From contig JAHDXH010000003.1 of NCBI GenBank assembly GCA_023382875.1, forward strand, positions 7,608-71,607: a DNA stretch of 64,000 nt, in the 5' to 3' direction. How positions within the stretch are numbered: the stretch's first letter is position 1; the number at the start of each line of letters is the position of its first letter. This document shows positions 1-64,000 of this stretch, piece by piece. The DNA comes from Patescibacteria group bacterium. Lineage in GTDB: Bacteria > Patescibacteriota > Microgenomatia > UBA1400 > PJMF01. The notes below the pieces were generated by a model, which saw only the letters and a list, made by a program, of their open reading frames with translations, was not told the DNA's origin and did no database searches. Position numbers and translations under genes: made by a program.

Positions 1-322
1 GGCTGAAGTTATTAATTCCATTCAAAGAATTTTGAGGGTTATCTTTTCTAAAGATTACGCAGACAAAAGAATTTCTTTGAATATTAATAACTATCGTGAA
101 GATCGCCTTGTACAACTTCGTGAAAAAATTCAAGGTATTTGCGAAAAATTAGTTGAACCAGATGATGAATATGTGTTCCCTTTCATCACTTCATTTGAAA
201 GATATAATATTCATTCTTTAGTTTCTGGTGAACCTGAGTTCGCTGATTTTGAAAGCTTTTCTGAAGGCGAAGGCAGTGGTCGTCGCTTAATAATTCGCAG
301 GAAATCAGTTTCAGCTGAATGA
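1..322 (+). CDS. C-terminal fragment of a gene starting upstream of the window; hypothetical protein
   Basis: Reading frame is open from the window edge (codons from position 2) to the stop at 322. The ORF track calls an internal TTG start at 32. No recognisable motif. Confidence 0.35.
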   Translation, partial: AEVINSIQRILRVIFSKDYADKRISLNINNYREDRLVQLREKIQGICEKLVEPDDEYVFPFITSFERYNIHSLVSGEPEFADFESFSEGEGSGRRLIIRRKSVSAE

Positions 323-335
323 TATACTGCCAGTT

Positions 336-767
336 ATGGCAAAGTATTCACTTCTCAAAATTTTTACTGACGGCGGTTCTAGGGGTAATCCTGGAACAGC
401 TGGTATTGGTGTGCATGTCGTAGATGATCAAGACCAAACTGTTTTTGATTATCATGAATTTGTGGGTATTACTACAAATAACGTAGCTGAATATAGGGCG
501 GTAATTGCCGCCACTAAATGGCTTCAAGATTTTTCTAGTCAAAACGAAATCGAAAAAGTGGAATTTTATTTGGACTCTAAGCTTGTTGTGGAACAAGTTA
601 AGAAAAATTGGAAAATTAATGAATCTCATCTTCAAGACTTGGCAAGAGAAGTTTGGCAAGAGCTTAAGAAACTTTTAGTTCCCTACTCTTTTACCCACGT
701 TCGTCGTGAAATGAATAAGGTAGCGGATCTTTTGGCAAATCAGGCTATGGACGCTGGACAGTTATAG
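336..767 (+). CDS. rnhA: Ribonuclease HI
   Basis: N-terminal motif TDGGSRGNPGTAGIG is typical of RNase H type 1. Size of 143 aa is appropriate, and the expected acidic catalytic residues are present. Confidence 0.85.
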   Translation: MAKYSLLKIFTDGGSRGNPGTAGIGVHVVDDQDQTVFDYHEFVGITTNNVAEYRAVIAATKWLQDFSSQNEIEKVEFYLDSKLVVEQVKKNWKINESHLQDLAREVWQELKKLLVPYSFTHVRREMNKVADLLANQAMDAGQL

Positions 768-846
768 TTGTCACTACTTTTATCCACTGATTTTGACTTT
801 CAATTTAGTCTAAAATGAAACTACTCCATCCGTTGGATGTTGTTTT

Positions 847-3756
847 ATGTCGCGACGCCTAATTACTCAACTAGCCGAAGATCAGCCAAGAGTTTTATTG
901 ATTGGTGAAGAAACAAATTTAAAGCAAAAAATTGTCGATTTTTTACAAAGACAAGATTTAAGCGTTACTTCATTGGAAAAATTCGATGAAAAGGAATTGA
1001 CTAGATTTCCGCTTCAAGATTTTTACCGAATTATCTGCCTTGGTAGTAGTGATGAGAACTCAGAAAATCTGAAATATCTACCAAATCTATCTAATTTATT
1101 AGTTGTTAGCTTGGTAAATTCACTTGATGAAAGAGTTGTTTATTTTGATTTGCCTGATCAAATTGTAGGAATTGATGTTGTTGAAGATCAAAAATTGTTG
1201 GAAAAATTCAAACGAATTTTTGAAAACATTGACCAAGGAGTTCTACTTGATCTAAGAATCGATTTTTTTCTGCAAAGTCAAGAAAACTTTTTATCGATAA
1301 TTAAACATCATCTATTAACGCCTCAAAAAGAAAAAATATTGATTAAAGGGCAAAAACAGTCTAGTCTGTCTGTTTTAAATGAAATTAATAGGTTGATTAA
1401 TCTTATTTACAAAGTTGATGGCTTGCAGATTAAAGAAAGTTTAGAGTCTTACTCCAAGCTAGAGTTTTTAGGTTTTGAAACAATTCAAAAAGAAGCTGAA
1501 GCTTTGCCAAGTTTAGTTGAATCATTGGTTAAATATTGCTATCACCACCGCTCTCAAGAAAAAACTAATAATACTGAGGTTTATAAAAATACCTACCACG
1601 CACAAAGTTTAGTTAGACCTAATGTTTCTTCCGTCACTTCGACTACTAGCACTCCCATGGCAACTTCGGTGGAAAGATTAAGAGTTACAGCTACGTTGCC
1701 AAATTTTAAATCTGTTTCAGTTGAGAAGGCTCCAGTAAAAAACAAAATTACAAGCTCCGAAGCTACTAGTCTGACTCCAGAGATAAAACAAGAGAAAATC
1801 GACAGTGCAGTGGCTCAAAATCCTTCTATTGATGAGCGACTTAGTCAGATCTTTAAGGAAAAAAGAGTTGATGAAAAGGTGGAAAGAGTTCAAGGTTTTG
1901 TCAAAGAAACTAAAAAGATCAAAAAAATTACTAAGAAAAGAAAAACTTTATTTGGCTTGGGCGTTTTGATGACGGTGTTGGCTACAAGCATGATTTTTTT
2001 GGCTGGTTTTTATTGGTTTTCTGTTCAAAATGTCGAAGCTCGCCTTGAGGGAGTTTTTAGGCAAATATCTGAAGGAAATACACAAATAAACTACTCTCCT
2101 CTTTTGAAATCTGCTTCTGTTCTTGAAAAACAAGCTTTTGTTTATGGGCAAGTTTTGCCGCCAGAAATGCTGAGTGGAGCTGAAAATATTTTAGAAATCA
2201 CTAAAAAAATTTCTGAGTATGAATCACTGTCTAGCGAATATCAGGCTATGATTTTGAATTCAGTGCAGGTTGTCCTGGGTAAAGACTTATTAAATGACTC
2301 TGTAGATGGTCAAAATCAAGCTAAAAAAGCTCAGTCTTTGCAAGAAGTCTCTTCTAAATTACTAGCCCGTTTAAATGACTTAAAAAAAGCTAAAACCAAA
2401 GAAGACGACCAACAAAAAGTCACCAGCTTTATTGATTTGATTAACGGAAAAAAGAATTCTTTGATGATTTATCAGCAACTTTCCCCTGTTCTTGATGAAT
2501 TATTAGGTAAAGAAAAGAAAAAAACCTATGCTTTAGTTTTTCAAAATAATCAGGAGTTAAGACCTACTGGCGGTTTCTTACAGGCTGTGGCTGTTATTAC
2601 GGTTGATAAGGGTATGATCGTCGATTCTCAAGTTTATAGTAGCTACGAGCTTGATCAAAAATTAGGCGGTGCGGTAGTACCTCCAGACGAAGTGATTAAG
2701 TTATTGGGTGAAAATAAGTGGTATTTGCGAGATAGCAATTGGGATCCTGATTTTTCAGTCTCAGGTAAGCAAATTGCTTGGTTTTTAGAACAACAATTGA
2801 ATAAAAATATTGATGGTGTGGTCGGGATAAATTTATATGTCATGCAAAACTTTTTGCGTGAAATCGGTCCTTTGGATCTAGCCGAGTTTAATGAAGTTAT
2901 TACTGATAAAAACCTCTTTGAAAGATCAGAATTCCACTCAGAAATTAAACTTGTTGACACTAGTGCCGTGGAAGATTACCAGGCTAAATTACTTAAATAT
3001 CTGATTAGAGATGTTGTAAGCAAGGGGCAAGATAATCCGCAAAAACTCCTCAATGCTTTAAAAACTTCTCTCCAAGAGAAGCAGATGACTCTTTATTTTG
3101 ATGATGATAACTTGTCTAGTGCCATATCTGGACTTGGTTGGTCTGGTGAATTGGTTATCCCACAATGTCCTACTCAGTTGAGTACTCTACCCTGCCATGT
3201 CGACGCATTAGTGGTTAATGAGAGTAATATCGGTATTAATAAAGCCAATTATCACACCACCAGGCAAGATTCTCACAATATTGAAATTGCTAATAACCAA
3301 ATTAAACATCAAAGAACAATCACTCTAAATAATGAAGCATTTTCCAATGCTTGGCCAAAAGGCGAATATAGATCGTATTTTAGATTTTATTTGCCTGAAC
3401 ACGCTCAATCAGTCGCTTTAACTGTAGATGGTCAAAAGATTCAAGAAAAAGATGTCTTAATTGCTAAACAAGGTAACAATTTAGTTTTAGGATTGTTGGT
3501 TAGTACCCCTATTAAAACCAAGAAAAACATTGAATTGAGTTATACAGTGCCACTCGAGTTTTCTAGTCCATATTCTTATGTGTTCTTCTCGCAAAAACAG
3601 CCAGGTACAAAAGATGTTTTGCAAAATGTAGTTTTGAAGCATTCTCCAGATCTCTCCCCCACTCTAATTGCGCCTAAAGCTGACGTTTCTGGAGACACAA
3701 TTAACTTCCATGATTTGGCGGAAGATCACGCTTTTGTGGGTGTAAGCTTTAAATAA
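847..3756 (+). CDS. Large membrane-anchored protein, DUF4012-like
   Basis: 969 aa with a single TM helix near aa 365-390. The segment VFQNNQELRPTGGFLQAVAV resembles the DUF4012 signature (NNAE[IL]RxTGG). No catalytic motif recognised. Confidence 0.45.
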   Translation: MSRRLITQLAEDQPRVLLIGEETNLKQKIVDFLQRQDLSVTSLEKFDEKELTRFPLQDFYRIICLGSSDENSENLKYLPNLSNLLVVSLVNSLDERVVYFDLPDQIVGIDVVEDQKLLEKFKRIFENIDQGVLLDLRIDFFLQSQENFLSIIKHHLLTPQKEKILIKGQKQSSLSVLNEINRLINLIYKVDGLQIKESLESYSKLEFLGFETIQKEAEALPSLVESLVKYCYHHRSQEKTNNTEVYKNTYHAQSLVRPNVSSVTSTTSTPMATSVERLRVTATLPNFKSVSVEKAPVKNKITSSEATSLTPEIKQEKIDSAVAQNPSIDERLSQIFKEKRVDEKVERVQGFVKETKKIKKITKKRKTLFGLGVLMTVLATSMIFLAGFYWFSVQNVEARLEGVFRQISEGNTQINYSPLLKSASVLEKQAFVYGQVLPPEMLSGAENILEITKKISEYESLSSEYQAMILNSVQVVLGKDLLNDSVDGQNQAKKAQSLQEVSSKLLARLNDLKKAKTKEDDQQKVTSFIDLINGKKNSLMIYQQLSPVLDELLGKEKKKTYALVFQNNQELRPTGGFLQAVAVITVDKGMIVDSQVYSSYELDQKLGGAVVPPDEVIKLLGENKWYLRDSNWDPDFSVSGKQIAWFLEQQLNKNIDGVVGINLYVMQNFLREIGPLDLAEFNEVITDKNLFERSEFHSEIKLVDTSAVEDYQAKLLKYLIRDVVSKGQDNPQKLLNALKTSLQEKQMTLYFDDDNLSSAISGLGWSGELVIPQCPTQLSTLPCHVDALVVNESNIGINKANYHTTRQDSHNIEIANNQIKHQRTITLNNEAFSNAWPKGEYRSYFRFYLPEHAQSVALTVDGQKIQEKDVLIAKQGNNLVLGLLVSTPIKTKKNIELSYTVPLEFSSPYSYVFFSQKQPGTKDVLQNVVLKHSPDLSPTLIAPKADVSGDTINFHDLAEDHAFVGVSFK

Positions 3757-3844
3757 ATTCTCAATTAATTCCTCAGGCCCACTTGCCTATTCTCTCTTTA
3801 TCGCTTAAGATCGAGTTGCATTATTGTTTAGTTTAAGGAGGGAT

Positions 3845-4510
3845 ATGACCGAAGGAAAAATTACGCTTAAGGTCGAAAAACGAGAACAGCTTGGTAAGAA
3901 AAGTAAAAAACTTCGTAACCAAGGTAAAGTTCTAGGAAATGTGGTGATACCAGGGAAGCCTTCTCTACCCATTTCAGTTGACAGCGGAAAACTCAGGAAA
4001 ATCTATGATGAGGCTGGTGAAAGCACGCTCGTCTACTTGACTGTAGGCGAAGAAAAGTCTGAAAGACCAGTCCTTTTTAAAGACGTGGAGTTCGATACGC
4101 TCAAACACGTCCCGTTTCACGTGGTTTTCATGCAAGTTAACTTGAAAGAAAAAGTCGAAGCTGCGGTACCTATTGAATATGTAGGAGAATTTAAAGTCGA
4201 TGGCGGTGTCTTGCTTAAACTCAGAGATTCCGTTGATGTATCCGCCCTTCCTACTGATTTACCAGAGAACTTCATTATTGACCTTTCAACTCTAAAAGAG
4301 GTTGATCAATCAATCTCTTTGGCTGATTTATCTATTGATAAATCAAAGGTTGAATTTGTCTTATCTGAAGACACCAATCCTGAAGATGTTCTTTTAGTTC
4401 AAGTTCAAGAGGAGAGAACTGAGGAACCTGAGGAAGAAACTCCAGCTGGAGAAGGTGCTGAGGCTGCTCCAGAGGTTACGCCAGCTAAAGAAGAAGAGAA
4501 AGCAGAGTAG
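3845..4510 (+). CDS. rplY: 50S ribosomal protein L25 / general stress protein Ctc, with acidic C-terminal extension
   Basis: GKITLKVEKREQLGKKSKKLRNQGKVLGNVV matches the L25 N-terminal motif. A strong RBS (AAGGAGG) sits 6 nt upstream of the ATG at 3845. The ORF-track start at 3824 is rejected as lacking an RBS. The C-terminal tail is rich in E, P and A. Confidence 0.8.
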   Translation: MTEGKITLKVEKREQLGKKSKKLRNQGKVLGNVVIPGKPSLPISVDSGKLRKIYDEAGESTLVYLTVGEEKSERPVLFKDVEFDTLKHVPFHVVFMQVNLKEKVEAAVPIEYVGEFKVDGGVLLKLRDSVDVSALPTDLPENFIIDLSTLKEVDQSISLADLSIDKSKVEFVLSEDTNPEDVLLVQVQEERTEEPEEETPAGEGAEAAPEVTPAKEEEKAE

Positions 4511-4533
4511 TTTTCACTTGAAACTAAAAATAG

Positions 4534-4562
4534 AGGAGGGGAGAAATCCCCTCCTTTTTTAT
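4534..4562 (+). terminator. Intrinsic terminator downstream of rplY
   Basis: Perfect 9-bp stem AGGAGGGGA / TCCCCTCCT with a GAAA loop, followed by a TTTTTTAT run. Confidence 0.6.
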
Positions 4563-4577
4563 TATTTGCAATTAAAG

Positions 4578-5006
4578 TTAATTGGTTTTAAAAATTGGAT
4601 GATTGGGATCAAGGTTTTTCGACTTAAGTTGGTAGTCTTGATATGATTGATCTTCTCCTTGATAGTGGGAGATTAGGGCTAGATTGAGATAGATGAGGGT
4701 TGTGCCCCCGGTTTTTTTCTCAAGTTCGTTGAGGTTGTTTTTTAAGTTTTTAAACTTGTCGAAGTTCAAGAAAGAAATTTTATTTTCAGATTGAGTATTG
4801 GTAGTAAGTTTGATTGTAGTTGTTTGCTTGTTTTTAACTAGCGCTTGACCAAAAATTGCCAAATAAATAATTAAAATAAATAAACTGAAGCTAAAAAAAC
4901 GATGTTTTAAAAGAGGGTGGAGAATAAAGATCAGGATTGCCTTGAAATTAGTCAATAAAAGACCAATCAAAAAAAATGGAAATAAAAACCACCTGCGCCA
5001 TGTCAT
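4578..5006 (-). CDS. Small hypothetical membrane protein immediately downstream of valS
   Basis: 142 aa with two predicted hydrophobic helices. Its start lies 8 nt from the valS stop in a tight operon arrangement. Could be spurious. Confidence 0.3.
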   Translation of the reverse strand: MTWRRWFLFPFFLIGLLLTNFKAILIFILHPLLKHRFFSFSLFILIIYLAIFGQALVKNKQTTTIKLTTNTQSENKISFLNFDKFKNLKNNLNELEKKTGGTTLIYLNLALISHYQGEDQSYQDYQLKSKNLDPNHPIFKTN

Positions 5007-5013
5007 TGGCTCA

Positions 5014-7221
5014 TTATAAAGGCCAATTCTTGGCGATTAAAGGCTGATTTGGTGTTTGGTTCAGTTCTTGATGAATTGCCTCTGAAACAAACGGGACAAA
5101 AGGGTGGAGAAGAACCAAAAATCTTTTTAGTCCATCTTTGAGCAAATCAGATGAAAGTTTTTGTTGTTTGGTATCTTCAATACAAACGTCACAATACCAA
5201 TGCCAAAACTCTTCGTAAGTAGTTTCACAAGCTTGGCCAATCTTGAAATTAGTTAATTGCTGAGTGACTTGAGCTTCAACTTCGCTCATTTTTTTGATGA
5301 AAGCTTGATTGGTTTCATCTTGGCCTTTAATGTTGAGATCTAGAGCTGTCGTAATAAAACGGGCAGCGTTCCAAATTTTATTACTGAAGTTTCTCATTGC
5401 CTTAAAATCACCCTCACCAACCGATTTATCTAATCCTGCTGTACTTCTGATAACTAAAGCCATTCTGAGGGCATCTGCGCCGTATTTCTCAATGATTTCT
5501 AGAGGATTGATCACGTTACCTTTGCTCTTACTCATTTTTTGACCCTTTTGGTCGCGAACTAGTCCATGAAGATAGACATTGTTGAATGGCAATTCACCTG
5601 TAACAAATTTACCAATCATCAACATTCTCATTACCCAGAAAGGCAAAATATCGTAGCCAGTTTCCATTACTTGAGTAGGGTAGAAACGAGCGAAGTCATT
5701 TTGCTCTTGTGAAGCGAGTAGAGTGGAGAATGGCCACTGAGCCGATGAAAACCAAGTATCAAAGGTATCGGTTTCTTGAATCCAATTTACATTTTCGTCT
5801 GGTTGAGTGGGGGAGACTACATATTCAGCAGTGTCTGGAACATTGATTGATTGTAGGCCAGACTTAATCTCTTCTAGACTATATCCTTGTTTAATAGCGT
5901 CGCTAAGTAAACTGTTGATGGTTTGTTTGTCTTTATTAACAAAAACAACTTGAATATTTTGAGTTTCTTCAGTGTTGTACCAAATGGGTAGACGAATACC
6001 CCAAACAATTTGGCGTGAAATATTCCAATCTCTTAGGTTTTGTAGCCAATGCTTGAGAATTTTGTCATGACCGGCCCCGTGGACGGCTAATTTTTTACTA
6101 TCTAAGGCTTCTAAAATAGGCTCAACTAAAGGCTTAACCTTAATGAAGAATTGAGGAAGTGGTAATGGCTCAATAACACGCTTGCAGCGATAACAAGTGC
6201 CGACAGTATGAAGATATGGTTCTTTTTTGACAATTTGACCATTTTCTTCAAGTGCTAAGACGACTGCTTCGCGAGCTTTATTGACATTGAGATTAGAAAA
6301 TTGCTCTGGGACGTTGGTGGTTTTTCCAAGATGATTAATGACCGCGATTGGTTTTGAAACCTCATTCAAATGCCTTTGCCAAACATCGTAATCATTGGGA
6401 TCGTGGAATGGAGTGATTTTTAATACACCTGTACCAAAGTCTGTTTTGACATAGTCATCACTAATAACTGGTAGTGAAATTTTCCCCCAAGGGAAATCTG
6501 CTTCAACATTTTGGCCAATGAAATCTTTGTAGCGTGAATCGCTTGGATTTACGGCCAAAGCAACATCACCAAAAAGTGTTTCTGGTCTAACTGTAGCTAC
6601 TTGAAGAGGACCATATTGGATGGTGTATAGCGTGTCAGATTTTTCTTCGTGTTCGACTTCTAATTCAGAATAACTTGTTCCACATTTTGTACAGTAGTTA
6701 ACAAGCTTTAAACTGCGATAAACTAATCCTTTTTCATGCAATTTGGAAAAAGTATTTAAAACCACTTCAACCACTTTTGGATCAAGCATAAACTTAAATC
6801 TTGACCAATCAGCACTAGCGCCAATCTTCTTCATCTGCCCAGTGGCGACTTCGGAGTTTTCTTGAACATAATCCCAAATCATTTTGTAAAGAGTTTCTCG
6901 GTCATAGTCAAAACGGCTTTCGCCTTTTTTGGCTAACTTTTTTTCAAAAACAAATTGAGTTTCGATGCCGGCGTGGTCAGTTCCAGGAAGCCAAAGCGTA
7001 TCGAGGCCGCGCATGCGGTTAAAGCGAATTAAAATATCTTCAATAGCAATAAACATGGCATGACCGATGTGAAGGGGGTCATTGGCATTTGGTGGAGGCA
7101 TCATGATACAAAAACTTTGGTCTTTGTGATCAGGGTATGAATCAGGAGAAAAAAAGTTACCTTTTTCCCATAATTCATAAATTTTTTGCTCGTATTCTTT
7201 AAAGTTGTAGGCCGAGTCCAT
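5014..7221 (-). CDS. valS: Valine--tRNA ligase (short form lacking C-terminal coiled-coil)
   Basis: SFCIMMPPPNANDPLHIGHA...LWLPGTDHAGIETQ aligns almost residue-for-residue with the ValS N-terminus (CIMIPPPNVTGSLHMGHA...LWQVGTDHAGIATQ). The KMSKS motif is present, as are ISRQ and WFSS editing/anticodon motifs. At 735 aa it ends before the usual C-terminal coiled coil. Confidence 0.88.
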   Translation of the reverse strand: MDSAYNFKEYEQKIYELWEKGNFFSPDSYPDHKDQSFCIMMPPPNANDPLHIGHAMFIAIEDILIRFNRMRGLDTLWLPGTDHAGIETQFVFEKKLAKKGESRFDYDRETLYKMIWDYVQENSEVATGQMKKIGASADWSRFKFMLDPKVVEVVLNTFSKLHEKGLVYRSLKLVNYCTKCGTSYSELEVEHEEKSDTLYTIQYGPLQVATVRPETLFGDVALAVNPSDSRYKDFIGQNVEADFPWGKISLPVISDDYVKTDFGTGVLKITPFHDPNDYDVWQRHLNEVSKPIAVINHLGKTTNVPEQFSNLNVNKAREAVVLALEENGQIVKKEPYLHTVGTCYRCKRVIEPLPLPQFFIKVKPLVEPILEALDSKKLAVHGAGHDKILKHWLQNLRDWNISRQIVWGIRLPIWYNTEETQNIQVVFVNKDKQTINSLLSDAIKQGYSLEEIKSGLQSINVPDTAEYVVSPTQPDENVNWIQETDTFDTWFSSAQWPFSTLLASQEQNDFARFYPTQVMETGYDILPFWVMRMLMIGKFVTGELPFNNVYLHGLVRDQKGQKMSKSKGNVINPLEIIEKYGADALRMALVIRSTAGLDKSVGEGDFKAMRNFSNKIWNAARFITTALDLNIKGQDETNQAFIKKMSEVEAQVTQQLTNFKIGQACETTYEEFWHWYCDVCIEDTKQQKLSSDLLKDGLKRFLVLLHPFVPFVSEAIHQELNQTPNQPLIAKNWPL

Positions 7222-7245
7222 AATCGAGGATTATATCAGGATTTA

Positions 7246-9075
7246 TTAAATTCCTTGAAGGTATTTGGCGCTCCATGGAACATAATTTGAATAGAAATTT
7301 TCTTCTCTAATAACTTGGCCATTTTTATCTTTGACCACATAATCAAACGATGCCTTGATGCCAGAAACTGCCCAGTCAATCTGCTTTGTTGTGCCAGCAG
7401 GAATTTCGGTGGTAGGGTAGTAAGCAGCTGGTGGAGCCGAGCGAGGATCCCAAGTTTTATGATTTAAAATCTCGGCAGTACGACCGTCGCTGGTTCCATA
7501 AAGCTCAACATCCATATAAAGATTTTCACTATCACTTTCTGTCTTAATAAGAATATAACCTGGTGTATCGTTAATAAATCTTAAGTCAACGTCACCAGAA
7601 TAAACGGTGGCATCAATACCTGGTTTTTGATTTAGTTCGTAATAACTAACCCGGTAAGAATGAGCCTTTCTTTTGGTAATATTGAGGCCAGCATTTAATG
7701 CAGCCCTGAAAACAGTGGTACTAACCTGACAAACACCGCCTCCGTCGCCCAAAACAGTTTTGCCTCCGCTAATCACATAAGCTGACCTGTAGCCAGTTCT
7801 TTTTGAAACTTCACCCAGTGTTTTATTGAAGCTAAATTCTTCTCCTGGAGCGATTAGTGAATAGTTTATTTTTTGCGCAGTCAAAGCGACATTCCAAATA
7901 CGATTGGGAATGCTGTGTGCGTAATAGCTATCACCATAACCAATTAATTCTTTAATTCCCAAGTCATTGAGTTTTTCTAGAGTTAAGGTTGGTTGGACTG
8001 TTTCTAAAACTAGTTCATTAGTGATTGTTTCTGGAGCTTTGCCTTCAGAGCTACTGGCAATTTCGCCTACAGCATTAGTAATTTTGTTTTTTAATTCCTC
8101 TTTGTTTATGGCCAAGCCGTCTAAATGTGGTTGAAAATCATTGACTTTATATTTGCCATTGGCTAATTTTTCATAATTAAAAATGGCATCCCGACTAGGA
8201 CGGTTAATTTCTGCGGCTAATTCCTCGATCTTTTCATTGAGTTTTCTTTCGTTTATTCCAGTGGGGAAGGAAAGTAAAGAAACTAGCTCAATGGGGTTAA
8301 TTTCAAATTTAATATCTTTATAGCCTGGGCTATTAAAATAAAGAGTCGTGTTAATATATTTAGCGCTGAATTTTTCTGCCTCTATTAGTTCTTCATCAGA
8401 CAATACTTTATAAGTCGGTTTTGGTTCAGAAGTTAACTCAATATTATTTGAGTCATTCTTTTCATTCAATTTTTGAGAAATTAAGTTAATTAATTCGATT
8501 TGATCAATTTCTGATCCGATTTTTCCTGGGTCAACAGCAAGGGTTTTGAGGTTATTTACGGTACCAAGCTTGGCATATGGATCATGGCCGATAATGTCAA
8601 TTTTTTGTGAGATATAGGCGGTGAAATCGCTAATTTTTTGTGGGTCAAAGTTTTTTTGAAGCGAATAGTCGTGTTTTTCTAATAAAAATTTAACCAAATT
8701 TAAGGGTTTTAAGATGTTTAACTGACTATGGCTTTGTGCGAAAACTTCATCAACTGACTCAGAGGTTTTGTAGGTAAAACTTAATGACCCCGATGTGGTG
8801 CTAAATTCTTGGTTGTTGTTATAAACTTTGATTTCAAAACTTGGTTGGGTTGGAAATTGCTCATTAATTTTTGACAAAGCTTGGTTTTTGTTTAGAAGTG
8901 ATACATCAATGTTGGCGATGTAAGTTTTGTCAGGAAAAATTCCTTTAAGAGAGTTTATAATAAGAATCAAGATAATAAGTCCTAAGCTCAGGAGTGTAAC
9001 TCCGGAAAACAAGATTAGCCAAAGAGCTAAGTGATTTTTAGGTTGGTTGGTGCTTTGGGTAAAGGTACTTATCAT
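7246..9075 (-). CDS. VanW family protein (N-terminal TM anchor)
   Basis: C-terminal GDGGGVCQVSTTVFRAALNAGL matches the VanW domain signature. An N-terminal TM helix is present. Confidence 0.7.
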   Translation of the reverse strand: MISTFTQSTNQPKNHLALWLILFSGVTLLSLGLIILILIINSLKGIFPDKTYIANIDVSLLNKNQALSKINEQFPTQPSFEIKVYNNNQEFSTTSGSLSFTYKTSESVDEVFAQSHSQLNILKPLNLVKFLLEKHDYSLQKNFDPQKISDFTAYISQKIDIIGHDPYAKLGTVNNLKTLAVDPGKIGSEIDQIELINLISQKLNEKNDSNNIELTSEPKPTYKVLSDEELIEAEKFSAKYINTTLYFNSPGYKDIKFEINPIELVSLLSFPTGINERKLNEKIEELAAEINRPSRDAIFNYEKLANGKYKVNDFQPHLDGLAINKEELKNKITNAVGEIASSSEGKAPETITNELVLETVQPTLTLEKLNDLGIKELIGYGDSYYAHSIPNRIWNVALTAQKINYSLIAPGEEFSFNKTLGEVSKRTGYRSAYVISGGKTVLGDGGGVCQVSTTVFRAALNAGLNITKRKAHSYRVSYYELNQKPGIDATVYSGDVDLRFINDTPGYILIKTESDSENLYMDVELYGTSDGRTAEILNHKTWDPRSAPPAAYYPTTEIPAGTTKQIDWAVSGIKASFDYVVKDKNGQVIREENFYSNYVPWSAKYLQGI

Positions 9076-9110
9076 CTGTTATACTTAATTTTGACATTAT
9101 TTTAAGGATT

Positions 9111-10874
9111 ATGCCAGATATTCCACTGCCCCAACCACAAATGCCGGTTGCGCCCAAGGCTATAACACCTCCGCCAAATATTCCTAGTGTCTCAAGTGGG
9201 ACAGCTGGTTTGCCAAAGCCCCCTGCTTTTAATGTTCCTGTTCCATCTAAACCAGAAACACCTAAAGTAGAATTACCAAAGCCAGTTGCGCCCGCTCCTT
9301 CTGTGCCTAATTCAGTAGTTCCAACTCCTGTTGCTGGAAATTTACCAAAACCAATTGCTCCAGCAGCTCCAACAACTTTACCAGCACCGCCAAAGCCACC
9401 AATGGCAACTCCTTCTGGAATGCCACCAGCTCCAACTGCTGTCAAACCAGAAAATCCCTCAACTCAGCCTGCAGGAGCAACACCACAAATGGCCAGTACT
9501 GGTAATCCATTGAAGAAATTTTTACCTATTATTATTGCAGTCATCTTGCTTTTAGTTGTTGGTGTGGGTGCTTTTGCTTTTATGAATGGTCAAAACAAAC
9601 CCACCTCTGTAAAAACCACTACTACTAATACTCCAACTAATACTACTAAAACTTCTGCTTCTCCAACTAGTGATTCTGGTAGACAAACAGTTCCAGATAA
9701 AAAGATTCAAATTACCTACTGGGGTTTGTGGGAGCTTTCAGCGACCATGGAACAAATTTTTTCTGATTTTGAGAAAGCAAATCCAGGGGTAGAGGTCATT
9801 TATCAGGTTCAATCGCATGTTGATTATCGACAAAGACTTCAAACCGCTATTGCTTCTGGCAATGGTCCGGATTTATTCAGATATCACGCTTCTTGGGTGC
9901 CAATGTTGTCGGCTGAATTAGCATCTTTGCCTAGTAAAATTATGTCTGTCAACGAGTTTCAACAGACATTTTATCCTGTAGCTGTTCAACAACTTCAGTA
10001 TGGCGGCCAAATCGTTGGTGTACCTTTGATGTATGACGGCTTAGGTCTTTATTACAACACTGAAGTTTTAAGTACTGCTGGTGTTGAACCACCTAAAACT
10101 TGGGTCGAACTTAAAAGTTTGGCTAGTCGTTTAACTATCCGTAATGGCAATGAAATTAAGAGAGCTGGTTTAGCTATTGGAAATGCTTCTACGACGGAAC
10201 ATTTTGCTGACATTATTGGTCTTCTCATGTTACAAAATGGTGCTGATCCTAAAAATTTAACTTCTAAAGAAGCTCAAGATGCGATGGTTTTTTACACCAA
10301 CTTTGTTAGTAAAGACAAGGTTTGGGATGAAAAATTACCTACTTCAACCGTCGCTTTTGCTAGAGGTGATGCCGCCATGATGTTGGCTCCAAGCTGGAGA
10401 GCTCACGAGGTGATGGCGCTGAATCCCAATCTCAAATTTGGTATTACTACTGTTCCTACTTTAGGAGAACAAAAGATTTCATGGGCTACTTATTGGGCAG
10501 AGGGTGTGAGTAATAAGAGTAAAAATCAAGAAATGGCCTGGCAGCTTATTAAGTACATGTCTTCAAAAGAAGTAATGCAAAAAATGTATGCCGAGCAAGC
10601 TAAAACCAGAGCTTTTGGTGAAATTTACTCTCGTATTGATTTGGCTGATAGTTTAGCTTCAGATCCTTATGTTGCACCATTCTTGGCCGATGCACCTTAC
10701 GCTAAGGGCTGGTATTTGAGCTCATATACTCATGATAATGGACTTAATGACAATTTGATTAAATATTATCAAGATGCGGTGAACGCCTTGGTTTTGGGCA
10801 AAAACCTAGAAACAACCATGGAAACTTTATCCTTGGGTTCACAGCAGGTTTTGCGTCAGTACAAAATTAAGTAA
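9111..10874 (+). CDS. Extracellular solute-binding protein (ABC type, family 1-like) with Pro-rich N-terminal extension and TM anchor
   Basis: About 130 aa of Pro-rich sequence, then a TM helix and a Thr-rich linker. This is followed by a roughly 400-aa SBP-like domain (ITYWGLW...; conserved W/Y-rich sugar-SBP pattern). No permease or ATPase genes are adjacent. Confidence 0.55.
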   Translation: MPDIPLPQPQMPVAPKAITPPPNIPSVSSGTAGLPKPPAFNVPVPSKPETPKVELPKPVAPAPSVPNSVVPTPVAGNLPKPIAPAAPTTLPAPPKPPMATPSGMPPAPTAVKPENPSTQPAGATPQMASTGNPLKKFLPIIIAVILLLVVGVGAFAFMNGQNKPTSVKTTTTNTPTNTTKTSASPTSDSGRQTVPDKKIQITYWGLWELSATMEQIFSDFEKANPGVEVIYQVQSHVDYRQRLQTAIASGNGPDLFRYHASWVPMLSAELASLPSKIMSVNEFQQTFYPVAVQQLQYGGQIVGVPLMYDGLGLYYNTEVLSTAGVEPPKTWVELKSLASRLTIRNGNEIKRAGLAIGNASTTEHFADIIGLLMLQNGADPKNLTSKEAQDAMVFYTNFVSKDKVWDEKLPTSTVAFARGDAAMMLAPSWRAHEVMALNPNLKFGITTVPTLGEQKISWATYWAEGVSNKSKNQEMAWQLIKYMSSKEVMQKMYAEQAKTRAFGEIYSRIDLADSLASDPYVAPFLADAPYAKGWYLSSYTHDNGLNDNLIKYYQDAVNALVLGKNLETTMETLSLGSQQVLRQYKIK

Positions 10875-10911
10875 ATTTCACAATTAGTGAGTTTGGTCTT
10901 ACAATACCTTC

Positions 10912-11814
10912 ATGACTAAACTAGATCTCAAAGGATCTGTCTTATTGTCCATTGCTTACTCTGGAATTTTTTCGTTCCCCTTAACATTTTGGGAAGTCTA
11001 TAAAAGGTTGTTGTTTTTTTCTGACGTGAGTGCACAGGAATTGGCCAAAGCATTAAAAACACTAGTACAGTTGAAACAAATCGAATTTTACCAAGATCAT
11101 TTTTTTATAGGAAAAAAAGATTTAGTTGAAGAGCGAAGACGGAAATTAAAAATTTCTGAGCAGAAAATCAAAGAAGGGGAAAGATTAGTTTCTTTGGTTA
11201 GGTATTTGCCTTGGGTGAAGGCGATGGTTGTCTCTGGATCAATTGCTGTAAATAATGCCAAGTCAAAAGACGACTTAGATTGGTTGGTTATTACTTCAGA
11301 TAATTCTTTGTGGTTGGTAAGACCACTACTATTAATTTTGGCGAGTTTTTATGGCAAGCGTCGCGATCGAAACGGCGATCATCGAGATAATAGTTGGTGT
11401 TTCAATATGTTTTTGACCGAGTCTAGTTTGGCGATGCCTGTCAATAAAAAATCAATTTATACTGCCTACGAAGTTTGTCAGGCTAGATTTTTATTAGCTA
11501 AAGGCTCAGTAGAAAAAGATTTTTTGGTTGGTAATTCTTGGGTCGAGGGTTTTGTGCCCAATTTTTATCAAGCTAGATTGAATGAGGCTGGGAGCTTTGT
11601 GACCCGTGAGGTCGCAAAACAAAAAAGTCTCAATTTGCTTAGTTATATTAATGAATTAAGTTATAAAATCCAACTTTGGTATATGAAACCACATATCACC
11701 AGAGAAAAAGTTGCTTTAAATTTGGCTTTTTTTCACCCCAGAGATACAAAGAAAAATATTTATATTAGGTGGCTAAAATTAATAAACTTACCATATGTCA
11801 AATCGAGAAATTGA
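10912..11814 (+). CDS. Pol-beta-superfamily nucleotidyltransferase-fold protein
   Basis: VSGSIAVNNAKSKDDLDWLVI fits the hG[GS]x(9-13)[DE]h[DE]h minimal nucleotidyltransferase signature. It overlaps the next gene by 20 nt. Confidence 0.4.
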   Translation: MTKLDLKGSVLLSIAYSGIFSFPLTFWEVYKRLLFFSDVSAQELAKALKTLVQLKQIEFYQDHFFIGKKDLVEERRRKLKISEQKIKEGERLVSLVRYLPWVKAMVVSGSIAVNNAKSKDDLDWLVITSDNSLWLVRPLLLILASFYGKRRDRNGDHRDNSWCFNMFLTESSLAMPVNKKSIYTAYEVCQARFLLAKGSVEKDFLVGNSWVEGFVPNFYQARLNEAGSFVTREVAKQKSLNLLSYINELSYKIQLWYMKPHITREKVALNLAFFHPRDTKKNIYIRWLKLINLPYVKSRN

Positions 11815-12703
11815 AAAATATCGAGGCTTTTCTGAGTGGTTTTTGAAAATGTTTGCCATCGAAGTTGTTGTTTTGGGACAAGAAAACTGGGATGGATTAG
11901 CTGAAGATGCTCATAATGAGGGTGTGATGCCTGTTTTGGCAGGTATGACTCATAAAGATTATGTTGATGGTCCCGTTTTATGGTCGGCTCTAAGTGATGA
12001 GGAAATTATGCTTAGAGTGGTAGTGATGAGGGAAGGATTTAGCGGTGGATTTAAAGAAATCAGGAACGTTGTTTCCAATAAAGTCGCGCCTTCATTGCAG
12101 CTTTCAAGAAATGGAACTGGTCTGGAAGAACTGAAATCAATCCAAGCTCAAGGTGAAAAAGACAGTGCAGTAGCATTATTTTTATCTGGAAACAGAAAAT
12201 TAACTAGTCCATTGAAAGGTGGGATTACCTCAATTATGAGAGGCCAAGATCAAATGTATCCTTTTGTTAACTTGGCTGACCACTCTCCGGTGTTTTTGTC
12301 AGAATCAACAATGTGGCAAAATACCAAACAGCTGGTGAACAGAGCGGTTTTAAACCGAGTCAATTCTCATGAATTTTTATACTTGATGAAGCCTCTCTTT
12401 AGACAAGACATTGATGAATTGGCCGAAGGTAAAAAAGGCAAGGTCGGCCGTGAAGAAATCTTGCAAAAACTTGAAGTAATTCGTGCTTATGGTATTTTAA
12501 AAACCTTTATTGAAGTAGCTAAAACTGGCCTAGCAGCCTGTAACCCATTGCTTCACAATCCAGATAATTTACCTTTGTTGATAAAATCGCAGCAAGTAAT
12601 TTTTTCTGATGCAAAGCGTGTGGAGTGGTTATTAGCTCATGGTTATTTTAATGAAAGTGATTTGAAAATAATGCTTGCCTTGGCTTTTGGTACCACAAAT
12701 TAG
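11795..12703 (+). CDS. Hypothetical protein, translationally coupled partner of the upstream nucleotidyltransferase
   Basis: 302 aa with no TM segments and no recognised motif. Its start overlaps the stop of the upstream gene. Confidence 0.35.
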   Translation: MSNREIEKYRGFSEWFLKMFAIEVVVLGQENWDGLAEDAHNEGVMPVLAGMTHKDYVDGPVLWSALSDEEIMLRVVVMREGFSGGFKEIRNVVSNKVAPSLQLSRNGTGLEELKSIQAQGEKDSAVALFLSGNRKLTSPLKGGITSIMRGQDQMYPFVNLADHSPVFLSESTMWQNTKQLVNRAVLNRVNSHEFLYLMKPLFRQDIDELAEGKKGKVGREEILQKLEVIRAYGILKTFIEVAKTGLAACNPLLHNPDNLPLLIKSQQVIFSDAKRVEWLLAHGYFNESDLKIMLALAFGTTN

Positions 12704-12710
12704 GGTAAAT

Positions 12711-13133
12711 ATGGATAAAAAAACTGTTTTAGTCACCGGTGTTTTTGACTTACTCCACGAAGAGCATCTGAATTTTTTGAAAAAAGCTAAGAAATTAGGA
12801 AATAGACTAGTCATCGGTATAGAAAGTGATAAAAGAGTTAAGGAAATCAAAGGTATATCGAGACCAGTTTTGTCTGAGCAAATTCGAAAGAAAAACTTAG
12901 AAAAGCTTTTATTGGCAGATGAAGTTTTCATTTTGCCCGAACAATTTAATAAGCCAGAAGATCATCTTAATTTGATCAAAAAAGTTGGAGCTAAGATTTT
13001 GGCCGTTTCATCTCATACTGCCCATCTTGATAAAAAACAGCAGATTATGGAAAAAGTTGGAGGCAATGTCGTTGTTGTTCATGAACATAATCCTCGTGTT
13101 TCTACCTCAATTTTGCTAGAAAAAGGTCGCTAA
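12711..13133 (+). CDS. Cytidylyltransferase-like (adenylyl/cytidylyltransferase family) small protein
   Basis: VLVTGVFDLLHEEHLNFL contains the HxGH-type nucleotidyltransferase motif (TagD/RfaE-II/CTP-transferase-like). Start reassigned to the ATG at 12711. Confidence 0.6.
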   Translation: MDKKTVLVTGVFDLLHEEHLNFLKKAKKLGNRLVIGIESDKRVKEIKGISRPVLSEQIRKKNLEKLLLADEVFILPEQFNKPEDHLNLIKKVGAKILAVSSHTAHLDKKQQIMEKVGGNVVVVHEHNPRVSTSILLEKGR

Positions 13134-13178
13134 ATCTGTAAAACGTTCTAGAATTGTTGTAGGCGTTTTTGCTATCAT

Positions 13179-14273
13179 GTGCTCATGAATAAGCTAAAAA
13201 TAGAGTCAGGTTTTTTGTATGGCGAGAAACTGATTGCACTCTTTGATTTTTGTAAAGCCAATAATTGTGCTATTCCTGCAGTGAATGTTTCTTCATCTAA
13301 TACGATTAATGCCGCTTTGAGTGCGGCTGCGCAGGCAAAGTCACCAATAATTATTCAATTGTCACATTCGGGGTCAGCCTTTTTTGCCGGTAAATCGCTA
13401 GACAACAGTCAGCATCAAGCAAGTGTTTTAGGCGCTGCTTCTGTCGCCATGTATGTAAAGGCTTTGGCTGCAGCTTATGGTGTAGCTGTAATTATTCATT
13501 CCGATCATTGTCCAAAGAAAAAACTTGCTTGGGTGGATGGAATGTTAGAAATCGGAGAAGAGTATTATGCAGATTACGGTGAACCACTTTTCAGTTCTCA
13601 TATGCTTGATTTATCTGAAGAAACCGTAGATGACAACATTAAAATTAGTGCGAGATATTTGAGAAGGATGTCGGAGCTTGAAATGTTGTTGGAAATTGAA
13701 ATTGGTCTAACTGGTGGAGAAGAGGATGGTTTGAATAATGAAAACGCTGAGTTGACTAAGCTTTATTCAAAACCTGAAGATGTTTCGCGAGCTTATGAAA
13801 GATTAAATAATATTGGCAATGTTAATATTGCTGCTTCTTTTGGTAATGTTCACGGTGTTTATCAAGCCAAATCAGTTAAGTTAAAGCCAGAAATTTTGCG
13901 CGATTGTCAGAGTTTGGTATCACAAAAAATCGAAAAAAAAGATAAAAATGGTAAACCGCTTAACCTGGTTTTTCATGGTGGTTCCGGTTCCGACCCCCTC
14001 AAAATTAAAGAATCATTAAAGTATGGCGTAGTTAAGTTTAATATTGATACCGACACTCAGTGGGCTTTTGCTAGTCCGATCAAAAAATATATGGACAAGA
14101 ATGATCAGTTTTTGCATAGCCAGGTGGGAAATAAAAAAGACAAATCAGCACCTAATAAAAAATACATCGATCCCAGAGTTTGGCTATCGGAAGGTGAGAA
14201 TGGGATGACAGCTAAATTGGTCGAGATGTTTGAGCTTTTAAATTGCAAAAATAAATTCGAAATACTCGACTAA
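13179..14273 (+). CDS. fba: Fructose-bisphosphate aldolase, class II
   Basis: AIPAVNV...IIQLSHSG...HSDHC...FHGGSGS motifs are characteristic of class II FBA. Confidence 0.8.
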   Translation: MLMNKLKIESGFLYGEKLIALFDFCKANNCAIPAVNVSSSNTINAALSAAAQAKSPIIIQLSHSGSAFFAGKSLDNSQHQASVLGAASVAMYVKALAAAYGVAVIIHSDHCPKKKLAWVDGMLEIGEEYYADYGEPLFSSHMLDLSEETVDDNIKISARYLRRMSELEMLLEIEIGLTGGEEDGLNNENAELTKLYSKPEDVSRAYERLNNIGNVNIAASFGNVHGVYQAKSVKLKPEILRDCQSLVSQKIEKKDKNGKPLNLVFHGGSGSDPLKIKESLKYGVVKFNIDTDTQWAFASPIKKYMDKNDQFLHSQVGNKKDKSAPNKKYIDPRVWLSEGENGMTAKLVEMFELLNCKNKFEILD

Positions 14274-14330
14274 ATAGCGCTTAAGTGTGGTATACTCACA
14301 CCCATTCTCAAAGAAAGGGATTTTATTAAT

Positions 14331-15464
14331 ATGGCCGACAAGCAAAATGTTGACACAAAAGAAGTAAAGGCTACTTCATTCCAGACTATGGATGAATTAC
14401 TCGCCTCATTAGGAGACACCATCGTGGTTCCTAAAAAAGGACAAGTAGTCAAAGGAAAAATCACTGGTATTGATAAGAAATCAATGACTGTAGATATCGG
14501 AGCCAAAACTGAAGGTTTGGTGATCGAAAAAGAATTTGACGTTGCTCAAGATTACATTAAAGAACTTAAAGTTGGTGAAGAAATTGAAGCTGTGGTTTTA
14601 ACCCCAGAAAACAATCGTGGCCAAATTTTGATTTCACTCAAAAAAGCTGCTGTTGATTCCAAATGGGAATACTTCGAAGATGCTATGGCTAACCAAACTA
14701 TTTTGGAAGTCAAAGGTATTGAGATTAACAAGGGCGGTTTAATTGTTGAGTGCGGTACTATGAGAGGTTTTGTTCCATCTAGCCAATTCGGCAAACAATT
14801 CATGGGCAAGATTAAAAATCTCAAAGGCAAATCAATCTCTGTTTTACCAATTGAAGTAGATAAAGAAAAGAATCGTTTAATTTTCTCAGAACGACATGTT
14901 AGTGAAGCTAAAGAATTAGCTCAGCGCGATGAAGCTTTAGAAAGCGTCAAAGCAGGCACCAACTACGAAGGTGTAGTCTCTGGTGTTATGCCATTTGGTC
15001 TTTTTGTGACTGTCGAAGTTCCTGTTGATGGTAAAGAAGGCGAATTTGGCCATGTTGAAGGTTTAATTCACATCAGTGAAATCTCATGGGAAAAAGTTAA
15101 CAATCCTAAGGATTACCACAAAGTTGGTGACAGAGTTCAAGTTAAAGTTTTAGGTATTGATGAAAAAACCGGCAAACTCAACTTATCTCTTAAACAAATG
15201 AGTGACGATCCATGGGAAAAAATTGAAGAAAGCTACTCAGTTGGCACTACCTTCACTGGTACTGTTTCCAGAGTTGAACCATTTGGAGTTTTCGTTAACG
15301 TCGAGGCTGGTGTTGATGGCTTAATTCATGCTAGTAAACTTACACCAGATCAAACTTTCAAGAAGGGTGATGAGGTTACCGTATCTGTCGAAAGTGTCGA
15401 ACCAAAACAGAGACGTATGAGCTTGAGTGTTGTAACCACCACTGTTCCTGAAAATTACAAATAA
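14331..15464 (+). CDS. rpsA: 30S ribosomal protein S1 (four S1 domains)
   Basis: Repeated S1-domain pattern (GxVVKGKIT..., GEEIEAVVL, GTNYEGVVSGV..FGLFV, GTTFTGTVSRVEPFGVFV). Confidence 0.85.
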   Translation: MADKQNVDTKEVKATSFQTMDELLASLGDTIVVPKKGQVVKGKITGIDKKSMTVDIGAKTEGLVIEKEFDVAQDYIKELKVGEEIEAVVLTPENNRGQILISLKKAAVDSKWEYFEDAMANQTILEVKGIEINKGGLIVECGTMRGFVPSSQFGKQFMGKIKNLKGKSISVLPIEVDKEKNRLIFSERHVSEAKELAQRDEALESVKAGTNYEGVVSGVMPFGLFVTVEVPVDGKEGEFGHVEGLIHISEISWEKVNNPKDYHKVGDRVQVKVLGIDEKTGKLNLSLKQMSDDPWEKIEESYSVGTTFTGTVSRVEPFGVFVNVEAGVDGLIHASKLTPDQTFKKGDEVTVSVESVEPKQRRMSLSVVTTTVPENYK

Positions 15465-15476
15465 AAGGACAAAAAT

Positions 15477-15638
15477 ATGGCAAAACAACGCATGATCGTT
15501 ACCGATGACCAATTGTTGATCGATATGGAATTGCTTTTCAATGCCATTCGTGAAGCAGAAGGTAATTGGGAAAAAGTTGAACAGGACATGCAAATGTACT
15601 TAAAAACTGTTCAATCAATGACCAGTAAAGAAGAATAA
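15477..15638 (+). CDS. Small ORF (53 aa) immediately downstream of rpsA, not in the ORF track
   Basis: An ATG lies 12 nt after the rpsA stop and is preceded by AAAAGGA. The product is MAKQRMIVTDDQLLIDMELLFNAIREAEGNWEKVEQDMQMYLKTVQSMTSKEE. Coding status is uncertain. Confidence 0.3.
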   Translation: MAKQRMIVTDDQLLIDMELLFNAIREAEGNWEKVEQDMQMYLKTVQSMTSKEE

Positions 15639-15766
15639 GTTTTAACAAAATACTCTTAGTTTGGTTGTGTTTATTCACTTAAACCAATTCAAATTAAGAG
15701 TATTTTTTGTATCTAAACTTCAAAAAAAGACGGGTATATGATATAATACTCGAGAAGGAATTGAAT

Positions 15767-16372
15767 ATGTCATACGTTATTACATGTGGAGATGAAGGTG
15801 TTCAAATCAATGAAGGCCAACGTTTAGGTGTCGTGGGTGCTGGTTTTAGATTGGAAAATTTCTCTTTAATTGTCAAAGCTTTAAAAAAATTATTAGGTGA
15901 TGATATTAGAATCGCTGCTAACGAAGAAAACGCTTGGATTAAAGAAAAGCTTGACCTTTCTACCTGGGAACAGGCTAATGCTAGCTCACAACAATACTTA
16001 GAAGCTTTGGCTGACAAAGAAGGTTTGCTTTATGCTGGTATCTTGCCTTTTGCTGATCCTCAAGATTTAAATCACGGCATTAAAGGTCATATGGTCAGAC
16101 CACCTAAGATTCACATTGCCACTAAAATTGCCTTGACCTTGGCTGGTGGCGAACAAACTTTCCATCTTGGTCAAAACATTATTTCTGCCGAATGGGTTCA
16201 TCTAGTTGATCCTAAAATTGCCAAACAACTTCTCGAAGATCAAATTAACTTTTACCAAAAATTAGCTGGAGACACTAAGCTTGAATTAGTTTTGGTGGAA
16301 GAAGGCGAATTAGGTGAAGAAATTGCTGCAAAAAATCGAGCCGCTCTAGAAAAGATTGGTTTTGGGGGCTAG
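15767..16372 (+). CDS. Hypothetical protein (first gene of the paralog block)
   Basis: Start placed at MSYVITCGDEG, which has an AGAAGGAA RBS. No recognised motif. A GHMVRPPKIH segment is noted. Confidence 0.4.
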   Translation: MSYVITCGDEGVQINEGQRLGVVGAGFRLENFSLIVKALKKLLGDDIRIAANEENAWIKEKLDLSTWEQANASSQQYLEALADKEGLLYAGILPFADPQDLNHGIKGHMVRPPKIHIATKIALTLAGGEQTFHLGQNIISAEWVHLVDPKIAKQLLEDQINFYQKLAGDTKLELVLVEEGELGEEIAAKNRAALEKIGFGG

Positions 16373-16417
16373 ATTCTTCAGTTATCAAATACTAAAATAC
16401 GCCATAGAAAGATAACT

Positions 16418-17119
16418 ATGGCAAAAAATTTCGTTCCTCAAAACAGTCAGTATCCTCGTTGTGTTGATGGCCGTGTGGCCGCTGCTTTTGTCGAGTGGGA
16501 TGGTGTTCAGTGGCGTGTTAGTAAAAAAGGTGAAGCAGCCGCTAAAGAAGTTGGTCCTCAATTTTTGGGCGCTTCATTATTATTTGTCAAAGTTTTGGAA
16601 GAATTAGCTGGTAAATCTAGACAAGATGCGATGAGAATGGTCGAACAAGCTAGCGAGAGGCTAGGTTGGGGTTTGCAGATTCATATCGATAACCATCATG
16701 GAGAAATTGACGTCGAGTCCTTATCTGAAGCTGAGGTTGTGGAATTTGCTACATCTCACCATGTGGGTTGTGGTTTTGCTAAGTACGCGTGGGGTGAAGC
16801 AGGGGATGAGCTGATTGCTGCTGCCAAAGAAAGACATTGGCGCATCCAAGTTTTGGATGGTCACCATGAGGAAAAAGGGGCGGTGATTAACTATCGTCTA
16901 AACTATACTTTCAACACTGCTATGGGTGTTTTCGAACAACAATCTCGCTTCAATACTGATTATTCTGATGCTGAAAAAATGTTTGGCGTATTAGGTGAAA
17001 TGCTGAAAGACTCTAGTTTTGCAGATAAAGCTTTGTCTTGGATGGTTGAAACATACAGGGCAGTCGTTGTTGCACTTAAGGGCGTAGAAACTCCAGACCA
17101 AATAGAAATTAATGAATAA
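16418..17119 (+). CDS. Uncharacterised putative metal-binding protein, paralog 1 (CxDGR / HxDxHHGE / GCGFAKYAWG / HEEKG family)
   Basis: Shares four conserved motif blocks with the proteins at 17138 and 18098: PRCVDGR, QIHIDNHHGE, VGCGFAKYAWG and VLDGHHEEKG. Confidence 0.5.
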   Translation: MAKNFVPQNSQYPRCVDGRVAAAFVEWDGVQWRVSKKGEAAAKEVGPQFLGASLLFVKVLEELAGKSRQDAMRMVEQASERLGWGLQIHIDNHHGEIDVESLSEAEVVEFATSHHVGCGFAKYAWGEAGDELIAAAKERHWRIQVLDGHHEEKGAVINYRLNYTFNTAMGVFEQQSRFNTDYSDAEKMFGVLGEMLKDSSFADKALSWMVETYRAVVVALKGVETPDQIEINE

Positions 17120-17137
17120 TTATTTATAGAAATATCT

Positions 17138-17971
17138 ATGACAGATTCAGCACAAGCCGAACTAGAAAAATCACAAGAAGTTGAAAATCAACGCCTTGAA
17201 GCACAAAAACACGCTCAGAAAATGAGAGTGCCTGTTGATAATAGTAAGAGTAAGTGTGTTGACGGTGGATATCAGGAAGATCAAGAAGTTGGTGCGATGG
17301 CCATTCCAGGAGGTGACTTAGGTGTTTCTATGGCATTACTTAGAGTTGGTTATTCTCCTGCAGAAGCTTTTTCTTTGGTAAAGAACTTTGTCGTCGACCG
17401 TGGTGGAAAATATAGTTGGCACTCTGACACTCATGCCGAACCAAGTGGGCACGATGAACATGAAGATCATGACCATGAACACCATCATGATAAACCAGTA
17501 GTTGGTTGTGGTCATTGCAACGCTGCTATTTCTCAAGCTGAACAATACGGGGTTAAATCTGAAGATGTTTCTACATTACTTTCAACAATTAGAAACGAAC
17601 AAGATAATATGAACTTGGTAGTTTTAGACAGAGAACATGAAGAAAAAGCTATCTTAGTGGTTACAAGTAGTGATTTTACTGTCAAACCTTGGGATCAAGA
17701 AGACAATAATCAATATTTCATTTATGATGCCAATAGACATCAACAATTTTTGAAAGAATTTGTGGCTGAGTTGGCTAAAAATGGAAAAAACCAAGTCAAC
17801 GGTCAAGAAGTTACATTCGATAGTTTGTGGGCAGCTTCTCAGGAGCAAACTAATGCTACTTTAGGTTTATTGAAATCTAGTAAAGGTAAGCCAATGTTTA
17901 CAGTAGACGTGAGTAGCGAAATCCCAGAGGTTAAATTGGCTGGATTTGCTCCAGTGATTGAGGCACACTAA
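17138..17971 (+). CDS. Uncharacterised putative metal-binding protein, paralog 2 (divergent; His-rich tract; HAE...CGHC)
   Basis: KCVDGG, HSDTHAEP, VVGCGHC and LDREHEEKA blocks align with paralogs 1 and 3. A unique HDEHEDHDHEHHHD tract follows at aa 105-118. Confidence 0.5.
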   Translation: MTDSAQAELEKSQEVENQRLEAQKHAQKMRVPVDNSKSKCVDGGYQEDQEVGAMAIPGGDLGVSMALLRVGYSPAEAFSLVKNFVVDRGGKYSWHSDTHAEPSGHDEHEDHDHEHHHDKPVVGCGHCNAAISQAEQYGVKSEDVSTLLSTIRNEQDNMNLVVLDREHEEKAILVVTSSDFTVKPWDQEDNNQYFIYDANRHQQFLKEFVAELAKNGKNQVNGQEVTFDSLWAASQEQTNATLGLLKSSKGKPMFTVDVSSEIPEVKLAGFAPVIEAH

Positions 17972-18097
17972 GTCTCAGGCTTGAATTTTAAACTAATTAT
18001 CCTATAATTATCGCGTCAATTGACGCACCTTAACATTTCCAACTCAATGGTTGTTGTTTTGGTGCCTAGAGTTCACATAGAGAAAGGTTTGTGTGAA

Positions 18098-18808
18098 ATG
18101 GTATCTGCAGTGTTCGTACCAACCAACAGTCGTGCCCCTCGCTGCATCGATGGCCGTAAGGCCATTATGTTTGTCGAGTGGGATAAGGATGCTCAGAAGT
18201 GGGTTGTCGCTAAGCGCGGCGAACAAGCAGGCAAAGAGCTTGGCCCACAGTTTTTGGGCGCAGGCTTAATGTTTGTTCGCATTCTGCAAGAAGTGGCAAA
18301 CATGTCTTTGGTTGCCGCTTTTGAGCGGGTCGAGCATGTCTTCAGTGTTCTGGGCTGGACACCGCAAATTCATATGGATGATCACCATGGTGAATACGAT
18401 TTCCTCAAGATGAGTGACGAGGAAGTCGTGGAAACGGTAGTTGGTCGCTATATTGAAGGTTGTGGTTTCGCCAAGTACGCTTGGGGAGACGAAGCCACCG
18501 ATGTCTTGCACATGGCTGTTGAGCGCAAGTGGCGCATCCAAATTTTAACCGGGGAGCATGAAGAAAAGGGTGCGAGCAAAAACCTGCGCGCCAGCACCAC
18601 CTTCAAAACTCCGCTCCGTGGTGGAAAAACACAATTCAATATCGACATGGGTGATACGAGGTTGGTGCTGATGCTTATCGCATTCACCAACCCCTTCCAG
18701 ACCGATTTCTACCAGAAGGCAGTCGAGTGGGTTCACAACACCTACGACGACGTGGTGATTGCCTTGGGCGGCGTAAGCAAAGCCTCAGAAATCAAGTCGA
18801 TTTATTAG
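18098..18808 (+). CDS. Uncharacterised putative metal-binding protein, paralog 3
   Basis: PRCIDGR, QIHMDDHHGE, EGCGFAKYAWG and ILTGEHEEKG blocks. Start reassigned to the ATG at 18098, which has an AGAAAGG RBS. The ORF-track start at 18020 lacks one. Confidence 0.5.
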   Translation: MVSAVFVPTNSRAPRCIDGRKAIMFVEWDKDAQKWVVAKRGEQAGKELGPQFLGAGLMFVRILQEVANMSLVAAFERVEHVFSVLGWTPQIHMDDHHGEYDFLKMSDEEVVETVVGRYIEGCGFAKYAWGDEATDVLHMAVERKWRIQILTGEHEEKGASKNLRASTTFKTPLRGGKTQFNIDMGDTRLVLMLIAFTNPFQTDFYQKAVEWVHNTYDDVVIALGGVSKASEIKSIY

Positions 18809-18944
18809 GTTTTTTTCACCTCTACCAACAAAAACCTTGAGGCGGACAGTCAATGTTCGCTTCAAAGTCAGTTTCTATTTCAAATTATTGAAGTAAACGC
18901 TGATCTTGAAGCGAACGAATTTAAGGAAGTCTTTTAATACTAAA

Positions 18945-18988
18945 CTCCTCACAGCAGAAATATTTTCTGAAATGTGGGGAGTTTTTTT
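18945..18988 (+). terminator. Intrinsic terminator ending the paralog operon
   Basis: Stem CTCCTCACA / TGTGGGGAG (one G-U pair) with a 19-nt loop, followed by TTTTTTT. Confidence 0.5.
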
Positions 18989-19042
18989 AGTTTAATTTAA
19001 GATTGAGCTTTGATAATAATTGGACAATGCTAAGATAGGAAC

Positions 19043-20440
19043 ATGGCCAAATCATCAACAATGTACGTCTGTCAAAAATGTGAACAAACTTTTGCTAAGT
19101 GGCAAGGGCGTTGTGATAACTGTGGGGCTTGGAATACTTTGGTTGAACAAGTAGTAGAAAAGAAGAGTAAAGGACTTGAAAGTGCTAAAAACATCAAAGC
19201 TGGCGATTTTTTAGTAAAACTACCAGATGTGGACGCACTGGAAGGCCATAAAAAACGTCTTTCTACTGGAATCGGAGAGTTTGATCGGGTGTTGGGCGGT
19301 TCGTGGGACAGCGATAATGATAAAAGTAATGGCAGTGGTATCGTTCCAGGAGCTGTAGTTTTGATTGGTGGCGAGCCGGGTATTGGTAAAAGTACTTTGC
19401 TTACTCAGTTAGTAATAAATTTATCCGCTAGTGATGAAATTGGTAAAATTCTCTATGTTTGCGGAGAAGAGAGTCCAAGCCAAATTGGCCTAAGAATAAA
19501 TAGAATAATCCAAAAAGAACACAAAAAATTTGAAAATAAAAAAGACAAAATTGTTTTTGTTACTGCCACCGATGTAGATACAGTATGCCAAATTATTAAA
19601 ACTGAGCGACCATCTTTATTGATTGTAGATAGTATTCAAACCCTTACTACAGAAGAATTGAGCGGTGCCGCTGGTTCAGCTGGACAAATTAGAGAGACAG
19701 CAGATAGATTGACTGATACGGTAAAACCACTTCATATCCCCACATTTTTGGTTGGACATGTCACCAAAGAAGGTGAGATTGCTGGACCCAAAATCTTGGA
19801 ACACATTGTTGATGCCGTGCTGGAGTTGTCGGGTGACCGAACTGGCGATCTAAGAATTTTGCGTGCTGTCAAAAATCGCTTCGGTGCCACTGACGAAGTG
19901 GGTGTTTTCAAAATCAACGAAGTTGGCTTGCAAGAAGTTTCCAATCCCAGTCAAATCTTTCTTGAATATGCTGAACAAGGTGTTCCTGGCAGTAGTACTG
20001 TTTGTATTATGGAGGGAACCAGACCATTGCTAGTTGAGGTACAAGCCTTGGTTCTTCAATCACAGTTGGCCATGCCAAGGAGAGTGGGCAGGGGAGTAGA
20101 ACTATCAAGGATTCAGGTTTTATCCGCCATTTTGGAAAAACATGCTAAATTACCTTTGGGTTTTAGTGATGTTTTTTTGTCAGTTGCAGGTGGGATCACC
20201 GTAAAAGAGCCGGCGGTTGATTTGGGACTAGCTGTAGCAATCGCTAGTTCTTTAAAAAATAAAATTTTACCCAAAAAGACAATTTTCGTTGGTGAAGTCG
20301 GTCTTTTAGGAGAAATAAGAAATGTCTCATATATAGAAAGACGGATCAAAGAAGCAAAAAGGCTGGGGTACACCAATGTCATTTCAAGAAAGACTCACGC
20401 TAGAGTAAAAGATGTGCTCAAAGAACTAGAACTTCTTTAA
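19043..20440 (+). CDS. radA: DNA repair protein RadA/Sms
   Basis: N-terminal C4 zinc ribbon (CQKCEQ...CDNCGAW). Walker A motif GGEPGIGKSTLL and the KNRFG motif. A C-terminal Lon-like domain is also present. Confidence 0.85.
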   Translation: MAKSSTMYVCQKCEQTFAKWQGRCDNCGAWNTLVEQVVEKKSKGLESAKNIKAGDFLVKLPDVDALEGHKKRLSTGIGEFDRVLGGSWDSDNDKSNGSGIVPGAVVLIGGEPGIGKSTLLTQLVINLSASDEIGKILYVCGEESPSQIGLRINRIIQKEHKKFENKKDKIVFVTATDVDTVCQIIKTERPSLLIVDSIQTLTTEELSGAAGSAGQIRETADRLTDTVKPLHIPTFLVGHVTKEGEIAGPKILEHIVDAVLELSGDRTGDLRILRAVKNRFGATDEVGVFKINEVGLQEVSNPSQIFLEYAEQGVPGSSTVCIMEGTRPLLVEVQALVLQSQLAMPRRVGRGVELSRIQVLSAILEKHAKLPLGFSDVFLSVAGGITVKEPAVDLGLAVAIASSLKNKILPKKTIFVGEVGLLGEIRNVSYIERRIKEAKRLGYTNVISRKTHARVKDVLKELELL

Positions 20441-20529
20441 ATAATGGTTTGGTAAAAATTCGGTTAGCTAAAAAAGCACATAAGGTAATAGCTGACCTAA
20501 AAAACTAGTAAAACCTATGCTTTTGGAGA

Positions 20530-22752
20530 TTACTTAACTTTGCCGTACTTTTCGCGAGAGGCGCGAATGACCTTTTCTTTATTCCCATTTTTGCTTTTGG
20601 CAGGTGGTAGGGTGAGAGCAGGGAATGGCCTAGAAACGATATTGTCGATGGAAATTTTATTGATAACCTGATGTCTACTTAATGAAACCAAATCTTCGCT
20701 AGTATATTTTTCACCATATTCCTTGGCAAAAACACTGGCATCATCAGAGCCCATGACAAAACTGGCCATAGTTCCACAGTTGCCGAAGATGGCCTTTTGT
20801 ACCTCCTCTGGAATTTGAGCAATATACTGGTTGGCCAAAATTAGATTGAGGCGATATTTTCTAGCTTCAGAGAGAATTTTGTTGAATGATTCAGTGGCAA
20901 AGTTTTGGAACTCGTCGACATAGAGGAAAAAATCGCGTCTTTCTTCTTCTGAAATATAGACTCTACCCATAGCCGCCAGCTGAATTTTAGTAATTAACAT
21001 GGCGCCTAAGAGAGTGGCGTTATCTTCTCCAAGTTTTCCTTGAGAGAGATTAACCAATAAAATTTTACCCTCATTCATAATTTGCTCGATGGAAAACGAG
21101 CTTTTTTGTGTATTAACCACATTGCGAATGATAGGAGAGGTCACAAATTGACCAATTTTATTCAAAATAGGAGCAATAGCTTCGGTCATTTGTTTGGGCT
21201 GCATTTTGGCAAATTCACCAGTCCAAAAACTTTTCAAAATTGGATCATCAAGATTTTCGACGATGTTATCTCTAAATTTTTCATTGGTCAAAAGGTCGAT
21301 GATGTCTGACATTTTTGCGCTCTTACTTTGAAGCAAAGTGAGTAGAGCATTACGCAAAATATACTCAAGTCTTGGTCCCCAAGAATAAGCATAGAGTTTA
21401 TGGAAAATTGAGATAATACCAGAGGCGATTAACTCACGGTGTTGCACATTTTCACCTTCAAAAAGATTGAGTTTAATGGTTCTCTCTGTATCGCCAGGGT
21501 CAAAATAAACAACGTCATTAATTCTTTTGGATGGAATGTAGTCGAGAAGTGTCTCAACTAGGTCTCCATGTGGATCGATCACACAAAGTCCCTCGCCGTT
21601 TTTTAAGTCATTGATAGCCATATTGGCCAGCATGGTTGATTTTCCGGTACCGGTTTTTCCAATCACATACATATGGCGACGACGGTCAGCGCGCTTAAGG
21701 CCATAGACGACTTCTTGATTTTTATAAATGACTTTGGCGTAAGGATTAATTTCTTTTTTAAGAGCTGAATCCATGTCTCGAATGACAATAGGTAGGTTTT
21801 CTGGTGGTTCTCCCAATAAATTTTTTCCCCAAGCAATATTGGGAATAGTGGAGAGGTTGGCATTGGGTAAGTGGAAAATTGTAGCCAGCTCGTCAAGACT
21901 TAAGTTGAAATTGTTGGTCAGGCCAAAGCTGCGATTTTTGATGTCTCTAATGAATAAATTCTTGAACAAAAAGCTCTTCCATAGGTAGAAGCTATTACTT
22001 TCTGATTGAGTAATAGCTTGGAAAGAATTGGTTAAATTTTCTAGTAAAATGTCGGCTCGGTCTTGATTGTTAGAAGCCACCATCAAACGAATGGCGGTCT
22101 TTAAAGCAGTTGTTTTGAGTTTTTTTTGAATTAAGTCTTTTTGGGGATGAGTTTCTTTGGTAGTAGAGGAGCCAGTCAGTTCGTCGGCAATATTGAGGTT
22201 TTTTTTATCGACTTGAGTGTAACCTTTGCTGCGCCAGCCGAGGTTATTTTTGGAAATGACTAATTGAATACCGACTTTGTCAAAAGGACCGGCTTTGGCT
22301 AAGACAGATAAGACCGTTGCCAAAGGATCAATATTAGTAAAGTCCTTGTAATCTTTGAGGGGTAAATAATCAGGGCCAGTGAGTTTGAGATGGCCAAGAC
22401 TCAAATAAGTACTTTTGTCACTTAAATATTGGAGTTGATCTTGATGCTTATGAATATTAACAAAGTGATCCAAAGGGTCAAAATCAAGTTGATTGATCAT
22501 TATTTCCGGATAACTAGCTTGAAGAAGACTTCTCAAGTATTCTGCTAATCTCTCTGGAACGTAGCACAAAAAATAAATTGTTTGACTTAATGACAAAATC
22601 TCAAAACTTAAGTGTTCATCTTGATTGAGTAATTTGTAGTAAAGATTATGGCGAAGCTTGGGTAGGGTAGCAAAGAGTTGAGCCGCTGTCTCTGGGGTGT
22701 GTTCAGCGTCTCGACCGGTTCTCAGCTCAAGAATAACGTGTCTAGAAGACAT
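20530..22752 (-). CDS. VirD4/TraD/TrwB-like P-loop ATPase (type IV coupling-protein-like), orphan
   Basis: Walker A motif YVIGKTGTGKST and Walker B/DExQ-like motif FLYVDEFQNFA. The about 740-aa size is typical of conjugative coupling-protein/HerA-FtsK-like ATPases. No other T4SS genes are in the window. Confidence 0.5.
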   Translation of the reverse strand: MSSRHVILELRTGRDAEHTPETAAQLFATLPKLRHNLYYKLLNQDEHLSFEILSLSQTIYFLCYVPERLAEYLRSLLQASYPEIMINQLDFDPLDHFVNIHKHQDQLQYLSDKSTYLSLGHLKLTGPDYLPLKDYKDFTNIDPLATVLSVLAKAGPFDKVGIQLVISKNNLGWRSKGYTQVDKKNLNIADELTGSSTTKETHPQKDLIQKKLKTTALKTAIRLMVASNNQDRADILLENLTNSFQAITQSESNSFYLWKSFLFKNLFIRDIKNRSFGLTNNFNLSLDELATIFHLPNANLSTIPNIAWGKNLLGEPPENLPIVIRDMDSALKKEINPYAKVIYKNQEVVYGLKRADRRRHMYVIGKTGTGKSTMLANMAINDLKNGEGLCVIDPHGDLVETLLDYIPSKRINDVVYFDPGDTERTIKLNLFEGENVQHRELIASGIISIFHKLYAYSWGPRLEYILRNALLTLLQSKSAKMSDIIDLLTNEKFRDNIVENLDDPILKSFWTGEFAKMQPKQMTEAIAPILNKIGQFVTSPIIRNVVNTQKSSFSIEQIMNEGKILLVNLSQGKLGEDNATLLGAMLITKIQLAAMGRVYISEEERRDFFLYVDEFQNFATESFNKILSEARKYRLNLILANQYIAQIPEEVQKAIFGNCGTMASFVMGSDDASVFAKEYGEKYTSEDLVSLSRHQVINKISIDNIVSRPFPALTLPPAKSKNGNKEKVIRASREKYGKVK

Positions 22753-22920
22753 AGTAATAGTATATAGAAGTCAAGGCAAATAGGCTAGTTATTCACTCAA
22801 TAGTTTTTCCATATTTACTAACACTTCAAAATCAGTGTTGATAACTTTTTATTCAAATCTGGTTTTTGTTAACAAATAAAATTATGAGATACCTAAAAAA
22901 TAGAGGAGAATAAATTATAG

Positions 22921-22951
22921 GTTGACCAAAGTAATAAAAGTAGTTATACTC
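22921..22951 (+). promoter_or_regulatory. Candidate sigma-70-type promoter for rho (TTGACC - 17 bp - TATACT)
   Basis: Hexamers read directly from the sequence. It lies about 420 nt upstream of the rho ATG, implying a long leader. Confidence 0.3.
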
Positions 22952-23369
22952 GACTAAGAACGTTAAAAAAGATAAAAAAAGAGCCAAGGTAAACCTTGAC
23001 TCTTCACAAACAAAAAAAGCATTAATACCGCTGGACAGGCCACGAGTAACAATGCTTTTCTTGAAACTTACAGCATGAATTAATCATGCTCCATGTGAAT
23101 ATAGTAGGGTGTTTTTGTACTCAGGGCAACTAGATCTTATTATTATCTTTTATATACAAATAGCAGAGTTGGCAGTCTCTAAGCGGAGGTTCGACAGTTG
23201 GGCAGGCAGCCGAGCCTCCACTTAGGGATTTTTGACAAAGTTATCAAAGAGTGCGATAATTGCTCGTACTTCAGACAAATAGTTCTTCCGTCGTGAATTT
23301 ATTTTTCAAAAATTAGTAAATAATTAGTTATGTGCCCATTAGTAGGGCGTTTTCATAAAATAAAACCTT

Positions 23370-24758
23370 ATGTCAGATGATTTAAATCAAATCATTGGTC
23401 AACCTCCTGTAGATGATGTTGATCAAGAAATAGCAGAGACCCAAGCAGATCAAGCTGATCAAATTGAAATCCAAGCTTTAAAAGAAGAAAAAAAAGAAGA
23501 TAAGTCAGTTTCAAAAGAAACTACCTCCAAAGAAAACACTCCCGTTTCTAAACCGAAAATTGTTCCAGTTGCGCCACTCAAACCATCTTTAATGAGACCA
23601 AAGAAAAAAGAGATGGAAGATGATGGCCCAGCCGAAACCGTTCGTGGTGTTTTAGACCTCTCTAGAGATGGTCATGGTGTGTTGCGTCCAGAATTTTCTG
23701 AATCAGAGCGTGATATCTATATTTCTAACTCTCAAATCCGTCGTTTCAAATTACAGGGTGGAGACATGGTTGAAGGTCCAGGTCGTGCTCCTAAGGAAAA
23801 TGAGCGCTATTGGGGTTTACTCAAGGTTGAAAGAGTGAACGACCGCGATGTCGAAGACCATATCAAAAACTTTGACAAAGTTAAATTTCACCGCTTAACA
23901 CCAGTTTATCCAGATCAACAAATCAAATTAGAGATCGGTGAAGAGCCATTGTCTCTTAGAATCATTGATTTGGTTGCTCCAATTGGTAAAGGTCAGAGAA
24001 GTTTGATCGTTTCGCCACCTAAGGCTGGTAAAACCACCTTGCTCAAAGATATCGCTACTGGTATCGCTAGAAATCATCCAGAGATTCATTTAATGGCTGT
24101 TTTGGTGGGTGAGAGACCTGAGGAAGTCACTGACATCAGAAGGCATATTAGTCACATTACAGGTGGCAAGGGTGAAACCGCTGCTAGTAACTTTGACGAA
24201 CCAGCCAAAGACCAATGCCGTGTGGCTGAATTAGCTTTGGAAAAAGCCAAAAGAATGGTAGAAACCGGCAAAGATGTAGTGATCTTGCTTGACTCTATTA
24301 CTAGATTGGCTCGGGCTTATAACTTATCTATTCCTACTTCTGGTCGTACTTTGTCTGGCGGTTTTGACCCAGCAGCTTTGTTCCCACCAAAGAAATTCTT
24401 TGGTGCCGCTCGTAACTTTGAAGTTCAAGGTAGTTTGACTATCATTGCCACAGCTTTGGTCGAGACTGGTTCTAGAATGGATGACTTGGTTTTCGAAGAG
24501 TTCAAGGGTACTGGTAACCAAGAAGTTAGTTTGGACAGAAGATTGGCTGAGAGAAGAATTTACCCAGCTATTAATGTTCAAAAATCAGGCACTAGAAGAG
24601 ATGATTTATTATTCGATCCAGTTACTTATCAATCAGTTATTACTCTGCAAAGAATGATGGACATGGTTGATGGGGATGACAGAACCATGACTTTAATCAC
24701 TCAAATGAAGAGAAGTAAGACTAATAAAGACTTCTTGGCTTCTTTGAAATCTGGTTAA
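23370..24758 (+). CDS. rho: Transcription termination factor Rho (with N-terminal insertion)
   Basis: [33 protein letters not shown] (Walker A and Q-loop context). The RNA-binding domain and C-terminal RecA-like ATPase are both present. An N-terminal acidic/K-rich extension is also present. Confidence 0.85.
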
Positions 24759-24793
24759 GTCGCAGTTAGGTCGTAGCTGATATAATTTCTTTA

Positions 24794-25912
24794 ATGGCTC
24801 AGATTACGATTCGTTTTCGTCTACCTAAATTTTTTTTGGAGATCCCAATTTTTCTAAGCTTCATTAGAAGATATGTTAGATTAAGGGGTTATCGTTTCTT
24901 TTCTCGTTTTGAAGTAGGGAAGGACTTTTTGGTTGACATTCTTTATCAAAAACGTGGTCGTTATGCCAGACCTTTTCTTCATTTTGGCACGATTAGTTTG
25001 CTTTTCTTTGTCATTACCTTTGGTCCAATTATTTTTGCTCAAAGTGATAACTTAGATCAAGAAGCGGGTGGGGGAGTTTTGGCTTTAGGTACTGATTTTA
25101 CGACTGACTTTTATACTCTTCAGGCAGAAGAAGTGCGTCAATATCGTGGTGGTGAAACTACTACCCACATTGTCCAAGATGGTGAAACTATTGCTTCAAT
25201 CGCAGCTCGTTATGGATTGGAATCAAGTACAATCCTTTGGGAAAACAATCTAACCGCCTCTAGTAAGATTAAACCTGGTCAAGAGTTAGTGATTTTGCCA
25301 GTTGATGGTGTGCGACATAAAGTTAAAAAGGGTGAAACTATTTACACCATTGGTAAAAAGTATGGACTTGAGGATACTCAAGCTCAGGTAATTGTCGACT
25401 ATCCGTTTAATGAATTTTTGAATGACGAGACTTTCGAGTTGGCTACCGGCCAATTTTTGATGGTTCCTGGTGGTGTGATGCCTAACGCTCCAGTCACCAC
25501 AAGACCGGTGGCAGTAGTGATTACGCCTGATGCTGGTGCGGTTTCTGGTACTGGTAGTTTTGTCTGGCCGGCTGCGGGTCGTATTACTCAGGGTTATAGT
25601 TTCTACCACAAAGCCTTTGACATTGCTAACAAGAGTGGAGGACCGATTTTGGCCGCAGATTCTGGTACGGTTGTGATCGCAGGATGGGTTGATAATTCGG
25701 GCTATGGTAACAGAGTGATGATTGACCATGGCAACGGATATGTTACTCTATACGGTCACATGAGCGTTGTTCAGGTTAGACCAGGTCAAAGAGTTAACCG
25801 CGGCGATGTTTTGGGACAAATGGGAAGTACTGGTCGTTCAACTGGTACCCATTTACACTTCGAAATTAGATCTGGAGGCGGACTTTTGAATCCAGGTAAT
25901 TTCTTGAAATAA
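24794..25912 (+). CDS. LysM-domain M23 family metallopeptidase
   Basis: Two LysM-like repeats (HIVQDGETIASIAARYGL; HKVKKGETIYTIGKKYGL). The M23 motifs HxxxD...HLHFEIR are present. A TM anchor is also present. Confidence 0.75.
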   Translation: MAQITIRFRLPKFFLEIPIFLSFIRRYVRLRGYRFFSRFEVGKDFLVDILYQKRGRYARPFLHFGTISLLFFVITFGPIIFAQSDNLDQEAGGGVLALGTDFTTDFYTLQAEEVRQYRGGETTTHIVQDGETIASIAARYGLESSTILWENNLTASSKIKPGQELVILPVDGVRHKVKKGETIYTIGKKYGLEDTQAQVIVDYPFNEFLNDETFELATGQFLMVPGGVMPNAPVTTRPVAVVITPDAGAVSGTGSFVWPAAGRITQGYSFYHKAFDIANKSGGPILAADSGTVVIAGWVDNSGYGNRVMIDHGNGYVTLYGHMSVVQVRPGQRVNRGDVLGQMGSTGRSTGTHLHFEIRSGGGLLNPGNFLK

Positions 25913-25913
25913 T

Positions 25914-27146
25914 ATGATTGATTTAGTTAAATTGCTTTTAATAGCCGGAGATGGTGGCAATGGCCGCGTTTCTTTTTATCGTGCCAAATTTATTACCAAG
26001 GGTGGTCCTGATGGTGGTTACGGTGGTAATGGTGGCGATATTATTTTTGTTGGTGATAAACATACTTCTACTTTGAAACACTTGGCTGGTGTGACCGAAA
26101 TTGTGGCTAATAAGGGTGGTCACGGAGGTAAAAAGAAGATGCACGGTGCTGATGCCGAGCCGATATTTGTTAAAGTGCCGGTTGGTACAACTTTGTGGTC
26201 TATCGCTGAAAACGACTTAGCCAAGCGAAGAAGAACTGGAATTAGCTTGAGTCGACCTTTTTCCAAAAATGAAGTCCGTTTTGAGACTTATGAAGTAGAA
26301 AGAGAAACGATTTCTCCTTCTGAGCGCGATGTGGCTGGACTTGATCATGTTTATGATGAAAATGCTTTGGATCAAGATTTTAAGATTAAAAACCTCAATA
26401 TTAACGATGTTGCAAAAGAAAAATTAGTCGAAATAACTGAAGACGGTCAAGAAGTAGTGGTTTGTCAGGGTGGTTTTGGTGGACGAGGTAATATCGCTTT
26501 CAAAAATTCTCGCAATACTACACCAATGGAAGCAGAATATGGAACACAGGGTGAGAGAAGAGTGGTTTTAGTGGAACTAAAATTATTAGCTAACGTTGGT
26601 TTGGTTGGTTTTCCTAATGCAGGTAAGAGTACCTTAATTAGCAAAATAACCAAAGCAAATCCTAAGATAGCTAATTATCCATTCACCACTCTGGAGCCTC
26701 ATCTGGGCATTTTAGAAACTGCCGGTGGTCGTGAACTCATTATAGCGGATATTCCGGGATTAGTAGAAGGGGCAAGTGAAGGTAAAGGTCTAGGTTTTTC
26801 TTTCCTTCGTCATGTGGAGGCTTGTCAGGTTTTACTTTTTGTCTTGGCACTTGAAGAAAGTGTAATCTTTGATGAAAGTGTTTCTTTATCACAAAAGGCA
26901 GAACAACTTTGGTCAGAATACCAAACTCTCAAAAATGAACTTGGTCAATACGGAGAAGCCATGCTTACTAAACCTCACTTCATTGGTTTGAACAAAGTTG
27001 ACTTGTATAGCCAAGAATTAAGAGACGAAATCGAAAAGTTGTTTGCCCAAAAGAGTGAAAAATTCGAATTCTTTAGTGGTTTTACTGGTGAAAACCTCGA
27101 CAAGATCGGAACAATTTTGGTCCGATTGGTTGACGAGTATATTTAA
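25914..27146 (+). CDS. obg: GTPase Obg/CgtA (with about 90-aa insertion in the Obg fold)
   Basis: Gly-rich Obg N-domain (GDGGNGRVSFYRAKFITKGGPDGGYGGNGGD). The G1 motif VGLVGFPNAGKSTL is present, as are G3 and G4 elements. Confidence 0.8.
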   Translation: MIDLVKLLLIAGDGGNGRVSFYRAKFITKGGPDGGYGGNGGDIIFVGDKHTSTLKHLAGVTEIVANKGGHGGKKKMHGADAEPIFVKVPVGTTLWSIAENDLAKRRRTGISLSRPFSKNEVRFETYEVERETISPSERDVAGLDHVYDENALDQDFKIKNLNINDVAKEKLVEITEDGQEVVVCQGGFGGRGNIAFKNSRNTTPMEAEYGTQGERRVVLVELKLLANVGLVGFPNAGKSTLISKITKANPKIANYPFTTLEPHLGILETAGGRELIIADIPGLVEGASEGKGLGFSFLRHVEACQVLLFVLALEESVIFDESVSLSQKAEQLWSEYQTLKNELGQYGEAMLTKPHFIGLNKVDLYSQELRDEIEKLFAQKSEKFEFFSGFTGENLDKIGTILVRLVDEYI

Positions 27147-27195
27147 CTTTCTAACTTAATCACGCTTTTTTAATCAACACTTTGTTAGTTGGTGT

Positions 27196-29244
27196 TTATT
27201 CAGTTGGCACTACTTTGGCAGATGGGGTAGCATCAGTAGATTTTTTGGTATTTTCCACTGGTGGTGCTTCGACTTCTGGAGTGACGCTCTCTACTGGATT
27301 AACATCAGGTAGGGTGTTAGTTGCTTCTGGTGACTTTTTATCAATTGCTTCTTTGGCAATTTTTTCCAGTTCTTGTAGCTCGTCAGCAGCCTTCAAGTAA
27401 TCCTCTGAGTCAGGTTGAAGTAAGATGAGAGTTTTTTGGTAAGCCAATTTGGCCTCATCAAATCTTCTGAGCATTTTTAAGGTATTAGCACCATTGTAGT
27501 AGGCATTGGCGTAGTTTGGTTTTAAAACCGCTGCTTGTTCAAAGAATTTAAGAGCATCTTCATACTGTTTGGCGTTAAATAAGACACCTCCTAAAACCAA
27601 TCTTAGCTCTGGATTATTTGGTGCTAATTTGATGGCTTCAGCGTAAGCACTGGCAGACCATTCTTCAGAGTTTTCAGCTACACCAATCAAGGTTTGGTAA
27701 ACTTGGGCAGCTAATTGCCAGTTGGCGACATCTTTACCATCTAGAAGGATTGAAGCTTTGCTTTCTCTAATAGATTGTTGAATTAATTGAGCAAATTGTT
27801 TTTTGTCATCTTCGCTCAAATCAGCCTTTTGAGAAATAGCAGCAGCAATAAAGATATTGGTTACTGCATATTTTCTTCTATTTCCATCGAGATATGGATT
27901 GAGTTTGATAGCTCTTTGTTGCAATGAGTAGGCTAAGACAAAATCATTGTTAGTAGCTGCCTTAGATGAAAGGTACATTAAGTGGCTAGAGTAGGTGGCA
28001 ACACCCAATAAAGCGACTAATGATAACGAGCCAACAGCTAGCAGTCCAAGAAGTGCTCTGATAATAATTGTACTTTTACTGGCTAAAAATTTGTTTTTTG
28101 CCAAAACACCTTTAAGATTGAGGCTGTAAACTGCAAACTTTTCTTTTTCTCCAGCAACCCAGAAAACCATCAAGACAGCTTGAATAGTTAAGAGAACGAT
28201 ATTCAAAGGCATAAACAATTGAATAGCTAGGGTGGCCAACATCATCATGTGAACTGGTTTGGTTTGGCTGGTGACTGATTTGGTTTGCTTGAGTGTATTA
28301 ACAACCAGTAGAGCCCAAGCAATTAGGCCAAAAATACCTAAGCTGACGACGATTGAAAGTGGTACGTTGGCACCTTGAGAAAATTGAACATTCCAGTATT
28401 CACTATTATTAATCCAGGCTGGCTTATTTAGGTTATAAGCTTGTAAGTAGTTGTCTGGACCAACTCCAAGAAGAGCTGTCTTGAGACTTCTTAATGAATT
28501 TATAGCTACAGACCATGAAGCAGTTGGACTCAAAATAACTGGAGTAGTGGCTTTGCCAGGTAATAATAACCAACCATAGTAAACGATAGAAATCGCACTG
28601 ACTGCTAAAACAACGCTTTCCCAAAGTTTAGCTTTCTTGGCTTGAACGACTTTGGTAGAAAAACCAACAGCAGCAACAAGAGCAATTTGTAGTGAAACTA
28701 AGGTTGATCCAGATAAACTAAACAAGGCGTTGTTTGGTAAGTTAAGTCCAAGTAATTTGTTTAATAAGAGCGATGGTCCAACGCCAAATTGTTGTAGTAA
28801 TGATGTAACTAGGAGTGCTGCGCTGGAGAAACCAAGTACATTCAAGATTTTGGCGGTGCTATTGGTTTGGTGTTTGACCAATAAACTACCGTTTAAAACT
28901 ATTATTGCTAAGGCCAGCATGACACCACCAATATTAAGTAAGCTTTCGACTGGATATTGATTGTTGGCGAATAGGGAAATCAAGGTGATTCCACCAAGCA
29001 AAGCCATTGGCAGAGTAAATGGAGTTTTCAGAAAACTTAAAGCACCCTTTTTGAAACTATGAACAAAGTACCAAGTCATCATTATCAATCCGGCCAAAAT
29101 GACGGCAATGTATTTTGAGGCAACAATCGACTGATCTAGGATTGGAGCACTACCTAAATTTGTCCAAAGAACCAAGATCAGAGCAATTGGGATGACCGAA
29201 ACACCCATCGGTAGGTTTGAAAGTTTGGACATTAAATTTTTCAT
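27196..29244 (-). CDS. Polytopic membrane protein with C-terminal TPR repeats (Wzy_C / O-antigen-ligase-like candidate)
   Basis: At least 12 predicted TM helices followed by about 200 aa of TPR-like repeats (AYYNGANTLKMLRRFDEAKLAYQKT...). The GVGPDNY segment resembles the Wzy_C glycine motif. Confidence 0.45.
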   Translation of the reverse strand: MKNLMSKLSNLPMGVSVIPIALILVLWTNLGSAPILDQSIVASKYIAVILAGLIMMTWYFVHSFKKGALSFLKTPFTLPMALLGGITLISLFANNQYPVESLLNIGGVMLALAIIVLNGSLLVKHQTNSTAKILNVLGFSSAALLVTSLLQQFGVGPSLLLNKLLGLNLPNNALFSLSGSTLVSLQIALVAAVGFSTKVVQAKKAKLWESVVLAVSAISIVYYGWLLLPGKATTPVILSPTASWSVAINSLRSLKTALLGVGPDNYLQAYNLNKPAWINNSEYWNVQFSQGANVPLSIVVSLGIFGLIAWALLVVNTLKQTKSVTSQTKPVHMMMLATLAIQLFMPLNIVLLTIQAVLMVFWVAGEKEKFAVYSLNLKGVLAKNKFLASKSTIIIRALLGLLAVGSLSLVALLGVATYSSHLMYLSSKAATNNDFVLAYSLQQRAIKLNPYLDGNRRKYAVTNIFIAAAISQKADLSEDDKKQFAQLIQQSIRESKASILLDGKDVANWQLAAQVYQTLIGVAENSEEWSASAYAEAIKLAPNNPELRLVLGGVLFNAKQYEDALKFFEQAAVLKPNYANAYYNGANTLKMLRRFDEAKLAYQKTLILLQPDSEDYLKAADELQELEKIAKEAIDKKSPEATNTLPDVNPVESVTPEVEAPPVENTKKSTDATPSAKVVPTE

Positions 29245-29319
29245 AGTGATTTTATTAGACCAAATCTGGAGGGTAAATGTAAAGTAGTCAATCTACAGCA
29301 ACTTTGCTATCATAAAAAT

Positions 29320-29967
29320 ATGTTTGAAATACGCCGAAAAAATGGTTTTACAATGATCGAACTTTTGGCGGTGGTGGCAATTGTGGCGGTTTTAGTTTTG
29401 GCTTTTATGTTCTTAATGCGGGGACAACAGGCTAAAGCTCACGATTCCAGAAGGAAAACTGACCTTGAAAATATTCGCATCGCTTTTGAAGATTACTTTA
29501 ATGACAATGAGTGTTACCCGCCTGACACGATTCTAGATGTTTGTGGTTCTGATGATTTAGATCCATATTTGAAAAAAGTTCCCTGTGATCCACTTTCCAA
29601 AGAACCATATGCTTATGAACCAGTTGCTAACTGCGGTGGGTATAGGGTTTATGCAGTTTTAGATTATAAGGAAGATCCACAAATTGCCAGAATGGAGTGT
29701 GATGGAGTAGAGGGTTGTGGGGCAGCCTCTGGCCCTCAGTACAATTATGGTATTTCGGTCGGTGTTCCTTTGTATGGCGGTGGAGTAGTAATTGCCTCAC
29801 CTTCGCCAACTCCAATTCCCGAATTTGTTTATGCTTGTGATAGTACGGGTGTTTGTAATAAATTTGATGGTGGCAATCCGGTTTTAAATACTTGTCCAAT
29901 TACTTTTGAAGAAACTGACTGTCAAAATTCATGCGCTAGCTTAGCTAACCGTTGTTCTGGATTCTAA
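29320..29967 (+). CDS. Type IV pilin / pseudopilin-like protein (prepilin-type N-terminal cleavage/methylation domain)
   Basis: GFTMIELLAVVAIVAVL class III signal (G at -1, F at +1, E at +5). The GspG-like downstream motif AHDSRRKTDLENIRIAFEDYFNDNECYP follows. The C-terminal part is rich in Cys, Pro, Ser and Thr. Confidence 0.7.
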   Translation: MFEIRRKNGFTMIELLAVVAIVAVLVLAFMFLMRGQQAKAHDSRRKTDLENIRIAFEDYFNDNECYPPDTILDVCGSDDLDPYLKKVPCDPLSKEPYAYEPVANCGGYRVYAVLDYKEDPQIARMECDGVEGCGAASGPQYNYGISVGVPLYGGGVVIASPSPTPIPEFVYACDSTGVCNKFDGGNPVLNTCPITFEETDCQNSCASLANRCSGF

Positions 29968-29978
29968 GTTTAATAATT

Positions 29979-30521
29979 ATGAAAACAAAAAACTCAGTTA
30001 TAAATGTCGCCAGATCAGGTTTTACCTTGGTTGAGATTTTGATTGTCATTGTGATTGTGGGAATTCTGGCTACCATAGGCTTTGGTAGTTTTCAGTCATC
30101 TCAGTTGAAAAGCCGTGATGCTTCAAGAAAAAGTGATTTGAGGCAAATTGCTAGTGCTTTGGAAACTTATTATAATGATCACGGCCAATATCCAACTGAC
30201 AGCGGTGGCTCTATTAATGGTTGTAATGGTGGTTCTCCTTGTACTTGGGGAGAGCCTTTTATCGACGATAAAGGGACTGTTTATATGATCAAATTGCCAT
30301 TTGATCCACAAGAGAGTCGCAACTATTACTATTCTAGTGATGGTACTTCTTTCCAGATTTATGCTGGTTTGGAGAATGATTTAGACAAAGATATTCCTTT
30401 GTCTGGCGGCGTTCCCTCTGAATATGATGGCTTGCTTTGTGGAGCAGAAAAAGTTTGTAATTATGGTATTGCTAGTCCAAATACTACTCCGGAAGAGGGT
30501 AGAACTTTGGTGGCAATGTAG
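29979..30521 (+). CDS. Type IV pilin / pseudopilin-like protein
   Basis: SGFTLVEILIVIVIVGILA class III signal, then SRDASRKSDLRQIASALETYYNDHGQYP. Start reassigned to the ATG at 29979 (MKTKN). Confidence 0.7.
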   Translation: MKTKNSVINVARSGFTLVEILIVIVIVGILATIGFGSFQSSQLKSRDASRKSDLRQIASALETYYNDHGQYPTDSGGSINGCNGGSPCTWGEPFIDDKGTVYMIKLPFDPQESRNYYYSSDGTSFQIYAGLENDLDKDIPLSGGVPSEYDGLLCGAEKVCNYGIASPNTTPEEGRTLVAM

Positions 30522-30538
30522 AATTATTTAGGCAAAAT

Positions 30539-31000
30539 ATGCAAAAACAACAAGGCTTTTCTTTAATTGAGTTGCTGGTGGTGATTTCCATCATTGGTGC
30601 TTTGGCTGCGTTGTTGGTTACTAATCTAGTTGGTGTCCGTGGTCGTGCCGCTGATGCTTCTTTGAAAAACGATTTAAATCAGCTTAAGACGTCACTTCGT
30701 CTTTATTACAACGACTACCAACAATATCCAGATTCATCTGGTGGTAGTATGCTTGGTTGTGGTTCTTCTGGAACTACAGCCTGTACTCCAGGCGAAGAAT
30801 TTTCCGCCGGCTCTGGACCAACAGTTTATATGCAAAAGTTGCCAAAATCTTTCACTTACAATGTGAGCGGTGATAATGAAAACTTTGTTTTGGCAGTTTC
30901 CTTGAGTAATCTTTCTGATGCTGATATTGCAGCTAGTGCTTCTCGCTGCGGTCAAACAGCTACTGCTAGCTCCTCAGCCTATTATGTTTGTAATAATTAA
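30539..31000 (+). CDS. Type IV pilin / pseudopilin-like protein
   Basis: QGFSLIELLVVISIIGALAA class III signal, then the ADASLKNDLNQLKTSLRLYYNDYQQYP motif. Confidence 0.7.
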   Translation: MQKQQGFSLIELLVVISIIGALAALLVTNLVGVRGRAADASLKNDLNQLKTSLRLYYNDYQQYPDSSGGSMLGCGSSGTTACTPGEEFSAGSGPTVYMQKLPKSFTYNVSGDNENFVLAVSLSNLSDADIAASASRCGQTATASSSAYYVCNN

Positions 31001-31289
31001 GTAGATTGCTTAATGTTTTGATCTACTTCTACACAACCTAATAAACCCTCCTTTTTTCGTAATTGGTGACTCAACTAATACCTTCATTTTTTCGAATGAT
31101 TCGTGACTCATTCCTTCATCAATATCATTCTCAAAAACGCAGATATTAGTTGATCGTGTAATTTATTTGAGGCTTATTTGGCTGTCGAAGGCAGTCAAAG
31201 CTTATTAAGTAATCTTGCTTGGTAATTAATGTCTCTATTGAGACTAACCTGTGACGAAGGATTGAGTCTGAGTTAGTCGAAAGAGAGCA

Positions 31290-34200
31290 TTAATTAACAA
31301 TCCACCAGTTGAACTTAAGATCATTGTTGACTGGATAGTCGAATCCAACTTTGAAGCTGCTTTCAACCTCTGGAGTTTCTGGGTTATCTGTGGCAATTTC
31401 TTTGACGTAGAGAACTTGATTGTTGGTTGAGCCGAGTGGAGTAAGGTAAATTAACGATTTACCCGTCACAATCTTGGATTTGATGACAATTTCATTACTA
31501 TTGGCTTTGATAGTGGCAGTACCAGACGTCTTTTCTGACTCAATTGTGCCAGAATCGCTAGCCACTTGAAGTTCTTCGCTACCAATTCCTAAGCCAGAGG
31601 CAAATTCAGCTTTACCTTGAGCCGAGATAGTGGCTACTGGAACACCTAATTCATTGACGATTTCGAATCTAGATTCCTGAACAGTTTCTCCAAGAACATC
31701 TCCAGATTTAGTAGCCAACTGAACTTGGAATGGATTGTTGTAGTCATTTAACTTCATTAAGTTAGCCAGCAAAGTGCCGCCAACTTTAACATCGCCTGAA
31801 ACCTCAAGGTTACCAGTTAGTTGAGCTAAGCCAGTGTCGTCTAAAGTAAAGAGGTTGCCCATCAAAGAGAGGACACCTTTGCCTGATGGCTGTAGAGCTA
31901 AGACTGGTTTTTCAACGCCAGTTGGAGCAAAGTCAATGCTACCAGCAGTGACAAACATGGAATCGGATAAGACTAAGCTTTGGCCAATGCCGAGTTTTTC
32001 TGCTACGAAAGCTGAGCCATTAACATCCAAGTATTGATCGACATAAATAGCATCGGCATCAATGACTAAGGCATCTTCATCTAATGTTAGATCAGATAAG
32101 GCTAAGCGTGATGGGCTAGAGGTATCAATATCGGCCAAGAAAGCAGATCTTGAGGCGAAGTAACTTTCAACACTTTCGACGGTGTTTTGGTTGGCTGAGC
32201 CACTTAATTTAGCTAACAAAGATGGTTCTTCAATAGCGGCGGCCACTTTTTCGCTAAATCTATCAATGTTTTCTGCAAAGAGAGTTCCAGATACGGTAGC
32301 ATTGACGATCTCAGCTGTCTCGGCTTTGATCTGTTCAACCTGAGCAATTCGAGCTTCAAGCTCTTGAATACGAGCACTGCTTGCATCTAAGTCTCCAGAG
32401 ATGGAGGCATCTTTGGTGTAAATTACTTCTGCGGTGACAGTGCTGGTTTTGTTTTCTTTAGAAATAATTGTACCCAAGGTAATGATGTTGCCATCTTTGT
32501 CGATTGAGGTAACACTTGATCCGGCTGAATTTTCGATGACTAGGGCTGGCTTAGCTGAGCTAGAAGCATCTTTGTTTTCGCCAAGTCGAACATGAATAGA
32601 ACCATCATCGGCGATTGGGCTGATCATGTTGGTTTGTAAGTTGTTGGTTCTAACGATGTTGGAGAAGAGATCTAGGAATTGGCCAGAAACGGCGGTGAAT
32701 TTGCCGTAAACTTCAACACTACCGGCGATTAATTTGCCATAAATGGTGGCACCTGCAGCATTGAGTGATCCGTAGGCATTAATGGTGGTAGCGCCAACAG
32801 TGTTTTTTACAGTTTCACCGTAGGTAACAAATTTGTTTTTAGCCTCAAACAAGTCAGATTGGTATTTGGTAATCGAGTCAAAGTTGCTGTTTGTGGTTGT
32901 ACCCTCTAAAACTTCGCCAGAAATTGTGGCTTCGGTTTTGGTCCAGCCTAGGAAAGCATCCAATCTTTCATCTGCAAGTTTCTTGAGTCTTGAAGTTAAT
33001 GATTCTTTGACCAAAGTTGCAGAAGCAGTGGCGGTATTTGGGTTGAGTTGAGCAGAATTACTAGCAATTTCACCACTATTTGTCGCTTCATTGATTTGAC
33101 CACTGATGGTTGATTCTGGGCTGTTGGCAATTTCACTGCTGCCTGAAGCGTTAACCACGTTGATTGCTTGCTGGGTTTCTTCGCCAAAGATTTCTTCGAG
33201 TGAGGCATTATCTACACCACCAATATCTTTACCATCCAAGTAGGTGCCGAGGTTGACAAACATCATCACCCAATCTTTGCCAGATCCTGGGGTCCAAGCT
33301 TCTACAGCCTTACCAATGGTATAGCCAGTCTTTTGAGCTTTCATTGCTCGGCCGGGAACGTTGGAAGAAGTGATGAAGTCACCTGGCAAGATGGCGGCAG
33401 AGTCTGAGGCAATTTTGACTGGCACACGTCCTGCTAGCGCAACACGCTTGGTGTTTTCAGCTTTTTCACCAATTTGTAGTCCAGGAGCAGTGGAGATCAC
33501 ACCAATTACAGCAGGATCATAGGCTTTGGCAGTGCGGACAATGTATCCAGATTGAGTAGAGGTGGTGTCAGCGCTAACCACTTCGGCTGCTGAAATAGTT
33601 TTGTCGGTGGTGGGGTACCACTCGGCAAGGTCGGCACCGCCGCCAGATTCCCAACGCATAGCCATGGATTTTAAGATGGCGTTGCCATTGATTCTAGCTT
33701 TCCAGCGCATGGTGGTACCTTCTGGTTGTGAGGTAAGATCGGCAAATCCTGAAAAGATCTTCAAATCACCTGATTCGGTAGCCTGTTGGGTCATGGTAAC
33801 TGGTGTCCAAGTCACGCCGTTGTCGCGAGATGCCCAATAATCAATAGATCCGGTACCTAGATCTGCCCAAGAAATTAAGTTGGCGCGTCTTGGTAAAACA
33901 TTTGCTTCAAAATCTTCGGAAACGACATTGGATTCACCAGAGTAGGCGATAGACACCTGACTGATGGATGGGAATGATGAAGTGTCGGTTGAGGTTAAGA
34001 TAGCACGATATTGGACGTAATTATTAGCAGTAGTGTTTGGTTGATAGCCACTGTTGGTAATATAACGATTGGCCGTGAAGTCATCGATATAAATATCATT
34101 GATATATGGAGCTAAGTTGGTGACTCTTAATTTGGTGACTGCATTTTTATTGGCGGCAGGAATATCAGAGATATCGAAGAAGACTTTTTGCCACTGGAAT

Positions 34201-37200
34201 GGAGTCTCAACGACAAAGTCCATTTGCTGCTCATCGCTTTCAAGTTCACCAAAGCCAATTCTCATTGGAATTTCGGTGGCAGAGGCGGAGGTGCGAATCC
34301 AGAAAGATAGATAATCGTAATTGGTTAGGTCTGTGGAAGGAATAATAGCTTCAACAAAGTTGCCATCACTTTCAGTTGAGGAGGCGACCACTCTGGTAAC
34401 GTTGGTGGCTGTAGGTTCATCTTCATCTTCATAACCATCGACGTTGCGGGTAACATCGCCTTCTTGTGAGTAGAAAACAGCAGATGGGGTGACATAGTTT
34501 ACTTTAACTGAGTAAACGGCGGGAGCAGCCAAAGTGCTGGTGGTATCAGTAGTAGAGAAGATTAGGCGATATTGGACATAGTTACCAGCACTTGAAGTAA
34601 TGTCAGATCCAGTTGGTTCAGTCAGAACTTCTGCGCCTGTAATATTGTCTAGATAGAAATTAACTGATCCAGTGGTATCGTCTAGGTAGGTAATCCTCAA
34701 GTAGCGAATTGAGTCGCGAGCGGCTGCGGTCATGTCTGAAAGATCCCAGTAAACTTTTTGCCAGGTATCAGCTGCGTCAATAATAACGGTCTCTTCTTGC
34801 TCGGTAGCAGCGGCCTCACCCATACCCAATTTAAAGGTTGTATTGTCTCTGTCAGCTCTAATCCAAAAACTTACATAATTGTAGTTAGAAAGATTAACCT
34901 CATTGCCAGCACCAAGATCTCTAGCAGCATAACCATTGACGGTAGAGGAGGTGAACTTGGTAGCATTGCCGGCCGTAGCTTCATCTTCATCTTCATAGAA
35001 GTTGTTATTTCTGGTGACATCTCCATCGGCCACTGTGACATTAGTACCAGTCCAATTGGTATGAGTGTTCATGTTTTCAATAGAAACGGTGTTGACGCCA
35101 CCCGTAACTGGTCGCCAGGCTTCCCATGTGCCAGTGGTTGAGTCGGCAGTATTACCACTGCGAGTTTGCACTTGGACATCAGAATAGGAAGTATTGATGT
35201 TTTCAAACCACTCAATATCTTTGAAGTCTGCAGCTGAGTTGGTGCTTAGTTCGTCAGAAGTATAAATTCCATAACGATGAAGTGGGCGATTGGTAATGCC
35301 AGCAGTGTAAGTTGGGGTAGTGGCTGTACCCGTCGTTAACTCGTTGGTATCAACGCGGACGCGACCAGATCCACCATTACCACCATGAGAATATGTTCCA
35401 TTATCTGTCCATGGTGCACCATATGAGCCACTGTTGGTTTGACCACCAGTACCACCACTCGCAGTTACATCACCAGATAAATCTGTATAGTTGGCTTGAA
35501 TATAGATGGCACCGCCGGCACCACCACCGCCACCACCAGCTGGGATAGTGTCACCAGTGCCTCCGGCACCACCACCATTGCCATTGGCAAGAATTTTGCC
35601 ATGAGTGCTGACAGGGTGAGTATCAACTTCAACCGCGTTTGCGCTAATGAAGACAATGCCACCTCCATTGCCACCAGCTCCACCTAAGACTGTCCAAGCG
35701 CCGTTGTAACCCACGCCACCACCACCTCCACCAGATCCAAGATTGATTTTGTTTAAGTTTGCATCTCCGTATGCAGAAGGATTATTCGCATTGTTGGCAC
35801 AACTTGTTCCAGATCTTTGACCAACTGCACCAGCTGTTCCATAAGCACCACCTCCACCACCTTGACAGTAGCCACCACCACCTCCACCACCACCTTCGGT
35901 GGCAGGAGTAGCAGTGCGAGTATCATTTAGTTGGGCGGTAGATTCGGCTCTAAAAGCTGGTTGAGCAGCGACGTTGTAGCCAGCACCTCCGCGATAGCCA
36001 AGATAGTTAACATTAATTTGACCATTAAGCTGGACATCGACAGTGCCGGTGGCTCTGAAAGCAACGATTCCAGTGAAATATCCTGATGATCCAGATGGAG
36101 TAGTGGTGAGACCATCCCAGCCGCTAGCAGTTAGCGTACCACCAGACTGAATAGTAACATTGGTATATTGAGGAATACGCTGAATAATGACTTTTTGGTT
36201 GGCTGGAGTAGTGCCGTCATAAGAATTAACAACAGCAGATTTGAATGTCAGTGCGCTGCCCACAACCGAAGCAACCTCTAAGAATTCATAGTTACCAACA
36301 TCGGCATAATCACCAGCAGCACCTTGCATGTTGATAAGCAAGACTTCATCTCCAGCCACAATACCATTGGGAGTATTGGTAGTTGTAAGTGTTGAGCCAG
36401 TAATTGTGGAGGCATCAACTTTGTAGGCAATACCATCAGCATAGGTCACTCTTCCAGTGGCGATTGTTTCGACGTTGATATTTTTAGAGCCAGATAGAGT
36501 AATAGCGCCATCGCTGCCATCACCGTCATCAATATAACGGTCAAGCTTTAGACTTGGAGTAGTGTCGGAAGAAACTCTAAATTTGTCGACTGAAGTAGCA
36601 TCAAATTCAGCACGAGTATCATCAATTTTAGAGAGTGGAGTATAGCCAACCCAGTCACCATGGGTATTGGAGGTCTGTAAAACAGCTTCATTAGAAGCAT
36701 ACAGAGGTCGCCACTCTTGCCAAGTGCCATCAGTGGAGTCAGGTGTAGAGCCTGATCTGGTCATGAACTGAACCATGCCACCAGTACCGAGGTTGGCCAG
36801 CCAAGTCAAGGAATCATATGCACTGGCTCCGGCGGTATTGATTTCATTTGAGGTAAAGACTGAGTATGGGTAGTAATAGCCAGAGTTGCTGCCAGCGACA
36901 TAAGTTGGAGAAGTGGTGCCAGTGATTGAATTGGCATCAATTTTGATACGACCAACAGAACCATTTCCACCACTTGCTAAGCCACCATTTAAATCAGTCC
37001 AGCCTGCGCCATAAGTACCAACGTTAGTTACACCGCCAGCGCCGGCTGCAGCAGTCGTATTTACAGGAATACTAACAACGTCAGCCTTTAAGTAAATTGT
37101 ACCACCAGCTCCACCTCCACCACCGCCAGCGGGAATAGTATCACCAGTTCCACCTGCACCTCCACCACCACCATTTGAGGAAAGTGTACCATCGAGAGAG

Positions 37201-40200
37201 ACCCCATCTTCAACGCTGATGGTGTTAGCCGAGATATAGACGATGCCACCACCATCGCCACCAGTTCCACCAAGGATTCCCCAAGCTCCATTGTAGCCAA
37301 CACCACCTCCACCTCCACCTGAGCCCATATGTAATTTACCCAAATTAGCATCACCATAAGCTGTAGTGTTGTTGGCACCGTTGCCACAATTTGCACCAGA
37401 TCTTTGACCAACTGCACCAGTCGATCCATAGGCACCACCGCCACCGCCTTGACATCCAGCAGCTCCACCTCCACCACCACCTTGAACCGTTGGCGTGGGT
37501 GTTCTAGTGTCATTGAGCAATGAAGTTGATTCACCTCTGAAAGCTGGTTCGCCGGCGACGTTATAGCCAGCACCTCCACGATAACCCTTGTCATTCATAT
37601 TAATGTAGCCACCACCTTGAACATTAACTGTGCCTGAAGCCCTAAAAACAAGTAATCCACCAGATGTGCCATTCCAGTCATTGGCTGTTAGTGTTCCACC
37701 ATAAGAAATAGTGACGTTATTGTAATGAGGCACTCTTTGGACAATGATTTTTTGGCCAGTTAGGTTGGCGTTGCCTCCTACGCCATAAGTACCAGTAATG
37801 TTGGTAGTAAATTTAATTCTGGTGGAGTTTACACTTTCAACAGTTAAGAATTCATAAGTACCAACATTGCTATAGTTGGTGGCATCTCCCTGAAGATTGA
37901 TCAGCATCACTTCATCACCATTTTTAATTCCATTGGGAACAGCTGATGTGGTAGCAACATTGGTATTCAAAGAAGAAATAGAGTAGGAAGCACCGTCGGC
38001 ATATGCTCTGCCGCTAGCGATTGCGTCGGTGTTAATGTTTTTGCTTGTAGAAACAGTGATTGAACCATCTTCACCCAAGCCAACAAATGGGCGATTCTTG
38101 GAAGTTTGAATGGTATTACCAACTGTTGATTCAGATTGGAACTTAGTGCTACCGGTGTCAAAGGCACTTTGGGTATTATCGGTATGACCCAATTGATCGG
38201 TATAGTTGATAGTAACACTGGTAACAGTTGGGGTAACTGTATTGGTAGTGGTGCTTAGGATAACTCTATATTGAATGTAATTGGCAGCAGTAGAAGAGAT
38301 TGTTCCATTGGTTGGGCTACTTTCATAACGGTTGGCTGCCAAATCGTCTAGATAAACTGTGGTACTGCCAGAATCAACTTGAGTTAGTCTGAAGTAACGA
38401 ATGGCGTTTCTGGAAGCAGTGCTGATATCAGTTAAGTCCCAATAGAACTTTTGCCAAGTGTTGGCTGGAGCATCTAATGTTTGGTTTAGTTCAACATAGG
38501 AATTTTCTCCCATACTAATCGTCCACTTTTTACCAGATTCAGAATTCTTCATCCAGAAGCTAATGTAGTCATAATTTGATAGATCAACTTCATTGCCAAG
38601 CCCTAAATCTCTTTGAACATAGCCATTTTGAGCGGTGAAAGATACTTTTGTGATATTGCCAACAGTTGATTCATCTTCATCTTCAAAGAAATCAATGTTT
38701 CTAGTGGCGTCTCCCTCAAGCACCATCGTATGGGCAGTGCTACTTCTGTAGTTGAGAGTTAGGTTTTCCAGAGTAGGAGCTGCAGTGACATTGGTAGTGG
38801 AAAGAATGACGCGATACTGAATGTAGTTGTTAACAGTTGATGGAATTTGGTAACCAGCATCAGAAGTAATATACCTTCCACCTTTAATGTTATCTAGATA
38901 ATAGACAACTGCAGGAATATCGTTATTTGTGACTCTTAAATAGCGCACATTATCTCTACTAGCTGCAGCAATGTCTGAGATATCCCAGTAAATCTTTTGC
39001 CAGACGTTGACTTGGTCAATCGTAACCACTTCGCTTTGTTCATCACCTGTAGCTTCGCCAAAGCTGAAGGTCAGTTTATCAGAAGTAACATCTGATCTAA
39101 CCCAGAAGCTAATGTAGTCGTAGCTGGTTAAATTAACTTCATTGCCTGCGCCAAGATCTCTTTCAGCATAGCCACCTTCAGTTGAGGTGGAGAATTTGGC
39201 AATATTGCCGGCTGTAGCTTCATCTTCATCTTCGTAATTGTCAATATTGCGAGTTGTATCGCCTTCAGCCACAGTAGTGTTGGTGCCTGTCCAGCTGGTG
39301 TGGGTATTCATGGTATCGAGGGTAACTTCATTGGTGCCATTAACAACAGGCTTCCAGGCTTCCCAAGTGCCGTCAGTGGCGTCAGTACTATTACCGGTTC
39401 TAGTTTGGACTTGAATTTCTCCAACGTTGCCAAGTGATTCTGTCCAAGAAACCATGTCTAAAACAGCAGCGCTGGTGGCTTGAAGTTCAGAAGAGGTGAA
39501 GACACCAAATGGATGGTAGTTATTAAGTGAGGTGCCGTTGGTATAAGTTGGAGTGGTTGATCCTGCAACTCTGTTGGCGTCAACTCTGATACGACCAACA
39601 CCACCATTGCCACCATTAGATCGACCGCCATTTAATTCGGTATAAGGTGAACCATAGGAACCAACGTTTGTTACGCCGCCACTTCCTCCACTTGCAGTAA
39701 TTGTTCCAGAAACATTGACTACATTACCTGCAAGGTAAATTGCACCACCAGCGCCGCCACCTCCACCACCAGCTGGGATAGTGTCACCTGCACCACCAGC
39801 ACCACCGTCAGTACCATTGTTAACTACAGAGCCAGCTGAGGAGGTAATGGTGTTGGCAGAAATGTAGACGATACCACCGCCATCGCCACCTGTACCGCCA
39901 AGGATGTTCCAAGCACCACCATAACCACCACCACCTCCACCACCACCTGAGCCAAGATTTAACTTAGCTAGATTAGCATCACCATAACTACTACCAAGGT
40001 TTGCATAGTTAGAACAACTTGAACCTGATCTATTTCCAGAAATACCATTGGCTCCATAACCACCACCTCCACCGCCTTGACAAATTAATGTTCCGCCTCC
40101 ACCTCCTTCGGTGGTTGGTGTAGCAGTTTGAGTGTCATTGACTCCGCCAGTTGATTCACCACGATAAGAGAGAACAGCGTTGCTAGCGCTTCCAGCTCCA

Positions 40201-43200
40201 CCACGATAACCTTTGCCGGTCATATTAATGGAGCCGCCACTTTGGACATCGAGGGTACCGGCAACTCTAAAGACAAGCAAACCACCAGAAGTGCCATTCC
40301 AATCATTAGCCGTTAATACGCCGCCTGATTGGACAGTGACGTTGTAATATTGAGGAACGCGTTGAACAACCACTTTTTGACCAGTTAAATTAAGATTAGA
40401 GCCGTAACCATAGCTATTGCTAATCGCAGTTTCAAAATAGAGGATTGAGCCAGAAACCAGGGAAACTTTTGCGAATTCGTAGTTTCCAGTATTGGCATAG
40501 GTGGTATTAGTGTCACCTTGAAGGTTGATCAGCATCACCTCATCACCAGCGACGATACCATTGGGGGTGGCAGAAGTAGTCACTGATGAAGAGTTGATAA
40601 CAGAAACAGAGTAAGTAACTGCATCAGCATAGCTTCTGCCCGTGGCTACGATGTCGGTGTTAAGATTCTTGCTGGTGGAAACAGTGATTGAGCCATCGTG
40701 TCCATCTCCGTTATCAATATATTTTTCGATAGTGACTGATCCGTCTAATCCGCCCGATTCAACAGTGCGATAGGTCTCGTTGTTGAAGCCAAATTCGTTT
40801 TGGACATCTTGGACAATGGTGAAGGGGGTATAAGAAGTCCAGTTACCCTGAACATCCATGTTATCAATCACTTTTTCGTTAACGTTTGTAACAATTGGTT
40901 TCCAAGCTTCCCAAGTGCCATCAGTGGAGTTGGCTGTATTTCCAGATCTAGTCATGATTTGGACTTCGCCGTGAGTGTTGAGATTCTCGCTCCACTCTAT
41001 TAAGTCAAAGGAAATTGTATTAGGTGTCTGAATTTCATCAGATGTGAAAATACCGTAGTCTTCGTAAAGACTTAGACTACCAGCTGTAAAAGTCGGATTT
41101 GTGGTGCCAATTGTTGTGATCGCATCAACTTTAATACGACCAGATCCACCTGCGCCACCGTGAGCAAAGCCACCCAGATCGGCATAAACACCTCCATATG
41201 ATGAGCCACCTGTGGTTCCACCAGATCCTCCAATTGCGCTTACACCACCTTGAAGATCAACAGTTTTTCCTTTCAAGTAAATTGTTCCACCAGCTCCACC
41301 TCCACCACCACCTGAAGAAATTGTTTCGCCTGTTGCACCAGATGCGCCACCTAAACCGACAGATGTGATAACTCCATTAGTTGAAGTAATTTTGTTAGCG
41401 CTGATAAAGACAATACCACCACCATCTCCACCAGTTCCACCCACTTTATCCCATGCGCCAGCATAACCAGCTCCACCACCACCACCTGCTGAGCCTAAAT
41501 AAAGTTTGCTTAAATTCGCATCTCCATATGTAGAGGTTCCTGATGCACCGGCGGTAGGACACCCAGTACCAGCTCTTGTTCCACCAGTGCCCGCAGTTCC
41601 ATATCCACCACCATCGCCTCCATTACAGGCAGCACCACCAGCACCACCTGCTTCTGTTTTAGCTGATGTGTGAAGTTCAGCTCCAGGTCCTGTTGTACTT
41701 TCACCTTGATAGGCAACAGTTGCATTTGTTGGGGCACCAATACCACCTCTATATCCAATGCCTGTTGCTGTAATTTGTCCACCAACCTTAACCAGAACTT
41801 CTCCTGATGCTCTAAAGGCAACTAAGCCAGTTTGATAACCAGCAGTGCCAATGGGAGTGGCTGGTATTGATAAAAAGTCATCCCAATCGCCAGCAGTTAT
41901 TATTCCGCCAAACTCAACTGTGACATCATTGTATTGAGGAATACGTTGGATAATGATGTCCTGACCAGATAAATTAGAGTTGCCACCTACGCCGTAGGTA
42001 GATTGAATACTGGAGGTAAAGGCAATGTTAAGTCCAGAAACGGAGCTAACAGTCAAAAATTCATATGTACCAACGTTGGCATAATTGCTTGCATCACCCT
42101 GCATATTAATTAAAATCACTTCGTCGCCAGCTACGATACCATGTGGAGCGTAGTCAGTTGAAACTGCATTAGTAGCAATACCAGTTACTTTATAAGCAAC
42201 ACCGTCAGCGAAGTTTCTTCCAGCTGCAATAATGTCTGAGTTTATATTTTTGGTAGCTGAAACAGTGGCATCTCCATCCGCACCAGTGCCGGTGTTAGTG
42301 GTTTTAGTGAGTTCTAATGCTGGAGTAGCTGAGGCAGTTGCATTGACAAATGCACCTTCTAAAAATTCTTGTCTGGTGTCTTCAACAACATCTGATGTAG
42401 GGTTAGCTCTACTGAACCAGTCATTAACAGAATCGTAGGTGTAAGTAGAAAGATTTGTATCAACGCCAGTTATTCCTTCAAATTCATCAGCGACACCATC
42501 TTGGAACAGTTCATAAAGCGAGCCATCTGATTGTTGTAGTCGCAAAGAGTTTAGGAAAATATTGGTTGTGTCGCCAAGAGAGATGTTCATTAATTCGTTA
42601 AGAGCAGCAATGATGGAGTTGGTAGTAAAACCAGCATGGAGTTGGGTGGTGCCGGTTTCAGATAGGGCAATTTGGCTGGTTAAGTGAGAATCTTTGAAAG
42701 TTAGGTCTGTACCGTCACCAGAGACATAGGTGTTGGTGTTGTAAAGGTAGATTTGACCACCTTCTAATTTGCCATCGCCAGCGGCATTGAGCGATGTACC
42801 TGTGGCAGCTGGATCTAAATAGTAGGCAGAGTTAGCTAAGTCAACGAAGCGTTGAGAGTGAACATAGCCATCATTATCAATGCGCATTCTAGTTAGACCA
42901 GATCTAGAAGCAGTGAAAATGTCTTGATTGCCTAACTCATTAATTTGAACCAAGGCTTGTCCGGTAACTGCGCCTTCAACGTCGAGTTTTGCTTCTGGAG
43001 TGTTGTCACCAATACCAGTGTTGCCGTTGGCATTAACTCTGAATAACTCGGTAAGACCTCCATTAGTGTTGATGGTGAAGTTTTCAATAGTGTCGTTGTT
43101 GTCGTCATCAAGGTCGATTTTTACATTGAGGTAGGAGTTGATGCCAATACCACTATTAATGAAGTCGATGTTGTTGTAAGGGTTGTAGGTCGTACCAAGT

Positions 43201-46200
43201 AGTTGAGTTAGGTAAACATCGCCATCATTTTCAATTTTGAATTTAGTGACGCCAGAAGCAGAAGCAGCAAAGATATCTTGATTTTCAGTTTGGTTAATAA
43301 TTACGGCAGCTTTGCCTCTAGTTTCTGATCCGGCTAGAGAGATTTTGGCTGAGTTGGTAGCAATGTTACCAAGGTTAATTTCATAGCTTGTTTGAGTAGG
43401 TGAAAGGGCACCGCTATTAAGCTGCCAATAGCTGGCGCCGCCTGTCATGCTGACCCAAGTTGTACCGTTATAGTAGTAAACGCCATCATTGGTAGTGTTG
43501 TAATAGAGAGCGCCATCGCCCATAGCAGTTGGATCGCCAGCGAAGTTGGCTAGTTGTAGTTGACCGCCTAGTTTTAATGATCCAGATAGAGTGGCGTTGC
43601 CACCATAATCAATAGCAAAGCGAGTAATACCAGATGATGATGCAGTGAAGATATCTTGATTTTCAGTTTGGTTAATGATGACAGCAGCTTTGCCGCGATC
43701 CAAAGCACCAGCTAAGGAAACTTTAGCTGAGGCGGTAGAAATACTACCAATATTGACGTCAGCGCCAGTTGAAAAAGGTGAAATGGTGCCATTATTGAGT
43801 TGCCAGTAAGCGTTACTAGCCAGACCAATATCGGTCCAGTTACCACCAGAGAATTTATATTGTAAAGTGCCAGCGTTGTCTCTGAAACCGTAGCCACCTG
43901 TGCCATCAGTGTCACCCCAATTAAGGTAGGAGTTGGCAGCTAAATTAATGTTACCATCAACTTCTAAGATCCCTTCCACAAATAAATCATTATCGTCATT
44001 GGTAATATCACCAGCGTTGGTGTTGGAAATTGAGTTGTAGTTGGCACCAGTCAAACCACCAATGTTGAAGACATTATTGTTGGCAAAATTGATTTGACCG
44101 CCAAAAGAATCAAATTGGAGGTCGCCAGAAACATTGCTGATGGTGTGACCAACCCCACCCACAGCAACGATGTTGCCACTTGAGTTGACTTGGAAAAGGT
44201 CGCCAGCTCCAACAGAGAGAAGGGAAGTTGGACTAGAATCGCCAATACCAACATTGCCGTTATTGGCAATGACAAATCTAGTTGTGCCAGAGGCAGAGGC
44301 AGTAAAGATGTCTTGATTTTCAGTTTGGTTAACGATCAATGCAGACATACCTCTGGTTAAGGAGCTAGCAATGGAAACTTTGGCAGAGCTGGTAGCAGTT
44401 GCACCAAAGTTGACGTCGGTGGTTAAGGAGAATGGACTAAGTACACCATCGTTCAACTGCCAGTAACCACCACTACCTCCTGAACTAAAATCAAGCCAAG
44501 AGCCGCTGCTGTTTTTGAATTGTAAAATACCGGCGTTGTCTCTAATACCATAACCTGATGAACCTAAAACTGTGCCCCAGTTAATATAGTTGCCAGTAGC
44601 CAAACCAATATCGCCGGTCACACCTAGGTTGCCATCATAATCAATGGTAAATTTGGTTGCACCAGAGGCAGAGGCAGTAAAGATGTCTTGATTTTCAGTT
44701 TGGTTAACGATCAAAGCAGACATACCACGATTTAAAGCACCGGAGATAGAAACTTTAGCTGAAGTGGTGGCAGTGTCACCGATGTTTAAACCTAGGCCAA
44801 GATAACTTGGGGAAAGCATACCATCGGTTAGTTGCCAAAAGTCACCGGCAGTGTTGGAACCCCAAATCAAGTTGCCAGAGCCATCATTCATTAAGACTGT
44901 GCCAGTGGCTCCTGCAGCATCTGGAAGGGTATAGATAATATCGGTACTAAGCAGGGATGGAGCTCTGAATCCAGTGTAGTTAGTTCCATTTGAAGCACTT
45001 TCTCTTAATCTTAAAGAGGCTTGATCGCCAACGATGATATTACTACTCGTGAGCAGTTCGCCGATATTTCCTGTTGATGCTAATGAGCCAACTGCAAAAG
45101 ATCCATCAACTCTAAGGTCATCACTGAACCTTAAATCGGCGGTGTCATCGTAGAAATATCTATTATTGGTACCAATATATAATCGGTCATTAATCTCAAT
45201 GCCAAGACCAGCGGTAGAGAATAAAACTGGATTATTGCCGTCTAAATCAATCGAAAGATCGGTGTTGATACCACCATTTCCACCCCCAAAAACTAAGAAA
45301 TCATCGGTTGAGTTAGAAATGTACTCAGAATTTGCTAGGGTAAGATTGCCATTGTTAGCGATAGTGAACTTAGCAACACCAGATGCTGAGGCAGCAAAGA
45401 TTGGTTGGTTTTCAGTTTGGTTGATGATAGCTGCAGCTTTACCTCTAGTTAATGAGCCTGCTAGAGAGACTTTGGCTGAATCAGTAGAAGTTCCGCCAAT
45501 ATTGACGTCAGCAGTAATATAACGAGGAGTTAGGGTGCCATTAAAGAATTCCCAGTAAGTGTTGCCAGCTACGCCAAAATCAGTCCAAGTGCCACTACTG
45601 TTTTTGAATTGGAGAGTACCAGCGTTGTCTCTAACGCCATAGCCAGAAGTTCCATCTACATCGCCCCAGTTAATATAACCACTAGCATCCAAACCAATAT
45701 TTCCGGCAACATCTAATCTGTGATCTGGAGTAGCATCACCCAGTCCTACAAATCCATTAGAACCTTCAATAAATAAGGCAGCTACATCAGTGTCACTTTC
45801 AACTCTAAAGTCAACGTTACCACCTTGTTCATTAAAAACAGCTGCACCAGTATTGCTGAGCCAAATACCGGCACTACTAGTGGAGTTACCACCGATGGCC
45901 AGATCATCACTCCAGTATTGGGTGGGGTGGATGAGGTTGCCTAGTTCTGACCAGAAGGCGTTGCCAGCACTGAAGTTGTAAACATTGTTAATAGCATCAA
46001 CAATTCCTTGTGGAAGGGATGGGTTTAATTGTGTGTCGACTAAACTTAGTGGCAAGTCTGTAACTCGAGCATCACTAAACAAAATGTCAGAGGTAGCCTC
46101 CAAGGACAAAGTACCACCAGAAATAGTAAAGGTTCCAGACACTGATTTTAAAGTTGGATTATTTTCACCAAGAGTAACATTGCCACCAGCGTCCATAACT

Positions 46201-47297
46201 AAAATAGTGTTAGCGGTAGCTGACTGGGTGGAATTGATCGGGAAGCCTTGGACAGTTTCTGAATTAACGGCAAAAGGAACAGTTCTGATTGGTTGGCGAG
46301 GAGTAAGAGTTTCACTATCAACGATCACTTCAAGCCACAAAGCTGAGTTCTCGGTGAAGACAGCATCATCAATCTCGATGCCACAGTCATCGCCAATGCC
46401 AACATTAAAGATACCATCTTGATCTGGAGTCACACTACAAGAGCCAGTTTGGTACTTACAATCAGTTGTCCCATCGCAAGAGCCTTCTGTGCCGCCAGTT
46501 AATTGGTCCCAAATTTTGAATTCCATTGGGGTAGGAATGGTAACAGGATTTTGAGCAGTGTCAGTCAAGCGACCTTGGAATGATAAAACGCGGTTAGCTC
46601 TAGTTGGAGTAGAGGGGTAAGCAAAAGAAACAGGTGTTTCTTTGACCAACTGGTTATAACCAAGAAAACCAAGTCCAATGAAGAACAAGATCATTAAACC
46701 AAGGTTTAAATATGGCAAAATTAAGTTGGTGGTAGAAGCAAAACTCTTTTTACTGTCGGGTTTTACTTGTGCTGCGAATTGACTGACTAACTTGGTGTCA
46801 GTAATTTTAGCGCTGCTATCTTGCTTATCTTGCTTGGCTAATTGGTCGATTTTGTTGGAATTTTTATTTTTGAAGATATTGAATAAGCCCCTTTTGGTTT
46901 CTTGAGCTTTGTTTGGGTCAACTTTGGTATTTAAAAGCGAATTAATACTGGTTTGATCCATCCAGGAGATATCTTGATCAATCAAACCTTGGTCTTCACA
47001 CCATAAAGCGAATTGAGTGATTGAGGCAATTTTTCTAGTGACGCTCGAATCTTTCAAACCCTTGCCATGTTGAGCTAAGACAAAATCTTTGAGTGATTGG
47101 CGAGTGAATAAATCTTCAAGTTCTTCAATTTCCATGAACTTGTAAAACTGACGAATGTCAGAACGGTAGTTTCTGATGGTAGCGCTAGAACAGTGCTGAC
47201 TGCTTAGGGCCGTCAAAAAATTAATCAAACTTGCTTCAATTTGAGGTGAAGTGAAGTTGCTTTCAACGCTGGTATTAATTTGACTTTGGGCAGTCAT
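31290..47297 (-). CDS. Giant (5335 aa) repeat-rich cell-surface protein with N-terminal cytoplasmic tyrosine-recombinase SAM-like (core-binding-like) domain and single TM helix
   Basis: Uninterrupted 16-kb ORF. Residues 20-105 (FLTALSSQHCSSATIRNYRSDIRQFYKFM...ITQFALWCEDQGL) resemble the phage-integrase/XerD N-terminal domain. A TM helix lies at about aa 192-213, followed by about 5100 aa of Gly/Thr/Ser/Asn-rich beta-type repeats. Confidence 0.75.
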   Translation of the reverse strand: MTAQSQINTSVESNFTSPQIEASLINFLTALSSQHCSSATIRNYRSDIRQFYKFMEIEELEDLFTRQSLKDFVLAQHGKGLKDSSVTRKIASITQFALWCEDQGLIDQDISWMDQTSINSLLNTKVDPNKAQETKRGLFNIFKNKNSNKIDQLAKQDKQDSSAKITDTKLVSQFAAQVKPDSKKSFASTTNLILPYLNLGLMILFFIGLGFLGYNQLVKETPVSFAYPSTPTRANRVLSFQGRLTDTAQNPVTIPTPMEFKIWDQLTGGTEGSCDGTTDCKYQTGSCSVTPDQDGIFNVGIGDDCGIEIDDAVFTENSALWLEVIVDSETLTPRQPIRTVPFAVNSETVQGFPINSTQSATANTILVMDAGGNVTLGENNPTLKSVSGTFTISGGTLSLEATSDILFSDARVTDLPLSLVDTQLNPSLPQGIVDAINNVYNFSAGNAFWSELGNLIHPTQYWSDDLAIGGNSTSSAGIWLSNTGAAVFNEQGGNVDFRVESDTDVAALFIEGSNGFVGLGDATPDHRLDVAGNIGLDASGYINWGDVDGTSGYGVRDNAGTLQFKNSSGTWTDFGVAGNTYWEFFNGTLTPRYITADVNIGGTSTDSAKVSLAGSLTRGKAAAIINQTENQPIFAASASGVAKFTIANNGNLTLANSEYISNSTDDFLVFGGGNGGINTDLSIDLDGNNPVLFSTAGLGIEINDRLYIGTNNRYFYDDTADLRFSDDLRVDGSFAVGSLASTGNIGELLTSSNIIVGDQASLRLRESASNGTNYTGFRAPSLLSTDIIYTLPDAAGATGTVLMNDGSGNLIWGSNTAGDFWQLTDGMLSPSYLGLGLNIGDTATTSAKVSISGALNRGMSALIVNQTENQDIFTASASGATKFTIDYDGNLGVTGDIGLATGNYINWGTVLGSSGYGIRDNAGILQFKNSSGSWLDFSSGGSGGYWQLNDGVLSPFSLTTDVNFGATATSSAKVSIASSLTRGMSALIVNQTENQDIFTASASGTTRFVIANNGNVGIGDSSPTSLLSVGAGDLFQVNSSGNIVAVGGVGHTISNVSGDLQFDSFGGQINFANNNVFNIGGLTGANYNSISNTNAGDITNDDNDLFVEGILEVDGNINLAANSYLNWGDTDGTGGYGFRDNAGTLQYKFSGGNWTDIGLASNAYWQLNNGTISPFSTGADVNIGSISTASAKVSLAGALDRGKAAVIINQTENQDIFTASSSGITRFAIDYGGNATLSGSLKLGGQLQLANFAGDPTAMGDGALYYNTTNDGVYYYNGTTWVSMTGGASYWQLNSGALSPTQTSYEINLGNIATNSAKISLAGSETRGKAAVIINQTENQDIFAASASGVTKFKIENDGDVYLTQLLGTTYNPYNNIDFINSGIGINSYLNVKIDLDDDNNDTIENFTINTNGGLTELFRVNANGNTGIGDNTPEAKLDVEGAVTGQALVQINELGNQDIFTASRSGLTRMRIDNDGYVHSQRFVDLANSAYYLDPAATGTSLNAAGDGKLEGGQIYLYNTNTYVSGDGTDLTFKDSHLTSQIALSETGTTQLHAGFTTNSIIAALNELMNISLGDTTNIFLNSLRLQQSDGSLYELFQDGVADEFEGITGVDTNLSTYTYDSVNDWFSRANPTSDVVEDTRQEFLEGAFVNATASATPALELTKTTNTGTGADGDATVSATKNINSDIIAAGRNFADGVAYKVTGIATNAVSTDYAPHGIVAGDEVILINMQGDASNYANVGTYEFLTVSSVSGLNIAFTSSIQSTYGVGGNSNLSGQDIIIQRIPQYNDVTVEFGGIITAGDWDDFLSIPATPIGTAGYQTGLVAFRASGEVLVKVGGQITATGIGYRGGIGAPTNATVAYQGESTTGPGAELHTSAKTEAGGAGGAACNGGDGGGYGTAGTGGTRAGTGCPTAGASGTSTYGDANLSKLYLGSAGGGGGAGYAGAWDKVGGTGGDGGGIVFISANKITSTNGVITSVGLGGASGATGETISSGGGGGGAGGTIYLKGKTVDLQGGVSAIGGSGGTTGGSSYGGVYADLGGFAHGGAGGSGRIKVDAITTIGTTNPTFTAGSLSLYEDYGIFTSDEIQTPNTISFDLIEWSENLNTHGEVQIMTRSGNTANSTDGTWEAWKPIVTNVNEKVIDNMDVQGNWTSYTPFTIVQDVQNEFGFNNETYRTVESGGLDGSVTIEKYIDNGDGHDGSITVSTSKNLNTDIVATGRSYADAVTYSVSVINSSSVTTSATPNGIVAGDEVMLINLQGDTNTTYANTGNYEFAKVSLVSGSILYFETAISNSYGYGSNLNLTGQKVVVQRVPQYYNVTVQSGGVLTANDWNGTSGGLLVFRVAGTLDVQSGGSINMTGKGYRGGAGSASNAVLSYRGESTGGVNDTQTATPTTEGGGGGTLICQGGGGGGYGANGISGNRSGSSCSNYANLGSSYGDANLAKLNLGSGGGGGGGGYGGAWNILGGTGGDGGGIVYISANTITSSAGSVVNNGTDGGAGGAGDTIPAGGGGGGAGGAIYLAGNVVNVSGTITASGGSGGVTNVGSYGSPYTELNGGRSNGGNGGVGRIRVDANRVAGSTTPTYTNGTSLNNYHPFGVFTSSELQATSAAVLDMVSWTESLGNVGEIQVQTRTGNSTDATDGTWEAWKPVVNGTNEVTLDTMNTHTSWTGTNTTVAEGDTTRNIDNYEDEDEATAGNIAKFSTSTEGGYAERDLGAGNEVNLTSYDYISFWVRSDVTSDKLTFSFGEATGDEQSEVVTIDQVNVWQKIYWDISDIAAASRDNVRYLRVTNNDIPAVVYYLDNIKGGRYITSDAGYQIPSTVNNYIQYRVILSTTNVTAAPTLENLTLNYRSSTAHTMVLEGDATRNIDFFEDEDESTVGNITKVSFTAQNGYVQRDLGLGNEVDLSNYDYISFWMKNSESGKKWTISMGENSYVELNQTLDAPANTWQKFYWDLTDISTASRNAIRYFRLTQVDSGSTTVYLDDLAANRYESSPTNGTISSTAANYIQYRVILSTTTNTVTPTVTSVTINYTDQLGHTDNTQSAFDTGSTKFQSESTVGNTIQTSKNRPFVGLGEDGSITVSTSKNINTDAIASGRAYADGASYSISSLNTNVATTSAVPNGIKNGDEVMLINLQGDATNYSNVGTYEFLTVESVNSTRIKFTTNITGTYGVGGNANLTGQKIIVQRVPHYNNVTISYGGTLTANDWNGTSGGLLVFRASGTVNVQGGGYINMNDKGYRGGAGYNVAGEPAFRGESTSLLNDTRTPTPTVQGGGGGGAAGCQGGGGGAYGSTGAVGQRSGANCGNGANNTTAYGDANLGKLHMGSGGGGGGVGYNGAWGILGGTGGDGGGIVYISANTISVEDGVSLDGTLSSNGGGGGAGGTGDTIPAGGGGGGAGGTIYLKADVVSIPVNTTAAAGAGGVTNVGTYGAGWTDLNGGLASGGNGSVGRIKIDANSITGTTSPTYVAGSNSGYYYPYSVFTSNEINTAGASAYDSLTWLANLGTGGMVQFMTRSGSTPDSTDGTWQEWRPLYASNEAVLQTSNTHGDWVGYTPLSKIDDTRAEFDATSVDKFRVSSDTTPSLKLDRYIDDGDGSDGAITLSGSKNINVETIATGRVTYADGIAYKVDASTITGSTLTTTNTPNGIVAGDEVLLINMQGAAGDYADVGNYEFLEVASVVGSALTFKSAVVNSYDGTTPANQKVIIQRIPQYTNVTIQSGGTLTASGWDGLTTTPSGSSGYFTGIVAFRATGTVDVQLNGQINVNYLGYRGGAGYNVAAQPAFRAESTAQLNDTRTATPATEGGGGGGGGYCQGGGGGAYGTAGAVGQRSGTSCANNANNPSAYGDANLNKINLGSGGGGGGVGYNGAWTVLGGAGGNGGGIVFISANAVEVDTHPVSTHGKILANGNGGGAGGTGDTIPAGGGGGGAGGAIYIQANYTDLSGDVTASGGTGGQTNSGSYGAPWTDNGTYSHGGNGGSGRVRVDTNELTTGTATTPTYTAGITNRPLHRYGIYTSDELSTNSAADFKDIEWFENINTSYSDVQVQTRSGNTADSTTGTWEAWRPVTGGVNTVSIENMNTHTNWTGTNVTVADGDVTRNNNFYEDEDEATAGNATKFTSSTVNGYAARDLGAGNEVNLSNYNYVSFWIRADRDNTTFKLGMGEAAATEQEETVIIDAADTWQKVYWDLSDMTAAARDSIRYLRITYLDDTTGSVNFYLDNITGAEVLTEPTGSDITSSAGNYVQYRLIFSTTDTTSTLAAPAVYSVKVNYVTPSAVFYSQEGDVTRNVDGYEDEDEPTATNVTRVVASSTESDGNFVEAIIPSTDLTNYDYLSFWIRTSASATEIPMRIGFGELESDEQQMDFVVETPFQWQKVFFDISDIPAANKNAVTKLRVTNLAPYINDIYIDDFTANRYITNSGYQPNTTANNYVQYRAILTSTDTSSFPSISQVSIAYSGESNVVSEDFEANVLPRRANLISWADLGTGSIDYWASRDNGVTWTPVTMTQQATESGDLKIFSGFADLTSQPEGTTMRWKARINGNAILKSMAMRWESGGGADLAEWYPTTDKTISAAEVVSADTTSTQSGYIVRTAKAYDPAVIGVISTAPGLQIGEKAENTKRVALAGRVPVKIASDSAAILPGDFITSSNVPGRAMKAQKTGYTIGKAVEAWTPGSGKDWVMMFVNLGTYLDGKDIGGVDNASLEEIFGEETQQAINVVNASGSSEIANSPESTISGQINEATNSGEIASNSAQLNPNTATASATLVKESLTSRLKKLADERLDAFLGWTKTEATISGEVLEGTTTNSNFDSITKYQSDLFEAKNKFVTYGETVKNTVGATTINAYGSLNAAGATIYGKLIAGSVEVYGKFTAVSGQFLDLFSNIVRTNNLQTNMISPIADDGSIHVRLGENKDASSSAKPALVIENSAGSSVTSIDKDGNIITLGTIISKENKTSTVTAEVIYTKDASISGDLDASSARIQELEARIAQVEQIKAETAEIVNATVSGTLFAENIDRFSEKVAAAIEEPSLLAKLSGSANQNTVESVESYFASRSAFLADIDTSSPSRLALSDLTLDEDALVIDADAIYVDQYLDVNGSAFVAEKLGIGQSLVLSDSMFVTAGSIDFAPTGVEKPVLALQPSGKGVLSLMGNLFTLDDTGLAQLTGNLEVSGDVKVGGTLLANLMKLNDYNNPFQVQLATKSGDVLGETVQESRFEIVNELGVPVATISAQGKAEFASGLGIGSEELQVASDSGTIESEKTSGTATIKANSNEIVIKSKIVTGKSLIYLTPLGSTNNQVLYVKEIATDNPETPEVESSFKVGFDYPVNNDLKFNWWIVN
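35000..42300 (-). repeat. Four about 500-700-aa tandem modules inside the giant gene, each containing a PNGIVAGDEV..LIN[LM]QGD block, a poly-Gly block (GGGGGGAGG[TA]IYL) and an EW.ENL......Q..TRSGNT..STDGTWEAW block. Modules 2 and 4 are each followed by two Y/FEDEDE-containing beta-sandwich-like domains.
   Basis: Poly-Gly codon blocks (ccaccnccacc on the plus strand) occur at about 35520, 37120, 39760 and 41290. The ttcatcttcatcttc (EDEDE) motif occurs at about 34425, 34985, 38665 and 39215. Confidence 0.7.
42850..45520 (-). repeat. Six tandem about 120-240-aa protein repeats (SAKVS[LI]AG..R[GM].A..I[IV]NQTENQDIF) interleaved with four GYINWGDVDGTSGYG[VIF]RDNAGTLQFK units inside the giant gene
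   Basis: The nucleotide motif gatrtcttgattttcagtttggttaa recurs near 43290, 43660, 44330, 44690 and 45400 on the plus strand. Confidence 0.7.
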
Positions 47298-47365
47298 TTT
47301 TTTTGTGAAAAAAACTGTGATTTTTGCAGTGCCGTATGGGGCTTAGTTTTTTTCTTAGCTGGTGC

Positions 47366-47388
47366 TGTCTAACCAGATTGGTTAGACA
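47366..47388. promoter_or_regulatory. Perfect 10-3-10 palindrome (TGTCTAACCA gat TGGTTAGACA) 70-90 nt upstream of the giant-gene start codon
   Basis: Inverted repeat read directly from the sequence. It lies in the divergent intergenic region between the giant gene (minus) and a putative wHTH gene (plus). Confidence 0.3.
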
Positions 47389-47892
47389 CTTTTTTGCAGC
47401 TAAATTAATCTTAGCCTCTCTTGAGGTGGTGGGTCAATGGATCATTTGCGAACATAAGGAGAAATTAATCCGGAAAAAATGATGCAAAAATTAAGTTATC
47501 AACAATGCTGGAATTTCTTTTTTTTAGATCAAAAAAACTAGTAGTCAAAAAAGACTGAAGTAGGTCGACTATTTATCTTTGGCTTTGTGGGAGCTTTCAA
47601 AAAAAATAAAAGCAAGTCACTAATTATCAACGGCATTTCCTAGTGTGAATGTGTTTAAAAAAGTGGTAGTTTGTGAAGTGATAAAAAACAAAACTAGAGT
47701 GAATAAGTGAAAACCAGATGTATATATTTTTGTTATTAACAAATTGAATAGCGAAAAACATTAATTAGATACTTTTGGGTCACCTGTTTGTGAATAACTT
47801 TATTAAAGTGTGGGGATTAAGGTATATATATTATTTGCAATCTGTGCAATTTTCGGTTAATTTAGTCAATAAACTATAGGTATTTTTGGTAA

Positions 47893-48660
47893 ATGAAAAC
47901 AACAACGAAAAAAATATTGCTTTGGTTGTATTCTGCTGACCCAGCTGAAAATCGTTTAGTCGAAATTGACAATTTGCGCTTGATTTTGCCTGAGTTAAAA
48001 AAGAGTGGCTATAGATCACTCTTAAATTTACTTAAAAACCAACAGTATATTTTTATTGAGTCTATAGTGAGTGACTCAAACACAGCCTTGCCCAGGCAAC
48101 TTAATGTGGTTGGCTTAACAAGCCATGGTAGAGAAGCCTTAAAAGGTCAATTTCCGGTTTTAAAAACTTTAAACGAACCATTTGACGGAGCTTGGACTCT
48201 GATTACCTTTCTAGAGGCTCCTAGTAATGACAAACAATTTAGATACTTAAGACAGTACCTGCTGAATTTTCATTGCGGCCAATTGGCGAGAGGTGCATAT
48301 CTTTACCCAGGATCATTGCCAAATGAGGTTGTTAATACGCTTAATAAGTTGTACGTCGGCAAGGTCTTGGTTACGGGTTTGAAAAGTTGGAATTTTGGCG
48401 ATGAAAGATCAACCATCAGTGAAGTTTTTCATTTGTCTGACCTAAAAAGTGGCTACTCTGGTATTAGCAAAGAAATATATTTAATGCTAAGGAAGTCTGA
48501 TAGACAAAAAAGCATTGAAAATAGAGATAAAAGTGACATTCATTTGGTTTTTGATAGGCTGATGGAATTTCTGACAAACGATTTGGGCTTGCTTCAGTAT
48601 TACTCTCCAGATTCCAAATCTGGCCTTGATCTGTTGTTTCAATTGCAAGACTTATTTTGA
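47893..48660 (+). CDS. Hypothetical protein, possible winged-helix regulator, divergent from giant gene
   Basis: N-terminal ILLWLYSADPAENRLVEIDNLRLILPELKKSGYRSLLNLL resembles a wHTH domain. No other motif recognised. Confidence 0.3.
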   Translation: MKTTTKKILLWLYSADPAENRLVEIDNLRLILPELKKSGYRSLLNLLKNQQYIFIESIVSDSNTALPRQLNVVGLTSHGREALKGQFPVLKTLNEPFDGAWTLITFLEAPSNDKQFRYLRQYLLNFHCGQLARGAYLYPGSLPNEVVNTLNKLYVGKVLVTGLKSWNFGDERSTISEVFHLSDLKSGYSGISKEIYLMLRKSDRQKSIENRDKSDIHLVFDRLMEFLTNDLGLLQYYSPDSKSGLDLLFQLQDLF

Positions 48661-49414
48661 GTTTAACTTTCGGTAATTTTTTTCAATGTTATTTGACACT
48701 CACCTCAGGCATTGGTTTTGGGAGATGTTTAGGTGTTCAATTCTTGGTCTAGTTTGCTTCCTATATCTATTTTCGGGTTTCTATTTTTTTTACAAAATCT
48801 AAAACTAGATTGATATAGTTAGTTGACTTTGTAATCCGAAAATCATGTCTGCGGTAATTAACTACCCAGATGGTGCGGTAATAAATCGGGAATAGTGCGT
48901 TAATACTAATTATTGTCCGCATTAATTAATAATGGATATATAACAGTGCAAAATAATTGCGAAGAACCTATAAGTTAAGTACTTCGGGTGATAATTTGGG
49001 GAAGTCGTTGGGATAGCTACTCTCACCATGGCATTAAAGTTATAAATAATTTTAAAGTGTTGTTTATAAATAGTTATAAGATTTTTACATCTGGGTTGAA
49101 TTGTTAATCTTGATGCAATTTTTGGCAATTATTGCTCCTTATTTGCTAACCAATGAGGTTTTATGGCTGAATGACCTGAATTGGGATAACAGTGAGGGTT
49201 TCTATAAATCAAAGCCGTTTTTGGTCAATCTATTCAGTTTTTCTACTTGAGTAAGTGGAACATATTTGGCAACCAAGTTATATCTTTTGCTAATTGTCGA
49301 CCATCAATAAAAAAGCTTGATCGATTGAGGAAGCTTGATTACTATTGGCTAGTCAGTTTCGGGGAATTGGTAAAAGAACGTTAACGATAATATGTTTCGC
49401 TCTTTATTAGTTAC

Positions 49415-51487
49415 TCAATTGAATAACTCGTCGTATAAATCTAGCACTGGTTCCATAACGATTGCGATGTCTTGAGTTTTATTAGTAGCGTCTACCTGGT
49501 AGAAACTCATGGTATTGGCGATTTCTTGCCAGACATAGCCTGTCATTATGACTTCTAAGTGGTAAATTCCTTTGTCTGCGTAAACTTTGAATTGACCAGA
49601 TTTACTGGTGGTCAAGACTGTAACCAACTGGTTAGTATTTGGATCAATAATTCTGACGACGGCATTTTCGAGTGGTTTCTTGTCTTTATCGACCACAATG
49701 CCCGTGATAATAGGCCTTTTGGTTAGCCAAATTAGCTTTTGTAAAACTAATACCAGATAAAAAAGCAGTACAATGCCATTCCAAATTGTAGGGAAGACGG
49801 TAAAAAGGATGGCTGAGATTATAAATAAAGGAATAGTTAGATGCTTGATGATTCTGGTAAATCCAGACAAAAGTACCCTCAACTTGGTTTTGAATGCCGT
49901 TTTTTGTGATTTAACCTTTGGGTCAACGGGGATTAAAAAGAGCTGCTGTTCGTTCTCAGAAGTAACATTAAAGACTTCCCCCAGATAGTAGTCTTTAAAC
50001 TGCATATACGGTGGCCTTTTCTTAGTGGAAGGGAAAGTGTAGTCCTGATGCGACACGACAATCCTATAAAGTCCTGATGCCAATTTAATTCCTCTATAAA
50101 CACCATCTACGTCAGTAACTACAGTTTCTGAGATTTGATTATCTGAATTTTCTGAATATATAGTTAGCAAGGCAAAAGAAACTGGTTGAAAAGTCTCTGA
50201 GTTGAAAACAATTCCTTGTGGTTTGCCAGCAGGCAATAAGCCAAGAGACTGGAGTAATTTTAGGAATAACTGTAGAGATAAACTGCCTCCAAACTGTGCA
50301 CCTACGGCCAAGGCGGTGGCGACTGGTAGAGCAGTGGCGACTACAGCGGCAGAAATCGGTGCTAGTTCTTGAATAGTTTTAATAACTCCCTCAGGAATCA
50401 GCGAAATCAAAACCTTGATTGGTTCGGGTAATCTTTCGCCAATTTCTTGCCAGATTTCGTATATAACCTCTCGAGGTGGAGTATAGGGTATTTCGATGAC
50501 TGGAGGGGTTGGCGAAGCCTCAGTGCTAACGGTTGGTTCAGGGCTTAACCCTGGAGTTGCCGAGGGGGTAGGGCTAATGGTTGGAGATGGGGAAGGTGAA
50601 GCTGGAGGAACCACAATGACTAATTCCTTGACTACAAATTGAACATTATTAAGAACACTAACCAAGCCAGCTGGATCAGTAATAGTAAAGTCCAGGGTAA
50701 TAATGTCGCCTCGATTAAAAATACCCAGTTGCAATGACCAGTTGCCATTGGCATCGATGGTCGTAGTGTAGATCTGAACAGGGTCATTGGGCGAATAAAC
50801 AGTCAAAACGACAGTGCTATTCGGTTCACCTGTCGCTGTAATAAGTGGCTCATTATTTTCAAGTTCAATTGGGCTTGAGGGAATAGTACTCAGGTCTTGA
50901 GCTGAAATGTTGGTGTTAACCTCACCAATGCTGTTAATAATGAAAGTTGGGGCCAAAGTATCAATAATAAAGCTCCATGTCGCCGACTCAGAGTAGTTGT
51001 TGTTGATGTCGTAAACCCTGATTTTCCAGCTATATGTGCCATCACTAATGCCATTCTTCAGTTGAAGGGAGTATTCGCCGTTTAAAGTGTCGTGAGTATA
51101 GATATAGTTACCGTTTTCTTGATTACCAGTTGGTAAGTTGTCATAAAGTAAGTTTCCATTGAGCCAGAGTTGGTATTTGGCTATGCCTCGATCATCGCTT
51201 GATTCCTCCCAGCGAAAAGTCGGAGTACTTGTGGTGACATAGCTATTATTCTCAGGAGAAATGAGGATTGGAGTGGTGGGATTGGTGTTATCTACGACTT
51301 TTAAAGTGACATGAGCGCTTTCGGTGGCAATTGACTGAGCGGCGAAAGTTTGGCTGGGATACGTTTCTTGTCCACCAAAGAAGTTGGGGAATAAGCTGAG
51401 TACAAATATACTTGAGAAAACAAAAACAACGAGTAGTTTTTTTACTCTAGAAATACTGGTAAAAAATTGTTGTTTTGGCACATACAT
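49415..51487 (-). CDS. Secreted/membrane multi-domain surface protein: signal peptide, Ig/Fn3-like domains, Pro/Ser/Thr linker, TM helices, C-terminal carboxypeptidase-regulatory-like (transthyretin-fold) domain
   Basis: N-terminal hydrophobic signal. A PPASPSPSPTISPTPSATPGLSPEPT linker. Two hydrophobic stretches (aa about 380-420 and about 555-600). The C-terminus (VVDKDKKPLENAVVRIIDPNTNQLV...SGQFKV) is typical of the CarboxypepD_reg-like fold. Last gene of the surface operon. Confidence 0.45.
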   Translation of the reverse strand: MYVPKQQFFTSISRVKKLLVVFVFSSIFVLSLFPNFFGGQETYPSQTFAAQSIATESAHVTLKVVDNTNPTTPILISPENNSYVTTSTPTFRWEESSDDRGIAKYQLWLNGNLLYDNLPTGNQENGNYIYTHDTLNGEYSLQLKNGISDGTYSWKIRVYDINNNYSESATWSFIIDTLAPTFIINSIGEVNTNISAQDLSTIPSSPIELENNEPLITATGEPNSTVVLTVYSPNDPVQIYTTTIDANGNWSLQLGIFNRGDIITLDFTITDPAGLVSVLNNVQFVVKELVIVVPPASPSPSPTISPTPSATPGLSPEPTVSTEASPTPPVIEIPYTPPREVIYEIWQEIGERLPEPIKVLISLIPEGVIKTIQELAPISAAVVATALPVATALAVGAQFGGSLSLQLFLKLLQSLGLLPAGKPQGIVFNSETFQPVSFALLTIYSENSDNQISETVVTDVDGVYRGIKLASGLYRIVVSHQDYTFPSTKKRPPYMQFKDYYLGEVFNVTSENEQQLFLIPVDPKVKSQKTAFKTKLRVLLSGFTRIIKHLTIPLFIISAILFTVFPTIWNGIVLLFYLVLVLQKLIWLTKRPIITGIVVDKDKKPLENAVVRIIDPNTNQLVTVLTTSKSGQFKVYADKGIYHLEVIMTGYVWQEIANTMSFYQVDATNKTQDIAIVMEPVLDLYDELFN

Positions 51488-51502
51488 TAACTACTTTTGC
51501 CA

Positions 51503-52576
51503 TCATTCATCAAACTTACTCAATCTGTCTTGCTCGAGTTTGGCAATTTTTTCTTCAAGCATCTGCATGCGTTGCTTTTCGGCGTCCTTTTTATGAAGTA
51601 AGTGTCGGCGCACAGCAATGAAGATGACGACTAAGGTGAGGATAACGACTAATCCAGCGATAACAAGAGTAATTGGGAGAAGCCAGAATGTCGTATTTAC
51701 GATTGCAACTTGTCCGCCAGTGCCGTAGGACATGATTAATTTGGCTTTATAAAAACCGCTACCCCAAACAGCATCCCATTGACCAGTGAAAGTTCTCGAG
51801 ACCATAGGGAAGACATTTTTTGATTCAATGGCAATGGTATCAACCTTCATTCCTAGAAGATTATAGATTTCGATGCTAATCTCCGGTTTGATATGAATAT
51901 CAGATTGGTTATCAACCATGAATGAGAAAGGCACTGGTCCATATTCTGTAAAACGAGGCATGGTGAAGTCACGGACAAAAGCTTCTTCGTTGATTGGTCC
52001 ATCAACAACCACATAGAGTAGAGTGCCAACGCGTTGAGAGATGATTGAGGAAGCGCTATCTTGGAATTTTTCGCCATTTAGGCCAACAGGTTTGTGGGTA
52101 ATCATGGCGTAGTGGCCACCTGGAAGCGCATCGGCTGGAACATCAATGATAACGTTGATGATGCCTGTTTGTCTTGGTTGGAGAACTTGGAAATCTGGGG
52201 CGAGAACGAGCCAGTTTTTAAGACTCCAGCGATAATCGACTTCTTCAGTTACTGCTACTGGGGTTTCACCATCATCACCAATCACAAAGTCATCAATAGC
52301 AGTATTAATGGTGAAGGCCTTATTGGAATTGTTACGAACTTTGACTGCCGTTTGGAGTTTTTTTCCTGGAGTACCCTTAAGACTTAAGTCATCACCTAAG
52401 CGTGGTGGCATGGCTGTTAGAGTAATGGATTCGTCAGTGACAGGTGCTTGGGTATTAGTATTTTGGGCAGAATCAGTATTTGGTTGTTCTTGAGCTGCCG
52501 CTTGAGCGAAAATTGTCGGCGCAAAAATACCAGTAAGAATGGCAAATAAACTTAGGGCAGTAATTAGTTTTCTCAT
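51503..52576 (-). CDS. DUF916-like cell-surface protein with C-terminal TM anchor (CscA-like)
   Basis: Signal peptide, then ITLTAMPPRLGDDLSLKGTPGKKLQTAVKVRNNSNKAFTINTAIDDFVIGDDGE. This resembles the DUF916 N-terminal pattern (F.V.P..P.NQ....YFDL.V.PG..Q.L.V.L.N.S.K). A C-terminal TM helix and a charged cytoplasmic tail follow. Confidence 0.45.
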   Translation of the reverse strand: MRKLITALSLFAILTGIFAPTIFAQAAAQEQPNTDSAQNTNTQAPVTDESITLTAMPPRLGDDLSLKGTPGKKLQTAVKVRNNSNKAFTINTAIDDFVIGDDGETPVAVTEEVDYRWSLKNWLVLAPDFQVLQPRQTGIINVIIDVPADALPGGHYAMITHKPVGLNGEKFQDSASSIISQRVGTLLYVVVDGPINEEAFVRDFTMPRFTEYGPVPFSFMVDNQSDIHIKPEISIEIYNLLGMKVDTIAIESKNVFPMVSRTFTGQWDAVWGSGFYKAKLIMSYGTGGQVAIVNTTFWLLPITLVIAGLVVILTLVVIFIAVRRHLLHKKDAEKQRMQMLEEKIAKLEQDRLSKFDE

Positions 52577-52581
52577 GTTAT

Positions 52582-54036
52582 TTAGAATGTGGCAGTGGCT
52601 GTATAGGTGACATAGTTTTCGTAGTCACCAGCAGCTGTGGTCACATTGGGCAGCACTCTATAACAGACATTAATATTTTCGTTGTCAGCGACAGTGGTAG
52701 AGGAGAAAATCATTTGTGCTGCTTGTGAGTCTTCAGCATCGGCAAATTGGCGTGCACAGTAGGTGCCGCCGGCACAGTTGCCTGTAGTTGTGTTGTAGTT
52801 AAAAGGAATGGTGTTGGCATCGCCATTGTGAATGGAGAAGGCAAAGCCTTTGGTAGAAAGAGAATCCCAATTATCAAAAGCAGTGTGACTCATGACCGCG
52901 TCATCACCAGCAGAGTCTCGAATACAGCTTGTTCCAGTGTTATCACCGGTACAAGTAGCTCCGTTGAGTCCAAGCTGATCATTTTCGATGGCTGTCACCG
53001 CATAGCCGTTTACCGCGTTGGTGGTAACGGTTAATGTTTGCGCAGCATCGTTAAAAGCACCGATGGAAACTTCACCAAATGGCACGGCGGCGGCAGAAGT
53101 AGTCACGTCGGTGGTAATACCGCAGGTGCTGGTGCCTGAGTTGACGCCGGCAATAGTGAAGGAAATGGTTGGTGGAACATAGGCGGAAATTTTAACGGCT
53201 TCAATGACGCCAACGGCGACTGAAGTGTAGTCGTCAACATTAAATCCTGAATCAAGCTGTTGGATGACAATGTTTTGAGTATCGGCCGTACCTGTCACGT
53301 GACCTGATTCTGGGGCAGGGTTGATGATGTTGCTGATAATAATTGCACCTTGGCTTGTTCCGTTAAATTGAGTGCCAACACCACCTGTGCCTGAATAGGC
53401 ACATTCATATGAATGGTACTGAGTGCTACCAATAGTGATTGCTGAGGCGGTAGCTGTTCCAGCAACAAAGTCATAGCCAGAGAGGTCTCCTGGACAGGTA
53501 ACTGTTGGAGCAGAAGAACCAAAGTCATAAAGGTCTGAGTCTGGAATTCCATCGGCAGCATCAGTATCGCTAGCAAGAGAAGGAACTAAGATGCGGAAAC
53601 GGCCATTGTTGATAGCGGTGGCAGTGGTAAAGCGAACAGTAAGACTGGCTGATTGGGTAGAGATGACCTCGTCATCTAAATCAGCATCCCCAGCTGCTAA
53701 AGTACTGCCAATGGTAAAGGCGCTAGTTGGGTTGGTGGTGCTAACTGTATAAACGCCCAGTGAATCGGCATTGCCAATGGCAACACCGTCTCCATTTTGA
53801 AGTTGAGCAGTAGAGAGTGATGGCTGGCCTGAGGAAGTGTTAATTGTAACTTGAGAAGTTCCGGCAACGTTATTGCCATCTAGGGTGCCACGAAAAGAAA
53901 GTCTGGGATTAGACAAAGTTACTGAGACACTGGTAAGACTAGCCGATTTGACGCTATTCAATAAACTAGCACCCAAAAAAATTGCGGGTACCAAAAAAAC
54001 CGCCAAAATCCGCTTATTGCTGAACTTGTTACTCAT
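52582..54036 (-). CDS. Secreted Gly/Thr/Ser-rich surface protein with WxL-like (W to Y) C-terminal motif
   Basis: Signal peptide. Ends with TAAGDYENYVTYTATATF, closely paralleling the C-terminus of the 55028 protein and the WxL-domain terminal G.Y....TWTL pattern. Confidence 0.4.
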   Translation of the reverse strand: MSNKFSNKRILAVFLVPAIFLGASLLNSVKSASLTSVSVTLSNPRLSFRGTLDGNNVAGTSQVTINTSSGQPSLSTAQLQNGDGVAIGNADSLGVYTVSTTNPTSAFTIGSTLAAGDADLDDEVISTQSASLTVRFTTATAINNGRFRILVPSLASDTDAADGIPDSDLYDFGSSAPTVTCPGDLSGYDFVAGTATASAITIGSTQYHSYECAYSGTGGVGTQFNGTSQGAIIISNIINPAPESGHVTGTADTQNIVIQQLDSGFNVDDYTSVAVGVIEAVKISAYVPPTISFTIAGVNSGTSTCGITTDVTTSAAAVPFGEVSIGAFNDAAQTLTVTTNAVNGYAVTAIENDQLGLNGATCTGDNTGTSCIRDSAGDDAVMSHTAFDNWDSLSTKGFAFSIHNGDANTIPFNYNTTTGNCAGGTYCARQFADAEDSQAAQMIFSSTTVADNENINVCYRVLPNVTTAAGDYENYVTYTATATF

Positions 54037-55015
54037 TTTTTTCCACCTTTTTCACGCCTTTGGTTTTATCCAATAGGACTCTATATAAAGAATACAGTAG
54101 GTAACCAATTAATGGCAATAGTAATATTGAAAAAGGTAGAGCAAGAATTGTCCTAGACATGGTAACTTTTTCTGCGCCTACTTGAGAGTTTTTATTTAGT
54201 TCAATTTTTATTTTGTATAAGCCGATCAGGAAGGGTTTTTTATATCTAAATTCATTAGAAACAAATTCTTTCTCTCTTAACTCTCTAGAACTTCCGGAAA
54301 GAATCATGTCTGGGTGGATTTCATACTTTGCTAGCTCTTTATTTTGCCAGTTATAAAGAGTAGCACTGCCACTAGCTTGGGTGGCATTTTTGCCAATGTT
54401 TTCTGCCATAGCCCCAAACTTTATGCCCATAAAACTATCAATGGTGGGTAAGGAAGAAATATTTTTTACCCTCAACTCGCCTCGATCAGAATTGTTTCTG
54501 GTAACTAAGACAATTAAGTTGCTGCCGACGGTACCAGTGATCTTAGCCTGGGAGTTGGGGACTTTGGGGTCGATTTGGTTTTTGAAACTGAAGAAAATAG
54601 TCATAGCGTATTCTTCTTCATTGGCATTTTTGGGAATTTCAATGTTGACGGGAACAATCATTTTTTGACGAGGTTCGAGTACAAAATTACTACCAAAGTT
54701 AATTTGTCCATCGTCCAATTTTAAGTAAGGAAAAGTGCCGCTAGATTTGACTACTGGTTGGCCGGTTTTATCATCCGCTTCGAAATCAAGTAGGGTTGGC
54801 GTGACTTCTAAGGCGTTTTCGCCTAAATTCTCGAGTTTAATATCATATTTTCCCACCTCTCCAGGCTTAATGGAAAAGTAATTGACTGGTGGTGAAACCG
54901 ATAGGTCGATGGGAGAGGTAGTAACTGCATTGGCTCCTGAAACAAAAGGTCTAAGCAAAAATAATAGAGCCAAAGTCAGGGCAAAAATAAAGTTTTTTTT
55001 ATGATTAGGTTTCAT
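54029..55015 (-). CDS. DUF916-like cell-surface protein with C-terminal TM anchor (second CscA-like)
   Basis: Signal peptide, then IDLSVSPPVNYFSIKPGEVGKYDIKLENLGENALEVTP (DUF916-like pattern). A C-terminal TM helix and a basic tail follow. Confidence 0.45.
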   Translation of the reverse strand: MKPNHKKNFIFALTLALLFLLRPFVSGANAVTTSPIDLSVSPPVNYFSIKPGEVGKYDIKLENLGENALEVTPTLLDFEADDKTGQPVVKSSGTFPYLKLDDGQINFGSNFVLEPRQKMIVPVNIEIPKNANEEEYAMTIFFSFKNQIDPKVPNSQAKITGTVGSNLIVLVTRNNSDRGELRVKNISSLPTIDSFMGIKFGAMAENIGKNATQASGSATLYNWQNKELAKYEIHPDMILSGSSRELREKEFVSNEFRYKKPFLIGLYKIKIELNKNSQVGAEKVTMSRTILALPFSILLLPLIGYLLYSLYRVLLDKTKGVKKVEKNE

Positions 55016-55027
55016 TTTATTTACGCC

Positions 55028-55780
55028 TTAGTATCCAGGTACAGCAATATAAACTACGTTGGTTTCATAGTCTCCAGCAGCCTGTGATCCGCTGATTCCA
55101 GCTTTATAGGTAACGGTAGCCGTCCTATCCTTGGCAATGTTGTTAGAACTCATTACCACCTGCATTTGATCGGAGGCGCTGTCATCAGCAAAGGGTCTGA
55201 AGTAGGTGCTGTTGATAAAATCAGCAGGAACGTCATCGCCAGACATGTTGTAGCCAAAGCCAGGGATAGAGGTGTTGTTCCAGACCCCAGCGGTGGAAAT
55301 AGTACAAGTGCCACTATTGCAGGCAGTGTCGGCAATATCGGGCGTGCCGTTAATGTGTCTTAAAGGATGTTTTTCATAAGCATAAACGTAATAGCCACCA
55401 GCTCCTTTAGTATTGACAATTAAATCGTGGGTAGCAGTGGCGTGAGAGCCGAGGGCCAATTCTCCAAGCTCGACAGAAACATCGGTAATCCTGAAGGAGA
55501 AAGTATCAATAGTGTAAATATATTGGAAACCGCCGCCAATGACGTAGTTGGAGCTTCCATATTGGCCATACGGACCATTAGCAATCTGGCCGACTGTGTC
55601 GGTGACATTGTAACTAGCACTGCTTTTCTCTCCTGAGGTGACGTTGAAGTTGCCAAAAGTCACGACATAAGACTCTGACTCCAATCTTTCAGAGTAGACA
55701 AGGCCACTAGCGAGAAGCAAAAAACAACCAGCGCTTAGAGAAGCGATGGCGATTTTAGCTGATTTGTTTCTACTCATCAT
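55028..55780 (-). CDS. Secreted surface protein with WxL-like (W to Y) C-terminal motif
   Basis: Signal peptide. Ends with QAAGDYETNVVYIAVPGY, shared with the 52582 protein. Confidence 0.4.
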   Translation of the reverse strand: MMSRNKSAKIAIASLSAGCFLLLASGLVYSERLESESYVVTFGNFNVTSGEKSSASYNVTDTVGQIANGPYGQYGSSNYVIGGGFQYIYTIDTFSFRITDVSVELGELALGSHATATHDLIVNTKGAGGYYVYAYEKHPLRHINGTPDIADTACNSGTCTISTAGVWNNTSIPGFGYNMSGDDVPADFINSTYFRPFADDSASDQMQVVMSSNNIAKDRTATVTYKAGISGSQAAGDYETNVVYIAVPGY

Positions 55781-56450
55781 TGCGGCTCTTTTGCAAAAAT
55801 TTACTAATTTCCATTTGCATGATTAAAATCTGACCCATGATGGCGGAGCGGTTTTTTTCGGCGTTCAAGCTCATGTCTTTGATTTGAACTAGTTTGGGTT
55901 GAATAAAATTGCTTAATAGGTTGACTAGCTGGCGTTGTTCGTTGAGGCTGTTGGTGAGAGCAATTTCTTCACCCCGATTAATTCTTTTTTCTTTTTGCAA
56001 GCCCTCGTATTGATTTTTGGTGAAGAGGAATAAAACAACTAAGACAGGAATAGTAAGGAGTGTGGAGATCAATTGGGTTTGGTTGGAACCACCCAAAGCA
56101 TAGTGGAAAACAGCTAAAAATAAACTGGTGGTAATGCTAGTGCTGGTTTGGGTGGAGAAGACTAAGAAAAATAAATGAATGTAAGTTAAAGGAAAGATTA
56201 CTGAGTCAAGATTGCCTGTATAGCCGATGATCAATAAAAAGGCAAAGGTTGCCAAAATCATCTCAAAAGACTGAGCGGCTGGGGCAATGTGCCAAAGCTT
56301 AGATTTGCTCATGCGTTTGAGGACAAAATATAAGGCAACCGATAGGGCAAAGACTTGCAATGTAAAGTACGACAAAGCTGAGGTATGCAACCACCAATAA
56401 ACAAAGCCAATTGTTATGGCTAATAGAAGTGTCTGAATATGGGCAGACAT
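55770..56450 (-). CDS. Polytopic membrane protein (about 5 TM) with cytoplasmic C-terminal tail, first gene of the surface operon
   Basis: Hydropathy read from the translation. It overlaps the next gene by 11 nt. No recognised motif. Confidence 0.4.
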   Translation of the reverse strand: MSAHIQTLLLAITIGFVYWWLHTSALSYFTLQVFALSVALYFVLKRMSKSKLWHIAPAAQSFEMILATFAFLLIIGYTGNLDSVIFPLTYIHLFFLVFSTQTSTSITTSLFLAVFHYALGGSNQTQLISTLLTIPVLVVLFLFTKNQYEGLQKEKRINRGEEIALTNSLNEQRQLVNLLSNFIQPKLVQIKDMSLNAEKNRSAIMGQILIMQMEISKFLQKSRNDE

Positions 56451-56604
56451 GAATTAAGTATAAGATGGAAAGGGGAGTCATGACTAGTATGGATCATGAC
56501 TGTGTTATACTACTCAAGTCATGAAAGCAATTTCACTTGCTAGCCTTCTCCTTCTTAAGCCATAATGTGGTGGGAGATTGGTGTCGTGATAGATCTCCCG
56601 CAAG

Positions 56605-56625
56605 GGAGTTTTTTTGTAGTTTTAA
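56605..56625 (+). promoter_or_regulatory. Terminator-like hairpin (CTCCC-GCAA-GGGAG + T7) in the leuS leader, candidate attenuator
   Basis: Perfect 5-bp GC-rich stem with a GNRA-like GCAA loop and seven T residues, 44 nt upstream of the leuS ATG. No plus-strand gene upstream could need terminating. Confidence 0.4.
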
Positions 56626-56668
56626 TATTAATTTAGAAGAAATATTTAGCCTGAACTGGCAAAGAAAA

Positions 56669-59065
56669 ATGTCAAATACTTTATACAATCATCAAGAAAT
56701 AGAGACTAAATGGCAAGAAGTTTGGGAAAATGACCATTTATTCCAAGATTCAGCCAAAATCAATCCCGCCAACAAGCTTTATTTATTGTTTGCCTTTGCT
56801 TATCCATCGGGCAGTGGTTTGCACGTTGGTCATGTAGAGAGTAAGACTGCTTTGGACATTTTGGCCAGATATCATCGTATGAATGGCAAGGATGTTTTCT
56901 TTCCTGTGGGTTGGGACGCTTTTGGTTTGCCTGCTGAAAATTATGCGATTAAAACTGGTACTCCTCCTGAAGTAACTACCAAAAATGCTATTGCCACTTT
57001 CGAAAGACAATTGAAGAGAATTGGCATCTCTTATGATTGGGATAATGAAATTGCTACCTGCGATCCGACTTATTACAAATGGACCCAGTGGATTTTCTTA
57101 GAATTGTTTAGTAAAGGCTTGGCTTATCAAGCCACGGGCAAAGTGAACTGGTGCCCTTCTTGTCAAACCGTTTTGGCCAATGAGCAGGTGGTTAATGGTC
57201 GTTGTGAGCGTTGTGATTCTGAAGTGATTCAAAAAGATATGAAGCAGTGGTTTTTCAAGATCACTGAATATAGAGATGAATTAATTAGCGGTTTAGACGA
57301 TGTTGACTGGCCAAATCCAACCAAACAACAACAAATCAACTGGATTGGTAAAAGTGAAGGTGTGGAAGTTGATTTTGCTTTGAAAAACTCTAATCGTCAG
57401 CTCAAGGTTTTCACTACCAGAGTTGATACCATTGCGGGCGTGACTTTCATGGTTATTTCTCCAGAAAAATTCGCTGAATTTAAATTGGTAGAAATCCAAC
57501 CAGAAGCAAATAAAAAAGCTTGTGAGGATTACTTGACTGCTTCAAGTAAAAAAACAGAAGAGGAAAGAAAAATTGGTGAAAAAAATAAAACTGGCGTTGA
57601 CACTGGTTTGTTTGTGACTAATCCAGTGACGGGCAAAGATGTGCCGGTTTGGATTGCTGATTATGTATTGGCTGGTTATGGTACGGGCGTGGTGATGGGT
57701 GTCCCAGCTCATGATCCAAGAGATAAAGCCTTTGCCAAAAAATTTGATTTGGAAATTATTCCTGTAATTGAATCAGAAGATGAAGTAGCTTACGGCACCT
57801 TAATCAATTCTGGAAAGTACACCGGTCTTTCTTCAAAAGAGGCGATGGAAAAAATTCCAGCTGACTTCACTGACATTATGAAAGTGACTCAAAATTATCG
57901 TTTGCGAGACTGGTTAATTTCTCGTCAACGCTATTGGGGTGCACCTATTCCAATTGTTTACGATCCAGAAGGTCAACCACATCCAGTTAAACAAGAGCAC
58001 TTGCCATGGTTGTTGCCCACGGACGTGGACTTCAAACCCACCGGTGAGTCACCGCTAAGATCTTCTGTCGAATTCAAAGAAAGAGTAGAGAAACTTTATG
58101 GTAAGGGTTGGACACCAGAGTACGACACCATGGATACTTTCGTAGATTCCAGTTGGTACTTTTTAAGATACGTAGACAGTAAAAACGAGTTGCAATTTGC
58201 GTCACCTGAACAACTAAAAAATTGGTTGCCAGTCGATTTTTATATGATTGGTCCAGAACATATTGTGTTGCACTTATTGTACTCAAGATTCTTTACTAAG
58301 TTTTTGCGTGATCAGGGCTACTTAAAATTTTCTGAGCCATTCATGAAGATGAGACATCAAGGTATGATCTTAGGTCCAGATGGTAGGAAAATGAGCAAGA
58401 GCAAAGGAAACGTGATTAATCCTGATGATGTGGTTGAGAAGTTCGGCGCTGATACTCTCCGGGTGTATGAAATGTTCATGGGTCCAATTGAAGCTGACAA
58501 GCCTTGGGATGAAAGGTCAGTAGTTGGAGTCCATCGTTTCTTAAGAAGAATTTTTGATTTAGTGATGACAGAGGACAATGAAGTGGAAATGCCTCGAGTT
58601 GTTTCTAAATTGCAAAAAACCATTCAAAAAGTTACAGCTGATACACCAGAGTTGAAATTTAATACTGCCATTGCTGCCATGATGGAAATGGTTAACGTTT
58701 GGGAAGAGCATGGAGGGGGCTTATCTAAAGCTCAAAAAGAGCAGTTTGTAAAACTATTAGCACCTTACGCTCCATTTATTGCAGAAGAAATGTGGCATAA
58801 AGTGAACAAAAATACCATTCATCAAAGCGAGTGGCCAAAAGCAGATGAAAGCTTAATCCAGCAAGATGAAATTATTTTGCCAATTCAGATCAATGGTAAG
58901 TTGCGCGGTGACTTAAGAATCTCACCTGCTGAGTTGTCGGCTCTAAGTAAAGAGCAAATTCAGACAATGGCTATGGCTCTGCCAAGTATTCAAAAGAGAT
59001 TGGAAGGGCAGGAGATCAAGAAGTTTATCTATATTCCTGGCAAAATTGCCAATCTTGTGATCTAG
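56669..59065 (+). CDS. leuS: Leucine--tRNA ligase
   Basis: FAYPSGSGLHVGHVESKTALDILARYHRMNGKDVFFPVGWDAFGLPAENYAIKTG is the LeuS HIGH region. The KMSKSKGN motif is present. Start reassigned to the ATG at 56669 (MSNTLYNHQEIETKWQ). Confidence 0.88.
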   Translation: MSNTLYNHQEIETKWQEVWENDHLFQDSAKINPANKLYLLFAFAYPSGSGLHVGHVESKTALDILARYHRMNGKDVFFPVGWDAFGLPAENYAIKTGTPPEVTTKNAIATFERQLKRIGISYDWDNEIATCDPTYYKWTQWIFLELFSKGLAYQATGKVNWCPSCQTVLANEQVVNGRCERCDSEVIQKDMKQWFFKITEYRDELISGLDDVDWPNPTKQQQINWIGKSEGVEVDFALKNSNRQLKVFTTRVDTIAGVTFMVISPEKFAEFKLVEIQPEANKKACEDYLTASSKKTEEERKIGEKNKTGVDTGLFVTNPVTGKDVPVWIADYVLAGYGTGVVMGVPAHDPRDKAFAKKFDLEIIPVIESEDEVAYGTLINSGKYTGLSSKEAMEKIPADFTDIMKVTQNYRLRDWLISRQRYWGAPIPIVYDPEGQPHPVKQEHLPWLLPTDVDFKPTGESPLRSSVEFKERVEKLYGKGWTPEYDTMDTFVDSSWYFLRYVDSKNELQFASPEQLKNWLPVDFYMIGPEHIVLHLLYSRFFTKFLRDQGYLKFSEPFMKMRHQGMILGPDGRKMSKSKGNVINPDDVVEKFGADTLRVYEMFMGPIEADKPWDERSVVGVHRFLRRIFDLVMTEDNEVEMPRVVSKLQKTIQKVTADTPELKFNTAIAAMMEMVNVWEEHGGGLSKAQKEQFVKLLAPYAPFIAEEMWHKVNKNTIHQSEWPKADESLIQQDEIILPIQINGKLRGDLRISPAELSALSKEQIQTMAMALPSIQKRLEGQEIKKFIYIPGKIANLVI

Positions 59066-59081
59066 AGAAAAATAAAATCTG

Positions 59082-59108
59082 TTATGAAAAACCACTCAGA
59101 TGATGGGT
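59082..59108 (+). terminator. Intrinsic terminator downstream of leuS
   Basis: Stem AACCACTCA / TGGGTGGTT (one G-U pair) with a GATGA loop and a T6 run. Confidence 0.5.
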
Positions 59109-59176
59109 GGTTTTTTAGTTTGTTTGCTGATTTATTTTCTTTTGTTGAGTGGAAATTTCCCTAACCCGAAACCCGA

Positions 59177-59878
59177 ATGTGGAAAACTTTTTTACCAAGA
59201 AAGACTAGTGAAAGGTTGATTTGTTTTAATGCAAACATGTTTGAAAACGATAGACTTACTCAAGTAATTTCATTTATTACTTCTTTGCTTAAAAGGCCAT
59301 ATTTTCTTTTGAAAGTTGTTATTTTTGTCCTTGGTCTGCTGTCTATTGGTGCTGGAGGTTGGTTTAGTTTGGGAAAGGTAGGGAAGGCTCAGGCCACCCA
59401 AGTTTGTCCCATTTCTGATTCATCCTCTGGAGAAATTGATAGCCAGGAAGTGGCGTCAGCTTCAAACCTTACTTTAGATATCGGTGGTGCAGTTTTAAAG
59501 CCTGGTCTTTATGAATTGAAGTCAGGTTCTCGTTATGCTGATTTGATTGCAGCAGCGGGCGGATTGTCTAAACAAGTCTCAAAAGAGTTTGTGGCAAAAG
59601 AGCTTAATCTGTCTAAAGAATTAAAAGATCAAGAAAAGGTTTATTTGCCTTTTGAAGAAGAAGATATTAGGACGGTACAAACAATAGAAAGTAATTCCAG
59701 TTTAGTTTCAATTAACGAGGCTACTGCCGATGCACTCCAAACATTAAAAGGAGTGGGTGAGGTGACGGCACAAAAAATAATTTCGGGACGTCCATATAGC
59801 GAGCTTACACAGTTAGTAGCTAATAAAGTTTTGAGTGAAAAGCTTTTTGAAAGTTTACAATCGCAGTTGAAATTATAA
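59177..59878 (+). CDS. comEA: Competence protein ComEA-like (TM anchor + helix-hairpin-helix DNA-binding domain)
   Basis: C-terminal INEATADALQTLKGVGEVTAQKIISGRPYSELTQL is a tandem HhH motif typical of ComEA. An N-terminal TM helix is present. The true start may be the ATG at 59237. Confidence 0.7.
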   Translation: MWKTFLPRKTSERLICFNANMFENDRLTQVISFITSLLKRPYFLLKVVIFVLGLLSIGAGGWFSLGKVGKAQATQVCPISDSSSGEIDSQEVASASNLTLDIGGAVLKPGLYELKSGSRYADLIAAAGGLSKQVSKEFVAKELNLSKELKDQEKVYLPFEEEDIRTVQTIESNSSLVSINEATADALQTLKGVGEVTAQKIISGRPYSELTQLVANKVLSEKLFESLQSQLKL

Positions 59879-60017
59879 AAGTTATTAGGACTTTACTATA
59901 AGACTTTTAATTTCAATATTTATGTTGAAAAGTTCAATAATAATTTGTTGCAAATTTATGCAAAATTAAGATTCGGGTATAAAAAACCGAAAAAATACTT
60001 AAGATCAAATATATTAT

Positions 60018-61337
60018 ATGTTTAAAAATAGGCCTAAACTCATATCAAAAAGATATATTTTGATCATAACAGTAATATTATTATTAACGCAAATAACAAG
60101 GATATATAATTTTTGGGTAAAATTGGTTAGAGGGGATGAATTTTTATTTAGCGTGATAGTTTCAGGCGGGAATGAAAAATGTCAGTTTAAGCTCAATAAT
60201 TGGCCGTTTTCTATTGAAAATTGTCATAAATATCAAACTGGATCAGAACTCAAGTTGATTGGCAGACTTAGTGCTAGCTCTGATAAACAACTTTTTAAAA
60301 CAAAAAAGCTTAATGTAAAGGTTATAAGTGTCAATAAAAATCCAATAACTTCGGTATTGGGTTGGATTAATGATATTGCTGGTCAAATGAGGGTAGGAAG
60401 AGATAGAGTCGTTGTGATGCTTATGGGATATATGCCTAATGCACCTTTGGCCTTGCTTATAGATATGCCATTTGGACAAATTGTCGATCTACCTGACCCA
60501 ATATATCATGATTTAAAAACTATTGGGATGTTGCATGTTGTGGCGGCGTCGGGATACAACGTGGGCTTAGTTGCCGGGCTAGCAGGAGCTTTAGCAGCCC
60601 GTTTTAGGCGTCCTCATTCGCTCGTTATCTGGTGGCTAGGAATGTTACTTTATTTATTTTTGTCAGACTTTTCGATTTCTATCTTGAGAGCTTATTTAAT
60701 GTTTATTTTGAAGAAAGCCGCTGAAAGCACGGGACGTATTTATCACAATTTTTTACTGTTAACAACGGCCGTATTTTTGTTTTTATTATTGAAACCGTGG
60801 CTTTTTCTCAATTTATCTTTTCAGTTGTCAGTGGGCGCCACATTGGGCTTAATATTATTTTCCGAAAAAATTAATCAACCTTTGTCGAATGTATTTAAAA
60901 CAATTAATTTTCACAATCAATTTACTAGCTCATACATCATCGAACCTTTGGCGACGGCTTTGGCAGCTCAGCTAATAACAACCCCAATTTTGCTTTGGCA
61001 TTTTGGAGAGGTAACAGCTTTTTCTTTTGTCGCTAATTTAGTACTGCTTTGGATGACGCCATTTTTAACTATTGGGGGTTTGATCTTGTTTACACTGGGA
61101 GCAGTTAGTTTGGTTTTACCATTTATGGAGAAATTTATTGCATTTTTTTCGATTTATATCTGGTTTTATGCAGATATTTTTATCAAATTAGCAGTAGCCA
61201 TGGCTCAAACCTTTTTGTTTGAAATAAAAATAAGACCAAATATATTGATAATTACGTCTTTTACCATGTCAATGTTTTTTAATATTTTTAGCCACAAACA
61301 AAATCATGCTCAAAAAGCTTTGTTTTCCCTTGGCTAG
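60018..61337 (+). CDS. comEC: ComEC/Rec2 N-terminal part (OB/DUF4131-like + competence transmembrane domain)
   Basis: Polytopic membrane domain with IGMLHVVAASGYNVGLVAG (ComEC competence-domain signature). It ends in a short overlap with the next ORF. Confidence 0.7.
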   Translation: MFKNRPKLISKRYILIITVILLLTQITRIYNFWVKLVRGDEFLFSVIVSGGNEKCQFKLNNWPFSIENCHKYQTGSELKLIGRLSASSDKQLFKTKKLNVKVISVNKNPITSVLGWINDIAGQMRVGRDRVVVMLMGYMPNAPLALLIDMPFGQIVDLPDPIYHDLKTIGMLHVVAASGYNVGLVAGLAGALAARFRRPHSLVIWWLGMLLYLFLSDFSISILRAYLMFILKKAAESTGRIYHNFLLLTTAVFLFLLLKPWLFLNLSFQLSVGATLGLILFSEKINQPLSNVFKTINFHNQFTSSYIIEPLATALAAQLITTPILLWHFGEVTAFSFVANLVLLWMTPFLTIGGLILFTLGAVSLVLPFMEKFIAFFSIYIWFYADIFIKLAVAMAQTFLFEIKIRPNILIITSFTMSMFFNIFSHKQNHAQKALFSLG

Positions 61338-62241
61338 TTTGGGAATATGCTGCTTATTTCTGACTATTTATTACTGGCAATTCGTAATTTCTGCACCAAA
61401 AGTCATTTTTTGTGATGTTGGACAAGGTGATGCAACCCTGATTATTGATGGTTTTTATCAAGTACTGGTTGATGGCGGACGTGACGAACGAGTTTTAGAT
61501 TGTTTGGAAAAATATTTGCCTGCCTGGGATAGAGAAATTGATCTGGTAATTGTTTCCCATGCTGATAGCGATCATATTGGAGGCTTTGAAATGGTTTTAA
61601 ATCGGTATTTTGTGAAAGAAATGTTGGTTTCTGAGTATGGCACTACCACGGGCGTTTTTAAGGGCTTTAGAAATGCTGTCTTGAGGGAGATTGAAGAGGG
61701 AATGACTCTCAATCTAGCTGTTGGGAATTCAAGTAAAAAAATTGGTAAAAACATCTCATTAAAAAACTACTTTACTCGAGTAAGGGGTTTTTCAAATAAC
61801 CCCTTCATGTCAGTAAAAACCGAAACAACATTATGGGATAAAATTAACGAGCAAAACCAGATCATTAAGGACAAAAAGTTAGATCTTAATGCCTTGTCCA
61901 TTGTAACTTTTTTACAGTTGAATAGCACAAAATTTCTCTTGATGGGAGATCTGGATGTGCTAAGAGAGCAAGCATTGGTTGAGCAAGGCTTGATAACTGA
62001 TGTTGATATCCTAAAAGTTGGGCATCATGGGTCAAAAACCAGTACTAGTGATACATTTTTGAAAGCCAGTGCACCCGAAATCGCAACCATCAGTGTGGGC
62101 TATAATAATAGTTATGGGCTACCTTCACCTCAAGTAGTGAACAAAATTAAACAATTTGGGATAAGGATTTTAAGGACTGATGAATCTGGTGACTTGGTAG
62201 TAGAGGTCAGTAAGAACAGTTATGCAACCAATCTCGACTAA
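61306..62241 (+). CDS. comEC: ComEC C-terminal metallo-beta-lactamase domain encoded as a separate, +1-frame overlapping ORF
   Basis: VIFCDVGQGDATLI, SHADSDHIGG and KVGHHGSKTS are the ComEC MBL-domain motifs. It overlaps the upstream ORF by 32 nt around an A5 run. Confidence 0.7.
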   Translation: MLKKLCFPLASLGICCLFLTIYYWQFVISAPKVIFCDVGQGDATLIIDGFYQVLVDGGRDERVLDCLEKYLPAWDREIDLVIVSHADSDHIGGFEMVLNRYFVKEMLVSEYGTTTGVFKGFRNAVLREIEEGMTLNLAVGNSSKKIGKNISLKNYFTRVRGFSNNPFMSVKTETTLWDKINEQNQIIKDKKLDLNALSIVTFLQLNSTKFLLMGDLDVLREQALVEQGLITDVDILKVGHHGSKTSTSDTFLKASAPEIATISVGYNNSYGLPSPQVVNKIKQFGIRILRTDESGDLVVEVSKNSYATNLD

Positions 62242-62684
62242 TCGAGACATATTTTTTCTACTAGTTTAATTGACACTCGAGTTTATTTGAGAAGCTCAAG
62301 AAAAAGTGAGTGAATTTTTTTGAGTCAAGATAAATCTGGAATTATATTAAAAATATTCTATTTGCAGCAAGGTTTTGGTGTTGGCTTCTGGCATTAATGA
62401 CCGTGACTCTCTTCCAAAACATTTAGGCTCCGACTTTTTATGGAGATCAATAGCTTATTATGCGAATTTACTGATAATTTTATTTTGCTTTGTCTACCCG
62501 AAACTTGTCCAAATGTTATTTTTCTAAATACTGAATATTGAGTAAATAATTTACATCAAGTACTGTCCATTTGAATTGCATTTAATAAAGTTTTGGTGAG
62601 TAAAAAATATACTCAAAAAGTTTCGGCAAAAGTTAGGCAAACATCTGTTATAATTTTCCTAAATTCTGTATGATGATTTAAATT

Positions 62685-64000
62685 ATGAAAATTATTCCTG
62701 AGTTAGAAAAAGTTATTCAAATTGTATTGAATAAGATGGAGATAGGTGGAGGAGTGAATGTTTCTTTTGAGCACCCAGCCGATTCTCAGCATGGAGATTG
62801 GTCAACCAATATCGCACTGACCCTTTTTAAACAGCAAAATAAATTTTCATCGCCACGCGCGCTGGCTGATTCAATGAGCGAAGAGATAAAAAAATCATTG
62901 CCAAACTTTGTAAGCAAAGTAGAAGTTGCTGGTCCCGGGTTTATTAATTTTTACCTATCTGAACACTACTTAATGTCTGAAATGGTGGTTTTACTTGAAA
63001 ATAGAGCACAGCTTAAAGATCAACAAAATACCGGCAAAAAAGCCATTGTAGAGTTTTCATCACCCAACATTGCTAAGCCATTTACGATCGGTCATCTTCG
63101 TTCAAGTATTATTGGCTGGTCATTAGCTAATTTGCTCGAAGAAACAGGCTATGAGGTCTTTAGAGACAATCATCTTGGCGATTGGGGAACTCAATTTGGT
63201 AAGCAAATTTATGCTTTAAAGCATTTAGGTGGAGGAAGCTTAGAAAAAAATATCGAAAAGCTTTCTAAATCAGATAATCCTGTTAAGGATTTGGTGGCTT
63301 TATATGTTGAGTTTCATAAAGTTGCTGAAGAAAAACCAGAGATGGAGGATGAAGCAAGGGCTATTTTCAAGAAACTTGAAGATGGCGATGATGAGATGCG
63401 TCAACTTTGGCAAAAATGCATTGATTGGTCATTTGTTGAATTCAATCGAATTTATGATCTCCTGAATATTAGCTTTACTGAAAACAATGGCCGTGGTTAT
63501 GGAGAGTCTTACTTTGAAGATAAGATGGATGTGGTAGTTTCAGAGTTGGAGTCCAAAGCTAAAAATACCAAGGGAATCAGCTACGTAACTGGTAACAACG
63601 GAGCTAAGTTGGTCAATTTCTCAGAAGAGAGCAAATTACCTCCCCTAATGATCTTAAAATCAGATGGTGCTACGCTCTATGCCACCAGAGACTTGGCTAC
63701 TGATAAATGGCGTTTAAGCAAATATGGCTCAGATATATTGATTATTAATGAAGTTGGCGCTGAACAAAGTTTGTACTTTCAGCAAATTTATGCTTTAGAA
63801 AAAGCCTTAGGTTGGGTGAAAGACGGCCAAAGAGTTCACGTTGGTCATGGTATGTATCGTTTCAAAGAGGGTAAGATGTCAACGAGAAAAGGCAATGTTA
63901 TTTGGTTAGAAGACGTTCTTAATGAAGCCAAAAGTAAGGCAGCGGGTCTTGCTTCTGATAAAAAGGTATTGAGTGAGGAAGAGATAGAAAAAGTCGCTTT
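62685..64000 (+). CDS. argS: Arginine--tRNA ligase, N-terminal about 438 aa (continues past window end)
   Basis: SSPNIAKPFTIGHLRSSIIG is the HIGH region. The Add-1 N-terminal domain and HLGDWGTQFG segment are present. The ORF is open to the window edge. Confidence 0.85.
   Translation, partial: MKIIPELEKVIQIVLNKMEIGGGVNVSFEHPADSQHGDWSTNIALTLFKQQNKFSSPRALADSMSEEIKKSLPNFVSKVEVAGPGFINFYLSEHYLMSEMVVLLENRAQLKDQQNTGKKAIVEFSSPNIAKPFTIGHLRSSIIGWSLANLLEETGYEVFRDNHLGDWGTQFGKQIYALKHLGGGSLEKNIEKLSKSDNPVKDLVALYVEFHKVAEEKPEMEDEARAIFKKLEDGDDEMRQLWQKCIDWSFVEFNRIYDLLNISFTENNGRGYGESYFEDKMDVVVSELESKAKNTKGISYVTGNNGAKLVNFSEESKLPPLMILKSDGATLYATRDLATDKWRLSKYGSDILIINEVGAEQSLYFQQIYALEKALGWVKDGQRVHVGHGMYRFKEGKMSTRKGNVIWLEDVLNEAKSKAAGLASDKKVLSEEEIEKVA

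Follow-up and report, generated by a model that had tools for sequence, protein, structure and literature searches.

Why would three type IV pilin genes in a reduced CPR genome stand beside a gene for a large polytopic membrane protein, and does that protein modify the pilins? The locus lies within a 64-kb stretch of a Patescibacteria group bacterium, hereafter the window. A first-pass annotation, made from the DNA letters and translated reading frames, had proposed a pilin O-glycosylation module in which the membrane protein, here called X, was an O-antigen-ligase-family (Wzy_C) enzyme of the PglL/PilO type. The features of the locus are collected in Table 1.

Table 1. Features of the X–pilin locus, in window coordinates
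Feature	Coordinates	Strand	Evidence
Gene X, 682-aa membrane and TPR protein	27196..29244	-	ORF, homologues P0001-P0035, AF2
Disordered Pro/Glu/Thr-rich C-terminal tail of X, aa 638-682	27199..27333	-	pLDDT <50, sequence
TPR domain of X, aa 435-637, predicted extracytoplasmic	27334..27942	-	Pfam, AF2 helices, Foldseek, topology
TM domain of X, aa 14-414, 11 TM helices	28003..29205	-	hydropathy, AF2, positive-inside, Foldseek, hhalign
Large outer loop of X, aa 228-293 (66 aa)	28366..28563	-	alignments A1 and A3
Divergent intergenic spacer X/pilin 1, 75 bp	29245..29319	.	sequence
Pilin 1, 215 aa: 9-aa prepilin leader, GspG-like core, (S/T)P(S/T)PTP linker, Cys-rich C-terminal domain	29320..29967	+	N_methyl, 9-locus orthologue alignment
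Pilin 2, 180 aa from ATG, GspG-like core	29979..30521	+	N_methyl, T2SSG, GspG, 10-locus orthologue alignment
Pilin 3, 153 aa	30539..31000	+	N_methyl, orthologue alignment
Giant surface protein, 5335 aa, same strand as X	31290..47297	-	ORF, orthologues
C-terminal module of giant protein, '...SLIYLTPLGSTNNQVLYVKE...FNWWIVN' (stop)	31293..31637	-	HMM from C-termini

The pilin trio and its divergent neighbour

The three plus-strand genes are real type IV pilin genes. As the first-pass annotation had recognized, their products carry canonical class III (prepilin) signals, namely MFEIRRKNG/FTMIE in pilin 1, MKTKNSVINVARSG/FTLVE in pilin 2 and MQKQQG/FSLIE in pilin 3, with G-1, F+1 and E+5 in all three, and they have a hydrophobic N-terminal helix. 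Each exceeded the Pfam N_methyl cut-off of 21.2 bits (27.8, 29.8 and 34.2 bits for pilins 1, 2 and 3, respectively), and TIGR02532 was matched at 28–31 bits against a cut-off of 16.3. As to the GspG-like cores proposed for them, T2SSG was matched weakly by pilin 2 (22.5 bits, cut-off 21) and below cut-off in pilins 1 and 3, and NCBIfam GspG matches had E 5e-9 to 2.5e-15 across the pilins (2.5e-15 in pilin 2), all below that model's cut-off. NCBI names pilin 1 a prepilin-type N-terminal cleavage/methylation domain protein and pilin 3 a GspH family protein. Starting pilin 2 at the listed TTG (29952) would make it overlap pilin 1, and a start at ATG 29979 gives it a normal 14-residue leader.

The Ser/Thr/Pro-rich strings quoted in the annotation are present in the pilins. 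The (S/T)P(S/T)PTP linker of pilin 1 is kept in 8 of the 9 loci that bear an orthologue, and pilin 2 ends in a conserved C-N-Y-G-I-(S/A)-S-x-N (orthologues in 10 loci), its near-C-terminal Ser being kept. Distant orthologues of pilin 3 do not keep 'TASSSAYY', and they do keep a C-terminal Y-x-V-C-x-D/N. In CPR bacteria, pilin glycosylation has been predicted only, and none has been demonstrated (PMC11623550).

X had been described as convergent with the pilins. With starts at 29244 for X and 29320 for pilin 1, the genes are in fact arranged head-to-head and diverge from the short spacer, in which promoter-like hexamers, counted on both strands, are not above expectation (16, against 10.6 ± 3.8 in shuffled sequence). 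A scan covered every ORF in the window of at least 100 aa except the central part of the giant ORF and the genes for rho, M23, obg and a probable ComEA. It found no PilB, PilC or PilD family, in agreement with the earlier remark that genes for the pilus assembly ATPase, platform and peptidase are absent from the window, and the 64 kb contained no further prepilin signal beyond the trio.

Membrane protein X and its distance from the O-antigen ligases

An exact cluster look-up returned the NCBI record 'hypothetical protein KJZ63_01850' (MCL4208359.1, Patescibacteria group bacterium) for X. At E<=1e-3, its relatives comprise 10,252 cluster representatives, apparently a large, unnamed, CPR-only family annotated as hypothetical. 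Given this number and the recovery of orthologues of each pilin in 9–10 loci, X and the pilins are real conserved genes and not chance ORFs.

The full-length AF2 model of X reached a pLDDT of 86 and a pTM of 0.82, and the TM-only model a pLDDT of 89.6. X is polytopic, as proposed, with 11 TM helices by hydropathy and AF2 (pLDDT 86–90) instead of the 'at least 12' of the annotation. Its topology is predicted to be N-in with the TPR domain outside, the short inner loops holding 16 Lys and Arg residues vs 1 in the short outer loops (positive-inside count). The C-terminal TPR array was borne out by four Pfam models above cut-off (TPR_17, TPR_1, TPR_19 and TPR_11) and by Foldseek matches of this region to TPR structures such as MamA (TMt 0.84). 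A TPR domain is present in 62 of 63 family members.

Profile searching against Wzy_C and PglL, the check suggested with the annotation, came back empty for X itself: neither Wzy_C (PF04932, gathering score 31.7 bits) nor the PglL_A motif (PF15864), by which PglL is told from WaaL (PMC3643930), was matched at E<=0.1 in Pfam, and no O-antigen-ligase NCBIfam was matched. Wzy_C was matched weakly at E<=0.01 by 20 of the 63 family members (best 1.2e-9), and eight relatives scanned singly scored 15–25 bits. Using hhalign, X (as A2) was aligned with two TPR proteins whose PF04932 assignments are precomputed, P0197 (97.8%, E 1.2e-12) and P0198 (97.0%, E 8.6e-11, 384 columns). Neither hhalign against E. 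coli WaaL alone nor a PDB sequence-profile search with the TM domain gave a match. In Foldseek, the best PDB match of the TM-only model was WaaL (7tpg_B, E 1.2e-3, prob 1.00), but with a TM-score of only 0.39–0.43; the next match had a prob of 0.25. As modelled, the TM domain thus has WaaL (7TPG) as its sole credible PDB fold match. The sequence comparisons show remote homology with Wzy_C across the TM domain at superfamily level, and X is, on these grounds, a very distant relative of the O-antigen-ligase superfamily. The family assignment made in the annotation therefore stands at the level of a remote relative, and its PglL/PilO part fails on the missing PglL_A motif and on the essential residues.

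X and canonical Wzy_C proteins have in common the outer-loop motifs W, GxGPxN(Y/F) or GxGxxN(F/Y), and N, together with an (E/T)xGxxG that opens the next TM helix. X lacks one of the TM hairpins found in canonical enzymes, and P0197 and P0198 carry an insertion at that place in hhalign. The essential residues are R215, R288 and H338 in E. coli WaaL and R224, R298 and H349 in PglL (PMC3643930). The annotation had suggested looking for conserved His and Arg residues in the large periplasmic loop, and X is without counterparts of these essential ones. By residue-level alignment to 'AHNxxL..(E/D)xG', the catalytic His position corresponds to Ala292 (codon 28369–28371), with the canonical 'QAHNEF' or 'EAHNDY' aligned to 'QGANVP' in X. 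Across the 63 family members this column holds Ser (30), Arg (9), Ala (8), Thr (6), Asn (4) and a single His, and in a second alignment His occurs in 0 of 25. The counterpart of R215 has no place in X, since P0197 and P0198 have the TxxTR-bearing hairpin (two TM helices) as extra sequence that X does not contain. For the Arg of the R-x3-W motif, corresponding to R288, the aligned position in X is P240 or a gap.

The family has an invariant motif of its own in the large outer loop, made up of W244, G260-x-G262-P263-x-N-Y266, K274-P275, N279, W284, F288 and N293. Conservation reaches 98–100% at G260, G262, P263, P275, N279, W244, W284, K44 and K/R274, and the basic residues K231, R252 and K274 are conserved near the missing Arg positions. 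Every invariant or near-invariant residue of the TM domain falls at the outer face or in the outer loop, which favours an outward-facing active or binding site over a decayed pseudoenzyme.

Gene neighbourhood and a wider surface-protein partner

The pilin trio adjoins X in 12 of the 27 X-family loci examined, confined to three clades (two whole clades and the locus L002), and this adjacency holds down to about 26–30% X identity. In L002 it is retained in a rearranged gene order. The other 15 loci are without adjacent pilins, and the family is spread over many CPR lineages whether or not pilins adjoin. A conserved block, rho-M23-obg-X-pilins, recurs among the loci and could be partly inherited synteny. 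No glycosyltransferase, flippase or initiating phosphoglycosyltransferase was found in the 64-kb window. The idea of a pilin O-glycosylation module thus gains from the linkage kept in 12 loci and loses from the 15 loci lacking it and from the failure to find glycan genes nearby.

The giant protein encoded upstream of X has an N-terminal SAM-like domain (nt 46998–47222, Phage_int_SAM_1 E 7e-9), one TM helix and long repeats, and its N- and C-terminal regions recur in orthologues encoded upstream of X elsewhere. In most loci without pilins, a large surface protein is encoded directly upstream of X. An HMM built from the C-termini found the FNWWIVN module in proteins just upstream of X in 16 of the 27 loci (E 1e-30 to 1e-39); these range from 222 to >5000 aa and keep the module at only 25–30% X identity. 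No Pfam family corresponds to the module. The FNWWIVN-ended upstream protein is therefore a wider partner of X than the pilins (16 vs 12 of 27 loci).

Possible functions of X

From homology, fold, predicted topology, residue conservation and gene linkage, we infer a tentative role: X may quite possibly be an outward-facing membrane enzyme of an apparently CPR-restricted Wzy_C/WaaL-fold branch, with an extracytoplasmic TPR domain, that glycosylates the pilins and/or the giant protein. As a non-canonical candidate activity, pilin or surface-protein glycosylation by X is plausible. The TPR domain would capture secreted or membrane-anchored surface proteins, namely the three divergent pilins and the FNWWIVN-ended giant protein, and at the outer leaflet the TM domain would present a glycan linked to polyprenyl-(pyro)phosphate. 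Donor binding and catalysis would fall to the outer-face residues K44, E100, K231, R252, K274, N279, W244 and W284, and the glycan would pass to Ser/Thr-rich segments, for which the SPSPTP linker in pilin 1 and the C-terminal Ser in pilin 2 are candidates. This chemistry must differ from that of WaaL, PglL and TfpO, as X is without their canonical Arg/Arg/His set.

It is also conceivable, if somewhat doubtful, that X and its 1,000–10,000 relatives represent a CPR-specific system for surface-protein modification or anchoring, in which a ligase-fold enzyme without the His, its TPR domain facing outward, would recognize the dedicated '...SLIYITP...LYV...FNWWIVN' (stop) module where it is borne by giant adhesin-like proteins and, depending on the lineage, by a co-located pilin trio, and then glycosylate them or attach them covalently to an envelope polymer. 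If so, the two would form a pair of sorting tag and processing enzyme, with a logic like that of the T9SS CTD with A-LPS or of exosortase, built from different parts.

Alternatively, X might not be catalytic at all. Loss of the whole essential residue set of WaaL and PglL, together with deletion of a TM hairpin, would suit a degenerate ligase-fold anchor whose TPR domain binds the pilins and/or the giant-protein module and retains, chaperones or organizes them at the surface, as TPR proteins of pilus biogenesis such as PilF/PilW/Tgl do in diderms. The consistent adjacency of X to proteins with a common C-terminal module and the absence of detected glycan genes from the window are consistent with such a scaffold, receptor or assembly factor, as are weak matches of the TPR region to the PilW and Tgl models (E about 3–6e-6). 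These matches are, however, generic TPR similarity far under cut-off (26 bits vs 154–225), X retains GxGPxN(Y/F) from active Wzy_C enzymes, and the near-complete conservation of small and polar residues specifically at the outer face looks like a substrate site, which makes this explanation rather unlikely.

X could instead be an enzyme of envelope glycopolymers, whether a polymerase of the Wzy kind or a ligase whose acceptor is a lipid or the wall. Proteins would then not be its substrates, and its place beside pilins and giant proteins would reflect synteny inherited within reduced CPR genomes. Wzy polymerases belong to the same superfamily and do not require the WaaL His; the spread of the family regardless of pilins and the recurring rho-M23-obg-X block are in line with this. 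We nevertheless consider it unlikely, since an outward TPR domain throughout nearly the whole family usually points to a protein partner, the X–pilin adjacency outlasts the L002 rearrangement, and upstream partners of 222 to >7000 aa keep one C-terminal module beside highly diverged X proteins. Highly improbable is a canonical PglL/TfpO(PilO)-type pilin O-oligosaccharyltransferase: superfamily membership, the adjoining pilins and their Ser/Thr-rich C-termini speak for it, but it is contradicted at the level of the defining residues, PglL_A is absent, Wzy_C is below detection in X, and an architecture of 11 TM helices plus TPR is unlike that of PglL or TfpO (PMC3643930).

Among known systems, WaaL, known for example from C. 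metallidurans (7TPG) and E. coli K-12, is the best fold match of X, and the conserved site faces outward in both. WaaL has 12 TM helices against 11 in X, which adds an extra C-terminal TM helix, the TPR domain and the disordered tail. In X, Ala292 stands in place of H338, the hairpin bearing R215 is missing and R288 lacks a counterpart; its host, a monoderm-type CPR bacterium, has no lipid A-core. PglL (Neisseria), PglS and TfpO/PilO (Pseudomonas, Acinetobacter) are members of the superfamily to which X belongs and work at the outer face on pilin Ser/Thr. Their genes often stand beside that of the pilin substrate (PMC3643930), a trait that X shares in 12 of 27 loci. They are without the TPR domain of X, and X has kept none of the PglL residues R224, R298 and H349. 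The gene tfpO shares an operon with pilA, which precedes it, whereas X and the pilins are transcribed divergently.

The architecture and gene context of P. aeruginosa TfpW, a pilin D-arabinofuranosyl transferase, are almost identical to those of X: it is described as a pilin glycosyltransferase of 646 aa whose N-terminus is cytoplasmic and whose 11 TM helices are combined with a periplasmic TPR region, and its gene stands next to pilA (bioRxiv 10.1101/2020.04.19.049825). TfpW differs from X in being assigned to the GT-C/ArnT-like enzymes and in carrying a DDx motif on its first periplasmic loop. Loop 1 of X (aa 32–40, 'SAPILDQSI') has a single acidic residue, non-invariant across alignment A1, and no conserved acidic pair. 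No ArnT structure was among the Foldseek matches of the TM domain, whose fold match is WaaL, unlike the ArnT-like TfpW. The annotation had named ArnT-like and DUF2723/TMEM260 proteins as families that would speak against its proposal; X matched neither, and the Pfam search likewise gave no PMT_2 or TMEM260 match.

The GT-C O-mannosyltransferases TMTC1–4, TMEM260/DUF2723 and PMT_2+TPR combine a polytopic transferase of lipid-linked sugars with a lumenal or extracytoplasmic TPR region for protein substrates, the same logic as that proposed for X. In L002, a separate TMEM260_N gene is located about 3 kb upstream of X.

Family membership and architecture of X

X, the 682-aa protein encoded beside the three pilin genes, is listed at NCBI as 'hypothetical protein KJZ63_01850'. 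Its N-terminal 415 residues are hydrophobic, and its C-terminal TPR repeats pass the Pfam cut-offs. The first-pass annotation had described at least 12 TM helices followed by a C-terminal TPR array; the TPR array was borne out, whereas AlphaFold models (pLDDT 86 for the full-length protein; pLDDT 89.6 and pTM 0.89 for the TM domain alone) contain 11 TM helices. With 16 Lys and Arg residues in six short inner segments vs one in four short outer loops, the positive-inside bias is clear and the N-terminus is therefore cytoplasmic; the 66-residue loop 228–293, the TPR domain (435–637) and a disordered Pro/Thr/Glu tail are all predicted to lie outside. The gene is divergent from pilin 1 across a 75-bp spacer, not convergent with the pilins as had been stated.

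X itself matched none of the Wzy_C, PglL_A, PMT_2, TMEM260, ArnT, DUF2723 or O-antigen-ligase profiles of Pfam and NCBIfam (E≤0.1), and PF04932 (Wzy_C) was found on none of 35 word-indexed homologues. An exhaustive profile search using the TM domain alone retrieved 10,252 cluster representatives at E≤1e-3, 1,177 of them at E≤1e-30, and nearly all of the best 150 matches are 620–800 aa long, consistent with the architecture of X. TPRs are present in 62 of 63 diverse family members and Wzy_C matches at E≤0.01 in 20 (best, 1.2e-9). Eight members scanned singly scored 15–25 bits, below the 31.7-bit gathering score, over profile positions ~16–148, ending at the GxxG that begins TM8. The bridge to Wzy_C ran via P0197 and P0198, which, like P0199, are distant matches of the X TM profile and TPR proteins with precomputed PF04932: hhalign of the X family gave 97.8% (E 1.2e-12) against P0197 and 97.0% (E 8.6e-11, 384 columns) against P0198, and no signal against the single E. 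coli WaaL sequence. A PDB sequence-profile search returned TPR proteins only for the full-length X alignment and nothing for the TM-only alignment. TPR matches dominated the Foldseek output for the full-length model, and the TM domain was hence modelled alone; its first PDB match was WaaL (7tpg_B; E 1.2e-3, probability 1.00, TM 0.39/0.43), followed by transporter noise at probability ≤0.25.

Together, the Wzy_C-matching members, the P0197 and P0198 alignments and the tentative WaaL fold match place X in the O-antigen-ligase superfamily as a remote member. The Wzy_C relationship proposed earlier thus failed as a direct profile match but was recovered as a remote link through these relatives. 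The family is real, widespread, unannotated and divergent, and its role is testable. Assignment to another family, such as ArnT-like or DUF2723 enzymes, was rejected, with no Pfam or NCBIfam match and with relatives pointing to Wzy_C. A specific role as a pilus-biogenesis TPR protein (PilW/Tgl) was likewise rejected, the matches being of a generic TPR kind and far below cut-off.

The catalytic residues differ. E. coli WaaL requires R215, R288 and H338, and the PglL equivalents R224, R298 and H349 are conserved (PMC3643930); numbering was checked against the K-12 waaL sequence. The canonical '..(A/T)HN..L....(E/D)xG..G' aligns opposite 'QGA292N293VPLSIVVS301LG303IFG306' of X, and the catalytic-His column is occupied by S, R, A, T or N, with His in one of 63 members and in none of 25 closer homologues. 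A segment with the TxxTR motif and two TM helices, present in P0197 and P0198, is missing from X, which for this reason has 11 rather than 12+1 helices. In the R-x3-W motif the Trp is kept (W244), and the Arg falls opposite P240 or a gap. The canonical His and Arg residues are thus wanting, although the first-pass annotation had pointed to conserved His/Arg in the large periplasmic loop as a check: the WaaL/PglL His is Ala292 and the Arg pair has no counterparts. The Wzy_C fold can apparently persist without the canonical Arg/Arg/His set, which is relevant to annotating O-OTases by homology. The family instead conserves K44 (K/R in 100%), E100 (D/E in 79%), K231 (70%), R252 (94%), K/R274 (98%) and N279 (98%), along with W244, W284 and G260-x-G262-P263. 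Every conserved position lies at the predicted outer face, which looks like a live, putative site for binding or catalysis that is built from other residues.

Genomic neighbours of X across Patescibacteria

We compared 27 X-family loci: nine from homologue look-ups, including the window, and 18 from GTDB species representatives, each of which its title or gene content identifies as Patescibacteria (Amesbacteria, WWE3, Saccharibacteria, Gottesmanbacteria, Levyibacteriota, Microgenomates group and some MAGs titled 'Gammaproteobacteria'). A single-protein scan had given 80 loci, most of them TPR-only matches in cyanobacteria and other phyla, which were set aside. An orthologous pilin trio stands beside X in 12 of the 27. 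It occupies two whole clades of a rough NJ tree (the window, L012, L011 and L009; L015, L079, L022, L019, L028, L027 and L021), between which X identity is only ~26–30%, and L002, where it lies on the opposite side of X; the adjacency therefore survived rearrangement. The remaining 15 loci have no pilin within ~5 kb of X, the contig ending at X in at least one (L001). Pilin adjacency is thus not universal in the family, and the trio looks like a lineage-specific addition. Paralogues of X were not found within the loci. Five MAGs titled 'uncultured Gammaproteobacteria bacterium' (L015, L019, L026, L027 and L079), four with the trio, carry a CPR-type X; their titles are probably taxonomic mislabels. 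In L002, a TMEM260_N gene (DUF2723, GT-C O-mannosyltransferase-like; 736-2661), preceded by a TPR protein, lies ~3 kb upstream of X and gives that lineage a further protein O-glycosylation candidate, independent of X.

In 16 of the 27 loci, the same-strand gene upstream of X, either directly or just past the inserted trio, encodes a protein whose extreme C-terminus is always a conserved module of ~75–115 residues, '..sG.a.i.ag...i.i.s..vt..SLIYiTP.s.T.nqvLYV...gF.v....d..FNWWIVN*' (local HMM E-values 1e-30 to 1e-39), which belongs to no Pfam family. The shortest of these proteins have 222 aa (WWE3, Saccharibacteria), and the longest are the giant protein of the window and a 7758-aa orthologue in a relative. 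In the minimal forms, a ~100-aa cytoplasmic domain ('GIDFGKGDPYNRLRYYTKIGWLPH..') is joined to the module by a single TM helix; the cytoplasmic domain is DNA-binding-like, although the protein is a surface protein. The giant protein has a single TM helix and long repeated modules rich in Gly; its orthologues (1466–7758 aa) have in common only the N-terminal (~aa 200–415) and C-terminal (~450–800 aa) regions. A Pfam Frataxin_Cyay match within its repeats (42498-45497, minus strand, residues 599–630; E 4.6e-11, no single stretch being significant by itself) probably arises as an artefact of composition or of the repeats. In other loci, different large surface proteins with LamG-type or dockerin-type ends take this position. 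What the neighbours of X have in common is thus that they are secreted or surface proteins.

The pilins are genuine type IV pilin or pseudopilin genes. As the first-pass annotation had recognized from their class III signals, all three have a short basic leader ending in Gly, followed by F-(T/S)-(M/L)-(I/V)-E and a hydrophobic helix, and all exceed the Pfam N_methyl and TIGR02532 cut-offs, GspG-type matches being weaker; NCBI names them 'prepilin-type N-terminal cleavage/methylation domain protein' and 'GspH family protein'. For pilin 2, the most likely start is ATG 29979: the prepilin leader then has a normal length of 14 residues, and the 16-nt overlap with the end of pilin 1 created by the mechanically listed TTG (29952) disappears. 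A regex scan detected no further prepilin signal in the 64 kb. The Ser/Thr/Pro-rich C-termini noted earlier are conserved in part: pilin 1 orthologues from eight of nine loci have a (S/T)P(S/T)PTP linker that joins the core to a Cys-rich C-terminal domain, but conservation does not extend to the Ser-rich patch of pilin 3. Near their C-termini, pilin 2 orthologues share C-N-Y-G-I-(S/A)-S-x-N. This motif and the pilin 1 linker are reasonable predicted O-glycosylation targets, which is not evidence of modification. The pilins themselves are ordinary.

Possible function of X

As the best-supported reading, though one that falls short of probable, we tentatively propose that X is an outward-facing transferase. 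Its TPR domain would hold surface-protein substrates, namely the pilins and the giant protein, and a lipid-linked glycan would be presented by its ligase-fold domain, whose catalytic residues would be non-canonical. In architecture and context, X comes closest to TfpW of P. aeruginosa, which glycosylates pilin, adjoins pilA and combines 11 TM helices with a TPR domain in the periplasm (bioRxiv 10.1101/2020.04.19.049825). TfpW, however, is GT-C/ArnT-like, and its DDx motif is missing from X. No glycan-assembly genes were found in the 64-kb window, which weakens transfer by X without excluding it, since in some bacteria pglL, too, lies apart from its glycan genes.

The conserved outer face would suit such a transferase; a non-catalytic TPR scaffold or anchor, with which the loss of the Arg/Arg/His set would also agree, is an unlikely alternative. 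Somewhat less likely still, X could be a polymerase or ligase of envelope glycans that does not act on proteins, its neighbours reflecting synteny; the 15 loci without pilins nearby would fit this, but the trio adjacency outlasted the rearrangement in L002. The canonical PglL/TfpO enzyme of the first-pass annotation, for which the superfamily link speaks, is very improbable given the missing catalytic set and the lack of a PglL_A match.

Patescibacteria rely on pili and huge surface proteins for host-cell attachment. Pilin glycosylation in Saccharibacteria has so far been a software prediction, with no enzyme named (PMC11623550), and our literature search found no description of the X family or of any CPR protein-glycosylation enzyme. 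X is a concrete candidate for pilin or surface-protein modification, with K44, E100, R252, K274 and N279 as residues to mutate. It comes from a very large, unannotated, CPR-wide family that demonstrably derives from O-antigen ligases and has its TPR domain facing outward; gene linkage connects this family with pilins and with giant proteins that share a C-terminal module.

Other features of the window

Features of the window and copies of the FNWWIVN module
Feature	Position	Strand	Remarks
RadA	19043-20440	+	neighbour of coupling ATPase
VirD4/TrwB-like coupling ATPase	20530-22752	-	DUF87, TraG-D_C
rho	23370-24758		
obg	25914-27146		
X	27196-29244	-	682 aa
Pilin 1	29320-29967	+	
Pilin 2	29979-30521	+	
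Pilin 3	30539-31000	+	
Giant protein	31290-47297	-	5335 aa; cytoplasmic N-terminal Phage_int_SAM_1, E 7e-9
FNWWIVN module	31293-31637	-	
Module copies in other genomes	L016:3698-4366; L018:3393-4076; L020:3629-4432; L002:4781-5974		among others
Six-gene run	49415-56450	-	first gene 690 aa, Ig-like and CarboxypepD_reg domains; other five 357, 484, 328, 250, 226 aa, no Pfam family
LeuRS, probable ComEA, ComEC	56537-61337	+	in this order
Probable ComEA	59177-59878		assigned by synteny only

The window (G+C ~39%) also encodes an M23 peptidase, and its gene set is typical of Patescibacteria/CPR. The T2SSE, T2SSF and Peptidase_A24 families were not found among the window ORFs scanned, in agreement with the earlier remark that pilus assembly ATPase, platform and peptidase genes are absent. 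A promoter and terminator scan of the X/pilin locus gave nothing above shuffled expectation. Most genes of the six-gene run have N-terminal signal or TM sequences, and the six may together form an operon for a further surface structure. No further T4SS genes were seen beside the coupling ATPase, which occupies the same position next to RadA in relatives, there also with DUF8128. X lies ~1.2–1.5 kb from LeuRS-ComEA-ComEC in L006 and L007; the interval from X to LeuRS, which here holds the giant gene, the pilins and others, is therefore a variable segment, and the three pilins could be part of a competence pseudopilus.

What the first reader, a model, noticed from the sequence alone, without database searches (positions are those of the whole stretch)
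31290..47297. 16-kb gene encoding a 5335-aa repeat-rich giant surface protein
A single uninterrupted ORF occupies a quarter of the window. The extracellular portion is built from at least three nested repeat systems:
- six KVS[LI]AG/NQTENQDIF units;
- four large modules with poly-Gly blocks;
- four Y/FEDEDE beta-sandwich-like domains.
A C-terminal coiled-coil segment (ELEARIAQVEQIKAE) and terminal beta-rich region follow. Composition (Gly/Thr/Ser/Asn, near-absence of Cys outside the poly-Gly blocks) and architecture are reminiscent of adhesin, fibre or tail-spike-like proteins. A protein of this size in a compact genome is a major investment, plausibly for host or partner-cell attachment.
Basis: seen in the sequence. 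Interest (0 to 1): 0.8.

Follow-up and report, generated by a model that had tools for sequence, protein, structure and literature searches.

The report
Giant membrane-anchored fibre protein of CPR bacterium
The 16-kb gene is real and encodes a giant, membrane-anchored, phage-tail-fibre-like surface protein that belongs to a large but uncharacterised family in ultrasmall Patescibacteria (CPR), lies next to a recently described CPR pilus operon, and carries an odd recombinase-type DNA-binding module on its cytoplasmic end.

Summary
There is one uninterrupted 5335-codon ORF (31290-47297, minus strand) with three repeat systems, and the repeats are only 60-84% identical at DNA level, so collapse or chimerism is unlikely.

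It is not an orphan. It is the orthologue of a syntenic gene found in hundreds of Patescibacteria (Microgenomatia-type) genomes. That gene is usually truncated by assembly and mislabelled "site-specific integrase, partial".

Architecture, N to C:
- a cytoplasmic XerC/D-type core-binding (SAM-like) domain with no catalytic domain;
- one transmembrane helix;
- a base domain weakly related to the N-domain of Bdellovibrio MAT fibres;
- about six 75-125-aa repeats;
- two (B-B-C-C) super-repeats, where B is a Gly-rich right-handed beta-helix (HMW1/EtpA/tailspike-like) and C is a CBM11/30-like jelly roll;
- one Peptidase_G2-like domain aligned on the phi29 gp12 self-cleavage site (D4556, E4559);
- a 640-aa tail ending in a conserved domain.

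Best reading: a probably trimeric host-contact fibre whose folding is nucleated from the C-terminal end.

Autocleavage is plausible but unproven. Some relatives carry tandem copies of the domain, and some orthologues lack it. Nothing here tests what the cytoplasmic DNA-binding-type module does.

The parts
31290..47297 (-). Whole gene: 5335 codons plus stop
46962..47237 (-). aa 21-112: XerC/D-type N-terminal SAM-like (core-binding) domain, predicted cytoplasmic. No recombinase catalytic domain follows.
   Evidence: Pfam PF02899 E 3e-8, above its cutoff. NCBIfam XerC and XerD match only profile positions 3-89 of 295. T40, Y44, D47 and R88 are invariant in relatives.
46659..46727 (-). aa 191-213: single transmembrane helix. 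The Lys-rich N-side suggests N-in/C-out (type II) topology.
   Evidence: It is the only hydrophobic segment in 5335 aa. It is conserved as LPYLNL..LF..GLG.FGY.QF in relatives. Topology is inferred from the positive-inside rule.
46089..46628 (-). aa 224-403: conserved beta-rich base ('head') domain directly after the TM (RVLSFQGRLTD ... TLTPRQPIRTVPFAVNSET), with 4 Cys
   Evidence: Strongly conserved in alignment A4. Weak hits to NF053851 Bdello_MAT_N: the giant scores 19.6 bits, and 13 of 17 family members hit, best E 3.5e-6, all below the cutoff.
42678..45935 (-). aa 455-1540: repeat system A. About six YWQL..G.LSP...SAKVS...NQTENQDIF..S.SG units, four interleaved GYINWG...FKNSSG.W units, and three (V/T)G(L/I)GD..P...L.V motifs at aa 517, 1016 and 1427.
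   Evidence: No Pfam or PDB match.
40818..42380 (-). aa 1640-2160: module B1 (beta-sandwich, Gly-rich right-handed beta-helix, small W-rich domain)
   Evidence: Self-similarity. NF047640 AgmC_N-like.
39258..40820 (-). aa 2160-2680: module B2, the copy that was modelled
38718..39260 (-). aa 2680-2860: domain C1 (YEDEDE), a CBM-like jelly roll
38163..38720 (-). aa 2860-3045: domain C2
36618..38165 (-). aa 3045-3560: module B3
35043..36620 (-). aa 3560-4085: module B4
34473..35045 (-). aa 4085-4275: domain C3
33918..34475 (-). aa 4275-4460: domain C4
33639..33920 (-). aa 4460-4553: small beta domain with an Asp-box-like motif (SRDNGVTW)
   Evidence: Pfam BNR E 0.047 only. Model pLDDT 50-70.
33222..33638 (-). 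aa 4554-4692: single Peptidase_G2-like (phi29 gp12 IMC-like) domain. The putative scissile bond is A4555|D4556 and the catalytic-type Glu is E4559, encoded at nt 33621-33635.
   Evidence: The family profile hits phi29 gp12 at its cleavage site: 6qz9 E 9e-4, 3gqh E 1.6e-3. E is invariant and D is at least 90% conserved. 13 of 35 relatives hit PF11962. P0069, P0088 and P0121 score above the Pfam cutoff. AF2 pLDDT above 90. One copy only.
32691..33221 (-). aa 4693-4869: S/T/N-rich linker and long predicted helices (low confidence)
31293..32690 (-). aa 4870-5335: conserved C-terminal region ending ...FNWWIVN. It contains the short helix ELEARIAQVEQIKAE (aa 4979-4993) and a terminal beta-sandwich (aa 5254-5335, pLDDT above 90).
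   Evidence: Alignment A2, model. The region is present at the C-terminus of 9 of 17 syntenic orthologues examined. The only PDB sequence hint is lambda gpJ, E 0.08.

Best explanation
The gene encodes a type-II (N-in, C-out) membrane-anchored, modular cell-surface fibre of a Patescibacteria (Microgenomatia-type) bacterium, most likely a homotrimer. It is the local, greatly expanded version of a vertically inherited, syntenic gene of that clade.

Proposed working model:
1. A cytoplasmic XerC/D-type core-binding domain and one TM helix hold the N-terminus in the membrane.
2. A conserved MAT-N-like base domain sits at the cell surface.
3. A stalk of A repeats and two B-B-C-C super-repeats projects outward. 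These beta-helix and CBM-like jelly-roll modules are the variable part and probably bind glycans.
4. The Peptidase_G2-like domain, together with the conserved C-terminal region, nucleates trimerisation and C-to-N folding of the beta-helical stalk, as in phage tailspikes.
5. The chain may then self-cleave at A4555|D4556.

The fibre would work beside the adjacent Pam-type and type IV pili in contacting a host or partner cell.

Shown here: the ORF, the repeats, the domain homologies and folds, family membership, synteny and mosaicism.
Inferred: topology, trimer state, cleavage, glycan or host binding, and any role of the cytoplasmic domain.
For: ORF and repeats.

Family:
- 31 N-terminal relatives, those that carry a source name labelled Patescibacteria or its subgroups apart from one Pacearchaeota record, most of the named ones marked 'partial'.
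- 387 matching stretches in GTDB species genomes.
- At least 15 loci are still open at 3.8-4.0 kaa at the end of the fetched DNA, and complete orthologues range from 591 to 3227 aa.

Synteny, out of 80 loci:
- PaaX-like gene in 68.
- Big-domain protein in 56.
- Pam-like genes in 38-55.
- LeuRS in 42.
- Pilins, the TPR gene, Obg and M23 downstream in 3-10 loci each.

Anchor: SAM-like domain and a single conserved TM.

Base domain: 13 of 17 members hit Bdello_MAT_N. MATs likewise carry a conserved beta-rich domain right after the export signal and are trimeric adhesive fibres (PMC10769870).

B is a beta-helix and C is CBM-like.

G2-like domain:
- The profile aligns on the phi29 gp12 cleavage site. 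The 3gqh chain starts at the aligned Asp, and the 3suc chain has Gln where this family has an invariant Glu.
- PF11962 is matched above threshold in relatives.
- D-x-A-E is kept in 275 of 300 domain instances in a broad sample.
- The domain co-occurs with collagen triple-helix repeats, which are obligate trimers, in P0121, P0055 and P0070.
- Foldseek matches of the C-terminal model are all phage cement trimers or tailspike C-domains.
- The phi29 gp12 C-terminal domain is needed for trimer folding and is then cleaved off (PMC3357383).

Mosaic middle between conserved ends.

Context: the upstream genes fit a pam operon. A 'tail fibre-like protein' is reported to co-localise with pam operons across CPR (10.64898/2026.03.03.709456).
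Against: - The giant's own G2-like segment gets no Pfam hit. The link is by family profile with marginal E-values (about 1e-3) and by transitivity.
- phi29 gp12 itself is not among the Foldseek matches.
- The domain is not terminal: 640 aa follow it, against 163 aa for the whole released fragment in phi29.
- The top 149 representatives all carry 2-4 tandem copies of the domain. That is hard to reconcile with one terminal cleavage.
- 6 of 9 syntenic orthologues that keep the ...FNWWIVN C-terminus lack a recognisable D-x-A-E or G2 domain.
- Trimerisation was not modelled. Only monomer AF2 was run, with low pLDDT for about a third of the C-terminal model.
- No binding, expression or localisation data exist.
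- The MAT-N similarity is below NCBIfam's cutoff and covers only the end of that domain.
Confidence: 0.6

Rival explanations
1. Same fibre, but the G2-like domain is a non-cleaving trimeric 'knot' or clamp related to phage cement proteins. The conserved 460-aa C-terminal region is then the functional distal tip (receptor-binding or envelope-binding) rather than a disposable chaperone.
For: - Tandem copies of the domain occur in relatives.
- The C-terminal region is conserved in orthologues that lack the domain.
- The tail is long: 640 aa here, median 390 aa in the family.
- Fold matches are to cement or decoration trimers and to uncleaved tailspike C-domains such as Sf6.
- Non-cleaved IMC-like C-domains are known, for example P22 (PMC3357383).
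Against: - The Asp/Glu pair that marks the phi29 gp12 cleavage site is invariant or nearly so.
- A tip that is conserved while the middle is mosaic is the reverse of what is seen in MAT and phage fibres, where tips vary (PMC10769870).
Confidence: 0.3
2. The beta-helix modules are enzymes (tailspike-type polysaccharide depolymerases or lyases). The protein would be a giant surface-bound glycan-degrading machine, with the CBM-like domains as its targeting modules.
For: - CBM-like domains usually accompany glycoside hydrolases.
Against: - No Pfam or NCBIfam catalytic family is hit.
- The only named relative of the module is AgmC, a gliding-motility protein.
Confidence: 0.1
3. The protein is mainly a transmembrane coupling device. 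The cytoplasmic DNA-binding-type module tethers or reads DNA in response to what the fibre touches outside, either as a ToxR/CadC-like one-component signal or as a DNA-to-envelope tether near the competence and pilus machinery.
For: - Two unrelated DNA-binding folds occupy the same cytoplasmic position in homologous fibres: the XerD-type SAM-like domain, and the MerR/excisionase HTH in P0045, P0055, P0063, P0077, P0089 and P0090. Each is followed by one TM.
- Some relatives have two SAM-like copies.
- ComEA and ComEC lie 12 kb away.
- A perfect 10-bp palindrome lies 69-91 nt upstream of the ATG.
Against: - No DNA binding was tested.
- Relatives such as P0099 and P0086 have only a signal-peptide-like N-terminus, so the module is dispensable for the fibre.
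- Nothing on the cytoplasmic side could release or modulate the domain, and the G2-like site is extracellular.
- This reading is compatible with the best explanation rather than exclusive of it.
Confidence: 0.15
4. Assembly artefact or pseudogene: the ORF is a chimera of collapsed repeats, or is not expressed.
For: The gene is repeat-rich. Relatives are very often broken at contig ends.
Against: - The ORF is open for 5335 codons.
- Internal DNA repeats are only 60-84% identical.
- Relatives are colinear.
- Many orthologues exceed 3.8 kaa.
- Start and end are conserved (MTAQ... and ...FNWWIVN).
Confidence: 0.02
5. A prophage or tailocin tail-fibre gene rather than a cellular surface protein.
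For: The domains are phage-like: the G2-like IMC, cement-like fold, tailspike-like beta-helix, and weak PHROG hits.
Against: - The gene lies in a chromosomal neighbourhood conserved in dozens of genomes, among LeuRS, Obg, Rho, an M23 peptidase and pilus genes.
- No phage structural or replication genes are nearby.
- An N-terminal TM anchor with a cytoplasmic domain is incompatible with incorporation into a virion tail.
Confidence: 0.03

Closest known systems
Bdellovibrio bacteriovorus MAT (mosaic adhesive trimer) fibres (Caulton et al. 2024, PMC10769870)
   Same: - Long cell-surface fibres with phage-like parts and a mosaic domain make-up.
- A conserved beta-rich domain sits directly after the export or anchor signal. 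13 of 17 family members hit NF053851.
- An intramolecular chaperone/protease domain is present in many members.
- They belong to a bacterium that lives on other bacteria.
- GIG..P...L.V-type motifs resemble the MAT capping-loop consensus (resemblance only).
   Different: - MATs use a cleavable signal peptide. This protein has a TM helix plus a cytoplasmic domain.
- MAT chaperones are S74 (Ser-Lys). This one is G2-like (Asp/Glu).
- MAT tips vary while the base is constant. Here both ends are conserved and the middle varies.
- The size is about 5 times larger.
- Similarity to MAT_N is below the curated cutoff.
phi29 gp12 pre-neck appendage / MEROPS G2, Pfam PF11962 (PDB 3gq7, 3gqh, 3suc, 6qz9)
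   Same: - The family profile aligns on the self-cleavage site.
- Asp and Glu are conserved at the positions of the first residue of the released fragment and of the residue mutated to Gln in 3suc.
- The domain follows a beta-helical region.
   Different: - The giant itself does not reach any Pfam score.
- The domain is followed by 640 aa rather than ending the protein.
- Relatives carry tandem copies.
- Cleavage is untested.
- The context is cellular, not viral.
S74 C-terminal intramolecular chaperone domains (K1F endosialidase, T5 pb1) and eukaryotic MYRF
   Same: - The concept is the same: a trimerising auto-chaperone at the C-terminal side of a beta-helical fibre.
- MYRF also combines a DNA-binding domain, a TM helix and a phage-type IMC domain in one chain (PMC8326128, as cited).
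   Different: - No S74 (PF13884) match was found in any scan.
- In MYRF the DNA-binding domain and the IMC are on the same side of the membrane, so cleavage releases the transcription factor. Here the TM lies between them, so cleavage cannot release the cytoplasmic domain.
Two-partner-secretion and autotransporter beta-helix adhesins (HMW1, EtpA, FHA, HxuA, IcsA, pertactin)
   Different: - There is no TPS domain, no beta-barrel translocator, and no outer membrane in this lineage.
- The similarity is at fold level only (9-26% identity).
Myxococcus AgmC N-terminal domain (NCBIfam NF047640)
   Same: All four B modules match it, best E 6e-40 and 137 bits over profile positions 83-401 of 412. The same bipartite unit, a roughly 190-aa beta domain plus a roughly 170-aa Gly-rich region, is widespread in many phyla.
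   Different: - The score is half the curated cutoff (275), so this is domain-level homology only.
- AgmC's own mechanism is unknown. No relevant paper was found.
'Tail fibre-like protein' co-localised with the CPR pam pilus operon (Troman et al. 2026 preprint, 10.64898/2026.03.03.709456)
   Same: - The lineage is the same: pam genes are most prevalent in Saccharimonadia and Microgenomatia.
- The giant gene lies directly downstream of a pam-like cluster: a pilin hit to NF058581/NF058579, two TM-anchored chaperone-like paralogues and a second pilin.
- This arrangement is conserved in 38-55 of 80 loci.
   Different: - The preprint only mentions the co-localisation and gives no architecture or function.
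- I could not compare sequences with its protein, so identity of the two families is inferred.
XerC/XerD tyrosine recombinases (the source of the database name 'site-specific integrase')
   Same: The N-terminal SAM-like core-binding domain is shared (PF02899; XerC/D profile positions 3-89).
   Different: - There is no catalytic domain.
- The domain is followed by a TM helix and 5100 extracellular residues.
- The 'integrase' annotation is therefore a misnomer.

Membership tests
Peptidase_G2 / phi29 gp12-type IMC domain (PF11962) | Sequence match to the family model above the curated threshold | tested here: inconclusive
   The giant's segment has no Pfam hit even at E<=5. Relatives 30-48% identical to it do match: P0069 42.5 bits, P0088 29.5 and P0121 25.4, against a cutoff of 25. 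13 of 35 members match at E<=1.
Peptidase_G2 / phi29 gp12-type IMC domain (PF11962) | Conserved cleavage-site residues (Asp at P1', Glu three residues later) | tested here: met
   D4556 and E4559 align with the first residue of the released gp12 fragment (the 3gqh chain start) and with the residue that is Gln in 3suc. Glu is invariant and Asp is at least 90% conserved in 35 relatives. D-x-A-E is kept in 275 of 300 instances.
Peptidase_G2 / phi29 gp12-type IMC domain (PF11962) | Domain ends the protein and is released after trimer assembly | tested here: not met
   As to position, 640 aa follow the domain, and relatives have 2-4 tandem copies. Release itself is not testable with these tools.
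Peptidase_S74 (endosialidase-type CIMCD) | Match to PF13884 with the Ser-Lys dyad motif | tested here: not met
   No such hit in any Pfam scan of the protein or of 35 relatives.
Bdellovibrio MAT fibre family | Conserved N-terminal beta-rich domain (NF053851) right after the export signal | tested here: inconclusive
   19.6 bits against a cutoff of 60, covering profile positions 124-147 only. 13 of 17 relatives hit, best E 3.5e-6.
Bdellovibrio MAT fibre family | Homotrimeric intertwined beta-prism or beta-helix fibre | not tested
   Only monomer AF2 models were made. The trimer state is inferred from the G2-like and cement-like domain and from co-occurrence with collagen repeats in relatives.
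Tyrosine recombinase (XerC/XerD, 'site-specific integrase') | C-terminal catalytic domain with the R-H-R-Y active site | tested here: not met
   Only profile positions 3-89 of 295 of XerC and XerD are matched. No Phage_integrase domain occurs anywhere in the protein.
Tyrosine recombinase (XerC/XerD, 'site-specific integrase') | N-terminal SAM-like core-binding domain | tested here: met
   PF02899 34.2 bits against a cutoff of 22.3.
AgmC (NF047640) N-terminal domain | Score at or above the curated cutoff (275 bits) for the equivalog domain | tested here: not met
   Best 137.4 bits, E 6e-40. This is homologous at domain level but not an AgmC equivalog.
Carbohydrate-binding modules (CBM11/CBM30-like) | Beta-jelly-roll fold | tested here: met
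Carbohydrate-binding modules (CBM11/CBM30-like) | Sequence membership and demonstrated sugar binding | tested here: not met
   Pfam CBM_11 scores only E 0.22 (12 bits against 27). Binding is not testable here.
Pam-operon-associated 'tail fibre-like protein' of CPR | Gene adjacent to a pam pilus operon in a CPR genome | tested here: met
   The gene at 55028-55780 hits CPR_Pam_pilin_C and PamT, below their cutoffs. The chaperone-like pair has C-terminal TM helices, as described for PamC and PamD. The neighbourhood is conserved.
Pam-operon-associated 'tail fibre-like protein' of CPR | Sequence homology to the protein meant in the preprint | not testable with these tools
   The preprint gives no accession for it in the text read.

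The most novel reading that the evidence does not exclude
The fibre is one half of a transmembrane coupling system peculiar to Patescibacteria. Interchangeable cytoplasmic DNA-binding modules (a XerD-type core-binding domain or a MerR/excisionase HTH) are hard-wired through a single TM helix to a giant extracellular fibre. Contact with a host cell would then be transmitted to DNA, as a membrane-bound regulator, or DNA would be held at the contact site beside the competence and pilus machinery. This would be a bacterial counterpart of membrane-bound transcription factors such as MYRF, built from the same phage parts but wired differently.
Probability: 0.15. Interest if true: 0.85.

Novelty: new variant of a known kind. 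Interest (0 to 1): 0.6.

Why it matters
- Patescibacteria/CPR make up a large share of bacterial diversity and live attached to other microbes, yet the molecules that make contact are largely unknown.
- This gene family is conserved, syntenic with the newly described Pam pilus operon and with type IV pilin genes, and often the largest gene in the genome. Public databases nevertheless hide it as "site-specific integrase, partial", because assemblies break inside it.
- An intact 5335-aa example with a domain map gives a template for re-annotating hundreds of fragments.
- It also gives concrete targets for experiments on host recognition: the CBM-like and beta-helix modules, the D4556/E4559 site, and the cytoplasmic DNA-binding-type module.
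- The G2-like domain profile built here matches about 30,000 protein clusters. This points to a very large, mostly unannotated class of phage-style fibres in cellular genomes.

Tried and rejected
Searches that found nothing useful:
- Pfam on five overlapping chunks and nine finer segments found nothing beyond the SAM-like domain.
- The Frataxin_Cyay hit (E 8e-7, '0 stretches') is an artefact of summing weak matches to the repeated NQTENQDIF motif, and is rejected.
- PHROGs gave only two weak unknown-function hits.
- Single-sequence PDB searches of three regions (aa 1-3000 and 4301-5335; aa 3001-4300, which repeats B1-B2-C1-C2, was not searched) found nothing at E<=0.1.
- A PDB profile search of the whole C-terminal alignment added only a weak lambda gpJ hint.
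- No tRNA or Rfam family occurs in the window.

Ideas considered:
- No toxin, S74, SLH or sortase-type domain appeared in the Pfam, NCBIfam or PHROG scans, so readings as a contact-dependent toxin (CdiA/Rhs-like) or an S-layer protein were not pursued.

Other negatives:
- Promoter and terminator scans around both gene ends were not above shuffled expectation, apart from one palindrome.
- The palindrome is not conserved in sequence in relatives. Only 3 loci have a different palindrome at a similar distance.
- Literature searches for Peptidase_G2 plus Patescibacteria, for AgmC, and for SAM-like domain plus CPR surface proteins found no description of this family. The giant-gene survey of West-Roberts et al. 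does not cover it.
- PADLOC was not run.


Full report
OBSERVATION

The window holds one uninterrupted ORF at 31290-47297 on the minus strand: 5335 codons with an ATG start. The next longest ORF in the 64-kb window is 969 aa.

The composition is Gly 13.3%, Thr 10.8%, Ser 9.3%, Ala 8.7% and Asn 7.8%, with 14 Cys.

- Repeat system A covers aa 455-1540. It has five exact NQTENQ units plus one degenerate unit, interleaved with four GYINWG...FKNSSG.W units.
- There are four Gly-rich modules B of about 520 aa: aa 1640-2160, 2160-2680, 3045-3560 and 3560-4085.
- There are four [YF]EDEDE domains C of about 185 aa: aa 2680-2860, 2860-3045, 4085-4275 and 4275-4460.
- B and C are ordered B-B-C-C twice.

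At DNA level the repeats are only 60-84% identical. A relative, P0032, is colinear with aa 3931-5335 at 58-63% identity. A collapsed or chimeric assembly is therefore unlikely.

- Residues 21-112 are a XerC/XerD-type SAM-like core-binding domain. Pfam PF02899 scores 34 bits, above its cutoff. The NCBIfam XerC and XerD models are matched only at profile positions 3-89 of 295.
- No recombinase catalytic domain follows.
- After a Lys/Gln/Asp-rich linker comes the only hydrophobic segment of the protein, aa 191-213. Its Lys-rich N-side suggests an N-in, C-out topology. This is inferred from the positive-inside rule.
- Directly after the TM helix lies a strongly conserved beta-rich domain (RVLSFQGRLTD...TLTPRQPIRTVPFAVNSET, aa 224-403).

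FAMILY AND ORGANISM

The N-terminal 460 aa find 31 proteins. Those that carry a source name are labelled Patescibacteria, Microgenomates, Woesebacteria or Pacebacteria, apart from one Pacearchaeota record. Most of the named ones are annotated "site-specific integrase, partial".

A scan of one genome per GTDB species with an alignment of these proteins found 387 relatives. The best is 47% identical. They come from Patescibacteria-type MAGs, although many records carry implausible labels such as "uncultured Pseudomonadales".

In the 80 loci fetched:
- the homologous ORF is complete at 591-3227 aa in some;
- it is still open at 3.8-4.0 kaa at the end of the fetched DNA in at least 15;
- many contigs end 1-2 kb into the gene.

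Giant size is therefore normal for this family, and it explains why the family is hidden behind 'partial integrase' labels.

The neighbourhood is conserved.
- A PaaX-like gene lies divergently upstream in 68 of 80 loci.
- Further upstream on the same strand lie a Big/CarboxypepD_reg-domain protein (56 loci) and five genes without Pfam matches (38-55 loci).
- LeuRS follows (42 loci).
- Downstream lie three type IV pilin-like genes, a TPR protein, Obg and an M23/LysM peptidase. Each is found in 3-10 of the loci whose fetched DNA reaches beyond the end of the gene.

The rest of the window is ordinary chromosome: Rho, a class I (Ile/Val-type) aminoacyl-tRNA synthetase, FBA, ribosomal protein S1, RadA-like, ComEA and ComEC. 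The gene is thus a vertically inherited cellular gene, not a prophage gene.

MOSAICISM

Shorter relatives that look complete (1.2-1.5 kaa, for example P0088, P0078 and P0080) share this order: SAM-like domain, TM, base domain, a few A-type repeats, G2-like domain, C-terminal region.

I examined 17 syntenic orthologues whose ORF ends inside the fetched locus.
- All 17 keep the SAM-like domain and the base domain.
- 9 end in ...FNWWI[VI]N with the same C-terminal region of about 460 aa.
- None contains a B or C module.

The two ends are therefore conserved and the middle is variable. B and C modules occur only in a sub-group of relatives: P0032, P0043, P0048, P0050, P0051, P0076 and P0085.

Other relatives replace the SAM-like domain by a MerR/excisionase-type HTH, again followed by one TM helix. 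These are P0045, P0055, P0063, P0077, P0089 and P0090. Still others have only a signal-peptide-like N-terminus.

DOMAINS OF THE STALK

An AF2 model of aa 2180-2865 (B2 plus C1, 33-row alignment) has pLDDT mostly above 90 for aa 2191-2589 and about 80 for C1.

- HxuA, IcsA, IgA1 protease, pertactin and FHA;
- AP22 gp54, K64-1 S2-4 and CBA120 TSP1.

All four B modules match NCBIfam NF047640, the N-terminal domain of the Myxococcus gliding protein AgmC, with best E 6e-40. At 137 bits this is half the curated cutoff of 275.

The B core is a beta domain of about 190 aa followed by about 170 aa with 30-48% Gly. It occurs in many phyla, fused to LamG, IPT/TIG, MopE-type or prepilin N-terminal domains.

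The A repeats have no match in Pfam or the PDB. They contain three (V/T)G(L/I)GD..P...L.V motifs. These resemble the capping-loop consensus described for Bdellovibrio MAT fibres (PMC10769870). This is a resemblance, not a test.

BASE DOMAIN

13 of 17 family members, the giant included, hit NCBIfam NF053851 (Bdello_MAT_N), best E 3.5e-6. All are below the cutoff, and in the giant only the last 24 profile positions are matched.

MAT fibres are trimeric adhesive fibres of a predatory bacterium. [quoted passage not shown] The layout is the closest described analogue. Homology of the base domains is likely but weakly supported.

THE 'IMC-LIKE' SEGMENT

An alignment of 35 relatives of aa 4540-4730 (A1) has an invariant Glu (E4559) and an Asp (D4556) conserved in at least 90% of sequences, within the motif A-D-L-A-E-W-Y. 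GRVPVK and PGD motifs are also conserved.

The profile finds phi29 gp12 in the PDB: 6qz9 at E 9e-4 and 3gqh at E 1.6e-3. The alignment falls exactly at the gp12 self-cleavage site. The 3gqh chain, the released C-terminal fragment, begins at the aligned Asp. The 3suc chain carries Gln in place of the aligned Glu.

At Pfam level:
- 13 of the 35 sequences hit PF11962 (Peptidase_G2, IMC autoproteolytic cleavage domain);
- P0069 (42.5 bits), P0088 (29.5) and P0121 (25.4) exceed the cutoff of 25;
- the giant's own segment gets no Pfam hit, so its assignment rests on the family profile and on 30-48% identity to those relatives.

AF2 models the domain with pLDDT above 90. Foldseek matches of that model are all weak (E 3e-3 and above) but all phage-derived. 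They are capsid cement or decoration trimers (XM1 gp53, BB1, Pam3, TW1, T1) and C-terminal domains of tailspikes and depolymerases (K1 lyase, Pam1, K64-1 S2-4, Sf6). This fits the Pfam hits of four relatives to XM1_gp53_minor_capsid.

Relatives combine the domain with collagen triple-helix repeats, which argues for a trimerising role.

For phi29 gp12 the C-terminal domain is required for trimer folding and is cleaved off afterwards (PMC3357383).

No S74 match exists.

CAVEATS ON CLEAVAGE

The A1 profile finds 30,603 clusters among 1.84 billion representatives, 25,078 of them at E<=1e-10.
- The top 149 each carry 2-4 tandem copies of the domain.
- 275 of 300 full-length domain instances keep D-x-A-E.
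- The median tail after the domain is 390 aa.

The giant has one copy followed by 640 aa. Six of the nine syntenic orthologues with the conserved C-terminus have no recognisable D-x-A-E motif.

Two readings remain.
(a) The whole conserved C-terminal region, about 780 aa, acts as an intramolecular assembly module that is removed at A4555|D4556. This would explain why the end is conserved while the middle varies.
(b) The domain is an uncleaved trimeric clamp and the conserved end is a functional tip.

I favour (a) only slightly.

CONTEXT: PAM PILUS

The 250-aa product of 55028-55780 hits NCBIfam CPR_Pam_pilin_C (E 5e-8) and PamT, both below their cutoffs. Its C-terminal half is 30% identical to that of the 484-aa product of 52582-54036 (E 1e-12).

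The products of 54029-55015 and 51503-52576 are full-length paralogues (E 3e-6). Each has a signal peptide and a C-terminal TM helix. That is exactly how the PamC and PamD chaperones are described in the preprint that defined Pam pili (10.64898/2026.03.03.709456).

That preprint also reports that "a tail fibre-like protein" consistently co-localises with the pam operon across CPR, without characterising it. The giant gene's family is very probably that protein, but I could not compare sequences.

MECHANISM (BEST ESTIMATE)

I propose a type-II anchored, probably trimeric fibre.
- Its beta-helix and CBM-like modules bind surface glycans of a host or partner cell.
- It is assembled from its C-terminal end by a phage-type auto-chaperone region.
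- It acts alongside Pam and type IV pili.

Shown: the domain content, family, synteny and mosaicism. Inferred: topology, trimer state, cleavage, ligand, and the role of the cytoplasmic domain.

The cytoplasmic XerD-type or MerR-type modules are the least expected feature. Two unrelated DNA-binding folds at the same position suggest that DNA or nucleoid contact is selected for. Nothing here tests that.

NOVELTY

Giant adhesive fibres with phage-type chaperone domains are known (MAT fibres), and CPR surface giants are expected.

New elements here:
- the combination of a recombinase core-binding domain, a TM helix, a MAT-like base, a mosaic stalk, a G2-like domain and a conserved end;
- its clade-wide synteny with the pam operon;
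- the finding that the database 'integrases' of this family are fibre fragments.

I found no paper describing this. I rate it a new variant of a known kind, with interest 0.6.

Noticed in passing
window 51503-55780 (-), with 49415-51487 (-) and 55770-56450 (-): A Pam-type (CPR-specific, donor-strand-exchange) pilus operon lies directly upstream of the giant gene. It has two pilin-like genes (55028-55780, which hits CPR_Pam_pilin_C and PamT, and 52582-54036) and two chaperone-like paralogues with signal peptide and C-terminal TM helix (54029-55015 and 51503-52576). It also has a 690-aa Big/CarboxypepD_reg protein with TM segments and a polytopic membrane protein. The cluster is conserved in 38-56 of 80 related loci.
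   Followed up: partly
window 47893-48660 (+) and 47366-47388: A PaaX-like (Cas2-like middle domain, just below the Pfam cutoff) putative regulator is divergent from the giant gene and syntenic in 68 of 80 loci. In the shared intergenic region a perfect 10-bp inverted repeat (TGTCTAACCA-nnn-TGGTTAGACA) lies 69-91 nt upstream of the giant's ATG and may be an operator. Three relatives (L053, L055, L065) have a different palindrome about 128 nt upstream.
   Followed up: partly
window 29320-31000 (+): Three consecutive type IV pilin-like genes (N_methyl motif, one T2SSG/ComP-like) are convergent with the 3' end of the giant gene. A TPR protein (27196-29244, PilW/Tgl-like TPR hits) lies next to them. 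The arrangement is syntenic in about 10 loci that contain the complete orthologue.
   Followed up: partly
window 59177-62241 (+): ComEA (HHH/SLBB) is followed by ComEC split into two overlapping ORFs: 60018-61337 (Competence domain) and 61306-62241 (metallo-beta-lactamase domain). This could be a genuine split, a frameshift or a sequencing error.
   Followed up: no
window 20530-22752 (-) and 19043-20440 (+): A TrwB/VirD4-type coupling-protein-like ATPase (740 aa) lies next to a RadA/Sms-like gene. It may belong to the Patescibacteria type IV secretion or conjugation-like machinery.
   Followed up: no
loci L003-L080: Many GTDB representative MAGs that carry this Patescibacteria-specific locus are titled 'uncultured Pseudomonadales bacterium', 'Vitreimonas sp.', 'Limisphaerales', 'Methylococcaceae' or 'candidate division TM6'. 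The record titles look wrong for these contigs, through mislabelled bins or contamination.
   Followed up: no
protein aa 4540-4730 (window 33108-33680) and relatives: The G2-like domain profile (A1) matches 30,603 clusters at 50% identity. These are proteins up to 5766 aa, often with 2-4 tandem copies, and 92% of instances keep D-x-A-E. Pfam PF11962 recognises only a minority, so this is a very large, largely unannotated domain class in cellular fibre proteins.
   Followed up: partly
protein aa 2187-2570 (window 39588-40739) and relatives P0125-P0244: The B core (a beta domain plus a Gly-rich beta-helix, AgmC_N-like) is widespread outside Patescibacteria: Anaerolineales, Kiritimatiellia, Verrucomicrobiae, Myxococcales and Proteobacteria. 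There it is fused to LamG, IPT/TIG or MopE repeats, or directly to a prepilin N-terminal methylation motif (P0143, P0145). It has no Pfam model.
   Followed up: partly
window 31290-47297 vs flanks: The giant gene has higher G+C (0.43-0.47) than its flanks (0.36-0.40). The Gly/Ala/Thr-rich composition probably explains this, rather than foreign origin, given the conserved synteny.
   Followed up: partly

Follow-up and report, generated by a model that had tools for sequence, protein, structure and literature searches.

A conserved six-gene operon of Microgenomatia-like CPR bacteria that probably encodes a divergent, streamlined Pam-type pilus

Six co-directional genes, here called M, A1, B1, A2, B2 and S, lie close together in a 64-kb window (the whole stretch of 64,000 nucleotides that was analyzed) from a Patescibacteria group bacterium (Table 1). 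The successive junctions are -11, +12, -8, +5 and +15 nt. An earlier note, made from this DNA alone, had described a six-gene minus-strand operon with a spacing of -11 to +15 nt in a CPR-like genome. All of the open reading frames were found again, and independent gene calls on two further assemblies gave the same six products. A 'Patescibacteria group bacterium' MAG carries an annotated protein identical to B2, and relatives are found in Pacebacteria, Woesebacteria and Microgenomates, which confirms the CPR origin. The note had also proposed a check of synteny in related genomes. The order M-A1-B1-A2-B2-S is kept in approximately 65 of 80 related Patescibacteria loci, i.e., in every one with sufficient flank, and the conservation of the operon is therefore far above chance. 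Five loci have extra ORFs between B1 and A2, which are unrelated inserts.

Table 1. Genes of the operon and two of its neighbors (positions in the 64-kb window)
Feature	Position	Strand	Length (aa)	Description
M	55770-56450	-	226	Polytopic membrane protein; first gene of the operon
A1	55028-55780	-	250	PamT-like secreted pilin
B1	54029-55015	-	328	Membrane-anchored, chaperone-like; DUF916-related
A2	52582-54036	-	484	Secreted two-domain pilin
B2	51503-52576	-	357	Membrane-anchored, chaperone-like
S	49415-51487	-	690	Large membrane-embedded surface protein; last gene of the operon
PaaX-like	47893-48660	+	255	Putative regulator; convergent with the operon
Giant surface protein	31290-47297	-	5,335	N-terminal Phage_int_SAM_1, TM segment, huge repeats

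Hydrophobic-segment analysis agreed with the topologies assigned earlier. A1 and A2 are secreted only, with an N-terminal signal peptide as the sole membrane-targeting segment, and in B1 and B2 the signal peptide is combined with a single C-terminal TM helix (residues 286-310 and 304-322, respectively) and a basic tail. A1 and A2 have a C-terminal domain (CTD) of approximately 165 aa in common (30% identity, E 1e-12; hhalign, 99.7%, E 2e-25). The motif AAGDYE[TN].V.Y.A, already recognized as common to the two proteins, ends both of them, and the domains that it closes are homologous. In A1, the signal peptide is followed by a highly conserved Gly/aromatic-rich N-terminal module (residues ~31-100), for which no counterpart was found in A2 or S, and by the CTD (~93-250); Cys154 and Cys159 are invariant. 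A2, which has 8 Cys, carries ~255 more N-terminal residues ahead of the shared CTD: its signal peptide is followed by an N-terminal domain (~30-285), a conserved linker (GVIEAVKISAYV) and the CTD (~290-484).

The thin Pam pilus of ultrasmall CPR bacteria, which lack an outer membrane, was first described in 2026 (bioRxiv 10.64898/2026.03.03.709456). In Candidatus Mycosynbacter amalyticus (Saccharimonadia), its components are PamT, PamA/B/E, PamC/D and PamR, and the corresponding models include NF058579 and NF058581. PamA and PamB have paired cysteines; their filaments were solved by cryo-EM, and long filaments occur in Saccharimonadia. The two-domain pilins of the system consist of an N-terminal beta-sandwich, a strand that serves as linker and a C-terminal domain. 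PamC (QHN42421.1) and PamD are chaperones of the PapD/FimC kind that carry a TM helix at the C terminus, and AF3 models place their strands in the pilin groove. PamR, in which two RbmA-like FnIII domains are preceded by a donor strand and followed by a TM helix, was proposed to be the terminator/anchor. [quoted passage not shown]

A1 matched the Pam pilin C domain (NF058581) with E 5.4e-8, and its alignment to the PamT model runs from end to end (residues 14-250 of A1 against 8-241 of the 241 model positions). NF058581 was also matched by 34 of 35 A1 orthologues, 23 of 35 A2 orthologues (best E 4.8e-8) and 100 of 122 library representatives. All Pam-model scores are below the curated NCBIfam cutoffs, which are 240 bits for the PamT equivalog and 55 bits for Pam_pilin_C: A1 reached 27.4 and 33 bits, respectively, A2 had 7.7 bits, and the 122 representatives, with best E values of 1.2e-16 and 7.8e-12, were well short of the equivalog level. 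A bridging bona fide PamT above the cutoff was sought among these representatives, and none was present in the top 150 matches listed. Judged by these profile comparisons, the matches of A1 and A2 represent homology, not above-threshold membership, and the two proteins belong to a divergent sister subfamily rather than to the equivalog. A regular expression of two motifs, built post hoc from the same A-family sequences and thus of no independent weight, occurred in 59 of 147 of them and in 0 of 2110 other ORFs. Sequence searches of PDB, run with A1, with A2 and with the profile of the pilins, gave no match and no PamA/B or WxL entry. In structure prediction, the fold of A1 resembles donor-strand pilins, and its CTD appears similar to incomplete-Ig pilin domains. 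We propose that A1 is a PamT-like tip subunit and A2 a PamA/B-like major shaft subunit.

Two other proteins drew attention in these searches. A 2,559-aa protein (P0389) has a complete PamT-like module at its end, which fits a tip-adhesin role for that module. The 24 apparent repeats of the A1 N-terminal motif in a second protein (P0418) were rejected as a low-complexity artefact.

The earlier note had likened the operon to Csc/WxL clusters, which encode WxLIP (DUF916 and DUF3324 plus a TM helix), a small WxL protein and a large WxL protein (PMC1534035, PMC9772566, PMC10599100), and it had likened the C-terminal motif of A1 and A2 to that of WxL domains (CscB/CscC). A WxL nature of the secreted proteins was not supported. 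Pfam searches (E <= 1) with A1, A2 and 41 orthologues gave no WxL (PF13731) match in any of the 43 members, and genuine Enterococcus WxL proteins, used as positive control, did match. By hhalign, the pilin CTD against the WxL profile gave P 0.13-0.26, near the reversed control. Full-length and domain-trimmed pilin profiles were not significant against an 18-sequence WxL alignment; the alignments obtained were confined to signal peptides or the last ~20 residues, and positive controls worked. The domain found in A1 and A2 is that of Pam pilins instead. Secreted neighbors of the Deinococcus and Clavibacter DUF916 genes were considered as intermediates and rejected, as they were significant against neither of the two profiles.

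The anchored proteins gave a different result. B1 and B2 are paralogous over their entire length (BLASTP, E 3e-6; hhalign of the two families, 99.2%, E 1e-19, 260 columns). B1 has a signal peptide, two Ig-like domains and the C-terminal TM helix. B2 is composed of a DUF916-like Ig domain, in which a flexible loop (161-180) precedes the last strand, a second Ig domain, the TM helix and a coiled tail; its predicted structure, for which the alignment was assembled from protein-search matches, has two beta-sandwich domains and then the TM helix (helix 302-356). With PF06030 (DUF916/WxLIP_PGBD), B2 scored 13 bits (E 0.11), and 33 of 36 B2 orthologues (best E 1.6e-7) and 8 of 35 B1 orthologues matched, all B-family scores being below the gathering score of 27.3. 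Profile comparison by hhalign with Enterococcus WxLIP gave 88.6% (E 2.7e-6), that of B1 with Deinococcus and Clavibacter DUF916 proteins gave 96% and spanned both domains, and B1 and B2 also match the WxLIP crystal structure. In PDB 9i25, EfmWxLIP1 forms chain C. DUF3324 (PF11797, WxLIP_HBD) was not detected in the B proteins. From these comparisons, we conclude that B1 and B2 are true remote homologues of DUF916/WxLIP. The DUF916-like N-terminal pattern seen earlier was thus borne out, and the Csc/WxL reading of the note holds remotely for B1 and B2 but not for A1 and A2: of the HMM searches that it had suggested, PF06030 gave a remote match, and PF11797 and PF13731 gave none.

This homology, including the match to the WxLIP crystal structure, would suit a static complex of the Csc/WxL type, in which B1 and B2 hold A1 and A2 non-covalently at the cell surface as a short, non-filamentous platform for adhesion or polysaccharide binding. 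The layout of small, large and anchored proteins is the same (PMC10599100), and the DUF916 loci of Clavibacter and Streptomyces lie among glycoside hydrolase and sugar-transport genes. We found no genes for carbohydrate-active proteins within the operon or next to it, however, and in place of a WxL domain A1 and A2 have the Pam pilin domain, whose Saccharimonadia members form filaments. In addition, the binding of WxL proteins was studied in the context of thick walls with wall teichoic acids, which CPR bacteria are not known to have. A static complex is therefore an unlikely, though not negligible, explanation.

In its predicted fold, B2 superposes on CfaA, SafB, FimC and CsuC across both domains, and no PDB entry fits its predicted two-domain geometry better than the periplasmic chaperones of pili do. 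No NCBIfam Pam chaperone model matched the B families, so the likening to PamC/PamD is by fold and architecture. We propose B2 as the PamC/PamD equivalent and cognate chaperone of A2, and B1 as the cognate chaperone of A1; the alternating order A1-B1-A2-B2 suggests such pairs. Alternatively, a fibre could polymerize without chaperones, as do TasA, archaeal threads and cannulae, and B1 and B2 could be its structural base or anchor, or adhesins. The chaperone-like geometry predicted for B2 argues against this possibility, as do the two paralogous B genes, each placed after a pilin gene, and the AF3 models of the Pam preprint with PamC/D strands in the pilin groove; moreover, S is already a candidate for the anchor. 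We consider chaperone-free assembly quite improbable.

The first and last genes encode membrane proteins. M has at least 4 TM segments and a cytoplasmic C-terminal tail, its sole Pfam match is a weak one to Wzy_C (E 0.017), and an orthologue occupies the same position in 63 loci; it may be an assembly platform or a pilin-modifying factor. S, always the last gene of the operon, has a signal/anchor segment, three Ig-like domains (~60-290; Big_7, Big_13 and Big_6), a Pro/Ser/Thr linker, hydrophobic regions at ~378-396 and ~550-589, and CarboxypepD_reg. Its conservation is confined to the Ig region, and no conserved N-terminal strand was evident in the conservation map. From position and architecture only, we infer that S is the pilus base or terminator-anchor and a functional analogue of PamR. 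The abundant Ig-like domains of S and the monoderm nature of CPR bacteria might suggest a sortase-dependent pilus of the Gram-positive type, or unrelated Ig-fold adhesins that happen to be clustered. However, the six proteins have neither a sortase-family match nor an LPXTG-like motif, and the operon contains no gene for a sortase; the missing sorting signals effectively refute the former, and the paralogy of A1/A2 and B1/B2 together with synteny in ~65 loci points to an interacting system. The chance that either applies is very small.

Conserved neighbors of the operon are genes for LeuRS, a PaaX-like protein (PaaX_M score 23.2 bits, cutoff 24; 55 loci have a homologue at this position) and the giant surface protein (49 loci have a homologue on the downstream side). 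The association of the latter two with the operon is one of synteny only. The giant protein is possibly the counterpart of the pam-adjacent 'tail fibre-like protein'. ATP synthase signatures were absent from the 64-kb window.

A tip-like pilin, a two-domain pilin, two chaperones and an Ig-containing membrane protein, with neither usher (no match to the usher family among the six proteins) nor sortase, match the Pam parts list. We therefore interpret the operon as a divergent, streamlined Pam-type pilus of Microgenomatia-like CPR bacteria, with a probability of about 0.7. All components would be exported via Sec, as judged by signal peptides, and A1 and A2 would emerge with an incomplete Ig-like CTD. 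B1 and B2 would capture them on the external side of the membrane, the groove being filled by the strand near the long loop; this step is modeled on the fold, the Pam AlphaFold models and published WxLIP-WxL models. Subunits would then polymerize by donor-strand exchange, with A1 at the tip exposing its conserved N-terminal module as a probable host-contact element, and A2, by homology to PamA/PamB, forming the shaft. S, as judged only by its position and architecture, would end growth and anchor the fibre, as proposed for PamR, and M would serve as an accessory membrane protein. The pilus probably mediates host-cell contact together with the adjacent giant surface protein.

A Pam pilus operon of the Microgenomatia type is of a kind already known from the 2026 preprint, and the part that apparently is new is the DUF916/WxLIP homology of B1 and B2; the Pam preprint and the papers on WxLIP draw no link between the two kinds of system. 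In published AF2 models, a WxLIP strand completes the WxL beta-sandwich, and the WxL proteins have been described as peptidoglycan-bound platforms, not fibres (PMC1534035, PMC9772566, PMC10599100). Such a strand is donor-strand complementation in all but name. Our findings raise, without proving, the possibility that Csc/WxL clusters are related usher-less donor-strand systems. A broader idea, which we hold tentatively and at less than even odds, is that Pam, Csc/WxL and the unannotated DUF916 loci of Actinomycetota and Deinococcota descend from one ancient usher-less donor-strand system, used by bacteria that have no classical outer membrane. If so, a membrane-anchored chaperone with two Ig domains would be its defining component, DUF916/WxLIP corresponding to PamC/D. 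WxL proteins would be pilin-like subunits, the small one equivalent to PamT and the large one a fusion of an adhesin with a pilin domain. The buried WxL 'platform', whose N-terminal strand is mobile, would be a donor-strand groove, and instead of simple platforms bound to peptidoglycan the clusters could form strand-exchanged complexes or short fibres. The homology makes strand-complemented assembly a testable mechanism for WxL clusters of Enterococcus, Listeria and Lactiplantibacillus.

The operon is a widely conserved candidate for the means by which ultrasmall bacteria of the Microgenomatia type make and keep contact with their hosts. Pilins of the A1 type alone account for 1,276 representative clusters at 50% identity, nearly all labelled 'hypothetical', and the entire subfamily escapes the NCBIfam Pam models at their curated cutoffs. 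With a pair of pilins, a pair of anchored chaperones and a single anchor, the operon offers a minimal Pam parts list that should be easier to reconstitute than the seven-gene operon of M. amalyticus.

Compared with the Pam system, the operon has the same kind of host (CPR), Sec-exported pilins that both contain the Pam C-terminal truncated-Ig domain, a short PamT-like pilin beside a two-domain one that has paired cysteines, a pair of paralogous chaperones of the PapD type, each anchored by a C-terminal TM helix (compared by architecture and fold), a last-encoded membrane protein with Ig-like domains as putative counterpart of the FnIII-type PamR, and no usher, sortase or ATPase. It differs in that sequence similarity is sub-threshold, two pilins are present instead of four, the polytopic protein M is additional, and the neighbors are LeuRS, the PaaX-like gene and the giant surface protein instead of ATP synthase. 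S far exceeds PamR in size and complexity: PamR has two FnIII domains and a single TM helix, whereas S combines three Ig-like domains with CarboxypepD_reg domains and several hydrophobic stretches, and is without a demonstrable N-terminal donor strand. Pam filaments have been seen by cryo-EM, whereas the present subfamily is known from genes.

The operon shares with Csc/WxL clusters a homologous anchored component (DUF916) of the same fold and architecture (two Ig domains and a C-terminal TM helix), parallel C-terminal strand motifs, and an organization in which the short secreted protein consists essentially of the shared domain, the long one carries it C-terminally and an anchored partner accompanies them. 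It differs in the absence of detectable WxL (PF13731) and DUF3324 (PF11797) domains and in its host: Csc/WxL clusters occur in Lactobacillales/Bacillales, usually with an LPXTG protein, whereas the present operon is from another phylum, in a Patescibacteria MAG, and has no LPXTG-like motif or partner.

Finally, the chaperone-usher pili of Gram-negative bacteria (Pap, Fim, Csu and CFA/I) resemble the operon in the predicted incomplete-Ig fold of the pilin CTD, the predicted fold of B2, the proposed combination of tip adhesin and shaft, and the inferred donor-strand logic. This likeness is at the fold level, as PapD_N/C, Fimbrial and SCPU Pfam models matched none of the 36+35+43 family members. 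The present operon differs in having no usher or outer membrane, chaperones that are anchored instead of soluble, and pilins with an extra N-terminal domain. We propose that it encodes an usher-less relative of chaperone-usher pili that fits an envelope in which an outer membrane is lacking.

Gene callers predicted the same six products in two independent assemblies, and the six-gene minus-strand operon recognized in the earlier note was confirmed in all its ORFs, junctions and topology. In the order M, A1, B1, A2, B2, S, the genes are separated by -11, +12, -8, +5 and +15 nt. Hydropathy scans found a signal peptide only in A1 and A2; a signal peptide, a single C-terminal transmembrane (TM) helix and a basic tail in B1 and B2; at least four TM segments in M; and several hydrophobic segments in S, which has Ig-like (Big_7, Big_13, Big_6) and CarboxypepD_reg domains (Pfam). 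Cysteines include Cys154/Cys159 in A1 and eight residues in A2. A1 and A2 have in common a C-terminal domain of ~165 residues (30% identity, E 1e-12; hhalign 99.7%, E 2e-25) and the terminal motif AAGDYE[TN].V.Y.A, and B1 and B2 are full-length paralogues (hhalign 99.2%, E 1e-19). No usher, sortase or LPXTG motif was found among the six proteins. GC content is raised over the giant gene and A2/B2 (elsewhere 0.34-0.39), a rise that is probably due to the Gly/Ala/Thr-rich composition of surface proteins and not to a foreign source.

Features of the six-gene operon and its surroundings
Feature	Position	Strand	Length	Description
M	55770-56450	-	226 aa	polytopic membrane protein
A1	55028-55780	-	250 aa	secreted pilin candidate
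A1 residues ~31-100	55480-55690	-		best-conserved segment of A1
B1	54029-55015	-	328 aa	anchored chaperone candidate
A2	52582-54036	-	484 aa	secreted pilin candidate
B2	51503-52576	-	357 aa	anchored chaperone candidate
S	49415-51487	-	690 aa	large surface protein
PaaX-like gene	47893-48660	+	255 aa	borderline PaaX_M match
Giant ORF	31290-47297	-	5,335 aa	surface protein
Type IV pilin-like genes	29320-31000	+		three consecutive small genes
Raised GC	32000-46000			0.42-0.47, giant gene
Raised GC	50000-54000			0.42-0.47, A2/B2

A Pfam search matched nothing in A1 or A2. With all scores below the curated cutoffs, A1 matched NCBIfam NF058581 'CPR_Pam_pilin_C' (E 5.4e-8) and, end to end, NF058579 'CPR-type pilus protein PamT' (E 1.9e-6); NF058581 was matched by 34/35 A1 orthologues, 23/35 A2 orthologues and 100 of 122 representatives drawn from an exhaustive search of 1.84 billion proteins, and the PamT model by 18/35 A1 orthologues and 86 of the 122, so the A1/A2 family is a sister subfamily, not an equivalog. 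Judged by these profiles, the C-terminal domain of the candidate pilins is homologous to Pam pilins. Both models derive from a 2026 preprint in which two filaments of the Saccharimonadia parasite Ca. Mycosynbacter amalyticus, built by PamA and PamB through donor-strand exchange, were solved by cryo-EM (10.64898/2026.03.03.709456). The same work proposed PamT as tip pilin, PamC/PamD as PapD/FimC-like chaperones anchored in the membrane, and PamR as an FnIII anchor, and noted very distant PamA homologues in Microgenomatia.

The AF2 model of A1 contains a confident C-terminal beta-sandwich (pLDDT ~85). The nearest solved structures, at modest scores, are overwhelmingly donor-strand subunits; near matches include CfaE/B, CS20, PapG, FimA/G/I, PapF/H, CupE and EcpD, as well as an archaeal bundling pilin and cannulae. 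Residues ~31-100 of A1 carry an FGNFN...GPYGxYG...GFQYIY pattern, with many residues invariant across 68 orthologues; the segment is disordered in AF2 (pLDDT ~30), and neither A2 nor S has a counterpart. It probably adopts a fold only when bound to a partner; a binding module specific to the tip is another possibility. In the 2,559-aa surface protein P0389, a complete PamT-like module forms the C-terminal end, in support of such a module acting as a tip adhesin; this fusion of adhesin and pilin domain parallels FimH/PapG and 'large WxL' proteins.

The earlier note had related B1 and B2 to DUF916 (PF06030), and this relationship held. B2 alone scored sub-threshold (E 0.11); the domain was matched by 33/36 B2 orthologues (best E 1.6e-7) and 8/35 B1 orthologues. 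When 72,556 plasmids were searched by tblastn with one B-family member, almost all matches were annotated DUF916 or DUF916+DUF3324, in Deinococcus (E 8e-8), Streptomyces, Clavibacter, Enterococcus and Lactobacillus. Hhalign agreed, both across the two domains (95-97% for Deinococcus and Clavibacter proteins, 88-94% for Streptomyces) and over the DUF916 domain of a genuine Enterococcus WxLIP (88.6%, E 2.7e-6). Sequence comparison thus identifies B1 and B2 as DUF916 homologues; DUF3324 (PF11797) was not detected in either. The predicted fold of B2 matched the chaperone-usher chaperones CfaA (12.4), SafB (11.1), YadV (11.0), FimC (10.8) and CsuC (10.6) and the E. faecium WxLIP EfmWxLIP1 (9i1y; 11.9, 187 residues), and two EfmWxLIP1 entries were the only matches of the B2 profile to PDB sequences. 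Therefore, architecture and fold make B1 and B2 PamC/D-like anchored chaperones, and their sequences at the same time make them relatives of DUF916/WxLIP. The E. faecium WxLIP1 structures 9i25 and 9i1y were released in January 2026; WxLIP is chain C of 9i25, so this entry may include partner chains relevant to strand complementation.

DUF916 homologues also occur well outside Firmicutes. At loci L082 (Deinococcus), L083 (Streptomyces) and L084 (Clavibacter), their genes adjoin small unannotated secreted proteins, RTX-repeat proteins or glycoside hydrolases; the small secreted Clavibacter neighbor ends in AGDYSSTITLSLFE. These neighbors had no significant match to WxL or Pam-pilin profiles.

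A1 and A2 had also been likened to WxL proteins. Compared with a classic Enterococcus cluster (large WxL, LPXTG protein, small WxL, WxLIP) and the WxL family alignment, the likeness is visible in an internal motif (RGSSSKGWTLTAKL in WxL, TKGAGGYYVYAYE in A1) and a C-terminal motif (ANTYTTTIVWNLAEGP and AGDYETNVVYIAVPGY, respectively). It did not extend to profiles: none of 43 family members, A1 and A2 included, had a Pfam match to WxL or to a fimbrial family, even at E<=1, and pilin-WxL profile-profile comparison was not significant (P 0.13-0.26 vs 0.43-0.75 for a reversed control). Putative Deinococcus and Clavibacter intermediates did not close the gap. As searches for the WxL and DUF3324 domains found neither, the operon falls outside Csc/WxL as defined; the DUF916 part of the Csc-type interpretation stands, and a pilus is favored over a polysaccharide-binding complex.

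The two WxL motifs have been described as forming a buried platform; the N-terminal strand that covers it is mobile and hangs on a long, unstructured tether (PMC9772566). A search of the PDB found no WxL structure. Donor-strand pilins have a look similar to this WxL arrangement in monomer predictions, and in this respect the WxL literature is suggestive. The two WxL papers mention neither chaperones nor pili, the Pam preprint and its supplement (10.64898/2026.03.03.709456) never mention WxL or DUF916, and in the literature searched no publication connecting the two was found.

Scanning a collection of genomes for the B2 family yielded 80 loci, nearly all in Patescibacteria (Pacebacteria, Woesebacteria, Microgenomates), many with MAG titles wrongly labelled 'Pseudomonadales'. 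The order M-A1-B1-A2-B2-S is identical in every sufficiently flanked locus (~65/80); the operon is genuine and strongly conserved. Five loci (L024, L030, L046, L051, L080) carry an insert of 0.8-1.7 kb that separates B1 from A2, with ORFs unrelated to either pilins or chaperones. A divergent LeuRS gene upstream is conserved, as are, downstream, a convergent PaaX-like gene and then a giant surface-protein gene. The PaaX-like gene (PaaX_M, 23.2 bits vs cutoff 24) keeps its place between S and the giant gene at 55 loci and may regulate the locus. The giant protein combines an N-terminal Phage_int_SAM_1 match (33.9 bits) and a TM segment with a huge, repetitive, Gly/Thr/Asn-rich exterior; at 49 related loci a homologue directly follows the operon on its downstream side. 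The 'tail fibre-like protein' that adjoins pam operons (10.64898/2026.03.03.709456) may be its counterpart. The N-termini encoded by three small genes resemble those of type IV pilins (GFTMIELL, GFTLVEIL, GFSLIELL); these genes would represent a second, unrelated pilus system nearby.

Overall, we assign a probability of about 0.72 to the operon encoding a Pam-type pilus. After Sec export, B1 and B2 would cover the groove left open in A1 and A2, at the surface of the membrane, and the alternating gene order suggests A1-B1 and A2-B2 as cognate pairs. PamT-like A1 would nucleate the tip, A2 would polymerize into the shaft by donor-strand exchange, S would terminate and anchor the fiber, and M would be accessory. 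M has a weak Wzy_C (O-antigen ligase-like) match (E 0.017). PamA is post-translationally modified at Ser356 (10.64898/2026.03.03.709456), so M could, as pure speculation, take part in pilin modification.

The Pam system differs in having four pilins rather than two, another anchor protein (PamR), no extra polytopic protein and a different neighborhood; no ATP synthase genes lie near the operon in the 64-kb window. In the Csc/WxL family the anchored component is homologous and the parts follow the same logic. That PamC/D-type chaperones belong to the DUF916/WxLIP superfamily is apparently unreported; Actinomycetota and Deinococcota also have members of this superfamily. The broader, unifying idea that WxL clusters, too, are donor-strand systems, related to these and lacking an usher, is one that we consider tentative and less likely than not. 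Since Pam pili were described in 2026, the operon does not itself represent a new kind of system. It is best classed with them as a divergent and streamlined member, cleanly reduced to a minimal set, with an evolutionary link that could prove unifying.
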